A stretch of 64,000 nucleotides of DNA from an uncultured delta proteobacterium (GTDB lineage: Bacteria > Desulfobacterota > Syntrophobacteria > Syntrophobacterales > Syntrophobacteraceae). The notes beneath the pieces were generated by a model. It was given only the letters and a program-made list of their open reading frames with translations. It did not search any database and was not told where the DNA came from. Location of the stretch: positions 97,425 to 161,424 of the forward strand of contig CAWEHK010000051.1 in the NCBI GenBank assembly GCA_963808625.1. The letters are read 5' to 3'. Positions 1-64,000 of the stretch are shown here, one piece after another. Numbering within the stretch: the stretch's first letter is position 1; the number at the start of each line of letters is the position of its first letter. Made by a program: the position numbers and the translations under genes.

Positions 1-57
1 CCGAAGAGCAAGCTCTTGCGGAGTGGACATAAGTCCATTAAAGGAGACCTGATCGAT

Positions 58-621
58 ATGAAAGGCAGATTACGAACCACTCCCATTGCTTTCACAGTCA
101 TTATATTTTCCTTGTTCTTCCTTTTTCCCATGGCAGCTTTCCCGGCCGGCCCTCCCGAGAAAGGGGCAACCCTTCCTTCTTTTCAGCTTCCCGCTCCAAC
201 GCTTGAATCGGATATGAGCTATCTCGGATTGAAAGGAGCAACCTTCCGGCTTCAGGACATCAGTTGCCAGGTCCTTGTCATTGAAATCATTGGGGTCTAT
301 TGCGCACGCTGTTACCAGCAGGCACCCCTCTTCAATAAGCTCTTTACCCGGCTGAACCGGAAAGGTATGGGTGACAAAGTGAAAATGGTGGCGATCGCCG
401 CGGGCGGGACCGCCAACGAGACCGAACATCTGCGAAAAACGGGCTCCTACGAATTCCCGGTCGTGAGCGATGAAACGTATGCGGTACACAAACTCATGGG
501 TGAGCCGCGTACCCCCTTTACCCTCCTGATTGACAGGAAGGGTAAGGTGCTCTTCACCCATCTCGGCGTCATCGAGGACGTGGACACCTTTTATCAGCAG
601 ATTGTGGAGCTGGTTAAATAA
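58..621 (+). CDS. TlpA/ResA-like exported redoxin (thioredoxin fold)
   Basis: AAGGAG RBS before ATG58; N-terminal hydrophobic signal; CxxC (YCARC); TPFT cis-Pro-like loop. Confidence 0.8.
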   Translation: MKGRLRTTPIAFTVIIFSLFFLFPMAAFPAGPPEKGATLPSFQLPAPTLESDMSYLGLKGATFRLQDISCQVLVIEIIGVYCARCYQQAPLFNKLFTRLNRKGMGDKVKMVAIAAGGTANETEHLRKTGSYEFPVVSDETYAVHKLMGEPRTPFTLLIDRKGKVLFTHLGVIEDVDTFYQQIVELVK

Positions 622-624
622 AAC

Positions 625-1788
625 ATGGAAGAAACGATCGCCAAACTGCATGACGCCCTCAACAGTGCGAAGCAGATCCAGGAAGAGCTGGACAGGCGTG
701 TGTTTCATCTTCAAACCCTCTCCGATCTCAACGCCGAATTAAGCGCCAGCATTCGGACCGAGGAACTTCTCGGATCATTCCTCCTGGTGACCATGGGTGC
801 CCTGGGAGTCAGACAGGGATTTGCTCTCGTCTATGATCGGCAGACAAAAGGGGTGAGAACTGTCGCTCGAGGACTGGAACCGGCAGAAGAGCTCTCCGCT
901 GATGTTGTTGAAAGGCTGCTCTATAAGGCCTTCGAGGGGGCGGAAAAGAGAAGCCTTGCCCCGATGAGCGTCAGCCGCATCACCGTCCCTCCGGCGGCTC
1001 TGGCGGAAGCGAGAATCCGCCTTGAGGCCAGCGCCGGGGTGCTCTACGTCATTGACCAGCGATCGCTGGGAATGATGCTCATGGGACCGACACTCACCGG
1101 TGGGACGCTGCCTCCCGAGGGAGGAGAGCTGCTCTTCGCTCATACGGCCAGTTTTATGCTCTTCCTGAAGAATGCCCGTTCCTTCGAGACCATCCAGGCC
1201 CTCAACGATGACTTGATGCGGCGAAATGAAGAGCTGAAAAAAACCATTGCCGAACTGACGGAAGCAAGATACTCGATTGCCATGTTTGAGGTCGCCAGAG
1301 CTCGCGTCAGGTCTCTCGTCCAGCGAGAACTGCAGCGCGTTGGGCGGGTGAATCTCCTGGATCTGGGCTTGCTGTTTCTTTTGGCAACGGTACTGGGGGT
1401 ACTTTTCAATTTTGCCAGCCCCCAAGGTGTACCCCTCTTTCCCGAAACTCTCTTCCGGCCATCTTCCCCGCAGATCGATGTGGTGACGGCAAAGGGCCTT
1501 TTGGACGCGGGCAAGGCCGTCCTGGTGGACGCAAGACCCCAGGAGCTTTTTGTTCAGAAGCATATTAAGGGCGCGATCAATGTGCCCTCGGCCCTCTTTG
1601 ATATCGTTCACATGATGAAGCTGGGTAACCTGGAAGACGAAGAACTAATCATCGTTTATGGGAGAACCATCAGCAAGCGGTACGATGAAGAGGTTGCCCA
1701 CAGACTCAGGCAGCGCGACCATGAAAACGTTAAGGTCCTCGCGGGTGGTCTCGGTGCCTGGGAGTCCTCTAATTATCAGGTTGAGTGA
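625..1788 (+). CDS. Membrane protein: GAF-like/coiled-coil N-terminus, TM helix, C-terminal rhodanese-like domain
   Basis: VDARP..F..KHIKGAINVP and VKVLAGGLGAW rhodanese motifs; active-site loop reads VYGRT (no Cys). Confidence 0.75.
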   Translation: MEETIAKLHDALNSAKQIQEELDRRVFHLQTLSDLNAELSASIRTEELLGSFLLVTMGALGVRQGFALVYDRQTKGVRTVARGLEPAEELSADVVERLLYKAFEGAEKRSLAPMSVSRITVPPAALAEARIRLEASAGVLYVIDQRSLGMMLMGPTLTGGTLPPEGGELLFAHTASFMLFLKNARSFETIQALNDDLMRRNEELKKTIAELTEARYSIAMFEVARARVRSLVQRELQRVGRVNLLDLGLLFLLATVLGVLFNFASPQGVPLFPETLFRPSSPQIDVVTAKGLLDAGKAVLVDARPQELFVQKHIKGAINVPSALFDIVHMMKLGNLEDEELIIVYGRTISKRYDEEVAHRLRQRDHENVKVLAGGLGAWESSNYQVE

Positions 1789-2267
1789 TGCAGATTTGGG
1801 AGTCCACGAAAAGGGTTTTAACTCACAAGTATCTTGCTCTGGCATTTCGACTCTATATTGGCGGGATATTCGTCTACGCCAGCATGAACAAAATCAGTTT
1901 TACCGCTGAGTTCTCTGAAACCATCGCGAGCTACCAACTGGTCCCTTTCTGGTCGGTCAACCTTCTCGCCATTATCATGCCATGGGCCGAACTGATCTGC
2001 GGAATCCTGCTCATAACCGGAATCAGATCCAAGTCGGCCACGGTTGCCCTCAGCATCATGCTCACCGTCTTCAGTGTGGCTATTTCTCTCAGTCTCCTTA
2101 GGGACATCCCCATCGGCTGCGGTTGCTTCAGCAGTGTCGAGGAAACGATGAGTTGGACAACGCTGCTGCGGGACCTCGTTTGGCTGGTCATGTGCGCCCA
2201 TATCTACTGTTTCGATTCAGCTCTGCAGCTGGATAGGAGATTCCCTACATCGCTAAAGGACCTATGA
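1785..2267 (+). CDS. DoxX/MauE family membrane protein
   Basis: RLYIGGIFVYAS..K, PWAELICG, IGCGCF motifs; about 4 TM segments. Confidence 0.85.
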   Translation: MMQIWESTKRVLTHKYLALAFRLYIGGIFVYASMNKISFTAEFSETIASYQLVPFWSVNLLAIIMPWAELICGILLITGIRSKSATVALSIMLTVFSVAISLSLLRDIPIGCGCFSSVEETMSWTTLLRDLVWLVMCAHIYCFDSALQLDRRFPTSLKDL

Positions 2268-2599
2268 TGATGCGAAAGTGGTGGATTGGTGCCACGGTTC
2301 TGCTTTGTTTTGTGCTCGCCGTCTCATCCTGCCAGAGGAACCAGGATTTTTCCGGAAAATACGAGGTGCTCGATCCGGCCGGGGACCCTTCTTCGGTGTT
2401 GCTGTTGAAGCCCGATGGCAGGGGCTCATGGAATGTTTCCCATGAGAATGTCTCTTTCAGCTGGGAATCCAGAGGAGATGAAATTCTGCTGCATATGAAA
2501 ACCGGCGGGGTAATGGTCGGGAAAATCGGAGCCAGGGATTCCATCGTCATCACCTTGCCAGGGGGGGAGGAGTTTCACTTCAAGCGAGTGCCGGAATAG
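2264..2599 (+). CDS. Hypothetical lipoprotein
   Basis: Lipobox-like VSSC after hydrophobic stretch; overlaps the upstream stop. Confidence 0.6.
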   Translation: MMMRKWWIGATVLLCFVLAVSSCQRNQDFSGKYEVLDPAGDPSSVLLLKPDGRGSWNVSHENVSFSWESRGDEILLHMKTGGVMVGKIGARDSIVITLPGGEEFHFKRVPE

Positions 2600-2819
2600 A
2601 GACTCAAATGATGAAACACTTCCCTGGTGAGCCACCATCGCTCGATGAGACACCCACATCCACAATCCGAAATCCGGTGACACACCATTGGTCGAAGAAA
2701 CTGGTAGTTTTCCGGAAAGTGGGGTATGCTGTCGGCAACTGTCTGGAAAATGGGAGCTATGCTAATTTCTTTCGCTCTGCCTGGCCGCTTCAAGCTTGGG
2801 ATATGATGGATTAGAATTA

Positions 2820-3439
2820 GTGGATGTTGGAAAAACTATCGCACCGTCGGATCTGGCATTTGACATTGACGGGGTTGTGGCTGACACGATGGCCGTCTTC
2901 GTGAGACTCGCGCGCGAGCACTACGGCTTAACCTGGTTGACCAAAGACGACTTGCGACGGTATGATCTGGGTGCGTGTTTGAAGATCGACCGCAAGGTGC
3001 TGAACGAGCTGATCTGCATGACCCTGGACGACGAACACACCCAGCAGGTTCCACCGATGCATGGAGCCGCAGAGGTGCTCACCGAGCTTGCTCGCCACGG
3101 ACCTTTGCGCTTCGTGACCGCACGCATCTGGCCGGAATCGATCGTGCGGTGGCTCCGTCAGACCTTGCCTGACGTTGACGCCACCGGATTGAGGTATTCG
3201 CAACGGGGCTTCCTGAAGCCAAATGCGATGTCCTGAAAGAGCTGAAGATACGTTATTTTGTGGAAGACCGGTTCGAGACTTGTGAACTCCTGTCCCAAAA
3301 CGGCATCCAGCCTTTGCTTTTTGACCAACCATGGAATCGTGTGCCGGAGGCGGTAGCATTCCCAAGAATTGAAAACTGGTCTCAGCTTCAGGAGAGGATT
3401 TCATTTCCTGACAGACCACAGAGTCCGGCTGGTCTTTAG
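2820..3439 (+). CDS. HAD-superfamily 5'-nucleotidase-like protein (frameshift near 3185, probably artefact)
   Basis: FDIDGVVADT motif I, FVTAR, then in shifted frame FVEDR and FDQPWNR; stop TAG 3437-3439. Confidence 0.7.
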
Positions 3440-3522
3440 AATAAAGAGGGCTCCCGAACGTCATTTCCGCAGGTTTTTGGCGGGAATCCACGATTTTTTG
3501 ATTGCGCATTTGATTGGTTGCC

Positions 3523-4185
3523 ATGAAGCCGAATGAATCACCACCAATTCAGATCAAGGCCACTCGCGAGGGATTTACCCTGGTTCCCGATCCGGCAGCG
3601 CCGTTCGATGCCGTGTTCGCCTATCTGGAGCAGCGTTTGAGCGAATCCAGGGACTTTTTCCGGTACGCTGAGATGACCCTCGATCTCCGGGAGAGGCCAC
3701 TTTCCACTGATGAAATTGCCAAACTGCATGGCTTGCTGGTTGCCAGGGGGCGAGTCCGGTTAGTGGAAGTGAGGTTGGGAGAGGACTTTGTCCTGGTGTT
3801 GGACCGCCCATCCGACCGGCGGGCGCCGCCGCCCAGGGTAGCTCCTCCCCCGGCTTCGGACGCTTCGGCCCTGGTGATAAGAAATACCTGTCGCTCGGGA
3901 ACTCGGATTGTGTCCCAAGCGGACTGCGTGATTCTGGGAGACGTCAATCCCGGGGCGGAAGTGATTGCCGTCGGTGACGTCATCATCTTTGGCAATCTTC
4001 GGGGCGTCGCCCATGCGGGAGCTGCGGGTGACCGTTCCGCCCGCATCTGGGCACTCAGCATCGAACCCAGTCAGATCAGAATTGCCGACATTGTTGCCGT
4101 TCCTCCCCGCGGCAACAAACCGACCCCAAAACGTTTTGAGATCGCAGAAATCCAGGAAAACCTCATTGAGGTCATCACGGTCTAG
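3523..4185 (+). CDS. minC: Septum site-determining protein MinC
   Basis: RSGTRI..GDVNPGAEVIAVGDVIIFGNLRGVAHAG; first gene of minCDE. Confidence 0.95.
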   Translation: MKPNESPPIQIKATREGFTLVPDPAAPFDAVFAYLEQRLSESRDFFRYAEMTLDLRERPLSTDEIAKLHGLLVARGRVRLVEVRLGEDFVLVLDRPSDRRAPPPRVAPPPASDASALVIRNTCRSGTRIVSQADCVILGDVNPGAEVIAVGDVIIFGNLRGVAHAGAAGDRSARIWALSIEPSQIRIADIVAVPPRGNKPTPKRFEIAEIQENLIEVITV

Positions 4186-4246
4186 AGCAGGAGGGATCCT
4201 GATTGAACTATGAACCTTTCACCTTGAGAGATGGATGGGATGAACC

Positions 4247-5038
4247 ATGGCCGGAAAAACCATTGTTGTAACCTCGGGTAAAGGCGGGGTGGGAAAGACC
4301 ACTACGGTCGCCAATATCGGAACGGTATTAGCAAAAAAGAAGTACAGTGTGGTTATGATTGATGCGGACATCGGGTTGCGGAACCTGGATGTGGTGATGG
4401 GCCTGGAAAACCGCATCGTCTACAACCTGGTGGACATTATCGAAGGCAAATGCCGCAAGCAGCAGGCGATGATCCGGGACCGCAAGTTGCACAATCTTTA
4501 TATCATTCCGGCGGCTCAAACACGCGAGAAGAGTGCCGTGAAGCCTGAGCAGATGAAGGACCTGTGTGCGGAACTGGCAGAAGAATTCGATTACGTCTTT
4601 ATCGACTGTCCTGCAGGAATCGAGCAGGGTTTCAAGAATGCCGTAGCCGGAGCGCAAACGGCCATCGTGGTAACCACTCCTGAAGTTTCCGCCATTCGCG
4701 ACGCCGACCGCGTAATCGGATTGCTCGAAGCAGGCTTGTTGAATGATGTTCATCTCATCATCAACCGTCTGAACCACCGCATGGTGAAAAAGGGCGACAT
4801 GATGTCCACTGAGGATATCATCTCGCTTCTTGCAGTGCCCCTCCTGGGAGTCGTGCCGGAAAGTGAGGAAGTCGTAATTTCGACAAACCGTGGTACGCCC
4901 CTGGTTCACGATCGAGGCAGCAAAGCAGGAGTTGCTTTCCAGCAAATAGCAGCGCGTTTGAATGGGGAAGATATCGCTCTCGACATGGAACAGAAAGTGA
5001 CGATTATGGACCGCGTCAAGCGATTCATCTGGAGCTAG
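4247..5038 (+). CDS. minD: Septum site-determining ATPase MinD
   Basis: SGKGGVGKTT, DADIGLRNLD, DCPAGIEQGF, TPEVSAIRDADR. Confidence 0.97.
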   Translation: MAGKTIVVTSGKGGVGKTTTVANIGTVLAKKKYSVVMIDADIGLRNLDVVMGLENRIVYNLVDIIEGKCRKQQAMIRDRKLHNLYIIPAAQTREKSAVKPEQMKDLCAELAEEFDYVFIDCPAGIEQGFKNAVAGAQTAIVVTTPEVSAIRDADRVIGLLEAGLLNDVHLIINRLNHRMVKKGDMMSTEDIISLLAVPLLGVVPESEEVVISTNRGTPLVHDRGSKAGVAFQQIAARLNGEDIALDMEQKVTIMDRVKRFIWS

Positions 5039-5054
5039 GAAGGAGACTTATCTC

Positions 5055-5327
5055 ATGCTGAAAGCAATGATCCGTCGATTCTTTGGAGAGAAGGCAAGCT
5101 CCCAGGTGGCCCGGCAGCGCATGCAGGTGGTGCTCATGCATGACCGGATGGATATCGCACCGGACATAATGGAAGCACTTAAAAATGATATTATAACAGT
5201 GTTGTCTCGCTATATGGAAATTGATCGAAAAACCATACATGTCGACCTGGAGCAGGGGAAAAACTACACCGCTCTCATCTCCAACGTTCAGATCAAGCGG
5301 GTTTACCGGCATAGCATGTCAACCTGA
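5055..5327 (+). CDS. minE: Cell division topological specificity factor MinE
   Basis: SSQVARQRMQVVLMHDR..LKNDIITVLSRY; follows minD. Confidence 0.93.
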   Translation: MLKAMIRRFFGEKASSQVARQRMQVVLMHDRMDIAPDIMEALKNDIITVLSRYMEIDRKTIHVDLEQGKNYTALISNVQIKRVYRHSMST

Positions 5328-5411
5328 AAGCGGAGTTCGGTCAATGCCCCTGGGGCGGTTACTGATTCTTCCGGCGAGACGCTCGAAATCCGAAATTTGA
5401 GAGGTTAACCA

Positions 5412-5651
5412 ATGGCGTTGACAATCCTTCTGGCGGCAACTCTTAGAAAATATGTTCATGGCTATGATGCCGCAACCGGACATGCCATGGCCCTCGATCA
5501 TGGCACCACCGTGCGGGACGTGGCCCAGCGCTTACTTATTCCCGAAGAGGAAGTGAGACTGGTCATGGTGAACGGCGTCCACGCAGATTGGGACACCGTC
5601 CTCAACGGCGATGAACGCCTTGCCCTTTTCCCGCCGGTAGGTGGCGGCTGA
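5412..5651 (+). CDS. MoaD/ThiS family ubiquitin-like sulfur carrier
   Basis: 79 aa; VMVNG..LNGDERLALFPPVGGG C-terminus. Confidence 0.9.
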   Translation: MALTILLAATLRKYVHGYDAATGHAMALDHGTTVRDVAQRLLIPEEEVRLVMVNGVHADWDTVLNGDERLALFPPVGGG

Positions 5652-5674
5652 AATCTCGATCCGCTATCCGCAAT

Positions 5675-5902
5675 CTATTCGCCCACTAATTGTCGCGCTT
5701 TTTCAATCGCCTCCACGAGGTCCGGAAAAAGATCCAGCGAGACGGTTATCCCTTTTTTGGAAGGATGATATTCTCCGTCATCTCCCTTGTAATAAACCCT
5801 GAGATCGATGTACTGTTTCTTCTTGAACACGGTTAGAGAAACTCTAATCTCCTCAAGGGGATTTTTCGGAAACGCGTGGATAAGTTGAGGGGTATCACTC
5901 AT
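5675..5902 (-). CDS. PC4/YdbC family ssDNA-binding protein
   Basis: EEIRVSL..FKK..YIDLRVYY....PSKKGITV. Confidence 0.85.
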   Translation of the reverse strand: MSDTPQLIHAFPKNPLEEIRVSLTVFKKKQYIDLRVYYKGDDGEYHPSKKGITVSLDLFPDLVEAIEKARQLVGE

Positions 5903-6322
5903 AATCGGGTCCTTTGTTGATCTCGTCTTCAAATACACCAGGCCGCGCAGGTCCTCGTTCCGAAAGGGGAAATATGTGGTCCCTCCCCGGGACGTGCGAC
6001 CCGCGTTGCGCTTCCATCATGGCACGCTCCCCCTGTAGCAAATACCTGCGGCTGCATCAAGCTCTTTTTCCCCAAGCGCCTCCTAACTCACGGGCGATCT
6101 TCCCGGACGGTCCGGCCTTTGCTGCCCACCCATGACACAATCCTCGGAAGCTCTTGATGTTTTAGACATCCTTCTTGATCCCGATCCTGAAAAATGCTTT
6201 ACTTTTCTTGAAGATGAGGGATTGGCCAGGCGTTTGGGCCTGCCGCATTATCCCCCAAAGGTCCGGTCGCATGAGCCTGATTCGGCGACTGATCAGAGAC
6301 CGTTAACCACCTTGGATAGCCA

Positions 6323-6937
6323 ATGGAAGAGAAGATCAGGACCCTTGGCATTTTGTTCGCGAAGCACTTCAGCGCCCAGCTCGACACGGTCCGGCTGCGG
6401 ACCGGGAGAACTACCGAGCGCATCAAAATCAACCACCCGGAAGCGGCAGCCGTGGTCCCTTTTGTGGATGAGCAGCGCATCCTCATGGTTCGCCAATGGC
6501 GCTATGCCATCGACCGGGAGACCCTTGAGATCCCCGCCGGGAAAGCGGACCCGGGTGAAGCGCTCGAGGTGTGCGCGGTTCGGGAGTTGAAAGAGGAGAC
6601 GGGCTATGGCGCTGAACGCCTGCTCCACCTTTTCAGCTACTACCCCGCTATCGGATACTCTGACGAAATGATCAGGATCTATGCCGCATCCGGTTTGGTG
6701 AGCCTGCCCACAGAGCGGGAAGTGGACGAGATTTCCAGAGTGGAAGTGGTGCCCTTGAATCGGGTCCAGGATCTCATCCTGGAGGGTGCGATCGCAGATG
6801 GGAAGACGGTGATCGGCATCTCGCTTTTTTTGGCCAAGCAACAGCGAGGAGAAATTCCCACGGACTTTTTCAAACAGTCTCCATCCGGATCACCTCCTCT
6901 CTCCTCTTCCCGCCTGGAAAGGACTGGCGGAGAATAA
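6323..6937 (+). CDS. NUDIX hydrolase (ADP-ribose pyrophosphatase-like)
   Basis: Nudix box PAGKADPGEALEVCAVRELKEETGY; VRQWRY; IADGKT. Confidence 0.9.
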   Translation: MEEKIRTLGILFAKHFSAQLDTVRLRTGRTTERIKINHPEAAAVVPFVDEQRILMVRQWRYAIDRETLEIPAGKADPGEALEVCAVRELKEETGYGAERLLHLFSYYPAIGYSDEMIRIYAASGLVSLPTEREVDEISRVEVVPLNRVQDLILEGAIADGKTVIGISLFLAKQQRGEIPTDFFKQSPSGSPPLSSSRLERTGGE

Positions 6938-7046
6938 ATATTGATCGGAAAAGATTGTACTCGCTCCCCTGCCCAGTCCCGTCAGGCGGGAGGGGCAAGG
7001 AATGCCCTCAACACCTCCGGATGGGCAGTGGTCAAAGGCGTCGCTC

Positions 7047-7517
7047 ATGAGGAAGGTCCCCATCACCCGCTGCGGGCATCATCGACTGATTAAGGAATTG
7101 GCTTACCTGCGACGCGTGGTGCGACCCGAAGTCCTTGAAGAATTGCGCGAAGCCAGGGCCTTCGGCGTCAAAGTTGAGAATCAACAGTACCTGCTCGCTC
7201 GCGAACGGCATGTGGTCCTTGAGAAAAAGATTCGCGACCTGGAGGAAATGCTGGCTCAGTGCGAAATATTCGCAGGGCGGAAATTCATCTTCAAGCAGGT
7301 TGGTTTTGGGACCACGACGCTGATCCAAAATGCCGAGACGGGGGAAAAATGCCAATTCCAATTGGTGGGTCCCTATGAATCGGATATCAGTAGCGGAAGG
7401 CTCTCTATCGAATCACCGTTGGGACGCTGCCTGATAGGGCGTTGCGAGGGGGAGGAAGTAACTGTCTACACGCCGGCAGGCATTCGCTTCTACCGCATTC
7501 TGGCAATCGTGTTCTAG
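7047..7517 (+). CDS. GreA/GreB family transcription factor (atypical tip)
   Basis: RPEV..L.EARAFG...ENQQY coiled coil; LVGPYESD..GRLSIESPLGRCLIG..GEEV..TPAG. Confidence 0.85.
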   Translation: MRKVPITRCGHHRLIKELAYLRRVVRPEVLEELREARAFGVKVENQQYLLARERHVVLEKKIRDLEEMLAQCEIFAGRKFIFKQVGFGTTTLIQNAETGEKCQFQLVGPYESDISSGRLSIESPLGRCLIGRCEGEEVTVYTPAGIRFYRILAIVF

Positions 7518-7655
7518 CGCGAGGAAACCCACCATAATTTGTCACCCGCAGAAGTCCCAAGACTGAGCCGTACGCTGATCACAAGAAGAGCTTCGACCTC
7601 CATGAGGTTATCTGAAAAATGCGTAAACACGACTCCGAATGAGAACAATATTCCG

Positions 7656-7789
7656 GAAACTATCTCAAAACTAACTCATATCGTCACCCCGGCGGAAACC
7701 GGGGTCCAGAACCCCACGGAAAACCTGGATTCCGGCTTTCGCTGGAGGAATGACGATTGAGAGCGTCCTGACGATTTTGAGATAGTTTC
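7656..7789. repeat. REP/MITE-like palindromic element
   Basis: Perfect 15-bp inverted repeats GAAACTATCTCAAAA / TTTTGAGATAGTTTC around an inner GTCACCCCGG..CCAG / CTGGATTCCGG..GAATGAC palindrome. Confidence 0.75.
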
Positions 7790-7963
7790 TTGGTCATCCT
7801 GCGGCACCGTAATCGTCCTTTATTGTGACCTTCGGCACTGTGGGGGTTATATGGGATGCGGCGAGCGATGTCTGTCCTGAAAGCAAAAGCCCGCTTGTAA
7901 CGGGCCTTTGTTGTGCTATCCCGCGAGACTGGGTAAGCCGCCGGGACAAACTGGGTTTTGCCA

Positions 7964-8039
7964 TGGTGGCGGGGCCCAGAATTGAACTGGGGACACGAGG
8001 ATTTTCAGTCCACTGCTCTACCGACTGAGCTACCCCGCC
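7964..8039 (-). tRNA. tRNA-Phe (GAA)
   Basis: GGCGGGGTAGCTCAGTCGGTAGAGCAGTGGACTGAAAATCCTCGTGTCCCCAGTTCAATTCTGGGCCCCGCCACCA; 76 nt, CCA encoded. Confidence 0.97.
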
Positions 8040-8210
8040 ACAATCAGCGGGTTTCTTACTAATGGATTGGCAGGGGAAGTGTCAAGAACTTTTTTTGGCC
8101 CAGATGTTGCCAACCCATGAGAAGTTCTTTAGACTGGCAGGAGACTTTCGGTGGCCAGGTAGGAATTGAAGACGGTTTATTCCCCGAAGCAACAGAGGAG
8201 AAAGCAGCAG

Positions 8211-11027
8211 ATGTCCCATGTGATTTTTCGCTTCGTCCTGCTGGCGCTGATCTCATTGAGCGGCTTGATCCAGACCGGCATCGCAAACGCCTCTAACGCT
8301 GCAGCCCAAGAGTCGCGTGTTCCTTCAGGAGATGAAGTTCCTCCCACGGTAACCAGGTTGTCTCCCCTTGCCATCGCTGCCATACCACCGGCAGGTCAGC
8401 ATCTGGTGCGGCCCCGCGAAGGGGTCATCGAGCGCGGACTGCGCAAACAAGGGAAAATCGTCCCCGGTATGACTCCCGACCAAATCCGCTCCGCGGTGAA
8501 GGATTATTATGATCGTTTTTCCAAGGAGTCGAGCACCTGGGTCTCGCCGGAAATTCAGGAACGGGCTCTGCAACGGCAGGCGGAATTAGGGCATGCCCAA
8601 CGGTCAGGAATGAGTCGCGAGGCCCTTCCTGCGTCCTTGGCGGTCCAGCCTGTTACTGCAGCCATCCTGGCACTCGCCGTGGATTTTGGCGGGACCGATA
8701 AGTTCAACTATTGGGCAACGTCAGGAAAAGTGTGCGCCAAGACGTCGGTGACTACCTCCGGTCCCTCACGGGGCCTGATTCCTCATCCCGGGCCACGCGA
8801 TAACAACACCATCTGGTATGCTCCTGCGACTACTGCTAACGCCAAATTCTACGAAAAGCTCATCTTCGGTTATGAGGGTGTCGGCCGGGTGCGCCGCGAT
8901 CTCCGCGACCCCGTCGATGGCAAACGCGGGATCAACCTCTCCGGCTATACCGTCCAGGACTATTACGACCATATGGCCGGCAAGGGGAATGTCCTTTTGA
9001 CCGGAAGGGTGGAAGGCTGGGTCACCGTCGACCACAGCGAAGGCTACTATGGCGCGCCCTATTGCGAGCAAAAACATGATGGCGGAGGGCTCGACCCCAC
9101 CGGGCAGCTCGTCCCCACCGGGCAGCTCGTTGTGGACGCCCTGGACAAGTTCATGGCGGCCCACCTGGACTATTACTTTGACACCAGCCCCACTGCTTTC
9201 TGGAAACAGTTCGACGCCAATCAGGATGGTGTTGTGGATTCTCTGTGGATCATTCACGCCGGCGTTGGTCAGGAAAGCGGAGGGGGAGCGCAAGGAGATT
9301 TTGCCATCTGGAGTCAGAGCTATGATTTGCGTAAATACACCGCTTATCCTCAGTGGAAGAATGGATACAAGGTCTACGAGGGCGATCCCGATACCACCGC
9401 CGACGACATCGTTGTCGGTCCCTATACCATGCAGCCGGAAAACACCGATTTGGGAGCGCTGGTTGAAGAATTTGGCCATAACTTCTTCGGGCTGCCGGAT
9501 CTTTACACGATCGATGTGGAGAACTCCGTCGGTTTCTGGAGTATCATGGCCGCCGGGACATACGGTGGTTGGCTGGGAGGCGCTACTCCCGTGGGCATGC
9601 CGCTCTGGTTTCGCATGATCGCTCAATGCGGCGACCAACCCTGTAACTGGCAGGAGCCCATGCTCTCGCTCCCATACAATAGTTCCGCCAGAAAGGTTTC
9701 CATCGGGCAGCTTGAGAGCACTCCCGAAGGCGTCTACAAGGGTATCAAGATCGATCTCCCCGATGATGTGGATCCTGGGCTGGTGAAGAACCTGGCAGGG
9801 ACTGGTAAGGGAGCTCACAGTGGCTCAGGCCGGAACAACATCGATATTACCCTCGACCGAAAAATCTGTATCTCCAAGAAAGCCGGCGCCCGCCTATCCT
9901 TTGATGCTTTCTGGGATCTCGAAGAGGATCGTGACTACGGGTATGTGATGGTGCATGACGGCACGGACTGGATATTCCTCGATGACAATGACACTGTCAT
10001 GCGAAAGACCAACCCGTACGGGAACAATCTTGCTCAGGGACTAACCGGTTCCGGCAACCAGAAACTGCGCTTCAACCTCGCCGCCTACCGAGGCAAGACC
10101 ATCACGCTCCGTCTGCGATACAAAACCGATGCCTCCAAGACCGGACCCGGATGGTGGGTGGATAACCTCAGATTGGATGGCAAATCCCTTGATCAGTTTG
10201 AAGAGGCCGTGCCACCTTCCGCCTTTTCCGGGTGGCTTAATTCCACCCCGGGCTGGCGCGTCGTTCCCCAGTACCAGTCCTATGCCAATTACTATTTGAT
10301 CGAGTGGCGGACGAACACCCGCTATGATCGTATGGTGAAAACGGCCTATGTCAAGAATATCGACGACGGGTACGAATGGCAGGTCGAGCGCATACCCTAC
10401 AATATTCCCGGGGCGGTCCTCTATTACGCCAATATGCGTTATTGCGTCTCCGATTATCGCGGGACATCCTATCTGGAGAGCAACCTGTCTGACGCTCCCA
10501 GCATCGGCCCCAAGCACCCCTTGCTGGTTGTAGACATGAATTATGGACCTCTTCGACGCGACGACAACGGATCTGTTTTCGACGCCCGTATCGCCAGCTA
10601 CGATGCCGCGCTGACGCTTCAGCCCACAAAGGCCTTCACCATTACCCAGATCGACCTGGGAGAAAGTATACTCGAAGGTCCGTGGCATTTCCCATCGAAG
10701 CCCGCGATCAGGAAATTCGACGATGCCAAAGGCTATTATGCCGGTCTTTATGCCGGAACGCCATGCAGCGAGTCTTACTGTCTTGCCAATGAAGGCGGCA
10801 GTGCCGTGATTCCGGCATTGGGCAAATACACTACCAGGATCACCCACTACGATGGCACTCCTTTTCCCGAGTTGTATGGCAAAACCGTCGAGTTGAATGG
10901 GACAAAATACCCAGGACTTAAATTGGGCAGCGGTAACCCTGGGGATAGCAAGCTCCAGTGCGGCGTGACGATCAAACTTCTCAGTTCCGACGGCCCTACG
11001 GCAAAACTCAGCATCAACAGCCAGTAG
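8211..11027 (+). CDS. Secreted immune inhibitor A-like (peptidase M6) metalloprotease, variant zinc motif
   Basis: Signal peptide; IIHAGVGQE.GGG..AIWS, YTMQPE, EEFGHNFFGLPDLY, WSIMAAG, WDLEEDRDYGYV, YYLIEWR. Confidence 0.85.
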   Translation: MSHVIFRFVLLALISLSGLIQTGIANASNAAAQESRVPSGDEVPPTVTRLSPLAIAAIPPAGQHLVRPREGVIERGLRKQGKIVPGMTPDQIRSAVKDYYDRFSKESSTWVSPEIQERALQRQAELGHAQRSGMSREALPASLAVQPVTAAILALAVDFGGTDKFNYWATSGKVCAKTSVTTSGPSRGLIPHPGPRDNNTIWYAPATTANAKFYEKLIFGYEGVGRVRRDLRDPVDGKRGINLSGYTVQDYYDHMAGKGNVLLTGRVEGWVTVDHSEGYYGAPYCEQKHDGGGLDPTGQLVPTGQLVVDALDKFMAAHLDYYFDTSPTAFWKQFDANQDGVVDSLWIIHAGVGQESGGGAQGDFAIWSQSYDLRKYTAYPQWKNGYKVYEGDPDTTADDIVVGPYTMQPENTDLGALVEEFGHNFFGLPDLYTIDVENSVGFWSIMAAGTYGGWLGGATPVGMPLWFRMIAQCGDQPCNWQEPMLSLPYNSSARKVSIGQLESTPEGVYKGIKIDLPDDVDPGLVKNLAGTGKGAHSGSGRNNIDITLDRKICISKKAGARLSFDAFWDLEEDRDYGYVMVHDGTDWIFLDDNDTVMRKTNPYGNNLAQGLTGSGNQKLRFNLAAYRGKTITLRLRYKTDASKTGPGWWVDNLRLDGKSLDQFEEAVPPSAFSGWLNSTPGWRVVPQYQSYANYYLIEWRTNTRYDRMVKTAYVKNIDDGYEWQVERIPYNIPGAVLYYANMRYCVSDYRGTSYLESNLSDAPSIGPKHPLLVVDMNYGPLRRDDNGSVFDARIASYDAALTLQPTKAFTITQIDLGESILEGPWHFPSKPAIRKFDDAKGYYAGLYAGTPCSESYCLANEGGSAVIPALGKYTTRITHYDGTPFPELYGKTVELNGTKYPGLKLGSGNPGDSKLQCGVTIKLLSSDGPTAKLSINSQ

Positions 11028-11474
11028 AGCTCATCGCCACACCTTCGAGAAATGCGAGGCTCTCCACCCTGCTCCCGTCGAACATGCGCCTTAGTGCAGC
11101 TCAGCAAAATAAAGTGTCCATTATCCTGGATCGTCTATTCCGGCAATCTCCTAGCCGGAATCCACAAGAGCTTCCTGGATACCGGCTAAAAACATCCCGG
11201 TATGACGAAGGGAAATCCGGACACTCAATTCTGCGACGCAGTACTTAGAGCAGCTCAGCACCAATGAGTGCCCGAATTCCAGTCGTCATGGCCACAAAAG
11301 CGGGCTTTCCCAGGCTCTCCTGCTAAATGGACGCTTTATTTTGCCGTCAAGTACTCAGACTAACAAGGCAAAGATCGTTAGAAGGTAAAATCCGAAATTC
11401 GAATAGCGAAATCCAAGCGGGGATGTTCAGCGATCGCTTGTGGGTCCCGACCGACGCAAAGGGTGAAGCCGCAC

Positions 11475-11514
11475 AAAAAAGGGGGGAGCCGGAATGGCTC
11501 CCCCCTCATTTTTT
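11475..11514. terminator. Bidirectional intrinsic terminator
   Basis: AAAAAA GGGGGGAGCC-loop-GGCTCCCCCC then a T-run; between convergent genes. Confidence 0.75.
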
Positions 11515-11568
11515 GATCATGCTCCTCTCGGAAGGTTGCAGGCCCACCGAGAAAAATTCAGCGCAATC

Positions 11569-12672
11569 TTATCGTTTACCTCTTTCTTCATTCGGAAACC
11601 CGGTATCCCACTTGATGTATACGGGCCCTTTGACGTACTTGCCGGCAGTGCTCGCATGGGTGCCACCCTTATCCTGGTAAGTTATCCCATCAAGGGTGAT
11701 CTTCGTATCGAGCAGGCCGAGCAACGGGCTTTCTTTACTGCCCGGGCAGTAGTTGTTGCTCGCCAGACCCTGCACCCGCATCCGCGCGGCACTGGTATGC
11801 AACCGGTTAATGTTGAAAGGTTTGATCTTGCCGGTGTCCTGAGGAATCCTGAAGGAATCCAGGGAAGCTTCGATGAAGCAGCTAAAGCACTGGTGGAGCC
11901 CGGTGAACTTGATTTCATTGTAGTTCCAGATGGTAAACGTCGCCTTGGTTTTCGTGGAACCAGCTCCATCCTGCTTCAGGTCCTGAATGCAGGGGATAAG
12001 GGTCAGATCACTCTGACTAGTGGCGCTCTCTGCCGGAAAGTCGATCACCAGGTAACTGGGGCAGGCGTCATAACCGACCGCATCTTGATAGCCGCCATTC
12101 AGCAAGAGAGTTCCCCCCGTGCCGACCGGATTGCCGCGCGGCACATTGGCGGCGAAACGATACGCATTGTATTCCCAGGCGCTGCCGTTGGCAAAGTCAA
12201 CGATAATGGCCTCACCCTTGAGAGAGTTCCAGGAAATCTGGTTCTGGGCCTCGGCATCGACCGCCCAGCACTTCAGGATCCCCTCATTACCCTGTTCAAA
12301 AGGCGCTATCGGTGGGCTTTTCGCGTAACTCACATCCCACAGGTGCTCTCCCGTACTAGCTTTGAAAACGGCTGGCTGGCCGCTCGTCAGCCTAAACTGG
12401 AAGTCGGTGTTGACGCAGCCATTTCTTGTAGTACCGGTCACAGGATCCGGATTCAGGTCCTTGTATTCCCAGTAGCATTTTACATTTACGGCCGAACTAT
12501 ACGAATTGTAGATGGCAATGTAAGTGTCCTGGGTACCCGTCGTGATGATTTTGGGCCAGATCAGCAAGCTTCCCTGTTTGGTGGTATCCGTAACCGTCTG
12601 GGCAAGGCACCATGAACTCAATACCGCAATCGAAAAAGCCATGACCAAAGTCACGAGCGTGCACTTTTTCAT
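11569..12672 (-). CDS. Cys-rich secreted protein, paralog P1 (unknown family)
   Basis: AAGGAGG RBS, signal peptide, TTKQGSLLIWPKI, KCYW, LKCWAV, YDACP, LIPCIQD, IWNYNE, QCFSC. Confidence 0.8.
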   Translation of the reverse strand: MKKCTLVTLVMAFSIAVLSSWCLAQTVTDTTKQGSLLIWPKIITTGTQDTYIAIYNSYSSAVNVKCYWEYKDLNPDPVTGTTRNGCVNTDFQFRLTSGQPAVFKASTGEHLWDVSYAKSPPIAPFEQGNEGILKCWAVDAEAQNQISWNSLKGEAIIVDFANGSAWEYNAYRFAANVPRGNPVGTGGTLLLNGGYQDAVGYDACPSYLVIDFPAESATSQSDLTLIPCIQDLKQDGAGSTKTKATFTIWNYNEIKFTGLHQCFSCFIEASLDSFRIPQDTGKIKPFNINRLHTSAARMRVQGLASNNYCPGSKESPLLGLLDTKITLDGITYQDKGGTHASTAGKYVKGPVYIKWDTGFPNEERGKR

Positions 12673-12744
12673 ACTCTTACCTCCTTATCATGTTGTCGCA
12701 ATGCCAAATGGTAGCGATCACTTCGGCATCAATAGACACCTCGC

Positions 12745-13885
12745 CTAATTCACAGATACCGTAATGGCGGGGACACCCTTACAAGCGTTTCCGTTTGTCG
12801 TCCACTCACCAATGCCAGTCGGGGTTACCGCTGTTATCGGTCCCAAGAAGCCGTTGAATCTCTTAACGATAACCCCAACCGCAGGATATGCGATGTAACC
12901 TGCCGGCAGGAGGCATTCCGTGCCGCCTGCGTAGGGACAGGTCGATGGCACAAACGGCGTTGCCGTAAACGCCCCGGCAGAGGTGGATTGGACACTCTTA
13001 AAGTAGGGAGCGGCGGCAAGGGAATCTGCGAAGAAGCAGCTCAGACAAAGAGCGCTGCTGCCGCGGCCAACATCTTGCTCGTTTTCATTTCGACTTGGGG
13101 CATCGAACTTGAGAACGGTCGGACCGCCATCCTGCGTGAAGTCCTGTTTGGTGGGAGCGATCGCCACATAATTGTCCACACTGCCGGTATAGGTCTGGTC
13201 TGTAGGGTTCGGCGTCTGCCTGAGATAATCAAAGATGAGAGCGGCCGGGGCTGAATCATAGTTGCCGGCATCGCCGCTCAACTGGAGCACTCCCGGGGTC
13301 GTCCCAACCTGGGTGAGCGCGGGTGCGTTAGCCGCAAAACGCCACGCACTGTAGGTAGCAACGCCGACTCCAAAGGGTGGCAGGGGCGTTCCTGGCGGTG
13401 CGACATAATATTGCCATTGCCGCAACAGGGTCGCCTCACCGGTAAGCTGGTTATATGACATTCTGGGTAGTTGCACCACTGTCTTCCTGACTGGTTACCC
13501 AACACTTGGCTTCGGCCACATTGCCGAAGTCTATTCCGGAATCCAGAACATTGTCGCCATCCAGATCTGTCCCGTCACTGGCCTTGAAGGTTATCGGCTG
13601 GTTGGGAGTGAGGATAAAACATTGCTCAACCCGGTCGCATGCATCTTTGAGCACAAAAACACAGCATACATTAACCGAATAATAATTGTCATTGCCGATG
13701 GTGATCAGGGTTTCCCACGATTCCGTCCCAAAGTTAGGGTAAACTGTAGTATCGGTCCTGATCAAGGGAAATATCAGCAGGCTACCCTTCTTTGACGTAT
13801 TCGCGACGGTTCCCGCAAGGCAAGGTCCACCGACTGTCACAAGCAGAAAAGCTATGAGCAAACTCACGAGCATGTATTTCTTCAT
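12745..13885 (-). CDS. Cys-rich secreted protein, paralog P2 (divergent; frameshift near 13455)
   Basis: AAGGAGG RBS, MKKYML signal, NTSKKGSLLIFPLI, LTPNQPITFKASDG, KCWV, then SYNQLTGEA, KQDFTQD, RNENE, CLSC in the next frame. Confidence 0.75.
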
Positions 13886-14837
13886 ACTCCTTCCTCCTTT
13901 GAACTTGTTCAGTGATAATTGCATCAGAGGTTAACCCCTCTATGAAAAGGTTTCCACATCAGAAAACTTATGCCGCGAACAACCACCCCCCTTCCGATCT
14001 GTCAATTCAACGCCATCCTTGCTGAATTCCCAGGAGCACCCCTCTGAATCCGCCCCATCCTCCCCTGGCCTGGCAATGAACCCAACCTGTGCTCAGCTCC
14101 AGAAACCACAACAAAGCAACAACTAATGTCCTCGGCATCCCGACAAAAACCCAAAGCCCCCTCTCGGCCTGTCCGGAGCAGATCCCCGCACAGGACACAA
14201 GATTGGCTCGGGATACCGATAGAACTACGACTAACGATTGTCCGTACTTGCCTGAGCTACTTCACTAATTGCGCCATCTTTCACAGAAGCTCCCCGTATG
14301 TCAAGCAAAATCTGCATGCGACCTTACAGGACCGGGTTGCAGGTTGAACATCGCTCCCCTGACAGCAGCCATGGAACGCACCGATAACGGTATGCAAAGG
14401 AGAGCGCAACCACGGGGACGGCACCAAACGTTATTCCGACCTGGCGGCCATGACTTCACTCGACCCCATGATCAACGCTGAAAAAGGCGATATTTTTATC
14501 CTGTGCTGTGACCCTTGAGCCTACAGCATTGTATATAAAGCCAACCCGCTCCCACGTCGCCCACACGCGATGCGGAGCCCCACAGTCGGTTACAAACTCC
14601 GCTGGCGGCGCGATTTGATGGGGGTCATACCACTTCTGACCCGCTGGGAGATTATCATTTAGGGGCTTGCTACAATTCTTTGTAAAGTTTCCTTTTATCA
14701 TGATCAATTGTATAGTACCATTCTCCAGTACGATTAAAGTGCTCAACGGTGATAGCAATCCATCTTCCGATTCGTCTCCAGCGCGATGTGGATTGCTTTA
14801 TGAGGCAGGTTGGACAAGAGACAGGGGGAACACCGCA

Positions 14838-17800
14838 ATGCGTTGGAATTTCAGTCGTCTGTTTCTGCTTTTCTCTTTCGTCACCATGTTCGGATTGGTC
14901 GGGCGAGCCCATGCTGTTATCGGTCTCGTGGATACTCCGGGCTATGCGCGTTGGGTCATGGTTTCGGGACCCTACGCCTATGTGGCGGATGACTACAGCG
15001 GTCTGCAGGTCATTGATGTCAGCAATCCGAAGAAACCAACGATCACCGGTTCGGTGGACACCCCGGGCAATGCGAAAAAGGTTTTTGTTGCCGGCTCTTC
15101 CGCTTACGTGGCCGATTACTGGGACGGCTTCCACATCGTGGACATCAGCAACCCTGCATCCCCTGCCCTGGTCGCTTCTCTCTCCTTGCCGGACGCCGCC
15201 GAAGGGGTCTTTGTGTCCGGTTCCTATGCTTACGTCGCCGATGGCACCTACGGCCTCAAGGTTATTGACGTCAGCAACTCCCAGCGCCCCCACTGTCGTC
15301 GGTAGCGCGAACACTTCCGGCTATGCTCTGGATGTCAAGGTGTCGGGGTCCTATGCCTATGTGGCAGACGGACCCGGCGGTCTTCAGGTTATCGATATTT
15401 CGAAACGCGCTCAGCCCAAGATTGTGGGTGCCGCAGCCACGCCCGGCGATGCTAAGGGAGTAAGCGTAGCCTGGCCTTACGCCTATATCGCCGACGATGC
15501 TCAAGGCATTCAGGTCATCGATATTACGGAAGCCAGCAACCCAAAGATTGTCGGCTCCCTCCTCACCTCAGGCACGTGTCAGGCGGTATTTCTGGTCTAT
15601 CCCCTGCTCTTTGTGGCCGCCGATGTGGATGGGCTGAGGGTGGTTGACGTCAGCAATCCAAAAGCCCCGGTCCTGCTGGGCACGGAATTTACCTCGGGTT
15701 ACGCCTTAGGCGTTTATGTTACCGAGAGCTTGGCCTACATGGCAGACTACGACATTGGTCTCGAACTTATCGACGTCAGGAAATACTTTAGCCACATTGT
15801 CGCCACCGTCGATACCCCGGGCAATGCTTTGGATGTGAAAGTATCCGGTTCGTACGCTTATGTGGCCGATGACGCCGGAGGTCTCCAGGTGATCGATGTG
15901 GGAAAGCCTGCCGCTCCGACCATTGTTGGCTCCCTCGCGACAACGGGAAATGCGCAGGGAATCCATGTGTCCGGGTCTTATGCCTATGTCGCTGAGGACC
16001 TTGCCGGTCTTCAGGTGATCAACATCGATACCCCCCAAAGCCCGTTCGCCGTGGGTTCGATCACGCTACCCGGACAGGCCAGGGGGGTCTTCGTCTCGGG
16101 CTCCTGCGCCTATGTCGCGGCAGGGTCGGACGGTGGCCTCCAGGTGATCGACGTCGGAGATCCTGAAAATCCCGTTGTGATCGGGGCCGTCGCCACGCCC
16201 GGTTCCGCGGAAAGCGTTCGTGTGGTCGGTTCTCAGGCGTTTGTAGCCGATGGCTCGGCCGGTGGTCTGCAGGTAATTGACGTGAATAACCCGCAAAGCC
16301 CAACCATCATCGGTTCTCTGAGCACCTGGGGCACTTGTTATGAGCTTGATGTGTCCGGCACTCTGGCTTATGTGGCTGACGGGCTTAACGGCCTGACCGT
16401 TGTCGATCTCGGGGACCTCAACAACCCGATCCCGATCGGCGGCTATGAGACCGACAGCAGCGCCAGTGGAATCCGTGTCGCGGGCCTCTATGCTTTCCTG
16501 GCCACCACCACGGACGGTCTGAGCATTTTCGACATCAGCGAGCCCGCTGAACCTTTCCCAATCGTTACTGTCAACACTCCCGGTACGGCCTACAAGGTGG
16601 AGCTGTCCGGATCGTACGGCTTCATTGCGGATGGTGTTAAAGGCCTCCAGGTCATCGCGCTGTCGAATTTTCCGTGTGACCAGCAGCCCCCTGAAATTCC
16701 ATCGAGCATTTCCTATCCTGCCAGCGATGGCGACGGGATCTTCACAGTAAGCTGGCCGTCCGCACTCCGGGCCGAAACCTATAACGTCCAGCGCGCCAAT
16801 AATTCTCTTTTTACAGGCGCCATCTCCGTCTACGACGGACCCGCCACTCTTTTTCAGCAATCCAACCTATTTACCGGGACCTTTTACTATCGCGTGAGAG
16901 CCCTGAATGATTGCGGCGCGAGCGGCTGGAAAACCGGCGGCGCTATCAGCGTCACGTCCTTTCCACCCAGACCGAACAGTATCAGCTACGCAGCCAGCAG
17001 TTGCGGAGGGAGTCTGGCGATCACCTGGACATCCTCGGTTGGGGCAACCGCCTATTTAGTGCAGCGGGCCTCCAACATATCGTTTACCGACGCCATCGAT
17101 CGCTATGCCGGTCCCAGCACCTCCTTCACCGATTCGTCCCTGACTTACGGCACCTACTATTATCGCGTCAGGGCAAGCAATGGCTACGGCACAAGTCCCT
17201 GGAAAACAGGAGGCGCCACGACGGTGCCGCCTCCCCCCGCCGTTCCGGCGAGCATCACCTACCCCGCCAAGACCTGTAGCGGTAACCTCACGGTAACGTG
17301 GGCACTTGCGAGCGGGGCAACCGGTTACACCCTCCAGCGCGCAACCAAGGTCGACTTCAGCGATGCGACCCAAGTCTACCTCGGAGCGTCCAACTCTTAC
17401 ACGGAGCCCGGTCTTTCTCCCGGCACTTACTATTACCGGGTACAGGCCAACAATAGTTGCGGCAGCAGTACCTGGAAGAGCGGCTCGGCCAGCGTGGTCC
17501 CTCCCGCTCCCCCGGCCCCGGCCAGCATCTCCTACCCGGCATCAAGCTGCGGCGGCAACTTTACGGTCAGTTGGGCAGCGGTCACCGATGCGGTCTCCTA
17601 TACCCTGCAGCGCGATACTTCCGCTGCGTTCACAAGCCCCGTTGAGAATACGACGAGCTCACTTTCCTACAGCCAGGGGGCACTTTCCGCAGGGAGTTAT
17701 TTTTTCCGGGTGCGTGCGAATACCGCCTGCGGCAGCGGAGCATGGCAAACCGGCCCTGCTAGTGCGGTCCTGGCGGCACCCCCGGCCCCGGATGGCATCA

Positions 17801-20800
17801 CCTATCCCGGCAGCAGCTGCAACGGAAACTTTACCGTAACCTGGCCGGGTGTGGCCGAAGCAACTGCTTACGTGCTGCAGCGGGCAACCAATGCCTCCTT
17901 TACCGACGCCGCCCAGATTTACAGCGGCGCCGCGACGTCTTACTCCCAGGGCGCCCTCGATCCGGGCGTCTATTATTATCGGGTTCAAGGAAGCAACACC
18001 TGCGGCTCCGGCACTTGGAAGGCCGGCGCCGCGGTTACCGTGACCACCACTCCCCCGACTCCGGGAACCCTCACCTACCCCGCCAAGACCTGTAGCGGCA
18101 ACCTCACGGTAGCGTGGACTCTTGCGAGCGGGGCAACCGGTTACACCCTCCAGCGTGCAACCACTGATGCCTTCAGCGATGCGACCCAAGTTTATCTCGG
18201 AGCGTCCAACTCTTACACCGAGCCCAGTCTTGCTCCCGGCACCTACTATTACCGGGTGCAGGCAAACAACGGCTGCGGCAGCAGTGCCTGGAAAAACGGC
18301 GTGGCCACCGTGGTCACTCCTGCCCCCCCGGCCCCGGGCAGCATCTCCTACCCGGCATCAAGCTGCGGCGGCAACTTTACGGTGAGTTGGGCGGCGGTCA
18401 CCGATGCGGTCTCCTATACCTTGCAGCGCGATACTTCCGCTGCGTTCTCGAGCCCGGTCGAGAATACGACGACCTCAACTTCCTTCAACCAGGGGGCTCT
18501 TTCTGCGGGTAGTTATTTTTTCCGGGTACGAGCGAATACCGTCTGCGGCAGCGGAGCATGGCAAACCGGCCCTGCCGTTGCGGTCCTTGCGGCACCTCCT
18601 GCCCCGGCCGGCATCACTTATCCCGGCAGCAGCTGCGACGGAAACTTTACCGTAACCTGGCAGTCTGTGGCCGAAGCAACTTCTTACGTGCTGCAAAGGG
18701 CAACCAATGCCGACGTTTACCGACGCCGCCCGGTCTATACCGGCACCGCGACGTCCTACTTATCAGGCCGCCCTCGATCCGGCCGTCTATTATTACCGGG
18801 TTCGAGGAAGCAACACCTGTGGCACCGGCAGCTGGAAGGCTGGCGCCGCGGTTACCGTGACCACCAACCCTCCGACTCCGGGAAGCTCCCACCTACCCTT
18901 CGGACAACTGTGGCGGAAGTTACACGGTTAGCTGGTCCTCGGCTTCCGGGGCAACCGGCTACACCCTGCAGCGGGCAAAGAATGCCTCGTTCACCGATCC
19001 CATTACCGTTTATAGTGGTTCCAATCTCTCTTATACGGAATCGAGTGTTGCCACAGGAATTTACTATTACCGGCTTCAGGCCAGTAATCCGTGCGGCAGC
19101 AGCGCTTGGAAAAGCGGCCCGGCCATCACGGTAGTAGCTGCTACTCCCCCGCAGCCCGCCGGCATCGACTATCCGGCAAGCAATTGTGGTGGGACCTTTA
19201 CCGTCAGTTGGCCGGCCGCAAGCGGCGCCACCAGTTACAACCTCCAACGGGCCACCAACGCTTCCTTCACTTCTCCCATTTCGGTATATACCGGCGCGAC
19301 AAATTCCTTCAATCAGACCGGCCTGGCCAGCGGCACCTATTACTATCGCGTCCAGGCCTCCAATAGTTGCGGCGCCGGTGACTGGCAAACAGGCTCCGCC
19401 ATCATCGTTTCCGGTGCGCCTTCCGCTCCGGCCATACCTCTCCTATCCGGTGAGCGTTTGCGGGAGTAGCCTTAGCGTCAGTTGGGCGGCAGTTGCCGGC
19501 GCTTCAAGCTATACCCTGCAGCGGGACACCGACGCCCTCTTCACTCACCCGACTCTGGTTTATGAAGGCTCCTTGACTTCCACCACCGACACCCCGGGTG
19601 CCGGCACCTTCTATTACCGGGTGAGAGCAAACGGCGCCTGCGGCGCGAGCAATTGGACGGTCGGCGTCGGCACCGCCGTGACGCCGGTGGTGGGAACCCC
19701 GGAGACAATCAGTTATCCTTCCACCAGTTGTACCGGGAATTTCACCGTGAGCTGGTCCGCCGTGAACGGCACCGCCTATTACGCACTCGAAAGGTCTGCC
19801 AACGCATCGTTTTCACCTTCCACACAGCTCGCGACGGGACCCCAAACCTCTTACAATCAGGCAGGCCTAGCCGCCGGGACCTATTACTATCGGGTGCGGG
19901 CTTACAATTGTGGCGCCGGTGGATGGAAGGCAGGTGGCCCCATTACCGTGGGGGCATCCCAGCCTCCTGCCGCTCCCACCACGATATCCTACCCGGCAAG
20001 CAGCGCTACGGGGAGTTTTACCGTGACTTGGTCGGCCGTCAGTGAGGCTGCCGGTTACACGCTCGAGCGGGACACCAGTGATTTGTTTCCCAAGCCGGTT
20101 CAGGTTTATAGCGGAACGGCAACGTTTCCTATGACCAGCCTAAGTTGGCGGCCGGGGAAGTACTACTACCGCGTGCGGGCCAATAGCGACTGCGGCAGCA
20201 GTGATTGGCTCTCCGGCAAAAAGGTGGTGGTCGCCAGCAACCAGCCTCCGGACCTGTCCGGTCCGCCCATCGGGACCGCGACGGGAAAAACGGGTATTTC
20301 CTATAAATTCACCGGACAGGCAACCGATCCCGAAGGCAATCGCGATCAGATACCGCTTTGATTGGGGAGATGGCAGCCGTGACCTCCTGGTCGTCATTCG
20401 GCTTTCCGCGGTTACAAGTGGCACAAATGGCTTGTACCGGGTGCTTATTGTGTCAAAGTCCAGGCCAAGGACGGCAACGGGGCGCTCAGCGATTGGTCTG
20501 ACTGCGCCACGCTCAAGGTGACGAGCCGCCCGCCCGCTGCAGCCTGCTCCTCCGACCGGTCCGACCACCGGGGTCAAGAATACCTCCTACACCTTTACCG
20601 GTACCAGGCAGACGCGGACCCCGACGGCGACCCGGTCCAGTACCGCTTCTCATGGGGCGACGGGACAACCAACTCATCCTGGTCCTCGTCGCCGTCTCGG
20701 GCCCACAAGTGGGCCAAGGCGAACTCCTACTGCGTGAAAGTACAGGCACGGGATGATAAGGGCGTGACCTCCAAGTGGTCCGCGTGCGCAAACATTGAGA

Positions 20801-20811
20801 TTGGTAATTGA
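14838..20811 (+). CDS. ~1990-aa secreted surface protein: 14 LVIVD repeats, 13 FN3 domains, 2 PKD-like domains (several frameshifts)
   Basis: Signal MRWNF..AHA; 14 YAYVAD..GLQVIDVS-type repeats; 13 ISYP..FTVSW..YYYRVRA repeats; two YRF(D/S)WGDG..YCVKVQA units; homology continues across ORF breaks. Confidence 0.85.
17257..18888 (+). repeat. Tandem duplication of a three-FN3 unit (period 816 bp)
   Basis: ACCTACCCCGCCAAGACCTGTAGC at 17257 and 18073; FN3 domains 3-5 highly similar to 6-8 at DNA level. Confidence 0.85.
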
Positions 20812-20850
20812 CGACGCCCTTGCGGCAAAAACTGTGAGGGCCCTCTGATT

Positions 20851-21248
20851 TTTTTCTTGACAATTGCTTTCGTCTGCCCTAGTTAGTTAACAAACGCCGG
20901 TGGGGAATTGCATCGTGTCCTCGTTAATGAAATTAGAGCAAGTTGAGTGGGGTCAAGACTTATACGAAGCTTGTGCCGGGTTTTTTCCGAGTATACATTA
21001 GTGGATCTTTTTGGCTAACAATCTAAATATAAGGGGATATTTCGTAGCGCAGCAACAGGCAGTAACCACGGTTAAGGTCCAGCAGGCATATTGCTTTTTT
21101 TAATTGATGATTGAGATTAGGTAGAGAGGAGGTGAGATCCACTGCGCCCTGAGCAGGTGGAGTTTTGGTTTGACTGACAGGTGCTTGAAGACAGCCATTG
21201 TTGTTGTGGTAAGTTATCTTGGAATTTTTAGGCAGGAGGAAAGAGAGA
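20851..21248 (+). promoter_or_regulatory. Putative promoter and long leader of P3, with an orphan SD element at 21124-21137
   Basis: TTTTTCTTGACAATTGCTTT and GAGAGGAGGTGAGATCCA, both conserved upstream of P4. Confidence 0.5.
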
Positions 21249-22401
21249 ATGTTTAAAAAAGCAGTGTTTTTCTCATTGGCAGTTGTGTGGTTGCTTGTGG
21301 GGGTCACCACCATGGCCTCTGCTGCACAGAACGTTGGGAACACTTCTCAGAAAGGCAGTGTTCTGATTTTCCCGAAGATTGACGTTACGCCGGGGAGGGA
21401 CACGATCATTCAGCATCAGCAATGATTACCCCCGTGGTGTCATGATCAAATGCTACTGGGTGAACTATGACCAGGAAATTCAGGATTTCATGTTCCTCGT
21501 TACGATCACTCAGCCGGTGTGGTTCCGGGCGTCCGACGGATTGGGCACGGGCAGCTACAACAACGACCCGACCACTCAGCCCGTCACCGTTCCGCCCTTT
21601 TTCCCTGAGAGCGTTGGCGAATTGAAGTGCTGGGCGGTCAATTTCGAAGGGACCCAGCAAATTAGCTGGAATCATCTGTCAGGCAACGCCATGGTTCTCG
21701 ATTACATCAATCAAACAGCGTATGAATACAATTCGGTTAATTTCACGGCTCGCGGAGTTGCCCTGGCCGGCACGGTTCGTCCCGCAGGCACGATCAATCT
21801 GAGCGGCGCGGCCAACCAGTACGATGCGTGCCCGCAGTATCTGGTGTTCAATTTCTTCACTTATGATCCAACGGTGGGCAGCACCAGGGTCGTGGACATC
21901 GACGGTCAAGGCGCTGCGGTGAGGTTTAACAAGACCGACCTTACGCTGGTTCCCTGCAAGCAGGACCTGCGCCAGGATCGCGTTCCCACTTGCACGAAGG
22001 CCAAGTTTGACATCTGGAACGAAAATGAAACCAAGTACACCGGCGCCTACCAGTGCCTGAAGTGCTGGTTTGAAGGCTACCTGAACGACATCGGCACGGC
22101 CTTGGGGCATCCCGGCGGGTTTGGTGGTGAAAAGTTCACCTATCCGGGTCTGCACACCACCATGGGACGCGCGCGGGTGACCGGCGTTGCCAGTACGGTG
22201 TGTAACGGTAAGTACCCGTGTTCCACCCAGGTCAATTCGCCATTGCTTGGCATTACCTCGACCCAGGTTGAATTCCTCACTCCGGGCCAAAAGATGGAGC
22301 TGATTGCGGCCGAAGCTGTTGGCGCGGGGACGTACACGGCTGACCCCGTCAGTATCCAGTGGGATATTCAGCGGGAGCCGGAAGAGGTTTCCGGAAGGTA
22401 G
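21249..22401 (+). CDS. Cys-rich secreted protein, paralog P3 (frameshift near 21410)
   Basis: AGGAGG RBS, signal peptide, NTSQKGSVLIFPKI, KCYW, LKCWAV, YDACP, LVPCKQDLRQD, IWNENETKYTGAYQCLKC. Confidence 0.8.
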
Positions 22402-22438
22402 AATTCGTTCTTCTTGAGCTCTAATCAATGGTAATGCT

Positions 22439-22472
22439 AGGGGGGCAAGGAGGTGTCCTTGCTCCCCTTTCT
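22439..22472 (+). terminator. Intrinsic terminator after P3
   Basis: GGGGGCAAGGA-GGTG-TCCTTGCTCCCC followed by TTT. Confidence 0.65.
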
Positions 22473-22804
22473 CTTGTGGCGACTCTGCCGAGTCCGGAAG
22501 AGTGAGACAGCAAGCGGGAAAAGACGAAAGTGTTTCAACCAAACTCTACTCCTGCGCGTGTTGCTTCGTGTCCTTGATTACGGCACCAGCCCCTGACCGT
22601 TATGCAGGCAGTCGCTGTGCAGTACACAAACGAATTCTTCCATACGAGGTTTTGCTTTATGTTGAGGAAGATTTTTTCACTGGTTAGCAGCAACCAGCCC
22701 GATCAGCAAATCGCTTACCGATCACCGGCCCGGCGGAAGAATCCGGCGCCTGTTCGTGCCCCCGCAGAGGGCCTCGACTGCAACTGCATGGTGCCTCGCT
22801 GACG

Positions 22805-23562
22805 ATGCTCCTCATTTTGGGCCTGTTCCTTCCTGCATGCTTGCAGGCAGCCCAGGACGAAGTGAAAGTCTTGCGTGAGCGCGCAACCACCCTCTGGGAA
22901 GCCCGCGTGAAGGGTGACTGGGCGACGATTTTTGACTATCTTATCCGCCGAGGAAAAGAAAGGGAGGGACGAAGGAACAGTATGTCCAATTCACCAAGGA
23001 AAAGGGGCCGTTCCGTTACCTTTCATACAAGCTTGGGGACGTTGATGTCGATGGTGATGTTGGTTGGGTAAAGACAACCTATGATATGGAACCGATGCAG
23101 TTTCCGGGGCTGCCCCCGCATCATATGGACACGGTACAGTTGTGGGAAAAACGTGACGGCAACTGGTACCCGATTCCGAAGGACCGACAAGAAGATGTGC
23201 CGCGTCTTCCGCCTCGCCTGCGACCGCTCAAGGAAGAGAACGCCGTGATGGCACGCGCGAACGAGTTCTGGCAGGCCCGTGAGAAAGGCGACTATGGGAC
23301 GGTCTATCAGTTCTGCGCTCCCGCCTTCCGCGAGAAGGTTGCAAAGGAAGAGTTTCTGAGCAAGAAGGCCCTTAATATTTACGTTGGCCACCAAATCCTC
23401 TTTGCAGAGGTGGCGGGCGACCGTGCCAAGGTCAAGGCAACCATTGCATACCGACCGAATGATCCGAGTTTGACCAAGATCGATCCCGCCGAGGAAACCG
23501 TTATGCAGGAATGGATCAAGGTGAAGGACCAGTGGTACCTCGACGTTAAGGAACCGGGGTAA
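22805..23562 (+). CDS. Exported hypothetical protein with two internal repeats, NTF2/SnoaL-like (frameshifted)
   Basis: LRERATTLWEARVKGDWATIFDY vs MARANEFWQAREKGDYGTVYQF; each unit ends W...DGNWY / WIKVKDQWY. Confidence 0.55.
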
Positions 23563-23676
23563 TCACAAACGGAGGCAGCTACATGTCCGGAACCGGCGAT
23601 GCGTGCAATTTACCTTGAATGGCATGACGTCAGTCTCGGGTTCAAGATTCACTAATTTTCGCAGCGGAGAGATCGC

Positions 23677-25100
23677 ATGGAGCGTTTTGTTAGATTTGTG
23701 TTTCACGACCTATTGATCCTTGCAACAGTAGTTTGCCTGGCATCGTGCGCGGGCGTCCAGACCCAACCCTCTAAGCCCGCCCAGGAACAACCGGCCCCAA
23801 AATTTAGACTTTCAGCCTCCGGTTTGGCCGCAACGGGTATGTGGAAATGCACACCGTTGGTCACCGACGTAAATCGCGACGGACACCTGGATATCATCGC
23901 CATTGCGCGCCTCGGTGATGGCGCACACGTCTCGCTTGGAGATGGGAAGGGCAACTGGACGGACTCCTCAGAAGGCCTCAAGATGAAGGGCGGATCCTGT
24001 GGAGGCGGGGTGGCTGTTGGTGACATTAACCGAGACGGTCACCTCGACCTGGTTGTTGCCGACCATTGCAGCGGCGTATATGTCTATCTGTCCGACGGGG
24101 CTGGACACTGGAAGGCAGTCACTGAGGGTCTCTATCCACCTGCTGTGAATGCCAAGGTCCAGGGCACAGGACGAGGAGCTGAAACAGATTTTCATTGGTT
24201 CTGAGGACATCGCTCTTGGCGACATCAATGGGGATGGCTTCCTCGATATCGTGGCTGCGGCTTCGGATCAGGGTGGTTTTTCGGTCTATCTTGGTAATGG
24301 CACGGGTAAGAATTGGAAACTCTGCCAAGGCTAACGGCCTGCCTGATTTGGAAAATCCCGAACCCGAAGACGAGGACAATGCCGGGTGGGCCAACCGGGT
24401 GATACTCCGTGATGTGAACGGAGACGGCCAGCTTGATGTCGTGGCATCATACTACAAGGGACCCAGGGTGTGGCTTGGTGACGGTAAAGGCCACTTCAAG
24501 AGCGTTTCTCAGGGACTTCCTTCGCCGTAATTGGCGGCCTGTACCGCGGGCTGGAGCTCGCAGACATCAATAAAGACGGGCTTTTGGACATCGTTGCGGC
24601 CAACGATGTGAATGGTCCGGAAGGTTTTCTACAACAGCCTGGTGGCTCATGGAATCCGACCGGTGACCTCATGCCGTCCATGCAGAACGGGGCCGTTGGT
24701 ATTGCTGTGGCTGACTTCGATAACGATGGTAACCTTGATCTTGTGGTCGCGCGGCCGCAAGGTAAAGGAGATGGGGAACAATTACGGCCTTTACCTCCTC
24801 CAAGGAGACGGCAGGGGCGGTTTCAAAGAACTGGTGGCAACGAACCTCCCGGCGAAGGGTCTCTCAGTGACCTGGGGAGTAGCCGTGGGCGATGTCAATG
24901 AAGATGGTCTCATTGACTTTGTCGCCGCCACCGGGGGCGCCGTGGCCGGATCAGCCGGTGCCAAACTTCCTCCCCAAGCCAAAACACGCCCTGATACAAA
25001 AGCCAAGAAACCGGTGGAGAAAGAGAAGCCGGCCAGCGATTCGATCGCGGAACTGCCCCTGCCGCGCATGCAGGCATGGGTTAACGAAGGCGTTCATTGA
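23677..25100 (+). CDS. FG-GAP/VCBS repeat beta-propeller lipoprotein (frameshifted)
   Basis: Lipobox LASC; seven D(V/I/F)(N/D)xDGxxD repeats spread over the split ORFs. Confidence 0.8.
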
Positions 25101-25147
25101 GGTCTGGCTCACGTCGCCACTAACTGGAACTGAGGTATCAAGGAACC

Positions 25148-26781
25148 ATGTTCCAACAACATAATTGGCGAAAACTCTTAATCATCTCACTCAGCCTGAT
25201 GGGGGTGCTGGCGGCCACTCTTGCCGGGCTCTCCCATCGGCTGGAGTGGCTCGCCTCCCTGTGCACCGGCTTTGGTGATGGCTGCCGCGAAACGGTCGAC
25301 TTTCAATTGTTGGGCATGCCTGTCTGGCTCTGGGGGGTGATCTATTACCTCCTTGTTTCCTTGCTCCTCTTCCGCGCGTATGCTTTCTCTTCTGGCTCAT
25401 TGCCGCCGGCTTCGGAGTGGAGCTTGGCCTCATGTGGACGATGTTTTCCATGAAGGCCATTTGCGTTTTCTGCCTGGCCAATTTTCTCCTGGTCACCGGC
25501 GATGATGCTTTGCATCCTTGAAAGAGCGCGCATCTGGCAGAGCCTTACCGTGACCTTTGCGCGCCCTGCTGTTTACTGCGGTGATGGTCCCTTATGAGAA
25601 CAGCAATCTCGTTGCCGCAAGAGAAAGGCAGAATCCCGTTGTTGCGGCAATCGTCGCCGGTCAGGAGATTTCCTATGACGAACTCGTGCGCCCCGTGGCC
25701 TCGCGGATTTACGACCTGCAGCAACAGATCTATCACCTTGAACGAGACCTTTTGGACCAGTTGGTTGCGAAGATGGTTCTCGAGAAGGAAGCCGAACGAC
25801 AAGGAAAACCGCTTCAGGAATTGATCAAAGGCTATATCGGTGCGCAAAATATAGCCTGTGGGAGACCAGGAGGTTGACAATTACTATGCGGAAAATCGTG
25901 CTCGTTGGAACGAATGGAAAGGTTCCGAGCAAGAACTCTATGACCCAGATCCGAGCTTACCTTCAGCAGCAAAAGATTCAACAGAGAGTGCTGGAGTATG
26001 CTAAGTCTTTGAATCCGAAGTATGGTGTGGTCATCAATCTTAAGGAGCCCCCGTCGCCAACCATCCAGGTCGCCATTGGAAAGGACGATCCCGTGCTTGG
26101 TCCTGAAAATGCCCCTCTTACCATTGTCGAGTTCTCAGATTACCAGTGTCCGGCCTGCCGGAAAAACCATGAGGTGGTGCGCGAACTCAGGGGCCTCTAC
26201 AAGGAGCGAATCCGATGGATTTTCAAAGACTTCCCCATGCCCGGCCACAAATGGGCCAAGGGTGCGGCCCTGGCTGCACGTTGCGCTGCTGAACAGGGTA
26301 AGTTCTGGCAATACCAGGACATGCTGTTCGCCAGTCAGGATGAACTTTCCCCGGACCGTTTGACTCAGTTCGCCAAGGAGCTCGGGCTGCCGTTGGAACC
26401 CTTCCACTGAATGCCTTGAAGCCAATAGATTTCAGAACAATGTTGAAAGAGAGCGTCGAGGAGGGGAAGAAATTTGGGCTCAATTCCACTCCGACTTTTG
26501 TCATCAACAATCGCCTCGTTTCCGGGGCGCCGCCGCTTGATCGTTTCAAAAAGATTATTGACGAGGAGCTTGAGAAGGCTCGAGAAAAGCAGCTAGGGAA
26601 TGGAAGAGCCGAGCCTGCCTCATTGGCAAACCGTCCCGACAAGATCGAACGGCGGAAAAGACATTTTTTCGACTTTCCCATGGATATAATATTTTTCTTG
26701 ACAGATGCTTTTCTTTCTTATAATTTTACTCACAGCAATGCTGGACTGGGCCAAAACCGAATGGAATCTTACTGGAATTAA
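25148..26781 (+). CDS. VKOR + SurA-N-like helical region + DsbA/thioredoxin fusion (frameshifted; true stop may be TAG at 26594-26596)
   Basis: VKOR loop LCTGFGDGC, LLGMPVWLWG and ICVFC; VVAAIVAGQEISYDEL..LLDQLV; LGPENAPLTIVEFSDYQCPAC, KDFPM, NSTPTFVIN. Confidence 0.75.
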
Positions 26782-27076
26782 TGAGATAAGATTTCACTTT
26801 AACCGTCCTCATCAGAGGGCGTAGCGTAGTGTCAAAAGATGGTTAAGATGTGTGCGGTTCTGAAGTTCGTGCTGCCGGTTTCTAAAGGGGTGCTGCAAGA
26901 GTGTTTGATGCTGGGGAGTTGGCGTCTGCATTGCGGAACTCGGAGAGATCCCCATCGAGAGGAGGTGAGACCCAGGGCCAAAGCAGATAAAAGCTTGGAC
27001 TGAACTGTCTTTAAGTGTACTGATGTGAGATAGTTAATCAGTTACAGGACTTTTATGAAGCAGGAGGAAGGAAAGT
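26692..27076 (+). promoter_or_regulatory. Putative sigma70 promoter and long leader of P4, with an orphan SD at 26957-26970
   Basis: TTGACA 26698-26703 and TATAAT 26719-26724 (spacer only 15 nt); GAGAGGAGGTGAGACCCA. Confidence 0.55.
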
Positions 27077-28238
27077 ATGTTTAGGAAAACGATGGTTTTT
27101 TCTCTGGCAGTCGCGCTGGTGCTGATGGGGCTCTGCACGTATGGCCTCTGCGGCTCAGAATGTGACCAACACGTCTCAGAAAGGCAGTCTGCTGATCTTC
27201 CCCAAGATCGACACCTCTGCGATTGGACGAAAGCGGCTTTTATCGCGACACGATTGTGATGATCGGCAATGACTATTTTACCGAAGTTTGGGTTAAGTGT
27301 TACTGGGTGAACGCCGAGCAGGAAATTCAGGATTTCATGTTCCGCCTGACACCCAACCAGCCGGTTTGGTTCAGGGCCTCCGATGGCGCGGGAACCGGTT
27401 ATTACGATGATATTCAGGCCCCGTCACCGTGCCTCCGTTCTTTGACGGGTTATGGCGTCGTCGGTGAGCTCAAGTGCTGGGCGGTCGATGCCGTGGGCGA
27501 AAACCGAATTTCCTTCAACCACTGTATGGCAACGCCATCATTCTTGATCCCGTGCATGCCGCTGCCTTCGAGTATAACGCATGGGCCTTTACCGCCCGCG
27601 GGGTAGCACTGAACGGCACCGTAGGCACGCGCGGGCACCCTCGTCCTTTCCGGCGCCGACCGCGCTTATGATGCCTGCCCGAGCTATCTTGTTTTCAACT
27701 TTTTCTCCAAGGGCGCCAGCCATCAATCTACCGGATAAGGGCGGCTTTGCAACGTTCGTCAATACCGATCTGACCCTCGTTCCCTGTATCCAGGACCTGC
27801 GCCAGGACCGTGTTCCCACCTGCACCAAGGCCAAGTTCGATATCTGGAACGAGAATGAGACCAAGTACACCGGCGCCTATCAGTGCCTCAAGTGCTGGTT
27901 CGAAGGCTACCTTGGCGATATCGGTAGCTACACCATTGGATACGGCGGCGAGAAGTTCTGGTACAAGAATCTTCACACCACCGCGGGCCGCTTCCGGGTC
28001 GAAGGCATACCTAGCTACGGTGTGCAAGTTCGGTGTAGCGGGTTACCCGTTCGCCAAATGTCCTGTGGGTGCCGGGGTTCGCAGTCCTCTGCTTGGTCTG
28101 ATCAGCACGGAAATCAAGTTTACTTCCGATCCGTATGATGCGCTGGCCGGCACCACCCCGAACACCGCGGGAACGGGCATCGCCTCGACCATTCTGTGGG
28201 ATTATCAGGACGGCACCTCCGGAGGCCCCGGCCAATAG
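27077..28238 (+). CDS. Cys-rich secreted protein, paralog P4 (several frameshifts)
   Basis: AGGAGG RBS, signal, NTSQKGSLLIFPKI, KCYW, LTPNQPVWFRASDG, LKCWAV, YDACP; 41-aa block identical to P3. Confidence 0.8.
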
Positions 28239-28283
28239 TCAGGTTAGACATACCGGATTTGTCGATCCTGAAAACTGGATGTC

Positions 28284-28320
28284 AAGGGGAGAAAGGCTCA
28301 GGCCTTTCTCCCCTTTCTGT
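28284..28320 (+). terminator. Intrinsic terminator after P4
   Basis: AAGGGGAGAAAGG-CTCAGG-CCTTTCTCCCCTT then a T-rich tail. Confidence 0.8.
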
Positions 28321-28482
28321 TTCATGCCCGCTTATCTTATCTCGTGCGCTCCTTCGGAGTCAGAAGTCACGATTCAAATAGTCCTTCCCGGTCGGGTGTT
28401 GTCATCCGCATCGAATCTTACATCGACCCGCTATTCCCGCGTTTCCTATGCGACCTGGTTGGTCATGGGGATTATCGAGAAG

Positions 28483-28889
28483 TCACTTCATGCCCTTGTC
28501 AGCCACCTTGATTTCATCGATCTCGGGCAAATCCTCCAGATCATCTTCCAACAGCTCGATGAACAGTCCATCTTGAGCTGAATTCTGCGCATCCCTCTCA
28601 AAATCCGACAAGGGCGTCACTTGGTCACTGACTTCACCCAGGATGGACAACTCTTGAAAGGTCCAGCCCTAAAGTCCTCGGCGAAATCGGCATCCTCGGC
28701 TTTCACCACCGGCTTCCTTTATTATTTCGCCCAGGCCCCCGTCCTTTAACAACCTTCCAACAGAAATGGGACCTCTGCCTTGGCCGCCGAGAAACCAAGC
28801 TGTTGCCTTATAGCCGTCAGATCCGCCCCACATTTCCGGCATTCAGACAGGTAATCAAAACTAACAAACCCGCATTTCTGGCACTTCAT
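28483..28889 (-). CDS. Zinc-ribbon protein with acidic tail (frameshifted; not in the ORF track)
   Basis: Manual translation MKCQKCGFVSFDYLSECRKCGADL...; acidic C-terminus IELLEDDLEDLPEIDEIK. Confidence 0.6.
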
Positions 28890-28973
28890 AGCAGTCCCTT
28901 CCTGACCGGAGTGGACAAACCGGCCCTAGCTGGATGACATTCGCTTTACCCTAGAGAGGACACCTCACCTGAT

Positions 28974-29761
28974 TCAACTCTGTAAGGGGTCACCGAGGTC
29001 TCCCCAGAGCAATTGCACAGCTGCCAGGAGGGCGACGGCAGCGGTTTCCAGGCGCAGGGTCCTGGGCCCAAGGTGCACTGGATAAAACTCTGCGGCCCGA
29101 ACTGGTCCCCTTCATGCTGCGACCATCCTCCTTCCGGACCGATCACCACCAGTATCTCCCGGCACTCAGAGTGTGCATGGAAAAGGGAGAGAAGCCCCTG
29201 CCTGTTCGGCCTGCTCCTTGGCCAGGATCTTCAGACCTCGCCCACCCTCGGTTACCAACGTGGGAATACTCGCGCAATGAGTTCCGTCGTATCGGGAAGA
29301 ATGAGAATTTCGGGAAGACGCGTTCTTCCACATTGACACAAGGCCTCGCCAGTGATCTTTCGCCACCGTTCTTTCCGCTTGTCAATCTGAGATCCTGGCA
29401 GAGAATAGTCACTGCGTTCGGCCCGAAAGGCGACAAAACGATGGACTCCCATCTCGGTCGCCTGTCGCAGGACTAACTCCATCCGGTCGGAACGAGAGAA
29501 AGCCAAAGCCAGCGTCAGTCTCAGGGGCGATTCTTTCCGGACCGTTTGCTTACTCCACCAGCGCAACCGCACCTCTTTCCTTTGCATTTCCCTGATGATG
29601 GCATTCCATCCATTGCCCTGCCCATCTCTCAGTTCGATGCTGTCCCCCGGCCTCAAACGAAGCACCTTGCGGACATGGTGCGCCACATCGTCCGCAAGCC
29701 TGACCACCTCCGCCCCGGGCTCTTGAGGCTCAATGAGGAAACACTTTCGAGTCATTCTCAA
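28974..29761 (-). CDS. rsmE: 16S rRNA (uracil1498-N3)-methyltransferase (frameshifted)
   Basis: HHVRKVLRLRPGD, QATEMGV, EALCQCGR, VIGPEGG, RLETAA. Confidence 0.9.
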
Positions 29762-29791
29762 TTCTCATATGCTAAACATACTATTGTAGCA

Positions 29792-30585
29792 CTAGAGTCC
29801 AAGCATCTCCGCCATATACCAGCGATAGAATTCCTCTCCCCAGAAAACATAAAGCAATGCCCCCGAGGCAAGAAAAGGTCCGAAGGGGAGCATGGTGCCA
29901 AGGCCTTGCCGGCTTCTCCACATGACGATCAGTCCCACTGCGGTCCCGATCAGGGAAGCACTGAGGACCGTAAACACTACTCCCGGTAGACCGAGAAAAG
30001 CTCCGATCATCGCCAGGAGTTTGATATCCCCGCCTCCGAGACCGTCCTTATGTCGCAAATACTGGTACCCAATGGCCACCAGGAAGAAGAACCCGCCCCC
30101 AAGAACGATTCCCAGCGAGGGAGTCCAACCACGAGAGACGCAGGGGAAATGAAAGAAAAGGCAAATCCTACAACCGTTCCGGTAATCGAAAGAACGTCGG
30201 GAATCAGATAGGTATCCAGGTCAATGAAAGTGATAAGGAGGAGCAGGGAGACGAGGACCAACTCGCAAAAGAACTGAGGAGTAAACCCGTAGTGCAAAAA
30301 CAGGAGCAAGGTCAGGACCCCGGTCAGCCCCTCCACCAGAGGATACCGCAATGGAATACGTGCTCCGCAGTGGCGGCATTTTCCTCTCAAGATCAGATAA
30401 CTCAGCAGCGGAATATTGTCATACCAGGCAATGGGATGATTACAGAGTGGACAATGCGACCCCGGGCTGACGATCGATTCTCCACCGGGCAAACGATGAA
30501 TAACAACGTTATAGAAGCTGCCAAGGCAGCAGCCCGCAAAGAACACGAACACTTCCTGGAGACTGGAAGGAATAGCGAAGGACAC
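29792..30585 (-). CDS. pilD: Prepilin peptidase/N-methyltransferase (frameshift near 30125)
   Basis: GSFYNVVIHRLP, SHCPLC, WYDNIPLLSYL.LRGKCRHC, FIDLD, GLGGGDIKL, PFGPFL. Confidence 0.92.
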
Positions 30586-30590
30586 CGGTT

Positions 30591-32899
30591 TCAGGCCTCC
30601 GATGATGTGGGGTTGTTTTCTGAGATTGCCTTCCCTTGGTATTTGCAGGATGGGTTGATGCAAACCAATTTCTGATGACCTTTGCTGCCCTGCTTTTCAA
30701 GGAGCACCGGAGCCCCGCAGCCCGGACAAGCTTTTCGTGACGAGTTTTCCCCAGATCGCCGTTTTGCATGCGGGATAGCTGGTTACAGCCGAAAAAGCGC
30801 CGCCCGGTATTGCTGACCCGTTCAGTCAACTGGCCGCTGCACCCTTCACGCGGACAGGGAATCCCGGTGCTTAGGGAACGGGTGTTCTTGCATTCAGGAT
30901 AGCCACTGCAGGCCAGAAACACTCCGAATCGCCCTCTCTTCTGGACCATGGGCCGTCCACATTTATCGCAGGTTTCACCCGAAGGCTCATCTTCCTCCAG
31001 AACCCGGACTTTGCCCTTCTCATCCCGTTCATAGTTTGCCGAAAAAGAACAGTCAGGATAGCCACTGCAGGCTAGAAACGGGCCATTACGGCTCCACCTG
31101 ATCTGGAGACGGCGACCGCACTTGGGGCAGCTCAGCTCTGTCGGCCAGCCGACGCCTTTCATATTCAACATATTACTCTGAGCGCTCTGCAAGGTCCCCG
31201 AGAACTGTTGGTAGAATTCATCCAGCAGCTTCAGATAAGGATAGTGGCCTTGTTCAATTTGATCCAGGCTTTGCTCCATCTTGGCGGTAAACTCACTATC
31301 GACAATGTTGGGAAAGTTTTGTACCAGCAGCCCGTTGATGATCCACCCCAATTCGGTCGGCTGGAGTCGCTGCTTCTGCACGGTAACGTATTCCCTTTCC
31401 TGGATCGTCGAAAGAATCGTGGCATAGGTGCTGGGTCGGCCTATCCCCAGCTCTTCGAGCTCCTTGATGAGACTTGCCTCGGAGAAGCGCGGCGGCGGTT
31501 GCGTGAAATGCTGCTTGGGTTTGAGCTCAAGCAGCGCGAGCGATTGCCCTTCGTGCAGTTCCGGCAGCAGGGTTTCACCGTTTTTCCCGATGTCTCCATC
31601 GTCCTGCCCCTCCACGTAGAGGACCATGAATCCCGGGAATTCCACCACCGACCCTATAGCGCGAAATAGATATTCGCCGGCGATGATCTCGATACTCTTT
31701 TGCGCAATCACGGCAGGCGCCATCTGGGAAGCAACAAATCTTTTCCAGATAAGGGTATACAGATTCAACTGCTCCTTGCTCAAATACGGAGCAACCTTTT
31801 CCGGAGTTCGCTTCACGTCAGTCGGGCGAATCGCTTCATGGGCGTCCTGAGCCCCTGCCCTGGCCTTGTAGAAAACCGGTTTTCCCGGAAGGTATGCGGC
31901 CGGCCACGTTGCCGCAATGTGCGCTCTTGCCGCCTGGACCGCATCCGCCGACAAGCGGGTGGAATCGGTCCGCATGTAGGTGATGAGGCCGACCGCTCCC
32001 TCATTCCCGAGATCAATCCCTTCATACAGTTTTTGTGCCGTCCGCATGGTCTGTTTGGCCGAGAAACGCAAACGCCGTGCAGCTTCCTGCTGCAGCGTGC
32101 TGGTGATGAAGGGGGGGCAGGGTTCTTACGCCGTTTTTTGAGGTCTATCTTGCTTACGCGATAAGTAAGAGGACGGAGGACTTGCACCAGATTGGCTGCT
32201 TCCTCCGCTGAAGAAATCGACGCATTTCTTCTTTCGGCAACGCCAGAGATGCGCGGTGAAACGGTCCTGCCCATCACTTTCACGCTTGCCGTTGAGGGCC
32301 GCCGTCAACAGGTCGGCATCGATCGTCCAGTATTCCTCGGAGCTAAAATCCTGGATCTCCTTTTCCCGCTCACAGATCAATCGCAAGGCCACGGACTGGA
32401 CCCGCCCGGCGCTCAGACCTCGTTTCACTTTTTGCCAGAGGATAGGAGAGATCTGGTAGCCGACCAGGCGATCGAGGATGCGCCTGGCCTGCTGCGCTTC
32501 GTAGCGCTCTTGATTGAGCTCCCTCGGATGAGCCAGTGCTTCTTGTATGGCTTTCTGGGTGAGCTCATAGAAGAGCACCCGATGGACAGGCTTCTTCTCC
32601 GCATGGATTTCCTCTGCGATATGCCAGGCAATCGCCTCCCCCTCGCGGTCCGGGTCCGGACCGAGATAGATGGCATTGGCTTTCGCCGCGGCTGCAGCCA
32701 ACTCAGCGATGATTTTCTTCTTCCCTCTAATGACCTGATAGTCTGCCCGGAAATCGTTTTCGAGATCGATTCCCAGTCTATTTTTGGGAAGGTCTTTGAT
32801 ATGACCCACGGAAGCCTTGACCACAAAGTCGTTCCCCAGATAACGTCCAAGGGTTTTCGCTTTGGTGGGAGACTCGACGATTAGCAACGACTTAGCCAT
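30591..32899 (-). CDS. topA: DNA topoisomerase I (frameshifts near 32110 and 30770, artefacts)
   Basis: IVESPTKAK, DPDREGEAI, SAGRVQS, ITYMRTDS, GIGRPSTYA, C-terminal Zn ribbons. Confidence 0.95.
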
Positions 32900-32903
32900 C
32901 AAG

Positions 32904-34013
32904 CTATCCTTTACACACAAAATATTTACCGGGCAGTTGCCGGACTGCGCCCTTCAATTCCAGCGCCAGGAGTATAGCCATAACCTGCGATGCCGGCCAC
33001 TGCAACGAGCGACATATCTCATCGATATGCCGGGGATGCAGGTCCAGGGATCTGGAGTAAGGTGGCTTCCTCCGGGGTGGCATTCTTGGCAGCCTGCAGC
33101 ATCTTCGGCCTGAGCTTTGGGCACCCAGCTCGGGCGAATCAGAGGTCGGACCTCTTCCAGGATATCTTCTGCACTTTCGACCAGTTTCGCCCCCTGCTTC
33201 AGGAGGCGATGCGGACCGACACTGCGGTAATTGCGGGCCATCCCGGGAACGGCGAAGACCTCCCTTCCCTGCTCCAGAGCCAGGCGGGCCGTAATCAAGG
33301 AGCCGCTGCGATGGGCCGCCTCGACGACCACCACGCCGAGAGCCAGGCCGCTGATGATCCGGTTGCGCATGGGAAAATGACCCGGAGCAGGCGGCGTCCC
33401 CAGGGGAAATTCTGTGAGGATGGCCCCCGATTCGGACATTTCTCTGCGCAGTTTGGCATTCCCTCGAGGATAATCCACATCCAGGCCGCAGCCAAGCACT
33501 GCCAGGGTCCGCCCGCGCGCCTTGAGGGCCCCGCGATGGGCGGCACTGTCGATACCGACGGCAAGGCCGCTGACAATCGTCACCCCCGCTTGCACGAGAT
33601 CACCGCAGAGCTGTTCCGTAAAGATCATTCCCATCGGAGAAGCAGCCCGCGACCCAACCACCGCAATCGAGACGAGATCTCTTGCCGCCAGCGTTCCTCT
33701 CACAAAAAGCACCGCCGGAGGGTCCGGTATTGCCGCAAGGTTCGCGGGGTACTGCGGATCATTTAAGCACAGCAGGTCAATTCCCTCTTTTTGAAGCTTT
33801 ATCCACTCGGCTTCGGGGGAACGAATCATGGTTTTCTTGATCAGGGCAAGCCGCGCGTTCTCTTTGAGTCCCGGAACGGCCGCAAGGTCTCCGGCTCCGG
33901 CTCGCAGGATCGCTGACGGCGTTTGAAAGTGTCGCAGCAGGCGAAGCAGCGAACGATTCCCCAATTCGGGAATCAGTTTCAAAGCCCAGCCAGGCAATTC
34001 GCTCTTCATCCAT
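32904..34013 (-). CDS. dprA: DNA-processing protein DprA (frameshifts at both ends)
   Basis: AVVGSR, IVSGLAVGIDSAAH, FPMRNRIISG, SGSLITA; C-terminal LELKGAVRQLPG; upstream of topA. Confidence 0.93.
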
Positions 34014-34203
34014 CCTCGATGATCCATCTTTGGAATCCCGGGAGTTTCCTGTCCCCAGTCAGTTTATCGGAAACCGCTCAACTTCCCCAAAATGCGTTAT
34101 ATCCCCTTGTGCCGGTGACCTGTTGGATGATAAGTACAGGCACGCTCAGTATTTGTCAAACTGATGATGAGTCTTAAAGACTGAACGACCTGGAGGTAAC
34201 TCC

Positions 34204-35472
34204 TTGAGCACGACCTTTCAGCCACTTAAACCGGAACTTCTTGCCCCAGCGGGAAGTCTCGAGAAATGCCGCATTGCTTTTCTCTACGGTGCGGACGCCG
34301 TGTACGCCGGGGGGAAAGAGTACAATCTCAGGAGCTATGCCGGAAACCTCGATTCTGAAGAACTGGCCGAAGCCTGTTACCTTGCTCACTGCCTGGGGAA
34401 GAAATTGTACGTCACGGTTAATGCCTTTGCCAGAGAACGAGACCTCGGGACTCTGCCCGGTTACTTGCAGTACCTGCAGGAGATCGGCGCCGACGGCATC
34501 ATCGTCAGCGACCCGGCCGTTCTGCTTCTTGCAAAACGCTGGGCGCCCGCGGTTCCTCTCCATTTGAGCACGCAGGCAAATACCATCAACTCCCTCAGCG
34601 TCCACTTCTGGCAAAGCCAGGGAATTTGCCGGATCAACCTGGCCCGGGAACTCACCTTCGAAGAGCTGGTGGAAATTCGAAAAATCGCCCGCATCGAGCT
34701 CGAAGTATTCGTTCACGGGGCGATGTGTATTTCCTATTCCGGACGCTGCCTGCTCAGCGGCTTCCTCAGCCGGCGGAGCGCCAACAGCGGCCTTTGCACC
34801 CAGCCTTGCCGCTGGTCCTACAGCCTGGTCGAAGAAAAGCGACCGGGAGAATATTTCCCCATCCGGGAAGACTCACGAGGGTCCTACATCTTTAACTCCA
34901 AGGACCTCTGCCTCTTGGAACATCTCGGAGACTTAATGGCGATTGGTGTGCACGCCTTCAAGATTGAAGGGCGAATGAAGGGTGCCCTCTATCTCGCCAG
35001 CGTCATCCGTACTTACCGACAAGCCATTGACATGTACTGGGAAGCCCCGAAGACCTTTAGAGTCGAGCAGCGGTGGCGGGAAGATCTTGCCTGGATGAGT
35101 CATCGTCCTTACACCAGCGGTCTGCTTTTCGATGAATCCGCCGCATGCCAGGGTGTCGAAACCGCAACCGGTTATATCCAGACCCATACCCTGGCAGGGA
35201 TTGTCAGGCCGGCACCCCACAGCCGCTGGGAAACGTCATTAAGCCCCCACAACGAGGGGAAGGATTGGACCTGCATCGAGGTTCGAAGCCGCCTCGCTCC
35301 TGGAATGGAACTGCATTTTCTGGGCACCGACGGCTCTACCACGATCCATATCCTTGGGGATTTTCAGGACTTATCGGGAAATCCATTGCCCGTTGCCCAC
35401 CCCAACACCTGGGTTCGCCTCCGCCTCACTTTTCGAACCTTCCCCCAGCAGGTCATCCGAACCTTGCGGTAA
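34204..35472 (+). CDS. Peptidase U32 family Fe-S protein (TrhP/YegQ-like tRNA hydroxylation)
   Basis: PELLAPAG, YGADAVY, HLSTQAN, VHGAMCISYSGRC, CTQPCRW, KIEGRMK. Confidence 0.9.
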   Translation: MSTTFQPLKPELLAPAGSLEKCRIAFLYGADAVYAGGKEYNLRSYAGNLDSEELAEACYLAHCLGKKLYVTVNAFARERDLGTLPGYLQYLQEIGADGIIVSDPAVLLLAKRWAPAVPLHLSTQANTINSLSVHFWQSQGICRINLARELTFEELVEIRKIARIELEVFVHGAMCISYSGRCLLSGFLSRRSANSGLCTQPCRWSYSLVEEKRPGEYFPIREDSRGSYIFNSKDLCLLEHLGDLMAIGVHAFKIEGRMKGALYLASVIRTYRQAIDMYWEAPKTFRVEQRWREDLAWMSHRPYTSGLLFDESAACQGVETATGYIQTHTLAGIVRPAPHSRWETSLSPHNEGKDWTCIEVRSRLAPGMELHFLGTDGSTTIHILGDFQDLSGNPLPVAHPNTWVRLRLTFRTFPQQVIRTLR

Positions 35473-35482
35473 CAGGCCGCGT

Positions 35483-35656
35483 TCAGCCCAGCTTCAAGCT
35501 CACCCGGTCACAAAGCACGAGGCAGTAGCTCCGGCAGAGACTGCACCGGTAGTGCTTGCTCTTTGGCAAATACCGCATCCAGGGCTTCCGCTCGATGCGC
35601 CTCATCTTGAGACCTTTACAATTTGGGCAAGCCTTTCTGAAAACCACTCGTGCCAT
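35483..35656 (-). CDS. Small basic Cys-rich (zinc-ribbon-like) protein
   Basis: CPNC...YRCSLC pair; GGAG RBS. Confidence 0.45.
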   Translation of the reverse strand: MARVVFRKACPNCKGLKMRRIERKPWMRYLPKSKHYRCSLCRSYCLVLCDRVSLKLG

Positions 35657-35778
35657 ATCGATCTCATCTCCACATTTCTCGTCACCCATTTTTTCTATTG
35701 CGTCAAGGGGCCAGGGTTAGTGTAATAGCAATGAGAACCTAAAACTGTTGTTCAACCTTTTTGTTATGGAGACCATGT

Positions 35779-36597
35779 ATGTTTAAAGACCTCAAGATTG
35801 GGTTCCTTGGCGGCGGGAATATGGGAGAAGCAATGATCAAAGGGCTGATCGTAGCTTCGCTCGTTGTGCCTGATCAAATTCACGTCTTTGATGTCAGCAC
35901 TCCGCGAATGCAATACCTGAAAAGCCAGTACCTGGTTCAACTCAGCCACGACGCTGAGCACCTGGCAAAATCAAGCCAATTGCTTATTCTTGCCGTTAAA
36001 CCACAGGTGATGCCGGTCGCCCAGAAAGCACTCCACCCGCACCTTTCCCATCAACCCCTCGTAATTTCCATTGCCGCAGGGATTCCCATTGGCATGCTAA
36101 GCCAAGGGCTTCCTCCGGAAACACGCATCATTCGGGTGATGCCCAATGCCCCAGCCCTGGTCCTGCAAGGAGCTTCCGCTCTCGCACGCGGTCCAGGAGT
36201 TGCCGATGAGGACATGGCGCAAGCTCTGGCACTGTTTCGGGCCATCGGCAAAGCCATCGAGGTCGACGAGAGCATGCTGGATGCCGTTACCGGTTTGAGC
36301 GGCAGTGGCCCGGGATACTTCCTGCTCGTTCTCGAGAGTCTTATCGATGCCGGAGTGCTCATGGGACTTCCCCGGCCGATCGCCCGGGAACTCGTTTTGC
36401 AGACGGCGGTGGGAACGGCAAAAATGGCCCAGGAGATGGAAAAGCACCCGGCCGAACTGAAGGACCTCATCACTTCACCCGGTGGTACAACAATCAGGGG
36501 TCTGCAAGTCCTCGAAGATCGGGGGGTCCGCGGCGCCTTTCTTGGCGCCGTCGAGGCCGCTACCGTGCGCTCGATGGAACTGGGGAAGAAAAAGTAG
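35779..36597 (+). CDS. proC: Pyrroline-5-carboxylate reductase
   Basis: GFLGGGNMG, LAVKPQ, RVMPN, TGLSGSGP, TSPGGTT. Confidence 0.96.
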   Translation: MFKDLKIGFLGGGNMGEAMIKGLIVASLVVPDQIHVFDVSTPRMQYLKSQYLVQLSHDAEHLAKSSQLLILAVKPQVMPVAQKALHPHLSHQPLVISIAAGIPIGMLSQGLPPETRIIRVMPNAPALVLQGASALARGPGVADEDMAQALALFRAIGKAIEVDESMLDAVTGLSGSGPGYFLLVLESLIDAGVLMGLPRPIARELVLQTAVGTAKMAQEMEKHPAELKDLITSPGGTTIRGLQVLEDRGVRGAFLGAVEAATVRSMELGKKK

Positions 36598-36917
36598 GGA
36601 GTAGGCAGTAGGCAGTAGGGAGAAGAAAGCAGTAAGGAGTAGGCAGTAGGCAATCGGGAGAAAAGAACATTAAGGAGCAGGGAGTTGGCAGTAAGAAGCA
36701 GATAGGGAGTTCTCTTCTTTTCATTTGCCCACAGCTCATCAGAAGCCGCACTCCGACTTTTTGCACTCCTTGCTTCCTACCCCTTGCTCCTTAATCCGCA
36801 CCGCATCTTCCCTGCGGCTTACTTTCTACTCCTAACTTGCCTACTGCTTACTCCTTACTCCCTACTCCTTACTGCCTACTCCCTACTCCTTACTCCTTAC
36901 TCCTTACTCCTTACTCC
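36594..36917. repeat. Inverted heptamer arrays (GTAGGCA/GTAGGGA/GTAAGGA ... TACTCCT/TACTGCC)
   Basis: Degenerate 7-mer tandem repeats in opposite orientation between convergent proC and photolyase. Confidence 0.8.
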
Positions 36918-38387
36918 CTGCTCCTCGAGTAATGCTGGAGGTACTCCTCGACCCTGACTTTGCGCATGGTTCTGGCGGAGCTCATGGTGCGTATCTTTCC
37001 AAAGACCGGACGCTGAGGAAACCAGGGTCGGTCGTAGCGACCGAGGACCCAGAAGATACCGGAGTAGGAATTCGGGTCGCGGCCATCCAGAGCATACTTG
37101 TTATTGAGCTCGATCATGACTGCCAGGGCGTCCTGAGGAGACGGCGACCACTCCAGGATCTTCTTCCCCCATAGCATTCTCAGGTAGTTGTGCATCCGTC
37201 CTTCCTGCAGAAGTTGCCGCTGGGCCGCATTCCACAGCGGATCATGGGTGCCCGCAGCTTCAAATTCATCGAGTGTGTACCGATACGGGCGAAGATCTCC
37301 GGCGTGATCAAGGAGGTCCTTCAGGGCCCACCCCGGAAGCGACCCGAACTGATCGTAATCATCCCTCTTAGAACACATGTTGAACCCAAGCTCACGCCAG
37401 GTAATCAGTTGATCGAGAAAAGCTTCGGCGCCGTCACTCATTCCCCACCAGCCGACACGCTTTCCTGTGGCATTTACACTCAAACGGTCACGAGTCCATT
37501 CTTCGCGTTCAATCAGTTCGGCCACCACCTGGTGCACGGAAATGTGACCGAAGTGAAGATAGGGAGAGAGACCACTGGCACCGTCATCATCCGGATGGTT
37601 CCGCACCATGTGATAGGGATGCAGCTTTTCTCTGAGAAAGACGCGGAGCGTGTTTCGGGCAGCCTGGGAGCCGCCGGGTGCCGGTGCTGCCTGGACTTGG
37701 TGGCTGATCGGAAGGACGCTCAAGCCTTCCGGAATGGCATTCAAAATACCGTCTGCTGCCGGCCCCCAGTGCGCCGTTATCGGCTCGGGAATGGCGGCCA
37801 AAGGGGGTAGGGACACCCCGGCCAGGGGGTCCTCTACGGGGAGTTGATCGAGGTGCTCGGGCAGGTTTTTTTGCAGAAACCTTCGAAACGAAAACGCCGT
37901 TGTAAAGACCCGGTCGACAGCGCGCAGAGGGAGCATGCCATTGGAATCCACAACTTCGAGCTTCACCTTCAGGGCCCTTGCGGCAGCCGCGACCATCCTT
38001 GGCAGGAAAAAGGCCGGGCAATCATCGGCAACGACAAGGCAGGCATAGGAACTGAGCTTTTCCAGTAAACCCTTTCCCTCGCCCTTCCTCGTTTCGACGA
38101 AGGGAAAATAGAACACACAGGTCTCGTCAAACTGCCTCCGGTTGTCTCTCATGCCCTCCAGGATGAAGCTGTGAAGCCGGTCGCTCGCCCACGGATAATC
38201 ACAGCGCAAAGCCTCCAGAATGACCAGGGGCTTTCCCAGTTCTTTTGCCCACTCGACCGCCCGCTGCAAGCTGAAGTTCCAGTCTTTTCGGCGAAAAGCG
38301 GTCATCCAGTAAAGCACAAAATACACCCCCGGCATTCACCGGGATACTGTTGGCTTCCGAGATACGAATTGAGGGGACCCTCTGCAA
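36911..38387 (-). CDS. phr: Class II CPD photolyase (frameshift near the 5' end)
   Basis: [53 protein letters not shown]. Confidence 0.9.
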
Positions 38388-38432
38388 ACTCGACTCCCTA
38401 GTTCACTGATCACTGATCACTGACCACTGTCT

Positions 38433-39273
38433 TCACCTGGCCACGAGTTTGATCTCAAAGAGTTTTGGCCATAGCTTACCGGTGACGAAGATGCGGTCGC
38501 GGGCCGCATCGTAGGCGATGCCGTTCAGCGTTTCTGCCTTTTGGACGGGGCCGAGGGCCTTCCGCAGCGAAGAAAGTTCGATCCATCCGCGCACCTTTCC
38601 GTTTTCCGGTGAGATGATGGCGATCGTGTCGCTCCCCCAGATATTCGCAAATATTTCACCCTTAATATACTCCAATTCATTCAGGTTGCGGACAGGGGTG
38701 CCGTGATCAAGCACCTCGATTCGCCCCGTTTCTTCATAGGATTCCGGATCGAGAACGCGCAACACGGCGCTGCCGTCACTCATGATCAGCGACTTACCGT
38801 CATGCGTGATCCCCCAACCTTCATTTTCGTAACGGAACTCCTCCAGCTTTTGGAAGCTGTCCTTCTCATAAACGAAGCCGATTCCCGATCGCCAGGTCAA
38901 CTGGATCAACTTGCCTCGCCACAGGGTCAGACCCTCACCAAAATACTGCCGTCGGGAGCGTTTGATTTTTCAAGACCTCCCCCGTCTCAAGATCGACCTT
39001 CCGCAGGGTGGAACTCGTTTGATAGGTCCCGGTGCTTTCGTAAAGGCAACCATCAGAAAAGATCAGTCCCTGGGTAAAGGCTTCCGGATCGTGGGGATAA
39101 GTCTTGACAATCGTGATGTCATAATGAGTCGCCCTGCCGGGGAGTGCTTCGCCTTGCCGAACCGTGGCGCTGTCACCAGCCGGCAAGTCCTCAGCAGAGC
39201 AGCTCGCGGGCTCAAAGCATGCCAACAAAAGACAAACGACAACACTCACCAATACCGCCGTGATCGATCCCAT
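38433..39273 (-). CDS. Glutaminyl-peptide cyclotransferase (frameshift near 38935)
   Basis: YPHDPEAFTQGL, ESTG, QLTW, EGWGIT, MSDGS, NLNELE, LNGIAYD, VTGKLWP. Confidence 0.9.
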
Positions 39274-39293
39274 CCGATTAACCTTCAGTGGCG

Positions 39294-39540
39294 CTTGGCT
39301 CTTGGCTCTTGGCGCTTGGCTCTTGGCGCTGGTTCCTGGTTCCTGGTTCTTCTCGTTTGACTGCCGAGCAGTGCAATTCCGCGCGTCACGATGAACGGTA
39401 GAATAATACTAAAGGTTATCCGAGTTCTCCATTCGTTGCCCCCTTACTCTACACTCACTACCCAGCACCCAGCACTCACAAACCAGCACTCGCTACTCAT
39501 CACTCATCACTCGTCACTCGTCACTCACTCTTCACTCTTC
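39294..39540. repeat. Heptamer tandem repeats (CTTGGCT/CTGGTTC and ACTCATC/ACTCGTC/ACCCAGC)
   Basis: Visible 7-nt periodicity at 39294-39350 and 39450-39540. Confidence 0.7.
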
Positions 39541-39541
39541 C

Positions 39542-40852
39542 CTATTCTCCCCGGCCCACACTGTGATAGCGAAATCCCTTCTCCCTCACCATGCTTGCCG
39601 GGTACACGTTGCGAAGATCGATGAATATTGGTTCCTTCAGCAAGGTTTTGACGCGATCGAGGTCAAGAGCACGATACTCGTTCCATTCGGTCATGAGGAT
39701 CAAGGCATCGGCCCCTTCGCAGGCCTCGTAGGCACTGTTGCAGTACTTGACATCCGGCAGCGCCCGGGCGGCTTCTCTCATAGCCGCCGGATCATGAGCG
39801 CGGACCACGGCCCCGTGCTCGAGCAGCGTGGAAATGATGGTGAGCGCAGGAGCATCCCGGATGTCATCGGTTTCCGGCTTGAAAGCAAGCCCGAGCACGG
39901 CGAGCGTTTTCCCGGCTTCCGAGCCCCCCAGAGCGATCCTGATCTTTCTTGCCATGCGGGCCTTTTGCGCCGCGTTGACTTCAATGACCGCCTCGACGAT
40001 TCGGCAGGCAACTCCGTGTTCCTGGGCAATACGCAGCAGGGCATGGGTGTCCTTGGGAAAACATGACCCCCCGTAACCCGGCCCCGCGTGCAGGAACTTT
40101 TTGCCGATTCGGCCATCCAACCCCATTCCTCGGGCCACATCCTGAACATTTGCCCCGATTTCCTCGCAGATATTCGCCAGTTCATTGACAAAGCTGATCT
40201 TCGTTGCCAGGAAGGCATTGGCCGCATATTTGATCAATTCGGAGGTCTCGATGCCGGTGATCACAAACGGCGTCTCGAGGAGATACAGGGGGCGGTAAAT
40301 GGCTTTGAGGACCTCTTCGGCCATCGCCGAGTCCACGCCGATAACGACCCTGTCTGGGTGCATGAAGTCGCGGATGGCGGCCCCCTCTCGCAAGAATTCG
40401 GGATTACTGGCCACATCAAAAGCGGCTTCCGGATTCGCTGCAGAGATGATGCGCGCAACCTGGCGGGCGGTACCGACCGGCACCGTGCTCTTGTTGACGA
40501 CGACGGTGTAATCTCGAAGAAAAGGGGCCAGTTGCTGCACTGCCTCGTACACGTAGCTGAGATCGGCATAGCCGTCGCCCCGTCGGGACGCAGGGGTTCC
40601 GACGGCAATGAATATCACCTCCGCTTCCGGGACCCCGGGGCTGAACTCAGTGGAAAAGACAAGGCGCCCGGCCTTCACATTCTTCTGAACCAGAAACTCG
40701 AGGCCCGGTTCATAGATAGGAATCTCACCCTGTTTCAGGACGCTGATCTTCGCTTCATCCTTGTCGATACACGTAACTTCATGACCGAACTCCGCGAAAC
40801 AAGCCCCGCTGACCAATCCCACGTAACCGGTTCCGATAATAGCGATTTTCAT
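39542..40852 (-). CDS. ugd: UDP-glucose 6-dehydrogenase
   Basis: GTGYVGL, KSTVPVGT, SNPEFLREG, GYGGSCFPKD, FKPETDD.R. Confidence 0.95.
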   Translation of the reverse strand: MKIAIIGTGYVGLVSGACFAEFGHEVTCIDKDEAKISVLKQGEIPIYEPGLEFLVQKNVKAGRLVFSTEFSPGVPEAEVIFIAVGTPASRRGDGYADLSYVYEAVQQLAPFLRDYTVVVNKSTVPVGTARQVARIISAANPEAAFDVASNPEFLREGAAIRDFMHPDRVVIGVDSAMAEEVLKAIYRPLYLLETPFVITGIETSELIKYAANAFLATKISFVNELANICEEIGANVQDVARGMGLDGRIGKKFLHAGPGYGGSCFPKDTHALLRIAQEHGVACRIVEAVIEVNAAQKARMARKIRIALGGSEAGKTLAVLGLAFKPETDDIRDAPALTIISTLLEHGAVVRAHDPAAMREAARALPDVKYCNSAYEACEGADALILMTEWNEYRALDLDRVKTLLKEPIFIDLRNVYPASMVREKGFRYHSVGRGE

Positions 40853-41040
40853 AACGTCATCTTCCCCTTATGAAAGTTGTCATCGACGGCGAATGCGACT
40901 CTATCAGCTATTCGATTCCCTTACAAGACCGTGCACACACCACCCAAAAGATCATGATAGCTCTTTGCTTTCCCCTGTTAATGGTGGATAATAGTAGAAA
41001 ATTGCGCTGAAACGAAAGCAGATCACTTGAGGATAGATAT

Positions 41041-43762
41041 TTGAGAAACATCTCACGACCGAAGCACTTTCATAAAAAGCCTTATTCAGCCCGGAAATCG
41101 TCGGTAGGCCCGTTGAGTGGTGCGGACCTGGCTTTCTCCGTACGCATTCACCGGAACCTTCGTCCCGTCCTTGAGCGCATCCGGGTCCCGCACCCTCAAC
41201 CCTTCACCCCGGACCCGTTTCAACTGGAGGCCCTTGAGGCCCTGGCGCGGACCGACGTCCTGGTGACGGCGCCAACCGGTTCCGGCAAGACCTACATCGC
41301 CATCAAGGCCATCGAGCGCACCCTTCACAGCGGTGGCAAGAGCTGGTACGCTTCTCCGCTGAAAGCTCTTTCCAACTCAAAATATGAGGAATTTTCGCAG
41401 CTTTTCGGTGCTGACAAGGTGGGGATTCTCACCGGGGACCGGAAAGAGAACCTGCAGGCCCCGATCATTGTCGGCACCACGGAAATCCTCCGGAACCAGC
41501 TCTATGACACGATGCACCGCGGCGAAGACCTCGAAGAAGACCTCGTGGTCCTGGATGAAGCGCATTTTCTTGGCGACGAAGACCGGGGAGTGGTTTGGGA
41601 AGAAGTATTCATCTATCTCCCCTCGCGCGTCAAACTCCTGCTCCTCTCCGCAACCATCCGCAATGCCCAGGAGATCTGTTCCTGGCTCGAGTGGCTTCGG
41701 TCAACGCCGTGCACCTGGGTTGCCGCCTATGACCGGCCGGTGCCGCTCTATCCCCTGTTTCTCTTTACCGATGGAGAACTGAGCCCTCTCAGCACGCGGC
41801 GCGGACTCTTTACGAAAGTCCGAACGGTGGACAGCAGGTTATTCCCCAAAAACGACTTTCCCAACATCCCCAGGGTCCTGCAAACGCTACGGCAGGCTAA
41901 TCTGCTTCCGGCGATTTTTTTCCTCAAATCACGGGCCGATTGCGAAAGGGCGATTTTTCTCTGCCATCCGGTCCCCGAATACGAAGGCGCAAAGAGTTCT
42001 CCACTCTTCAAACAGCGCCTCGATGATCTCCTGGAAGACTTCCCCTTCCTGCGGCGTCATCAGCATCTTTCGATCCTGAAATACGCCCGGGTGGGGGCGC
42101 ATCACGGCGGCCAACTGCCTCACTGGAAGCTTTTCCTCGAAAGACTGATGCAGGAAGGATGGCTGGAAGCCATCTTTTCCACCTCGACGGTGGCGGCCGG
42201 CGTGAATTACCCCGCACGCACGGTGGTGATTTGCCAGAGCGACCGCTTCAATGGCCGGGAATTTACCGGGCTCACCGCCACCGACCTGCTGCAGATGACC
42301 GGACGCGCCGGTCGCCGGGGCATGGATGAGATTGGTTTTGTGCTCACCCTGCCCGGCCCTCATCAAGACCCCCAGCTCATCCATGACTTGCTCAAATCGC
42401 CGCCGGACACCATTAAGAGCCAGATCCGCGTCAATTTCTCGATGGCGCTCAATTTGCTCCTCTCTCACCGACCTGATGAAATCGCCACCCTTTTCTCTTC
42501 TTCCCTCGCAACTTTCCAGGACTTCAAGGAAGAATCTCAACTCAGCGGAAAGTTCCTCGAGGCAAAAAAAGTACTCGACCAGTGGTTGCCCGAAACCGCA
42601 TGCGGCTCTTTGGAAAAGTTGGCGGAAATTCGTCCTCAGTACAGCTTCCTCCAGGAGCGAACGCGAAAAGCACGAAAACTCTGGAAACGCCAGGCCTCTC
42701 TGCACTCGTTTTACGATCTTCTTGTTCCTTGCAGGATTTTTCTCAGCGGGCGAGGGACCCCCTATGCCGTCATGTCCCCGCCGCAAATGGAGCAACAAAC
42801 CGTTGAAGCGGTCCGCCTTGCCTTCCCCATTCGCTACCGAAAGGGGCACATCCGGACTTACAAAGTTGCCCTTCAGCGCATCCGGTCCCTTGGCGAAAAG
42901 CTTGAAAACCTCCCTTCTTCGAAAGATCGGCAGGGATGGGAAACGTTGGTTTCTCAGATAACCTCGAGGAGGCACCAGGGCGAGAAAGAGGGACCCGATA
43001 CGGAGAAATGGCTGCCGCTCGAGGTCGCCGCCCGCGAACTGACCGGACTGGTGGCGACGAAAGCGGCCATGCCCTGCGATTCGTGCTCTCTTTTTGGCCC
43101 CTGCCAGAAGCTTACATCGCACCCCTTCTCCGCCTCCGTCCAGCAGTATTTTGCCCATCTCTCGCAAATGAACACCATCCAGGAGCAGCTTTGGAGATCA
43201 TTCCAGCAGCATTACCGGATTCTCCAGGAGGAAGGCTATGTGAACGAAGAGGGCCGTCTGACCGAGGATGGTTTGTGGGCATCGAAATTGACGGCTGGAC
43301 CAGCCGCTGCTGATCTCTGAAGGCATCCGGAAGGAAGTCTTTCCGGTCGACAATGCCGAGCTCCTGGCAGCACTCATCGCGCCCTTTGTCATGGACCGGG
43401 AGCGGCCTGGAGACATCCAGCTGTCCACCCTGGTCTGGAAGTACCCCGAGGTCGCCAAACCCTTTTTCAAGATGCTCCAGGGTCTTCAGCGTTTGCGGGA
43501 ACGGCTGCAGGCGGACGGCTTCACGACCCCGCCGCTGCCGTTTTGGACCGTGGTTACGGTCTATCACTGGGCTCGTGGGGAATCCTGGGAAAAAGTGCGG
43601 GAGATCTCCGGGATGGATGAGGGCGACTTGGCCATGGTGGTTTTGCGCACGGCAGATCACCTGCGCCAGATTGAGTCGCTTGCCGAGACCCACCCGCGCC
43701 TCGCGGCATCGGCCCGCCAGGCAATTGAACGAATTCTGCGCGAACCCGTATTGATGGAATAA
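41041..43762 (+). CDS. Ski2/HelY-like DEAD/DEAH-box helicase (frameshift near 43290)
   Basis: APTGSGKT, SPLKALSN, DEAH, LSAT, HHGG, QMTGRAGRRG; C-terminal DEGDL..RTADHLRQI. Confidence 0.9.
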
Positions 43763-44047
43763 GAGATGAAAAACCCCTGGCATACTCTTCCCCGGGGATT
43801 TTTTGTTCGGTTAACAAAGGGTTAAGGGCCGGGAGCTTCCGTGCCTGCGTTCCCAAGCCGGAGCTTGAGAACGAGCGAACGAGCGAGTTCCCATCTTCTC
43901 TAGAGATGGGTCGTGGGAATTCTTCCTGCGAGTTTTGCGAAAATCTGAATTTTAAGACACGCTCTAAGCGAGCCGCCAGCGAAGGGACCGGCAAAGCCGG
44001 CGAGGCCCCAAATTGCTGAGGATGTTGATGCCGTAAATTCCCCCCCA

Positions 44048-44080
44048 AAAAAGCGCCCCGGATGGAACCGGGGCGCTTTC
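44048..44080 (-). terminator. Intrinsic terminator of the MFS gene
   Basis: AAAAAAGCGCCCCGG-loop-CCGGGGCGCTTT. Confidence 0.75.
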
Positions 44081-44112
44081 GATTAAAGTTCTTGTACACG
44101 TTATCCTGGAGA

Positions 44113-45355
44113 CTAGACGTGTTTCTTCTCAGGCGGCTTCGTGGTGAAAAGAATTATACATCCAAGGGCGCACAAGGCCGCTGCACAAAGGAACGGCATG
44201 TAGTACGTTCCCGTCATATCCTTCAGATAGCCGCCGACCCATGGCCCGGCAAAGCCCGCAAGCCCCCACGCCGTAAACAGAAGGCCGTAGTTGCTCCCCT
44301 GTGCCGTCGGCCCGTAGAACTGGAGGCAGGTGGCCGGGAACAAGGTAAACATGGCGCCGTAGTTCCAGCCGATGAGAACGGCAATGGCCCCCAGCCCGTA
44401 GAAACTGCTGCCAAGCTGAAAGATCGCGAGCATCGCGATGGTCTGCAGCAGAAACGTTGCCGCGAAGTAAACACGAATCCCGATCTTGTCCACAAAAAAG
44501 CCGGAAAGGATTCGCGTCGACGCATTGGCGAAAGCGAGGAAGCTTACGGCGCCGGCAGCCGCCATGGCCGTCAGACCCGAATCCCTTCCAAAACCGGCAA
44601 GGTGACCGATGACCATCAACCCCGCGAAGGAACCGCAGAAGTAGGCCAGATACAGCAGCCAGAACTTGGAATCACTTTTGCTTTCCTCGTGGGTCCAGTC
44701 ACGAACCACCTTGGGGGCCGCCGTACCCGCCGGAGGCGCGGGCGGATTCCAGCCTGCGGGCTTCCATCCTGCCGGGGGGACTTTCAGCAACAGACCGGCT
44801 CCAACCGCCATGATCCCCATGGCCACCCCGCAGTACCAGAACACGTAGCGCCAGCCCATGCCCGGGGCCTCAATGAGATAGGTGGCCAGAGGCCCCATGA
44901 GGAACGAACCGAGACCCAGGCCAACGACGGCAAACCCTGTCGCCAGGGCGCGTCGGTCAGGCCACCATTTCGGCGCCGTCGCAATGGGTGGCAGGTAAAT
45001 GATGCCGCCTCCAAAACCGGCAATAACTCCATACGTAATATAAAGCTGTATCTTTGATTGAATAAACCCGGACAGCACAAATCCGATGCAGAGAATGATA
45101 CCGCCCGCAATAACCACACGACTCGGACCGTACTTGTCGCTGATACGGCCTGCGGGAAACGTCATCAACCCGAAGATCAGACAGCAGATTGCGAAGGCCA
45201 GGGCGATCTCCGCACGGCGTCCACCCGAATTCCGCATTAAGAGGCTTAATGAACACACTCCATGCATAGAGAAGCATACCGCACGTGGTACTGCTTATCA
45301 GCCCGCACAGTAAAGGAATCCATCTCGCTTGAGTAGCTTTCACTTCTTCCGCCAT
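44113..45355 (-). CDS. MFS transporter, oxalate/formate antiporter (OFA) family (frameshifts near the 5' end)
   Basis: [43 protein letters not shown]. Confidence 0.88.
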
Positions 45356-46083
45356 TATTTAGACCCTCCGTTCAACGAATAAGAAATCAATAATAAGACT
45401 TGATAACAACCCCGGATCTCCATTCATTGCCTACGATACGATAAGTGCGTGGCATCACATCGTTTCGCAATGGCTCCCCTTGCCGGCTAAAAAAATAGTT
45501 GATTCTATGACCTTTTCTGCCCTCCTTTCTTTCGGCGATAGGTGCTAAGAAATCGCTTTTTCAGGTCCTTTTGACAGCAACTGTCATGGCTGCTGTCAAG
45601 GTCATTTAGCGCTGTTATACAACAGCATTTACGTGCCCTCACTCAGTGGAAGCTGAATCGGGCACAAGAACTGTGACGAGAAAAGATTTGTTAAAAAAGA
45701 TGTGAGAAAAGTATTCCTAAAACATCAACTGGTGAGCAGTACTTCGAGCAACGCATCAACATATCATGGTAGAAGAGCAGAGCCACGCGATCCGGAACGC
45801 AGACAGCATGATGTTTTAGTGAAGAAGATCGTTCAATCTGCCATCCTCCGACCATCTCAGGATGGACCTAAGAATAAATAAGTTAACAAAATAACGGAGA
45901 AAAGTGCTGCGCTTGGCTTGGCTTCTCCTGCCCCTCACCCGAACCTGGACTTCTCACCCCCTTCCTCGTGATATGAACCGCCCTTTGCACAAGTCAAGCG
46001 GCCTTGGTGCAGACTCCTAGGTTTGCGGGCGATCTTGGCACAATTGTGGTTGTCTGTCAACGGCATTTCTCAGTCATTTTCTA

Positions 46084-46500
46084 TCAGGAAGATTTCTCAA
46101 AAGGCTGCAAATGAAGGTGCCGGATATCGTCCTTAAGAAAGAACCGGCTCTCCTGGACCTTCTTCAGCAGCAGCCCGGTGGTGAAGATGGCTTTGTTTGC
46201 GGCCTCGAAGCTGCTCAGGCTCTTCACCGCCGCGAGGGTGATCACGGTGTCAATGCAAATGGCGTACTCGATTCCGTGATTATCATTGACTGCGATGAGG
46301 TCAATCGCTCGATCCTGAATTCGCGGGGGCATATAGTCCGCCACAACACGATGCCCGGTCTGGCACAACTGCCAGTACAAATGACACTGCAATGTACGCC
46401 GGACAGAGTGGTCGCTCCTAAAAGGCTTTGGCAGTTGCAGCCATGCTTTTTCGAGGTCTTTCTTCCATGTTGCCAACATCTGTCCCAGGTCTTCCCCCAT
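46084..46500 (-). CDS. Hypothetical protein
   Basis: GGAGG RBS; ~138-aa ORF; no confident family. Confidence 0.55.
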   Translation of the reverse strand: MGEDLGQMLATWKKDLEKAWLQLPKPFRSDHSVRRTLQCHLYWQLCQTGHRVVADYMPPRIQDRAIDLIAVNDNHGIEYAICIDTVITLAAVKSLSSFEAANKAIFTTGLLLKKVQESRFFLKDDIRHLHLQPFEKSS

Positions 46501-46609
46501 GTTTCCTCCCTCAACCCTTCGAAAATCTTCGGTTAACTATTTGCCAACGGGCATTGTGCGGCCACTATAAGTACTTCTGTAAAATTGTTATGTCAAAGAA
46601 AAAGGGTTG

Positions 46610-46690
46610 GGTGAGAGTTGATGGTGGATGGTTGATGGTTGAGGTTGAGGGTTGATGGTTGATGGTTGATGGGGGAGGGGTTGGGGGTGG
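46610..46690. repeat. (GGTTGAT)n heptamer array; inverted relative to the array at 50540-50612
   Basis: GGTTGATGGTTGAGG... tandem units. Confidence 0.75.
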
Positions 46691-46811
46691 AGACTGGCGC
46701 TGGCTGTTCGTGGTGGCGGGAAGATTTCCGAGTTGTACTTTTCGCCCAAATTCGGTTAATAGATTAGGGTTAACAATCTTAATCACATCTTCATCTCTCC
46801 TGCCAACATTC

Positions 46812-46858
46812 CAGCGAGCGCTTGGTTCTCGATGTAACCAAGTTGGCGGAGCTGTGTG
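46812..46858 (+). promoter_or_regulatory. JUMPStart/ops-like element at the head of the polysaccharide operon
   Basis: Hairpin CTTGGTT..AACCAAG followed by GGCGGAGC (ops consensus GGCGGTAG); 3' part repeated at 52769-52789. Confidence 0.4.
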
Positions 46859-46869
46859 TTGCTCCCGTC

Positions 46870-48091
46870 ATGTCTTCAGATACGGATCAGGTGAACTTCG
46901 AGTCAAGAATATACATAGCCGGCCATCGGGGCCTGGTGGGGTCTGCCCTGTTTCGCCGTCTCCGGGCAAGCGGTTACGCCAACCTCATCTGTCGCAGCCA
47001 TGACGAACTCGACCTTGAAAGCCAACCGGCAGTGGACCGGTTCTTTACCGATGAGCACCCCGAGTACGTCATGCTGGCGGCGGCAAAGGTCGGAGGAATC
47101 AACGCCAACGCCACTTACCCGGTTGATTTCCTGCTCAAAAACCTCAGAATCCAAACTAACGTGATCGAAGCATCCTGGCGCCACCAAGTCAAGGGCCTGC
47201 TTTTTCTTGGGAGCTCCTGCATCTACCCGCGGCTCGCGCCGCAACCATTGAAAGAGGAGTACGTCTTAACCGGGCTTCTTGAAGCCACCAACGAACCCTA
47301 TGCCATCGCGAAAATCGCCGGAATTGAACTGTGTGAAGCCTACAATCGCCAGTATGGCGCAAGGTTTTTGAGCGTCATGCCAACCAACCTCTATGGCCCG
47401 AACGACAACTACGATCTCGAAGCCTCGCACGTGCTCCCGGCCTTCATTCGCAAATTTCATCTGGCCAAACTCGCAGCGCAGAACGATTGGAGCGGCATCA
47501 AAGCCGATGAGACGCGATACGGGTCCATTCCACCCGATATTTTTGAGGCTCTTACCGGGTGCAGGCAGCGAGGTGGACCTCTCCATGCGAACCCCTACGC
47601 CTGGCGCTTCGAACGAAAGCCACACCCCTGTGGTGAGACTCTGGGGAACAGGTTCCCCGCGACGCGAATTTCTCTTTGCCGACGACCTCGCCGACGCCTG
47701 CATTTTCTTGATGAGTCGTCTCGACGAGATATTCGACAAGCACCGACGCCACCCGGCACTCAGCACTCAGCACTCAGCACCCACCACGCCACTCATCACT
47801 CCAGTCACTCATCACTCATCACTCATCACTCATCACTACTCTCTTGCCACCCGTCATCTCATCAACATCGGCTCCGGTAAAGACCTTGCCATCAGCGAGC
47901 TTGCCGAGATGGTGGCAAGGACCGTCGGTTATGATGGACCGGTGGCATGGGACCCGACCAAACCTGACGGGACGCCGCAGAAATTGTTGGATGTGAGCCG
48001 CATGACCACTCTTGGCTGGCAGCCCAGGATCTCCCTCGAAGAGGGTATTCGCCTGGCGTACCGGGATTATCTGCAAAAAGGAGAAGCATGA
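46870..48091 (+). CDS. fcl: GDP-L-fucose synthase (frameshift near 47600; in-frame heptamer-derived insert)
   Basis: [61 protein letters not shown]. Confidence 0.92.
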
Positions 48092-49251
48092 ACAGCGGCA
48101 AGGTTGCCCTCGTCACCGGCATTACCGGCCAGGACGGCGCGTATCTGGCGGATTTCCTGATCGAAAAGGGATATACGGTTCACGGGATCAAGCGTCGTGC
48201 TTCGCTTTTCAATACGCAGCGCGTCGATCATCTCTACGAGGACCCTCATGTCGAAGACCGGCGTTTCGTCATGCATTACGGAGACCTCACCGATGCCACC
48301 AACCTCATCCGAATCATCCAGGAAGTACAGCCGGATGAAATATATAACCTCGCCGCCCAAAGCCACGTGAAGGTTTCCTTTGAAACTCCCGAGTACACCG
48401 CCAATGCGGATGCCCTCGGCGCGTTGCGCCTGCTCGAAGCGATCAGGATTTTGCAGCTTCAGGACAGGACCCGTTTTTATCAGGCTTCGACGTCGGAACT
48501 TTACGGCCAGGTGCAGGAAATCCCGCAGACGGAGCGCACCCCGTTTTATCCCCGCTCTCCCTACGCGGTGGCCAAATTGTACGGCTTCTGGATCACCGTG
48601 AATTATCGTGAAGCCTACGGCCTCTTTGCCTGCAACGGCATCCTTTTCAACCATGAATCACCGCTTCGAGGAGAAACCTTCGTCACCCGCAAAATTACCC
48701 GCGCCGCAGCGAGGATCGCTCTTGGGCTCCAGGAAAAGATCTACCTCGGCAACCTGAACGCCCTCCGCGACTGGGGCCATGCCCGGGACTTCGTCGCCGC
48801 CCAGTGGCTGATGCTGCAGCAGGAGGCGCCGGCAGATTACGTGATCGCCACCGGCGAGCAGCATTCCGTCAGGGAGTTTTGTGAGCAGGCCTTCGCCCAG
48901 GTTGGAATCGAACTGGACTGGCGCGGGAGCGGCGTCACCGAGCAAGGGGTTGTTGCCACACTGCACCCATCACCGCTTCTTGAAGAATATGCTCACCACT
49001 CCCGGGCACGCCTCCCGCAACCCGGGAAAGTCATCATTCACGTCGATCCGGCGTACTTCCGACCAACGGAAGTCGAGACCCTCCTTGGAGACCCCCGCAA
49101 AGCCCGAGAAGAGCTCGGCTGGCGTCCGCAAATCACCTTCACCGAACTGGTCGGGGAGATGGTCGCGAACGATCTCCTGGAAGCCACCCGCGAATACATC
49201 TGCCAGCGCAACGGTTTTCCGCTGCAGGCCAGTTGTGAAGAGCACATGTAA
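48088..49251 (+). CDS. gmd: GDP-mannose 4,6-dehydratase
   Basis: [58 protein letters not shown]. Confidence 0.97.
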
Positions 49252-49293
49252 AGGAAGTCGCTGAAGCGGCCGCCAACTCCTCTGAGCATACCA

Positions 49294-50454
49294 ATGCAAA
49301 GAAACCGCCCCGAAGATGACCTGCTCCTCTATTGCGCCACTCTCCATGGCGGACGTGAAAAGTCTGCTCGGATCACCGCGTTGATCGAGCAAAACATTGA
49401 CTGGTCCTATCTCCTCGAGGCGGCTCGACGCCATGGGACCTTGCCGCTCCTCTATTACAACCTCAAGGAAGTAAATTCCGCAATGATTCCAGCCGATGTC
49501 GTTGACCGGCTGCTCAATAATTTTCGCATCCACGCAGCAAGACACCTCATCCTCATCCATCATCTTCTGATCATCCTCGACCTCTTCCGGAAGCACGACA
49601 TCGCCCTGATACCCTACAAGGGCCCAACACTTGATGCGATCGCCTATCGGGCAACGGGGGTGAGGCAATTCTGCGACCTCGATTTCATCATTCACAAGCG
49701 CGATTTCCAGAAAGCCAAGGGACTCGTGGTGTCACAAGGCTACCGGCCGGAGCTCGCCTTATCTCCGGCGGAAGAATCCTTATATTTGGAGCATGAATGC
49801 GAGTACAACTTCTATCAGAAAGATACCGGGATCATGGTGGAGTTCCACTGGGGAATCGTACCGGATTATTATTCGTGCGATTTTGATCTCAGCGAACTGT
49901 GGGGCCAACTGGAGCCGGTGATGCTCCTGGGAAGAGAAATGTTGACCATACCGCCCGAGAAGCTGCTGTTCGTGCTCTGTGCCCATCATGGCGGCAAGCA
50001 TCAATGGGAGAGGCTGGCCTGGATCAGCGACATTGCGCAGTTGATCAGCACGCACAGGGACATGGACTGGCAGCGAGTGATGGGGCAGGCGGCCCGTTCC
50101 GGGATGGAACGTATGCTGCTGCTTGGTCTTTATCTGGCGAAGACGATGCTTGCAGCCGACCTGCCTGACCTTGTCGAGAGGCGATTGCAGCTTGACTCCT
50201 CCCTGGAATCTCTTGCCGCCGGCGTGAGGGCGCGGATCTTCAGCCATGACGATCAGTCACCGGGGGAGATGGACCGCGTGGTTTTTTACCTGAAAATGAG
50301 AGAACGACTGCGGGATAAGCTTCGCTATCTTGTCCGGCGGCTCTTCACCCCCACTCTGAATGACTTTTCGGTGGCAGGATTACCGGTGTTGTTCCACGCC
50401 CTCTATCGCCTCGTGAGACCCTTCAGACTTGCCTGGCAGATCTCTCGACGCTGA
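49294..50454 (+). CDS. Nucleotidyltransferase family protein (NTP_transf_5-like)
   Basis: IPYKGP.L...Y..R...DLDFI, VEFHW, H.WERL.W..DI. Confidence 0.75.
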   Translation: MQRNRPEDDLLLYCATLHGGREKSARITALIEQNIDWSYLLEAARRHGTLPLLYYNLKEVNSAMIPADVVDRLLNNFRIHAARHLILIHHLLIILDLFRKHDIALIPYKGPTLDAIAYRATGVRQFCDLDFIIHKRDFQKAKGLVVSQGYRPELALSPAEESLYLEHECEYNFYQKDTGIMVEFHWGIVPDYYSCDFDLSELWGQLEPVMLLGREMLTIPPEKLLFVLCAHHGGKHQWERLAWISDIAQLISTHRDMDWQRVMGQAARSGMERMLLLGLYLAKTMLAADLPDLVERRLQLDSSLESLAAGVRARIFSHDDQSPGEMDRVVFYLKMRERLRDKLRYLVRRLFTPTLNDFSVAGLPVLFHALYRLVRPFRLAWQISRR

Positions 50455-50539
50455 TTATTGAACCCTTCATTGCTCAGCCCGGTACCACCATAACCACACG
50501 AACCATGTTGTAGATCGATCCTCCATAACCAAACATTCC

Positions 50540-50612
50540 CTCACCCCTCAACCATCCCCACTCAACCATCAACCCTCAACCATCAACCATCAACCATCAA
50601 CCATCAACCGCC
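50540..50612. repeat. (CAACCAT)n heptamer array
   Basis: CAACCATCAACCATCAACCAT... Confidence 0.75.
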
Positions 50613-50627
50613 CCCCACGGATTCTCT

Positions 50628-51467
50628 ATGTCTCAGACCACCACAGCCACCCAGGAACTGATCATTGAAGCGGGCAAGACCGAGCTCCACTATTGGAAAG
50701 ATTTGTGGCGCTACCGGGAGCTCTTCTATTTTTTGGCCTGGCGCGACATTCTCGTCCGCTATAAGCAGACCGCGATCGGCGTCCTCTGGAGCGTGCTCAG
50801 GCCGTTTCTCACCATGGTCGTCTTCACGGTCGTTTTTGGCAAGCTGGCAAAACTGCCATCTGAGGGAGTGCCCTACCCGATCCTCGTCTACGCCGCCATG
50901 CTGCCCTGGCAGTTCTTTGCCAATGCCCTTTCCGAAAGCGCCATGAGTCTGGTGGGGAATGCCAACCTGATTTCCAAGGTCTATTTCCCGCGCCTCGTGA
51001 TCCCGGCGAGCGCGGTGATCGTGAGCCTGGTCGATTTCTTTATCTCCTTCAGCATCCTCATCGTGCTCATGATTTGGTATGCCTTCATGCCCTCGTGGCG
51101 CCTGTTGACGCTACCGTTGTTCATTGTCTTCGCCTTTACGGCTTCCTTCGGCGTCGGCCTCTGGATCACGTCACTCAATGTGAAGTACCGTGACTTCCGC
51201 TACATCATCCCCTTCATTGTCCAGTTTGGGCTCTACATCTCACCGGTAGGCTTCTCCAGCACCATCATTCCGGAAGCCTGGCGCCCGCTCTATTCACTCA
51301 ACCCCATGGTGGGCGTGATCGACGGCTTCCGCTGGGCCATCTTGGGCGGACAGTACTATCTTTACCTGCCCGGCTTTATTACCTCGATAATACTGGTGCT
51401 GGCCATTCTGGTCTCCGGCGTGTGGTATTTCCGCAAGACCGAACGGACCTTTGCGGATATTATTTAG
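50628..51467 (+). CDS. wzm: ABC-2 polysaccharide exporter permease
   Basis: YRELFYFLAWRDILVRYKQT.IG..W, NLISKVYFPR, YRDFRY, LNPM.G.I.GFR, ERTFADII. Confidence 0.92.
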   Translation: MSQTTTATQELIIEAGKTELHYWKDLWRYRELFYFLAWRDILVRYKQTAIGVLWSVLRPFLTMVVFTVVFGKLAKLPSEGVPYPILVYAAMLPWQFFANALSESAMSLVGNANLISKVYFPRLVIPASAVIVSLVDFFISFSILIVLMIWYAFMPSWRLLTLPLFIVFAFTASFGVGLWITSLNVKYRDFRYIIPFIVQFGLYISPVGFSSTIIPEAWRPLYSLNPMVGVIDGFRWAILGGQYYLYLPGFITSIILVLAILVSGVWYFRKTERTFADII

Positions 51468-51491
51468 GGTCGTGAAGAGGCTGAAAACTCC

Positions 51492-51944
51492 GTGCAAAGC
51501 TCACGCAACCAAGAAGTTCACAACACGCCAAATCCCAGCGTTGCCCTCCAAGCCATAGCCCAAAGATACGGCCTTCAGCTTATCTACGCCTTTGGCAGTC
51601 GCGCGAGGGAAGCCCTCGAGTTTATCGCCGGCGCCAAACCCGAACTCGCTCCTGGCGCGTCCGACCTCGACCTCGGGGTCAAACCCGCAACCAGGCTCAC
51701 GGTTGACAACAAGGTCGATTTGGCCATGGAACTGGAAGATCTTTTTGGTGTGCAGCGAGTTGATCTGGTTGTGCTGCCCGAGGTCCCCACCTTTCTTGCC
51801 CTGGAAATCGTTTCAGGAGAATTGCTTTTTGCGGAAAACCCTCGTCATGAAGCGGAATACCAGCTCTATATCATGCGCAAGGCTGCCGAACTGATGCCTT
51901 TTCAGCGGGCAAAGGAGCGCATGATGTTGGGACTCGACCCATGA
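51492..51944 (+). CDS. MntA-like minimal nucleotidyltransferase antitoxin (pair 1)
   Basis: YAFGS-x21-DLD, RVDLVVL; ATGA overlap with the HEPN gene. Confidence 0.85.
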   Translation: MQSSRNQEVHNTPNPSVALQAIAQRYGLQLIYAFGSRAREALEFIAGAKPELAPGASDLDLGVKPATRLTVDNKVDLAMELEDLFGVQRVDLVVLPEVPTFLALEIVSGELLFAENPRHEAEYQLYIMRKAAELMPFQRAKERMMLGLDP

Positions 51945-52390
51945 CGCCGGGGACAACTCGACCTGAAATAGTCTCTGAACGCGTTTTCTGGATCCGCCGG
52001 ATGGTCGACGATCTAAGAACGCTTCCGCTCGATAACGTTGAAGCATTTCATGCCGAGAAGCATTCTTTTGCAGCCGCCGAATCCTATCTGCGCCGGGCTT
52101 TGGAGGCCCTCATGGACCTGGGCCGTCACATTCTGGCCAAAGGTTTCGGATATCCGGCAACGGAATACAAAGAAGTAGCCAGGGCCTTGAGTGAGAAGGG
52201 AGTGCTCGGTGTCGAGGCTGCGCAGCTCATGACCCGGATGGCTGGATATCGCAATCGGATGGTTCATTTTTACCACGAAATCCAACCCGACGAACTCTAT
52301 GAGATCTGTCACAGCCACCTTGATGACCTTGAGAAAGTGCTTGGCGAACTGTTGCTGTGGGTAAAGCAGTCCGGTACCGAGCCCTCATGA
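51941..52390 (+). CDS. HepT-like HEPN (DUF86) RNase toxin (pair 1)
   Basis: Rx4HxY motif RNRMVHFY. Confidence 0.88.
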   Translation: MTPGTTRPEIVSERVFWIRRMVDDLRTLPLDNVEAFHAEKHSFAAAESYLRRALEALMDLGRHILAKGFGYPATEYKEVARALSEKGVLGVEAAQLMTRMAGYRNRMVHFYHEIQPDELYEICHSHLDDLEKVLGELLLWVKQSGTEPS

Positions 52391-52473
52391 AAACGCGGTG
52401 GCGGTTGGGTGCAATTAGAAGTGAGAGTTGTGACAGATCTGAACGCAACAATAATAGCTTTGGACATACGCAA

Positions 52474-52570
52474 ATCGTCATTCCGGCACGCTTTAAGCCG
52501 GAATCCAGGAGTACATCTGCAGCGGTTAAACTGCCCTGGATTCCGGCTAGAAGAATGCCGGAATGACGAT
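52474..52570. repeat. REP-like palindromic element related to 7656-7789
   Basis: ATCGTCATTCCGGCA...GCCGGAATCCAG / CTGGATTCCGGC...TGCCGGAATGACGAT. Confidence 0.75.
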
Positions 52571-52842
52571 AGTGGCTCAGCAGCAGGCATTCGGGACGAA
52601 GGTTACTCCCACTTCCGATTACACCCGTGGGGGTTCTCGTCCTTGCAACCCGATCGGCTTGATGCTAAATAGCCCGCCACGGCAATATTCAAAATGCTCA
52701 AGACTCTCACCGGGTCTCCTTTAACCACCGGTCCCACGGACAACGGCAAACAAACGTGTCTCCGCGCCTGTAACCGAGTTGGCGGAGCTATAGGTTGGAT
52801 CGCTAATTCGTCCCTTCTGAAAGCATTGCGTGAGAGAAGCTT

Positions 52843-53232
52843 ATGGACGAGCTTACGGAATCTTTAATAAAGGCCCTTGACGCTCAAAAAGAGCGCGTGA
52901 TTTTCGCCTACCTTTTTGGCTCGGCAGCCGAAGGAAAGACTGCCCCCACCAGTGACATCGACGTCGCGCTCTACCTCTCGAAGAAACATGCGGCGTCTCC
53001 CCTGGATGAAAGGCTTCACCTTTACGGCGAACTGAGCAGGGCCCTGATGAGAAACGACATCGATGTGGTGATCCTCAACACAACCAGAAATCTCATGCTG
53101 CTTGATGAGGTCATCCGGCACGGTGTTGTGGTGCTGGACCAGGACCCTGACTTGAGAGAGGACTTCGAGCTCACCATCATGCACCGCGCCATTGATTTCA
53201 AGACCCAAAGAGCAGTTGTCGTAGGATTCTGA
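52843..53232 (+). CDS. MntA-like antitoxin (pair 2)
   Basis: Canonical YLFGS-x10-DID; DIDVVILN. Confidence 0.88.
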   Translation: MDELTESLIKALDAQKERVIFAYLFGSAAEGKTAPTSDIDVALYLSKKHAASPLDERLHLYGELSRALMRNDIDVVILNTTRNLMLLDEVIRHGVVVLDQDPDLREDFELTIMHRAIDFKTQRAVVVGF

Positions 53233-53642
53233 TGGAGCGGATCTATCAGAAGATCGGGAGGATTCGCGAGTATCATGCGCTGGTATCCTCATTGAAAGAC
53301 AACTGCCTGGAGCGATTTAACGCTGATCCCATTTACCGGGGAGCCCTGCTTCATTACCTGTACCTTTTGGCTGACAGTTGTGTTTCCCTGGCTGAATTGG
53401 TAATCAAGCACCGGAAACTCAGACTCCCCCAATCCTATCATGAGGCGTTCGATATTCTTGGCGAGCAAGGGCTCCTTGATCCCTCATTCGCATACGATTT
53501 TGCGAGAATTGCCGGGTTCCGGAATTTCCTTGCCCACGACTACGAGCGAACGGACCCCCGGTTCATCTGCGAACAGGTCCTGTCGAAGCTGGATGACGTC
53601 CATTCTTTTCTCGAACAAATAGAGCGCGCCCTGGATTGCTAA
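53232..53642 (+). CDS. HepT-like HEPN (DUF86) toxin (pair 2)
   Basis: PQSY.E.F..L, AGFRNFLAHDY. Confidence 0.88.
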   Translation: MERIYQKIGRIREYHALVSSLKDNCLERFNADPIYRGALLHYLYLLADSCVSLAELVIKHRKLRLPQSYHEAFDILGEQGLLDPSFAYDFARIAGFRNFLAHDYERTDPRFICEQVLSKLDDVHSFLEQIERALDC

Positions 53643-53783
53643 TGTGCAAGGTCATGCAATTCTTTCAATATTTATCTCTAACCTATTGTTTTCTCAGCGA
53701 TCTCTGCGTTCTCTGCGGTGGATTGTTCTGGTTGCGGCCATCGGCTGCCCTGGGAGCTCTGCCAATCAACGCAAGCTGAATTC

Positions 53784-54239
53784 ATGCAAATATCGCAACC
53801 GCCAAACCATGATTCCAACCCTCGTCCGAGCGAACTTGCCCGCATTTGCCAATCCTTTGGCGCGGCTTCACTTTATGTCTTCGGCAGCCGAGCCGACGAA
53901 GTCCGGCAATGGGTCGCCCAAGAAAGGCCCGCTCTGGAGCCGCGAGGGGCCGACGTCGATGTGGGCGTCAGGCCCAGGATTGGCCGCCTGCATCATATCA
54001 GGGAGCGCGTGCAGTTGACTGTTGCCCTGGAGGATTATCTGGGATGCAACCGGGTGGACCTCGTGATCCTTCCGGAAGCGGACCCGTTTGTAGCGGTGGA
54101 AGTGATTCGCGGTGAGCGGCTGTATGCAGAGGACGATCACGATGCGGATGAATATGAGCTGTACCTGCTCCGGCGCGCGGGTGACCTGGTGCCTCTGGAG
54201 CGAGAGCGGATGGCCATGATCTTGCGGGAAAACAGATGA
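53784..54239 (+). CDS. MntA-like antitoxin (pair 3)
   Basis: YVFGS-x21-DVD, RVDLVILPE; paralog of pair 1. Confidence 0.85.
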   Translation: MQISQPPNHDSNPRPSELARICQSFGAASLYVFGSRADEVRQWVAQERPALEPRGADVDVGVRPRIGRLHHIRERVQLTVALEDYLGCNRVDLVILPEADPFVAVEVIRGERLYAEDDHDADEYELYLLRRAGDLVPLERERMAMILRENR

Positions 54240-54694
54240 CACCCGGTCTCATCTCGAAACGTGTGGTCGTAGACCGCATGGCACTTCTGGAAGAGGTGCT
54301 CCAAGACATTCGCCGCCTGCCATTGGCGGAGCGTGAGCTTTTCTTCACCGACCGGCGCAACCTCTGGAGTGGGGAATCCTGCCTCCGTCGGGCACTCGAA
54401 GCGTTGCTCGACATAGGCCGCCACATCCTGGCCAAAGGCTTTGCCACTGCGGTGAGCGAATATAAAGAGGTTGCTGACAAACTGCAGGAATATGGCGTAC
54501 TGTCGAAAGACGACGGAAAGCTTTTGCGGCTGCTGGCCGGATATCGAAACCGTCTCGTTCATTTCTATCATGAAGTCTCAGCGGATGAGCTCTACCAAGT
54601 CTGTTCCGAGCAACTGACCGACCTTGAGCGCATCGTTTCGGCATATCGGCAATGGCTTTCCGATCACCCGGAGAAGCTCGATGCTGTTCTGTGA
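54236..54694 (+). CDS. HepT-like HEPN (DUF86) toxin (pair 3)
   Basis: RRALEALLDIGRHILAKGF, AGYRNRLVHFY; paralog of pair 1. Confidence 0.88.
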   Translation: MTPGLISKRVVVDRMALLEEVLQDIRRLPLAERELFFTDRRNLWSGESCLRRALEALLDIGRHILAKGFATAVSEYKEVADKLQEYGVLSKDDGKLLRLLAGYRNRLVHFYHEVSADELYQVCSEQLTDLERIVSAYRQWLSDHPEKLDAVL

Positions 54695-54793
54695 CGAACG
54701 GTCAAGCCGCACCAAACCATGCTTTGCGCTCTTTTCGCCTTCCTGGTTAGAAACAGAAGTTTAAGGATAGCACCATTTTTTTGAGCAGGATTG

Positions 54794-55910
54794 ATGCATA
54801 AGACTCAACCCTTCTGGCAGGACCGACAAGTCTTTCTCACCGGGCATACCGGTTTTAAAGGGTCGTGGCTGTGCCTCTGGCTTTACCGTCTGGGGGCAAA
54901 GGTCTTCGGGTACGCCCTCGATCCTCCAACTCAGCCCAACCTTTTCGACCTCTGCCGAATTGACGAGCTGGTTACTTCTGTCCTTGGCGACGTCAGCGAT
55001 TCCGGGGCGCTTCAGGAAGCGCTCCTCGAGGCCGAAGCGGAAGTGGTCATCCACATGGCGGCTCAGTCCCTGGTTCGAGAATCCTACCAGGACCCGGGGC
55101 GAACCTATGCCACTAATGTGATGGGAACCGTGAATCTTCTTGAAGCCGTTCGCCGCACGCCCACGGTCAGGGCCGTGGTCATCGTCACTTCCGACAAGTG
55201 CTACCTGAATCAGGAATGGCTCTGGGGCTATCGCGAAAACGAACCGCTCGGAGGTCACGATCCCTACTCCTCGAGCAAAGCCTGTGCCGAACTGGTCACC
55301 GACGCCTATCGCCGCTCCTTTTTCAACAGCACCCCCTCACCGACCCCAGCAGCCTCTCACTTTTCACTCTTCACCCTTCACCCTTCACTCTCCCGCCATC
55401 GCTTCGGCCCGCGCGGGGAATGTCATCGGCGGCGGTGATTGGGGCGCCGATCGCCTGGTCCCTGACTGTGTCCGCGCCCTCCTGAAAGGGGAAAAAATCC
55501 TGATCCGCAATCCCGCAGCCCTGCGCCCCTGGCAGCATGTCCTCGAGCCGTTGAGCGGCTACCTGCTGCTGGCCGAAAAGCTCTACCGCGAAGGTCCCCA
55601 GTTTGCCGAAGCCTGGAATTTTGGCCCCGACGACACCGATACGAAACCCGTTGAGTGGCTGGTCGAAAAGCTTTGCGCCCTTTGGGGCGACGGCGCCGGC
55701 TACGAGATCGACGCCCGTAGACACCCGCATGAAGCGCAGCACCTCAAGCTCGACTGTTCCAAGGCGCGGGCGAAACTGGGATGGCAGCCCCGCTGGAACC
55801 TCGCAAAAGCCATTGAATCCATTGTCCAATGGACCAAGGCCCACCAGAGAGGCCACGATGCCAGAGCCTTTTGCATCAAAGAAATCGAAGCCTACATGAA
55901 TGCCCAATAA
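54794..55910 (+). CDS. rfbG: CDP-glucose 4,6-dehydratase (+1 frameshift within a heptamer-rich insert, 55325-55392)
   Basis: TGHTGFKGSWL, HMAAQSLVR, TSDKCY, GGHDPYSSSK, RAGNVIGGGDW, RPWQHVLEPL. Confidence 0.92.
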
Positions 55911-55962
55911 AAGGAACACACAGGGCTGCGCGTGTGACCGTTGCGGGCTGAAGGAAAAGGAC

Positions 55963-56178
55963 ATGGAAGCAATCCGCCAGGTCGTTCATCGAGACAAACT
56001 CAACAGAATCATTCCCATACCCGAAAGCTTCGGCCCCAATGTGGAAGTGATTATTTTACCCACCTCGCGTGACCATGAAGAGTCATTGTCTGAGAATGAG
56101 CGTTTTCTGGCAGCGGCATACCATGCAGTGATTGAAGACGACGCAGAAGAAGACCGAATCTGGGAAAAGTATGTATGA
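55963..56178 (+). CDS. Small acidic protein, putative antitoxin of the downstream MazF-like domain
   Basis: VEVIILP segment, acidic tail [17 protein letters not shown] overlap with the next gene. Confidence 0.6.
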   Translation: MEAIRQVVHRDKLNRIIPIPESFGPNVEVIILPTSRDHEESLSENERFLAAAYHAVIEDDAEEDRIWEKYV

Positions 56179-57822
56179 CCCAACCAGGACCCGGCGATAT
56201 CTTCATCTATGCGGTGCCTTTCGTGGACGACCCCTCGCAGTCCAAACCGCGTCCCATTCTTGTGATAGGGGCCCCAAATGGTGAGGGTGATGTTTTAGCT
56301 CTCGCAGGGACATCCAAGGGTTTTCGCTGGAGGCAGGAGCCAAGCTTCACCGTCAACCCGTCCGAATTATCCGAGGGTACTCTTCGCGATATCACGATAT
56401 TCCCCCTTTCCAAGCGAGTACTGGTTACAGGAAGATTTTTGAGGACGCTCGTGGGCAGATTGGGCACTGCGCAGCTTGAAACTTTGCTAAGAAGTCTCCT
56501 GGCTGAAGACACGTCAAGTTTCTATCGGACTGTTCACCAACCCAAACAGCAAGCCCCCTTCCTCCCCGGCCAATCTCGCATCCCCTATGCCGGGCGCGTC
56601 TTCGATGACCGGGAGGTTTCAGCACTGGTGGACGCTTCCCTCGACTTCTGGCTTACTGCCGGCCGTTACGCGGAAACCTTCGAACAGCAATTGGCGGAAT
56701 TCCTCGGCGTGCGCTGCTGTTCCCTCGTCAACTCCGGTTCTTCGGCCAATCTGCTGGCCTTCATGGCGCTCACCTCATCCAGCCTGGGCGACCGGCAGAT
56801 CCGCAAAGGCGACGAAGTCATCACCTCGGCCGTCGGCTTCCCGACCACCGTAGCCCCGATCATCCAGTACGGCGCCGTGCCCGTATTCATCGATGTCGAG
56901 TCGGCCACCGGCAATATCGACTGCACTCACCTCGAACCCGCCCTGTCCCCCAAAACCAGGGCCGTGATGCTGGCCCATACCCTGGGCAATCCTTTTGACG
57001 TCAAAGAGGTCAAAGAGTTCTGCGACCGCCATGGGCTCTGGCTCATCGAAGACAACTGCGACGCCCTGGGGGCGCGCTATCGACTCAACGGTCACTGGCG
57101 GTTATACCGGCTCCTTTGGGGACCTGGGCACCTCGAGCTTCTACCCTCCCCATCACATCACCATGGGCGAGGGCGGGGCTGTTTATACGAACAATCCCAC
57201 TTTGAAGCGCCTCGTCGAATCATTCCGCGACTGGGGGCGCGACTGCTGGTGCCCCCCGGGCCGCGACAACACCTGCGGGCAGCGTTTTGCCCGGCAATTC
57301 GGCGAGCTCCCGCTCGGCTACGACCACAAGTATGTCTATTCCCACTTCGGCTACAACCTCAAGGCCACAGACATGCAAGCAGCCGTCGGCTGCGCGCAAC
57401 TCGAGAAGCTCCCGGCTTTCATCGCAGCCCGGCGCCGCAATTGGAATCTTCTCCGCGAAGGACTCGCCGACCTCTCCGACGTCTTCGTCCTTCCCGAACC
57501 CACGCCCGACTCGGACCCATCATGGTTCGGCTTTCTGCTAACGATCCGAAGTGATGCTCCCGTTTCCCGCGACCGTCTGCTGAGCCGCCTCGAATCCTCG
57601 GGCATCCAAACGCGCATGCTCTTTGCGGGGAACCTCGTCAAACACCCCTGCTTCGACGAACTGCGCAAGAATCGGCAAGGCTATAGGATCGTCGGCGACC
57701 TGGCCAACACGGACATCATCATGAACCACTCCTTCTGGCTCGGGGTCTACCCCGGCCTTTCCGAGGCGATGATCGCGTATATGGTGGAGCAAGTAAAAAA
57801 GGCAGTGAAAAGTGAAGGGTGA
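56175..57822 (+). CDS. rfbH: CDP-4-keto-6-deoxyglucose 3-dehydratase RfbH/DdhC with N-terminal MazF/PemK-like domain (frameshift near 57105)
   Basis: N-term [17 protein letters not shown]; then [62 protein letters not shown]. Confidence 0.88.
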
Positions 57823-57835
57823 AGGGTGAGAGGAT

Positions 57836-58230
57836 TTGGTTTCTGTGGAGAAGAACCTGAGAGCGGCCGTTGAACTCTATCTCGATGATGTGAGAGAACA
57901 TCCGGAGACTGTGGTATCGCCTATTTCCATTGAGGAGTTTGTAGACTTTTTGAGAGAGACGGAGCCCGACTGGCACAAGTACCTGCCCGATGACCTCCTT
58001 TTGAAGCCTCGAGAGGTTCATGAGGTCCCCTCATATGCCTATGGTTCCGTCCATGAGCAGTAAGGAATGGTGTTCTCCTTCTTGTGGACTCCAGAGTAGT
58101 TTTAGCATGTGTATCTCACAAAAAAGGAGAAATGTCCCGTCTTTATTGCACTACCAAAAAAAGTGTCCGGTAGTGAATGCCAGGTACGGGTCAACGCAGA
58201 ATTGGGAACGATCCTCACACCAAGAAGTAA
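57836..58230 (+). pseudogene. Degenerate HicB-like/HicA-like TA pair
   Basis: NLRAAVELYLDD HicB-like helix lacking its N-terminus; overlapping MPMVPSMSSKE HicA-like start that then degrades. Confidence 0.4.
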
Positions 58231-58239
58231 GAGAATCAG

Positions 58240-58492
58240 ATGAAGCCCGAGATTCGTTTCTCGCGGCATTCGACAAGAAGGATACAGTTATATCGTATTG
58301 ACCCAAGGGACATACTTGATACGATTTTGTTTGCGTTGGACCGAGGCGAGTCGTAGTTGGGCAGGCATCAAATTGTTAACAGAGAGTTTTCAAAGAAGTA
58401 CGGGCACCCTCTGAAGGTCGTGTTTGACGTGAAAGTTGATGAGTTGGTAGTAATCACAGCACATATCCTTTAAAGAGAGGGACCAAAGATGA
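58240..58492 (+). pseudogene. DUF4258-like toxin with an internal stop
   Basis: MKPEIRFSRHSTRR...GES*LG...PLKVVF...LVVITA; not in the ORF track. Confidence 0.6.
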
Positions 58493-58707
58493 AGATTTAC
58501 TACGATAAAGAGGTTGATGCTGCCTACCTAAAGTTTTCCGAGCTGCAGCCGACGGCCGTTGTCGAAATTTCAGAAGGGGTAAACCTTGATGTGACGGACA
58601 AGGATGAAATAGTTTGGATCGAAATACTCAATGCAGCCAAGAAGTTTCCATTGGGATCTCTTTTTGTCTGTGAATACGATCCGGAACTGTTGGTCGGAAC
58701 GGCCTGA
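58489..58707 (+). CDS. DUF2283 family protein (putative antitoxin)
   Basis: MKIYYDKEVDAAYL...IEILNA. Confidence 0.8.
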   Translation: MKIYYDKEVDAAYLKFSELQPTAVVEISEGVNLDVTDKDEIVWIEILNAAKKFPLGSLFVCEYDPELLVGTA

Positions 58708-58887
58708 CAGCCCTTTATTATTGTCAATTCCATAAAGGAGACTTTTGAGTGGATCAACTCCCGGATCGGGCCGTAAGGATTATGAAACGATTCATCTCTG
58801 TATCACCTTCGTGCTCTTCGTGTCCTTCGTGGTAATTGCACTTTTAGGGTTCCGCGAAACCGTATCCGCTGCAACACGCCCGAAAAG

Positions 58888-59127
58888 GTGACGCCATTGG
58901 ACCACATCCTCTCTCACACCCGCGATCTCTGGGAAGAACTTGGCGAGGGAAGGCTTTTCATCACCGGCGGCACGGGTTTCTCTGGCTGCCGTTTGCTGGA
59001 AAGCGTCCTCCGGGTCGATGACCGGCTTGGCCTTGATGCCACAGCTGTCGTCGTCACGCGCAAACTATCCTTGTTGGCCCGTCTCGCGACTCCGCCCTCA
59101 AAAGGACCAAGTTTGTCCCTGACGTGA
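58888..59127 (+). pseudogene. 5' stub of an NAD-dependent epimerase/dehydratase (copy 1)
   Basis: LDHIL.HT.DLWEEL...LFITGGTGF, then truncated. Confidence 0.75.
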
Positions 59128-59333
59128 GTCCGGCCGAAAAAACCTTGGACTCAACCTCTAGACCGATCTCGATACCGCCATGCGTCGCACTGTCAACTGG
59201 CATAGCGGATCCGAGCCGGCTCTGATGATACGACAGATAGTTGACCCTGTTCGCTATATTCTGAAAACACGGTGCAAGCCACGATAAATTCAGGTTTCCA
59301 GTTTGACATTTGCGTCTACGAGTAAGTTGACCC

Positions 59334-59739
59334 TTGGATCTAAAAGATCACATACGGTACTGGCTCAATAGCGCGGAGCACGACCTGGATGCAGCGCAAA
59401 GTCTTCTTGCTTCAGGTCGGTATGACTGGTGCTTGTTCATTGGGCATCTCGTCCTGGAGAAGGCCATCAAGGCAATCTATGTGCGAGATAACCGGAACCA
59501 GCTTGCCTCCGAGGACGCATGATCTCGTAAAACTGGCAGAAAGAACAAGCTTGTCCTCACGATTGAGCAGAAACTCTTTCTGGACGAGGTAAATGACTTC
59601 AACCTGGAAGTCCGGTATCCTGATTACAAGTCAGACTTCCAGAAAAGATGCACCAGTGGAATTTGCAGAACGCTACTTCCAGAGCATCAAGGAAACCTTT
59701 GAATGGATCAAATCCCAGATCGGGTCACCGGCATCATAA
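59334..59739 (+). CDS. HEPN domain protein (frameshifted)
   Basis: YW..AEHDL..A..L...RYDWCLF.GHL.LEKAIKA, PRTHDL, EVRYPDY. Confidence 0.8.
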
Positions 59740-60020
59740 GACGCTTCATCAAGGAATTGGAAAACAACCAGATTCACATAGCGCAAGCTGTGCTGTTTGG
59801 CAGCTATGCTGCGGGAACATATGACGACTGGAGCGACATCGATCTTGCTGTGGTATCGGATGCCTTTGAAGGTGAACGCTTTCGTGATCGAAATATGATC
59901 AGGCGTATAACTCTCGCGATAAGTTCCGAACTCGAACCTTTGCCTTACCGGCCAGAGGATTTCACACCGGATGATCCATTTGTTCGAGAGGTGTTGGAGA
60001 CCGGGGTCAGGGTTGTTTAA
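59703..60020 (+). CDS. Minimal nucleotidyltransferase (MNT) antitoxin
   Basis: LFGSYAAGTYDDWSDIDLAVVS; overlaps the HEPN gene. Confidence 0.85.
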   Translation: MDQIPDRVTGIIRRFIKELENNQIHIAQAVLFGSYAAGTYDDWSDIDLAVVSDAFEGERFRDRNMIRRITLAISSELEPLPYRPEDFTPDDPFVREVLETGVRVV

Positions 60021-60177
60021 AGGTCCTGCACCGAGAAAACATCGCCGTCCAGTCCCTGGAAGAATACAAAAGGAGCCTTTTCCTGAGCCAGCAGTGAGTC
60101 CCAGCCGTCCTTCGCCTGCTACGCTCATGGCCTATTGCCAAAAGCCTATAGCCCATGGCCCTTTATGAGAGTCCCCC

Positions 60178-60360
60178 TTGACTAACGTATTGACCGACGA
60201 CTTGGACCACATCCTCTCTCACACCCGCGATCTCTGGGAAGAACTTCGCGAGGGGAGGCTTTTCATCACCGGCGGCACGGGTTTCTTTGGCTGCTGCCTT
60301 TCTGGAAAGCTTCCTTTAGGCCGGCAAACACCTGGTCCTCGATGCGTCCCTCGTTGTCCT
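60178..60360 (+). pseudogene. 5' stub of an NAD-dependent epimerase/dehydratase (copy 2)
   Basis: [32 protein letters not shown]; ~95 nt nearly identical to 58897-58992. Confidence 0.75.
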
Positions 60361-60362
60361 GA

Positions 60363-60555
60363 GCTCAAGGCATTGATCTATTTCCATCTCGACGAACATT
60401 CCTCGGGTAGAGCACTGATTCAAGTCTAATGAGGATGATTTCGACCGTGAGCAGGTTGCTCCCCCCGATGGCATAATGAAAAGTAGCTTCTCTGAAGCCA
60501 TCAACTCTCGGGGACTTGAGCAGCTACAGTACATCTACCAGGGACTTCGGTCCAA
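60363..60555 (+). mobile_element. Internal remnant resembling an IS4-family transposase
   Basis: [21 protein letters not shown]...APPDGI.KSSFSEAINSRGLEQL; recalled as typical of deltaproteobacterial IS4-type transposases, not verified. Confidence 0.5.
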
Positions 60556-60559
60556 AGCG

Positions 60560-60778
60560 CAAATGGGAACACAAAAGGGGCATACCCGGTTGGATGTTGA
60601 GCAGGTCATAATCAGTCCGGATCAGGCGGTGACGGGCGACTTGGGCATCATAGTAGCGCAATCAAGAAAAGGTGATGGTTTACTTCGTATTCCCTATAGG
60701 GCAACAGAGGAGGGGTTGAAAGTTCTGACTCTTTACTGGACGAGCAAGATAGACAAGTATTGGGAGAAAGACAAATGA
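60560..60778 (+). pseudogene. 5'-truncated DUF4258-like toxin
   Basis: VEQVI.SPD...AQ....LLRI.Y......VLTLYWTSKIDKYW; directly upstream of a DUF2283 gene. Confidence 0.55.
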
Positions 60779-60936
60779 GGGTGCAGTACGACGAGGAGTC
60801 CGACATTCTCATCTTGATACTGCGCGATGAGCCGCCGGTCGATGCAATTGAAGAGCCGGGGGGGATCATTGTAAGCTACGGTGACGATGGCGAACCTGTA
60901 AGTGTTGAGTTTCTGAATGCTAACGGGAGAAACTGA
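60775..60936 (+). CDS. DUF2283 family protein
   Basis: MRVQYDEESDIL...GEPVSVEFLNA (53 aa, below the ORF-track cut-off). Confidence 0.7.
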   Translation: MRVQYDEESDILILILRDEPPVDAIEEPGGIIVSYGDDGEPVSVEFLNANGRN

Positions 60937-61047
60937 TGGGTTCGGTGAACCGTGATCATTCCGATGTAACGAACTCAACCGGGTGCATCAGCCGCTCATC
61001 CTATAGCTTTCACTTTTCACGTTTCACCCTTTGAAGGAAGAGATGAA

Positions 61048-61295
61048 ATGAAAGCTGTTTACTCAGAGCGGATTACAAGAGATCCGGCTGTGTGCAGCGG
61101 AAACCCGATAATAAAGGGCACGCGCATCAGGTTAAAGGTGATCTGGACAACCTTGCAGAGGGACATGGCGCTCAGGAGATTCTAAAATCTTACCCAAGCC
61201 TCTCAATTGAAGATGTACAAGCGGTAATCGCCTTTGCGGCAGCCTCTGTGGCAGATGAGTATTGCCATCCGGTTCCGGAGGCGCTTACAGCTTGA
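61048..61295 (+). CDS. DUF433 family antitoxin (frameshifted)
   Basis: RITRDPAVCSG.P.IKGTRI...LDNLAEG....EIL..YP.L..EDV.A. Confidence 0.8.
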
Positions 61296-61713
61296 TGAAG
61301 GTTAAGATCGATGAATGCCTTCCGCAGGAATGTGCTGAGATCCTGATATCGAAGGGCTACGACGCAGAGACGGTTTACCAGGAGGGACTCCGAGGTGCAA
61401 CAGATTTGCACATCTGGTCAGTCGCCCAACGGGAGAAACGCTTCCTCATTACAACGGACCTTGATTTTTCCGATGTGAGACGATACCAACCGGGTCAGCA
61501 TGCGGGTATCCTATTAATACGCCTGCATAAAGAGGGAAGAGATCGGGTAATTGCCTATTTGGATTGGATATTAGCGAGTATGACATGAAGAAATGGCGGG
61601 GTTGCCTCGTTATTGCGACTGACCACAAAGTTCGCATACGTAAGCCTGGGGATCTCGGAGGTCGTAGCACCGTTTCATCATCAGAAACTCGAAAAACCGT
61701 GAAACTAAGATAA
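61295..61713 (+). CDS. DUF5615/VapC45-like PIN toxin (frameshift near 61575)
   Basis: KIDECLP, V..EGLRGATD..IW..AQ.E.R.LITTDLDF, HAGI..IRL. Confidence 0.8.
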
Positions 61714-61925
61714 TCGTCCCCAGCTACAATGAATCGAAAAGCCTTATAAGCTTATTGAAGGTTCTGGCAATTGCAGAGAACAGTGGATTCCGGAAATATC
61801 ATCGGAGATGACTGCTCTGATGTCGGTAGTCTTTCAATTGGGAAGGAACTCGAGGAAACCATAGCAGATTCTTTTGCTCACTCATGAAGAAAACCGTGGC
61901 AAAGGAGCAGCTTTGCGTCGGGGCG
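61699..61925 (+). pseudogene. Degenerate 5' fragment of a family 2 glycosyltransferase, cut off next to the transposase
   Basis: IIVPSYNE...DDCS...HEENRGKGAALRRG across frameshifts. Confidence 0.55.
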
Positions 61926-62032
61926 TATGATCTGGGGCTTCTAAATCGGCCCTCAAGCGTTGACCAATTTTTGGCTTAGGTGGTCATAGGAAGCAGACCC
62001 AGGTTTCAGAAGATCGGCCTTTCATGGGCGTT

Positions 62033-63640
62033 TCATGAGTAGCCTTCCCGGAATTGGCACTTCGGATGGAGACCGCCAGTATTTTGGTAACATTCTGGAA
62101 ATTCAATTATTTTTGCATCTTTTGACCGGTTTTTGGAACCCGGAAACAGCGCGACATGAGTATGGGCTTGGTTGGTGTTCAATTGCTCGAATCGATCCGG
62201 ATGAGCCAACACCTCACGCCTCTGTTTTGTCAAAGAGATGAACCGATTGGTGAGTTCGTGCTGCTCAGCCACAGTAATCTTGAGCACCTGCTCGGCTTCG
62301 ACCCGGGTCGGAGTGCCACAGAAGGCGGGCAGGCGAATCGCGATCCGATCCGCATCCTTTACTTGGCCGACACCGTGTTGCTTTGCCAGTCCGAACAGCG
62401 ATTCGATAGGATCTGAGCTGATCGTCAGACCGACATCGTCGAGATCAAGCTCCTTGGCGATATCGAGTTGGCGATGGAGATAGGTGAGGAAACCATGACC
62501 TACAGGGGCCGTGTGGATGCTTTGGTTAATCAACTTGCACTGTTCCTGAGTGGCGTGGCTCAGGCCTTGGGTTTTGAGAATCTTCTGGCATTTCAGCAAG
62601 GCCACGGCATCATCTCTAAATCGCTTGATAAGAGATCTGCACAAGGGGAGCTTGTCAAAACATGCTCGTAGTTTTGACAGCATGGAGCCCTTGGCCGCGC
62701 CTCCTGCCGGCGATAGCTTGAGGAGCCGATCCGCCCAAATGATCAGACGGTGTACATTCATAAACCTCGCTTTGGTGTGTACTTTGGGAGGAGACAGGCA
62801 TGCCAGAATTGTTTGCTTGAGCTTGCCGGATACGGAACCACAAGCCGAGATGAAGGTCTCGAACAACGGATGGTCGTGGTACCAGTGTTTGAGCAGGTTA
62901 GCAACCACGTGAGAGATGTCGTCGATGCAGGGGCTCGCAAGCCCACGCTCATCCAATAACCGTACGGCCTTCTGCAGGTCGCTGCCGCCGTCTTTGAGGT
63001 ATGCTGCCGGACGGCCCGTGACGGCAATGACGTTCTCAAGAACGCTGGCAATGGTGTCGCCCGTCCAGGAATCGGCCACTGACACCGTCACACATCGCAC
63101 ATTCTGAAAGCCTGGGGCGGCTGGCGAGAGTTGATGGTGATGAGCGTCGAGAGCCAGGACAATCAGAATTTTTCCCGTGCCCAGAGCAATGCTGGTATCG
63201 ATCATCCAGATCAACCCGTTGCAAAACGGCGCACTGGGCAGTGGCAGGCCCTTCAACATCGAGGCCGCCTGGATGCGCACCAGAGAGAGTCTGGTCACCC
63301 AGTTGATGACCGTTTGGGGACATGGCACTTTATGGATGCCAAGGGCTGGGGCCATTACGTGCAATACTCGGCAGACAGCCCGAAACCCGATGTGAGCCAC
63401 CAAAAAGAGTTGCAGTGCCAGGAAGACCAGGTCCACTTTGTGTTGAAAGGCAGGCGCCAGGCTCTGCACCTCCAACCGGCGCAGGTCAGCCCGGGTCTCT
63501 TTGAGCTCTTTCTTGAAGCCATCCCGCTCCTTTTTGGTCCGGATCAATTCCTTGCGCAGATACCGATTTTTCTCACCTCGCTGCCCGGCCTTGGATTTCC
63601 ACTGATTTCGGCTTTGCCTGAGCTTGGACCGTTGGCTCAT
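62033..63640 (-). mobile_element. Putative DDE transposase of unassigned IS family
   Basis: Basic coiled-coil N-terminus, HTH-like segment; candidate triad IDTS / KDGG / IESLFG; DISH motif; antisense to the operon; termini not resolved. Confidence 0.65.
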
Positions 63641-64000
63641 TGCTCTCTCTTCTGTCAAAGCATACTATTGCCAATGATGCCTTCATGAAGAGCTGGTTTC
63701 CGTTAAGTCGTCCAAGCGACATGACTGATCTTGCTGCAATCTTGCCGTTCATGGGCATCCTCCTGTGTGAGATAGGTGCCCACGATATTTATACCAAGAT
63801 TGCACAAAAGTCCCGCACTTGTTTTCTCAGAAGATGGATGTTCAACACAAAACACTCGGAAACACAGGAAGAGCCAAAATCAAGACGTTTAACGGAACAA
63901 AACGATACGCACCACGATCTAGATCAGGATGTCATGCATGTTGAAGGGGAATGAAACCCTCCGTTGGGGGGAGAAGAACGAGGTCGAAATCCCGGGCAAC

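Follow-up and report, generated by a model that had tools for sequence, protein, structure and literature searches.

The 64,000-nucleotide stretch of DNA analysed here (the window), from an uncultured delta proteobacterium of the Syntrophobacteraceae, carries a run of genes between tRNA-Phe and a zinc-ribbon gene that raises the question of what their products build together. An earlier note on this DNA listed nine genes in this interval and proposed a cell-surface assembly system; all nine are real. In order, they encode an M6 metalloprotease, two paralogous secreted proteins (P2 and P1), a giant LVIVD/FN3/PKD protein, a third paralogue (P3), an exported protein with two NTF2-like repeats (TR), an FG-GAP lipoprotein, a VKOR-like/SurA-N/DsbA fusion and a fourth paralogue (P4). 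Only the M6 and P2 genes are intact open reading frames; the other seven can be read only across frameshifts. The locus is not one operon: P1 and P2 are minus-strand genes, and a strong terminator hairpin comes after each of P2, P3 and P4 (Table 1). A scan for sigma-70 promoters returned 9 where 9.3 were expected, which is chance level, and the total terminator count is also at chance level.

Table 1. Features of the locus, with positions counted from the first nucleotide of the window.
Feature	Position	Strand	Remarks
tRNA-Phe	7964..8039	-	left boundary
M6 metalloprotease, InhA-like, intact	8211..11027	+	PF05547, PF20773, PF20774; TIGR03296 above cut-off
Terminator-like hairpin after P2, 12 bp	11479..11507	-	
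P2 secreted paralogue, 367 aa, intact, likely S-layer subunit	11569..12672	-	predicted ASRAH-like beta-sandwich and second beta-sandwich
P1 secreted paralogue, one frame break near 13480	12745..13885	-	
LVIVD-propeller/FN3-repeat/PKD protein, ~1,990 aa, about six frame breaks	14838..20811	+	
P3 secreted paralogue, head of conserved cassette, one frame break near 21412	21249..22401	+	
Terminator-like hairpin between P3 and TR, 13 bp	22439..22468	+	
TR, exported, two NTF2-like repeats, one frame break near 22945	22805..23562	+	
FG-GAP beta-propeller lipoprotein (LASC lipobox), several frame breaks	23677..25100	+	conserved cassette member
VKOR-like/SurA-N/DsbA (CPAC) fusion, several frame breaks, end approximate	25148..26600	+	
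P4 secreted paralogue, many frame breaks	27077..28238	+	
Terminator-like hairpin after P4, 14 bp	28284..28315	+	

P1–P4 belong to an unnamed family of 2,835 clusters at 50% identity, with records from Syntrophobacteraceae, Planctomycetota, alpha- and gammaproteobacteria and Acidobacteriota. This genome has ~12 copies, of which ~8 occur outside the locus at five other places. The N-termini, read by eye from translations, are signal-peptide-like, and the proteins have no match in Pfam, NCBIfam or PDB sequence searches, nor has the family a match in plasmids. The earlier description of the paralogues as Cys-rich holds only moderately: mature P2 has 8 Cys, six of which are conserved (present in 96–101 of 109 family rows). 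The AlphaFold model of P2 is confident and consists of two beta-sandwiches, the first of which has TM1070 (1nc7) as its top fold match (Z 11.4, rmsd 1.8, 106 aligned residues). In this predicted model, domain 1 is an eight-stranded sandwich of TM1070 topology with a conserved Asn (N56) where strand 2 ends. The fold is that of the ASRAH superfamily (Thermotoga TM1070, 1nc7; Anabaena ASRT, 2ii7; DUF1362), with which P2 also shares Trp-Pro in strand 1 and the conserved Asn, as far as the superfamily is set out in the accessible text of PMC2739507. In contrast, the SHEshChhN ligand motif described there is missing from P, strand 2 of P2 and of the family consensus lacks the His and Cys of that motif, and domain 1 is joined to a second, different sandwich in a protein with no Pfam or PDB sequence match. 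P fits none of the three families named in that text (solo, amidase-fused and actinobacterial lipoprotein). Foldseek matches of P2 to arrestins are meaningless (TM about 0.1, rmsd about 24). None of the fold matches listed is a solved S-layer structure, and this rules nothing out; complex prediction of three P2 copies gave a score of 0.00, which is no answer and bears neither way.

Despite the earlier statement that no named system has this composition, profile comparison, a common top fold match and a shared neighbour gene connect P remotely with the NpdA S-layer family. The link is transitive, through an NpdA-type proxy family rather than NpdA itself. A broad P profile matches the first ~100 residues of secreted proteins of 480–630 aa in 8 genomes among 401 + 251 (E 3e-9 to 2e-4; a 44-residue, stop-containing match in G536 was left out). 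Alignment of the two families with hhalign gives a probability of 96–97%, or 92% after signal peptide removal. With the mature P profile, 71 of 84 NpdA-type proteins score >15 bits compared with 0/84 reversed and 0/84 shuffled sequences, and the reverse profile matches two P copies of this genome (E 2e-5). Members of the NpdA-type family include a protein of Ca. Nitrotoga arctica and, encoded downstream of a gsp cluster, the “cell surface protein” WP_224153019.1 of Comamonas odontotermitis (260 bits); the accessible part of PMC10765051 reports npdA orthologues in both organisms and describes the gsp-adjacent layout. Intermediates carry the link, since the P profile gives only 3.1 bits for the Comamonas protein, the member nearest to the NpdA that has been tested. 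Domain 1 of an NpdA-type AlphaFold model also has 1nc7 as its top match (Z 6.0, rmsd 2.5, 105 aligned), a Z score within the possibly generic range of the tool, and the two models were compared via 1nc7 rather than superposed on each other. Foldseek returned nothing for the NpdA-type model at E<=0.001, and matches to the NpdA-type protein P0361 in the ESM Atlas are hypothetical or “cell surface protein” clusters only.

P is a remote homologue of this family and not an orthologue: significant local similarity to the NpdA-type proteins covers only 58–92 columns of domain 1, and whole-length alignment is forced, at 16% identity, against the proxy family (NpdA is WP_011797163). Remote homology comes with a shared predicted fold, a signal peptide and no conserved Pfam domain. 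NpdA of Delftia acidovorans Cs1-4 and Paracidovorax citrulli AAC00-1 is likewise described as secreted and free of Pfam domains in the available text of PMC3110197 and PMC10765051, and can occur in several copies per genome, as P does, with two to four npdA genes noted in PMC3110197. NpdA-type genes and P both have an adjacent NTF2-like partner gene. The differences are also clear. P, at about 340 aa when mature, is shorter than the 52-kDa NpdA reported for P. citrulli, and it has six conserved Cys; its partner has two repeats and usually lies downstream, and an FG-GAP propeller is additional. P further differs in having about a dozen paralogues per genome, with tandem, passenger-fused and circularly permuted forms, and in having no adjacent gsp cluster, PPIase or Wzm: gspD, PPIase and Wzm each occur in 0/68 P loci. 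A directly upstream gsp cluster is also adjacent in only 2/9 NpdA-type loci.

The conserved core of the locus comprises P, TR and the FG-GAP propeller, which occur together in Desulfobacterota-type, Planctomycetota and Proteobacteria records. TR and/or FG-GAP adjoin P in 25 of 68 loci, and the linkage of the paralogues to these two genes, which the earlier note had asked to be checked, holds across phyla. TR is single copy in this genome. Of 41 relatives, 8 have two-repeat TR, and each of these is one of the 9 with P; in G432's class, 3 of 121 genomes have two-repeat TR, and the same three have P. There is no TR match in G015, which has two P genes, and Beijerinckiaceae-type loci have FG-GAP with no TR nearby. 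A collagen-repeat gene is present in six cassettes. TR is homologous to the one-domain protein encoded beside NpdA-type genes: the gene directly upstream of 8/9 NpdA-type genes matches the TR profile (E 8e-15 to 3e-5; such matches occur in 13 genomes, 8 of which were examined), as does the Comamonas neighbour gene (44.7 bits). Database matches of TR are only weak, with NF051431 below cut-off and the CaMKII hub and de novo NTF2 proteins at E 0.02–0.03.

VKOR (PF07884) and DsbA/thioredoxin proteins together form a disulfide-generating pathway. The fusion resembles this pathway in the loop Cys pair and membrane CxxC of its N-terminal part and in its C-terminal CPAC DsbA domain; it differs in a SurA-N-like spacer and in a VKOR part that scores 16–18.6 bits, below the Pfam cut-off of 27.5. 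At this gene in three relatives, the VKOR match covers almost the full model; a profile of the region finds no VKOR in the PDB. All four redox Cys are kept in the window and five genus orthologues, the VKOR Cys are lost in L053, L056 and L057, and the VKOR domain is missing from the L033 cassette copy. The fusion occurs in 24/24 Syntrophobacteraceae genomes, most without P paralogues, usually in single copy and with housekeeping surroundings in other genera. It is kept in G003, which has no cassette, and DsbA is found in 0/15 non-delta cassettes. These distributions do not support the idea that the locus has its own oxidative-folding machinery, and they take away the case for an anaerobe with a disulfide pathway dedicated to it, as the whole family shares the oxidase gene. 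A supporting role of the fusion for the cassette stays plausible: in several delta-type cassettes a DsbA gene comes after FG-GAP, and in G012 this place holds a second copy that lacks VKOR.

Judged by gene content, the M6 protease and the giant protein are likewise genus-level extras and not the core parts that they had been taken for. M6 occurs in 4/68 P loci, all in this genus, and the giant protein, whose frame is open over 1,986 aa in G007, does not occur at the syntenic loci in G001, G004 and G005; it would be an optional surface adhesin. The M6 protein is like InhA metalloproteases in its catalytic, MAM and VEG domains and in its TIGR03296 score, whereas EEFGH replaces HExxH as zinc motif in the window and in 5/5 orthologues checked.

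Contigs of four RNA libraries from two studies, with best pieces 97–99.7% identical, cover parts of all four P genes. In these libraries the P-gene bins have a high summed contig depth and the M6, adhesin, TR, FG-GAP and fusion genes little or none. This is no measure of expression because these are contigs, the runs were found via the P3/P4 stretch and paralogues of other organisms add up. Contig depth in DNA runs is spread evenly over the locus.

A mixed protein coat is likely because P is distantly related to a family that includes an S-layer protein and its predicted helpers accompany it across several phyla. With moderate confidence, we regard the locus as encoding both the several subunits of an NpdA-like S-layer and that layer's own helpers for assembly, in keeping with the multi-subunit cell-surface system that had been proposed. 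In this reading P1–P4 would be secreted and probably disulfide-bonded, and the S-layer that they make up would be a distant relative of the NpdA layer. Assembly or anchoring of the coat, for all ~12 paralogues, would fall to the single-copy TR and FG-GAP proteins. The subunits may be exported via Sec, oxidised in the periplasm by the family-wide VKOR-like/DsbA fusion and passed through a type II secretion system whose genes lie away from the locus (homologues of gspD, E, F and L are present on contig C24 of this genome), and the lattice would form outside the outer membrane. TR could serve as a chaperone or an anchor, and FG-GAP could be a scaffold at the membrane. In this genus, the M6 and LVIVD/FN3/PKD proteins may be optional cargo at the surface. 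P members that are circularly permuted, or that carry fused or inserted passengers, would be displayed by joining the lattice. A broader and decidedly tentative proposal is that a large, unrecognised ASRAH-fold S-layer superfamily of at least four phyla joins NpdA and P, with the P coat as a disulfide-stabilised mosaic display lattice and the NTF2-like partner as superfamily-wide assembly factor. One NTF2-repeat protein and one FG-GAP protein per genome would then assemble a dozen paralogues, including passenger-fused, loop-inserted and permuted subunits, into a single lattice.

The frame breaks invite a different reading, in which the frameshifts are real and the surface genes next to the tRNA are decaying or have come together by chance. 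Seven of the nine genes are broken, apparently at a higher density than in a rough control over the genome, where 74 comparisons gave 27 frame changes, and G003 of the same genus has no cassette. The breaks are frameshifts, because read-through of TGA, TAG or TAA, as in an alternative genetic code, does not restore the genes. They are probably assembly errors, given that orthologues of the broken genes are uninterrupted in relatives, topA and dprA of the same genome are also broken, and several of the locus indels are absent from contigs of related strains. Gene order is moreover kept within the genus and across phyla, and decay or chance is very improbable.

Two further explanations accept an intact system and differ on what P does. 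P could be a surface-anchoring or sugar-binding module shown as single molecules, with TR and FG-GAP as a one-to-many docking or sorting system and no crystalline lattice. Such a role would suit the ASRAH fold of domain 1, which is predicted to bind sugars and is also found in non-lattice proteins (PMC2739507, in its accessible text), the service of one TR to many P genes, and the 44 of the best 150 family representatives that are tandem or passenger-carrying, the family's passengers including S8 protease, NIDO, PKD, HYR and IgGFc-binding domains; loop-inserted and circularly permuted forms also occur. The remaining 106 of these 150 representatives, however, are stand-alone modules without cargo, and the nearest characterised relatives make S-layers and share the TR-like neighbour, which leaves this explanation unlikely. 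Still less probable is that P polymerises not into a cell-bound sheet but into fibres or tubes or the matrix of a biofilm, which takes up the fibre and matrix option of the earlier note; subunits would be processed by the protease, and a tip or stalk would be formed by collagen or by the long protein. NpdA itself forms tubular nanopods according to the available part of PMC3110197, and the collagen-repeat genes would fit, but the weak fold matches to pilin, adhesin and hook-cap sandwiches (Z about 4) are at background level, the cassette has no pilin leader, lipobox, usher or sortase, and M6 is limited to this genus among the 68 loci.

Literature searches, with most subscription journals outside their coverage, showed no paper on the P family or the cassette among the results listed. 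NpdA, Delftia and Paracidovorax are absent from the accessible text of S-layer surveys bioRxiv 2024.05.28.596244, bioRxiv 2025.04.02.646754 and PMC12175726, whose supplementary tables could list a member. If a mixed NpdA-like S-layer is confirmed, records of the Syntrophobacteraceae, Phycisphaerae, Methylocella/Methylocystis type and Methylobacter, for which the searches found no coat protein described, would have P as a candidate. NpdA would be placed in a predicted fold family and would have a partner gene that can be tested in Delftia, a tractable organism. The coat would also be an S-layer from nature in which a permissive loop accommodates 250–780-residue inserts or circular permutation, which would bear on the display of enzymes and adhesins on coats and on contact between syntrophs and their partners.

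The four secreted paralogues of the locus (P1-P4) belong to a wider family, P, whose genes recur beside those of a two-repeat exported protein (TR) and a beta-propeller lipoprotein (FG-GAP). BLASTP with pieces of the window alone recovered TR and FG-GAP orthologues in planctomycete and proteobacterial loci. Profiles built from these hits found TR in 20, FG-GAP in 24 and either in 25 of 68 P loci, many on short contigs; the DsbA fusion occurred in 8 and the M6 protease in 4. The linkage to TR and FG-GAP genes that the earlier note proposed to check is thus conserved across lineages. Within the genus, the order P-TR-FG-GAP-fusion is kept in G001, G002, G004, G005 and G006; in G001 and G005 the nearest P genes lie upstream on the opposite strand. 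P is present in 9 of 41 relatives and two-repeat TR in 8, always as a single copy and always with P; G015 has P and lacks two-repeat TR. Of the 121 genomes in the class of genome G432, the 3 with P are also the 3 with TR, in one copy each; one of them contributed a sequence to the TR profile. No statistic is attached to this co-occurrence because related genomes are not independent. By alignment, TR resembles two NTF2-like repeats, with weak database matches.

Cassettes vary in their accessory genes. A collagen-repeat gene lies directly 3' of FG-GAP in six delta-type and planctomycete records (L053, L055, L056, L057, L063, L066). In gammaproteobacterial cassettes an M36-like metalloprotease gene lies 3' of FG-GAP (L096; cluster also in L072, L105, L111), paralleling the M6 protease of the window; L096 and L111 each carry two FG-GAP genes. 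Sigma-54-type response regulator or sensor genes, labelled from clustering, occupy both flanks in L053, L055, L056, L057 and L068.

The P family is large and patchily distributed. P2 had no match in Pfam, NCBIfam or PDB sequence searches, and its profile retrieved 2,835 clusters (50% identity), of which 1,102 had E<=1e-30, from records titled Phycisphaerae, Isosphaeraceae, Methylobacter, Methylocella, Methylocystis, Beijerinckiaceae, Vicinamibacteraceae and Smithellaceae, among others. The genome of the window (G000; 85% complete, 4.8 Mb; window on contig C51) holds about 12 copies in six places; beside the roughly eight outside the locus, no TR, FG-GAP or DsbA match was found within the stretches mapped. 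P occurs in 2 of 401 genomes of the phylum, including G000. The other, G115, has three arrays (L115, L117, L119) with at least a dozen Cys-richer paralogues, one array adjoining an FG-GAP gene. Cysteines 66, 135, 204, 228, 262 and 309 of P2 are conserved in 96-101 of 109 family rows and, judged from sequence, may form three disulfides.

The fold search proposed earlier gave a structural answer where sequence databases gave none. The AlphaFold model of P2 (pLDDT 90.3, pTM 0.88) has two beta-sandwiches, the first of which (residues 32-175) resembles TM1070 (Z 11.4, rmsd 1.8, 106 aligned) and ASRT (Z 6.9, rmsd 3.2, 98 aligned), members of the ASRAH fold superfamily (PMC2739507). P2 shares the conserved Asn of this fold and lacks its ligand motif. 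Among the best 150 P representatives, 106 consist of a lone module, 21 have modules in tandem and 23 combine one module with additional sequence. Passengers in the family include S8 protease, NIDO, PKD, HYR and IgGFc-binding domains. Six are circularly permuted (P0178, P0179, P0206, P0212, P0224, P0235) and P0186 and P0231 carry inserts of 254 and 776 residues. All six permutations and both inserts fall at profile position 47/48, so this loop is permissive; it may face outward.

The earlier note recognised no named system. Strict membership of one was not found, but P is remotely homologous to a family that probably includes the S-layer protein NpdA. The broad P profile A5 matched the first ~100 residues of nine proteins (480-630 aa). 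These come from 8 genomes, 4 among the 401 of the order to which a betaproteobacterial record belongs and 4 among the 251 of the order of a Methylobacter record. Profile-profile comparison of P with this NpdA-type family gave 96-97% (E 1.6e-9 and 4e-10), and 92% (E 7e-7, 58 columns) without signal peptides; forcing a global alignment left the two families colinear, with 16% identity. On the P profile, 71 of 84 NpdA-type members exceeded 15 bits, against 0 of 168 decoys. One member's model (pLDDT 88.6) had TM1070 as top match and only chain with Z>=5 (Z 6.0, rmsd 2.5, 105 aligned). Ca. Nitrotoga arctica WP_239795478.1 belongs to the NpdA-type family and as query retrieved Comamonas odontotermitis WP_224153019.1 (26%, E 4e-27; 260 bits on the NpdA-type profile versus 3.1 on P). 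Upstream of the Comamonas gene are gspE to gspD and a gene for a 122-aa protein; PPIase and ABC exporter genes lie downstream. PMC10765051 lists both species as npdA carriers, places a gsp cluster upstream of npdA and reports deletion evidence that NpdA forms an S-layer. Through these proxy members, rather than NpdA's own sequence, we infer that the NpdA-type family is the NpdA family.

The TR-like neighbour is the strongest independent support for this link. A one-domain TR homologue lies directly upstream of 8 of 9 NpdA-type genes and of the Comamonas gene (44.7 bits). gspD adjoins only 2 of the 9; the TR-like partner tracks the coat gene, not gspD. In P-negative relatives, 5 of 8 one-domain TR homologues examined have, at most two genes away, a gene whose secreted product reaches 26-63 bits with the P or the NpdA-type profile. 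The distant members there (334-675 aa), with glycosyltransferase or Wzt genes alongside, probably represent additional lineages of this coat superfamily. Counting against NpdA membership, gspD, PPIase and Wzm each occur in 0 of 68 P loci. P may work like NpdA, although neither full-length orthology nor adjacent gsp genes were found.

All nine genes named earlier were recovered by six-frame reading, and Pfam confirmed the M6, LVIVD/FN3/PKD, FG-GAP, SurA-N and DsbA domains. They form several units, with long hairpins 3' of P2, P3 and P4. The M6 protease and the long adhesin, put forward as core parts, proved to be genus-level. Nor is the disulfide pathway dedicated to the locus: each of the 24 family genomes has a match to the fusion, nearly always over the full length. 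The fusion is retained beside the zinc-ribbon gene in G003, which lacks P and TR, and has housekeeping surroundings in three other genera (ispE and prs recognised by eye). DsbA was found in 0 of 15 non-delta cassettes, four of which end soon after TR or FG-GAP. The fusion's N-terminal part is VKOR-like (near-full-length PF07884 match, score below cut-off) with four cysteines present within the genus. Points in favour of a cassette role are its position after FG-GAP in several delta-type cassettes, a second, VKOR-less copy there in G012 and the loss of the VKOR cysteines from the cassette copies in L053, L056 and L057. The fusion probably oxidises P as one of many substrates.

Coordinates of features in the window, in G000 and in compared loci
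Feature	Location	Remark
M6 zinc motif EEFGH	window:9500-9560	M6 residues 434-438; same in 5/5 orthologues
RNA-library contig	window:11827-12210	4 differences in 384 bases
RNA-library contig	window:21050-21389	1 difference, 1 gap in 339
Prepilin-peptidase-like gene and topA	window:30007-32071	conserved housekeeping block downstream; both frameshifted in assembly
P copies outside locus	G000:C8:193584-196122	two in tandem; N-termini near-identical; top NpdA-type scores, about 25 bits
P copies outside locus	G000:C21:111115-113603	
P copies outside locus	G000:C23:41516-48896	
P copies outside locus	G000:C41:21138-22088	
P copies outside locus	G000:C22:55008-55286	
Collagen-repeat protein	L056:13252-15066	locus also encodes CBM5/12 modules
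Collagen-repeat protein	L063:6785-8698	directly after FG-GAP
M36-like metalloprotease	L096:6151-8553	
Distant member, P-negative relative	L171:4625-7721	beside one-domain TR homologue
Distant member, P-negative relative	L176:6745-9721	beside one-domain TR homologue
Distant member, P-negative relative	L172:4723-7451	beside one-domain TR homologue
Distant member, P-negative relative	L174:4545-7243	beside one-domain TR homologue
Distant member, P-negative relative	L175:6370-9206	beside one-domain TR homologue

Apart from M6 and P2, no gene of the locus has an uninterrupted ORF, and the locus could be read as a decaying cluster, which we consider very improbable. The breaks are probably assembly errors, because orthologues in relatives have unbroken frames, topA and dprA are also broken, and indels near 21412, 27138, 27225, 27417 and 27521 are missing from contigs of related strains. 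Frame changes affected 21 of 74 ORF comparisons in a rough control that counts duplicates and shadow frames. Alternative genetic codes were tried as a cause and do not help. Two studies supplied four RNA libraries whose contigs overlap each of P1-P4 in part, including P1 and P2, which lie outside the stretch used for searching; these contigs show presence of the P genes in RNA libraries, not level.

An unlikely alternative to an S-layer is that P is a non-lattice anchoring or lectin module. Of the multi-subunit surface systems suggested earlier, fibres or matrix receive still less weight, and the S-layer option is favoured. Searches of the literature turned up neither the P family nor the P-TR-FG-GAP cassette; supplementary tables may list members. 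Homology, linkage and co-occurrence, all shown here, underlie the S-layer reading, which we hold to be reasonably probable. P proteins would leave the cytoplasm by Sec, be oxidised by the family-wide VKOR-like/DsbA fusion and be secreted through a type II system whose genes lie away from the locus (contig C24), and the paralogues would build a mixed S-layer with the help of TR and FG-GAP.

Follow-up and report, generated by a model that had tools for sequence, protein, structure and literature searches.

The question raised by this locus is how the cysteines of a long tandem array of FN3 repeats are paired, within each domain or between neighbouring ones. The locus lies in a DNA stretch of 64,000 nucleotides (the window) and encodes a likely exported protein whose stalk consists of 13 FN3 domains. 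We estimate the probability at roughly 0.85 that the 24 cysteines of this stalk form 12 disulfides, each spanning a domain joint. The first-pass annotation had described 13 FN3 domains with a patterned pair of cysteines in the A-B and F-G loops, and this description holds: the array occupies positions 16684-20235, and all 24 Cys codons (the linker Cys included) were located, as follows.

16675 to 16677, plus strand: linker Cys (FPCD); its predicted partner, from relatives with linker donors, is the F-G Cys of R1 at 16912.
16684 to 16959, plus strand: FN3 R1; F-G Cys only; A-B loop is SDGDG.
16960 to 17232, plus strand: FN3 R2; its only Cys is in the A-B loop; the unstapled joint is that between R1 and R2, with an S-F-P linker.
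17233 to 19959, plus strand: FN3 R3-R12; both Cys in each repeat.
19960 to 20235, plus strand: FN3 R13; F-G Cys only.
A-B loop Cys codons: R2 17002, R3 17275, R4 17548, R5 17818, R6 18091, R7 18364, R8 18634, R9 18909, R10 19185, R11 19459, R12 19729.
F-G loop Cys codons: R1 16912, R3 17458, R4 17728, R5 18001, R6 18274, R7 18544, R8 18818, R9 19092, R10 19368, R11 19639, R12 19909, R13 20191.

The three gaps in the pattern noticed in that annotation are present at the codon level, namely GGC in the A-B loop of R1 (16729), TAC in the F-G loop of R2 (17185) and GCT in the A-B loop of R13 (20005), and so is the lone Cys preceding repeat 1 (codon 16675). Although two of these absences are one base away from TGC, they are not read errors, since the orthologues lack the same cysteines by way of other residues. 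An intact orthologue (G007) has an identical Cys pattern, and the linker Cys is shared by five orthologues (G007, G002, P0001, P0002 and P0004). When three absences were placed at random among the 26 sites, only 12 of the 2600 placements (0.5%) left no cysteine unpaired. The spacing is regular: 152 codons separate the A-B Cys of R2 (17002) from the F-G Cys of R3 (17458), and 30 residues separate an F-G Cys from the next A-B Cys (Cys list of G007). Within the array, R3-R5 are duplicated as R6-R8 with approx. 90% DNA identity.

The FN3 assignment is supported by a Pfam match (PF00041; 49.8 bits for the main frame against a cut-off of 25, single repeats scoring weakly), by the strand B Trp, the Tyr corner and the AxNxxG motif seen in the repeat alignment, and by the seven-strand sandwich of an AlphaFold model of the segment from the linker to R3 (pLDDT 96, pTM 0.75), which confirmed both the fold and the loop positions. 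In this model C83 and C265 lie in the turn after strand F, while C113 and C204 are placed just before strand B. That the A-B and F-G loops are found at opposite poles, as had been proposed previously, matches these positions as well as the published FN3 geometry, in which A-B and E-F are “south” loops and F-G is a “north” loop (PMC7140400), and the AxNxxG of the F-G hairpin marks the N-terminal pole (PMC10665226). Structure searches found no close relative of known structure; the top fold matches, among the matches listed, were FN3-containing proteins, the best being titin A77-A78 (Z 15.6, rmsd 5.8, 180 aligned). The titin domains (PDB 3LPW; PMC10665226) share the PxP and AxNxxG motifs of the N-pole and the short linkers, but titin A-band FnIII is cytoplasmic, its rigid joints arise from non-covalent contacts, and the aligned stretches shown carry no Cys at the NxxG site. 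Cys-free bacterial FN3 arrays (PF00041) likewise have the same fold and motifs without the paired cysteines.

The pairing was then examined by comparison with relatives, among whose source names are Bacteroidota, Ca. Eisenbacteria and Chloroflexota. With the first windows (22 proteins), AB(n)-FG(n+1) pairing produced 22 mismatches at 319 joints, compared with 56/350 for same-domain and 45/319 for reversed pairing. After the windows had been widened, and the donor classes chosen, upon inspection (32 A-B-type proteins), AB(n)-FG(n+1) mismatches fell to 11/410, against 38 and 48/410 for same-domain pairing and 45/410 for another alternative; these joints cannot be treated as independent observations, since the 13 that lack both cysteines are spread over only 8 proteins, of which four are orthologues sharing one event, and six of these joints belong to P0114. 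When donors in the A-B loop, the E-F loop or the linker were all counted, 9/479 mismatches remained in 41 proteins, whereas a strict A-B window applied to 44 proteins gave 83/490. The alternative donor sites (the linker in P0089, P0138 and P0149; the E-F loop in P0142 and P0214) are all located at the same pole as the A-B loop. These donor variants serve as separate natural tests, as do P0011, in which an internal skip fits the pairing rule, and P0114, in which repeats with the A-B Cys only and the F-G Cys only alternate. The last Cys-bearing repeat lacks the A-B Cys and has the F-G Cys in 20 of the 26 callable arrays, the A-B Cys being retained in five. P0010 violates the rule at eight joints; in this protein the presence of the A-B Cys follows that of a linker Cys.

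Cysteines therefore come and go in neighbour pairs across dozens of relatives, so that adjacent domains are likely tied to each other by disulfides. Co-presence in relatives, the loop positions of the model and the FN3 pole geometry together strongly support the AB(n)-FG(n+1) pairing put forward in the first-pass annotation, and it is from these that we infer the bonds. The obvious competitor, a bond between the two cysteines of each repeat, might be suggested by the presence of both in 10 of the 13 repeats; it had been considered unfit earlier and is unfit here as well, as the two residues lie at opposite poles, four cysteines of this protein would be left unpaired, and in relatives the A-B Cys of a domain occurs independently of the F-G Cys of that domain (p 1.0 and 0.67 for association). 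We regard it as already contradicted and hardly worth retaining. The staples are not a general property of such arrays: 203 of 247 relatives have fewer than two F-G Cys, which indicates that they are dispensable. A scan of genome contigs yielded 18 FN3 loci, all distant. The replacement of a staple by a D-x-D-G loop was also considered; this motif occurs in 24/53 repeats without and 10/70 with the A-B Cys and is missing from R1 of P0004, and was not decisive.

The principle of bracing between domains is already known from Aureispira GhpA, a secreted protein of giant size in which tandem Ig-like repeats carry a distal head, and for which the preprint describes cryoEM disulfides between nearby domains, e.g. 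Cys2988-Cys3140 (bioRxiv 10.1101/2024.01.29.577165). The likeness to our protein includes the head carried by a repeat stalk and the spacing of that example pair (152 residues, as in this array); by this analogy, the principle of one solved filament would also apply to FN3 domains and in several phyla. The two proteins differ in that GhpA, as described there, is a heptamer whose chains carry 52 Ig-like repeats and a T9SS sorting domain, whereas FN3 repeats, an LVIVD head and a PKD tail are found here; GhpA was not among the matches listed in the sequence or fold searches. A literature search for inter-domain disulfides in bacterial Ig or FN3 tandems, by exact-phrase matching in a partial library and thus weak evidence of absence, found GhpA but no FN3 case. 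Since GhpA forms a seven-chain bundle and co-presence is blind to the distinction between intra- and inter-chain bonds, the same register could be formed between molecules, the A-B loop of one chain reaching the F-G loop of the next domain in its neighbour within a bundle or filament. We consider this improbable, because the two cysteines lie on either side of a single joint within one chain, a linker donor lies only a few residues before its acceptor domain, and the GhpA bonds are themselves described as intra-molecular.

Disulfides would have to be introduced by an oxidation system, and two candidates are encoded in the window.

25148 to 26781, plus strand: candidate oxidase, a fusion of VKOR-like, SurA-N-like and DsbA (CPAC) parts; frameshifted in the window, whereas G007 has an intact copy of 480 aa.
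1785 to 2267, plus strand: MauE with a CGC motif; a thioredoxin-like gene (1-621) lies two genes upstream of it; the other candidate route of oxidation.

The hallmark of VKOR is a loop Cys pair together with CxxC, and the corresponding C...GDGC and CVFC motifs are present in the VKOR-like genes of the window, G002 and G007. The VKOR profile (PF07884) matched the G007 orthologue below the cut-off (E 0.0015, 19.1 bits against 27.5, model positions 2-133 of 134) and gave no match in the frameshifted genome of the window itself. The earlier proposal that the stalk is a client of this fusion received no specific support, since the gene is family-wide and the genome carries three MauE genes; oxidation may be performed by a general periplasmic system, either VKOR-like-DsbA or MauE/thioredoxin, the latter being a candidate route according to bioRxiv 10.64898/2026.03.05.709764. 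The host is probably an anaerobe, judging by family matches, no DsbB match was found in the 85%-complete genome, and relatives have D-x-D-G loops at the same site, all of which would suit cysteines that stay reduced or bind metal at the joint. This is very unlikely given the strict pairwise co-loss, the even Cys counts, the presence of the VKOR-like-DsbA gene and three MauE genes, and a repeat alignment without conserved His or further Cys ligands.

If the disulfides across the joints are formed as predicted, the linker Cys would bond the F-G loop of R1, and the A-B loop of each domain from R2 onwards would bond the F-G loop of the next, up to R13, with none across R1/R2. Each staple would connect neighbouring domains a second time, in addition to the backbone, and would restrict twisting and bending. 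As the bridges overlap, tension on the stalk would be carried by only approx. 30 residues for every two domains rather than by approx. 182, and the stalk should thus barely lengthen even with unfolded domains. The covalently stiffened stalk postulated earlier is plausible, but resistance to stretch follows from the topology more directly than stiffness does. The stalk may hold the propeller head at a fixed distance, the propeller and R1 being joined to the rod by the backbone only. The proposal can be tested exactly and at low cost on the Cys pairs it names, on the naturally open joint and on the three variants of the donor, and the pairing rule could guide the design of rigid or stretch-limited FN3 linkers.

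The hinge put forward in the first-pass annotation would lie at the open R1/R2 joint, which is common to six orthologues, has the same spacing as stapled joints (91 residues) and possesses a conserved S[FY]P linker peculiar to it. We tentatively suggest, although this is more doubtful than probable, a general bacterial FN3 joint code in which the AxNxCG turn of the downstream domain provides a fixed acceptor Cys, the donor resides at the C-terminal pole of the upstream domain in the A-B loop, the E-F loop or the linker, and paired loss opens joints, R1/R2 being a swivel selected for the search of the head while the load path remains covalently short. The origin of R1 as a fused-in linker-type module, with the open joint as a fusion scar, was considered too; identities and a Cys-masked tree gave no resolution.

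The stalk is not encoded in one frame, a feature absent from the first-pass annotation: shifts occur at approx. 18760, 18890 and 19434, and further breaks near 15282, 20341-20397, 20545 and 20604. About nine breaks were counted in 6 kb. The stalk gene is also frameshifted in G002. We attribute the shifts probably to assembly errors. The number of breaks and the accessory status of the gene (3/8 genomes of the genus) might instead point to a pseudogene whose product is not made in this organism. On this separate question we consider a pseudogene unlikely, as housekeeping genes in the window (topA, CDP-glucose dehydratase) are split too, the FG-GAP and VKOR-DsbA genes split here are intact in G007, and the stalk segments contain no in-frame stops.

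The array is flanked by the following regions.

14838 to 14915, plus strand: start codon, followed by a signal peptide of the Sec type with AHA at its end (by eye; orthologue N-termini are similar).
14916 to 16665, plus strand: 14 LVIVD repeats (Pfam PF08309) that likely fold as two 7-blade propellers; frameshift near 15282.
20239 to 20811, plus strand: two PKD domains (Pfam PF00801/PF18911); stop at 20809-20811; several frame breaks.

From the signal peptide we infer export via Sec. No anchor was recognised in the protein by eye or in Pfam scans; PKD domains form the C-terminus of this protein and of three complete orthologues, with no T9SS sorting domain there, the CHU_C matches being only short stretches inside FN3 repeats. 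As regards the double 7-blade propeller predicted earlier, the 14 tandem 42-residue repeats and a short linker after repeat 7, in both the window and the orthologues, make this arrangement likely at the sequence level, and the head is likely a binding module. LVIVD cell-surface proteins (PF08309; PMC2447325) have the same 42-residue repeats and, as is likely here, a surface location; our protein differs in carrying 14 repeats on a Cys-patterned FN3 stalk. A propeller Cys (GSCAYVA) was set aside as a partner for the linker Cys, its repeat position varying between orthologues. The two PKD domains that follow the array had not been noted previously, and the YC...C pair in each of them likely bonds within the domain.

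The gene that carries the cysteine-patterned FN3 array (the stalk gene) was delimited by three-frame reading and self-search as a single gene, which starts with the ATG at 14838 and reaches its stop at 20811:

14838-20811 (+), stalk gene; from N- to C-terminus, signal peptide, 14 LVIVD repeats, one-Cys linker (FPCD, 16675), 13 FN3 repeats (R1-R13), 2 PKD domains

The 13 FN3 repeats (89-93 residues each) proposed in the first-pass annotation were borne out by this reading. The cysteine pattern described there also held: 24 cysteines are present, and the three gaps lie where they had been placed (A-B loop of R1, F-G loop of R2, A-B loop of R13). When three absences were placed randomly, a fully paired pattern resulted in 12 of 2600 placements. 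The gene contains about nine frame breaks, which are likely assembly indels, since topA (30509-32920), the CDP-glucose dehydratase gene (54791-55910) and many other window genes are also split by single-base shifts; claims at the ORF level for this assembly therefore need care. The cysteine-patterned stalk itself is a real feature. The orthologue of genome G007 is an unbroken frame of 1986 codons, truncated by the contig end, with the same cysteine pattern, and the frameshifted orthologue of G002 matches the window gene in its linker cysteine and gaps. Proteins P0001, P0002 and P0004, with 13, 14 and 16 FN3 repeats, respectively, show the same three gaps; the residues found there vary between orthologues, which indicates that the gaps are inherited and are not errors. 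All extra repeats of the longer orthologues are inserted among stapled repeats, and the three complete orthologues have PKD domains at the C-terminus. In the G002 orthologue (locus L022, 14400-16000), near-identical repeats whose A-B loop is shortened (TTCGE) have recently expanded; both cysteines are kept in them.

We predict, with a probability of about 0.85, that the stalk cysteines form inter-domain staples, in which the A-B cysteine of one repeat pairs with the F-G cysteine of the next, AB(n)-FG(n+1). Relatives were mapped with a profile built from 12 window repeats (R8 was excluded since it is broken). In the initial pass (120 proteins, 22 of them with both cysteine types) this register gave 22/319 mismatches, versus 56/350 for within-domain and 45/319 for reversed pairing. 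A second pass covered the 247 proteins left once 17 cluster duplicates and the stalk's own entry, P0003, had been set aside; at least two F-G cysteines were present in 44 of them, and strict A-B windows produced 83/490 mismatches, chiefly in proteins devoid of any A-B cysteine. The donor cysteine was located in the linker ahead of the acceptor domain in P0089, P0138, P0149 and others, and in the E-F loop in P0142 and P0214. For the third pass three further own or G002 pieces were removed and hairpin-type repeats skipped; with windows widened after inspection and any C-pole donor accepted, mismatches fell to 9/479 (41 proteins). Among the 32 A-B-type proteins, AB(n)-FG(n+1) gave 11/410 mismatches versus 38, 48 and 45 of 410 for the other registers. 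Eight of the nine mismatches come from P0010, whose A-B cysteine tracks a linker cysteine; this protein breaks the rule, yet its A-B cysteine is again placed at the joint. Joints empty on both sides number 13 and derive from 8 proteins, or about 5 lineages, so that the p-values overstate the significance of the pairing. Of the 26 arrays that could be called, 20 end in a repeat that lacks the A-B but retains the F-G cysteine, five in a repeat with both and one in a repeat with the A-B only; six further arrays ended too close to call.

Other cysteine codes were seen in FN3 arrays (P0010; P0039, P0062, P0078; P0045, P0068): the A-B to linker code of P0010, an F-G hairpin RAC..C in RHS-type proteins, and additional patterns of the single-Cys or strand F-G kind.

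The geometry of the joint is consistent with stapling between domains. In a confident model of the linker to R3 (pLDDT 96, pTM 0.75; 39-row alignment), C83 and C265 lie in the turn following strand F, and C113 and C204 immediately ahead of strand B; fold searches with this model returned FN3 tandems, the best being titin A77-A78. Passages of PMC10665226 assign the AxNxxG of the F-G hairpin to the N-terminal pole of FN3, and passages of PMC7140400 locate the A-B and E-F loops at the end opposite F-G. With the single acceptor sited on the N-pole and all of the donor sites, three in number, on the C-pole, contact is possible only across a joint.

The R1/R2 joint, for which no staple is predicted, is open in all six orthologues seen, with a spacing (91) equal to that of stapled joints. 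An aromatic linker residue occurs in 4/4 open joints and is rare in stapled ones (3/48; four orthologues, related sequences representing one event), which argues that R1/R2 is, judged by its sequence, a differently built joint; it would be the putative hinge of the first-pass annotation. A fusion scar is a possible origin of this joint.

Following Sec export, the cysteine pairs would be oxidised in the periplasm, and each oxidised joint would hold two links, backbone and disulfide. An F-G cysteine is separated by 30 residues from the next A-B cysteine (positions in G007), which would bridge onward to the F-G cysteine one domain further. One covalent lane would thus run unbroken from the linker cysteine to R13, crossing the open joint. 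Because of this continuous lane of 30-residue segments and disulfides, a fully unfolded stalk would lengthen far less than a plain FN3 array.

By analogy, the stalk protein likely works like the stem of GhpA, the Aureispira grappling-hook protein, for which parts of the cryoEM report (bioRxiv 10.1101/2024.01.29.577165) describe disulfides between nearby Ig-like domains, one pair being 152 residues apart. However, GhpA has a T9SS domain, which the stalk protein lacks, and GhpA was not among the sequence matches listed; the stalk protein is therefore probably outside the GhpA family. An exact-phrase literature search of partial coverage found no FN3 example of inter-domain disulfides.

The surroundings of the stalk gene include:

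1-2267 (+), thioredoxin-like gene, rhodanese-domain gene and MauE (CGC motif), consecutively
8166-11027 (+), Immune inhibitor A-type M6 peptidase, locus position conserved across the genus
11569-13924 (-), Cys-rich KGS[LV]LI[FW]P family
21240-22401 (+), same family
about 22800-25100 (+), two-repeat putative lipoprotein gene and FG-GAP gene
25148-26781 (+), VKOR-like, SurA-N-like, DsbA fusion
about 27060-28238 (+), KGS[LV]LI[FW]P family
51492-52390 (+), MntA/HepT type VII toxin-antitoxin pair, within a polysaccharide-synthesis region

The stalk protein requires some oxidase, the candidates being the VKOR-like-DsbA fusion and MauE. The fusion, downstream of the stalk gene, is intact in G007; its VKOR match is under the Pfam cut-off, and its N-terminal part was found in 36 of 37 family genomes searched, including the stalk's own. 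The trio at 1-2267 may form a putative MauE oxidative-folding unit. Searches of the stalk's own genome yielded three MauE matches and none for DsbB, for which MauE can substitute according to parts of bioRxiv 10.64898/2026.03.05.709764.

The long cysteine-patterned FN3 array was present in 3 of 81 genomes. Two others (G065, G068) gave weak matches, and the array was absent from the G068 locus, the one locus read; G001, G004 and G005 lack the stalk gene but retain the cluster around it. Self-search and genome search revealed no second array of this type in the stalk's own genome. Family hits hint weakly that the host is a Desulfobacterota-type anaerobe.

The KGS[LV]LI[FW]P proteins, with signal-like N-termini and about 10 copies in this genome, are grouped around the stalk locus in 7/7 relatives whose compared stretch spanned it; none was found in the G003 stretch. 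They had no Pfam matches, and in the ESM Atlas they fell into unnamed clusters (0.94), in addition to which there was one weak lead, Slr4 S-layer (0.77, 22% of members). They are candidate S-layer or sheath proteins, and the likelier, putative regular clients of the VKOR-like-DsbA gene. The lipoprotein and FG-GAP genes ahead of the latter recur in five other genus genomes and in G002. Elsewhere in the stalk's own genome (contig C8, L024 3703-9957), a frame of 2085 codons was read by eye as comprising VWA-like, short-repeat, Cys-free FN3 and FGE-sulfatase-like parts.
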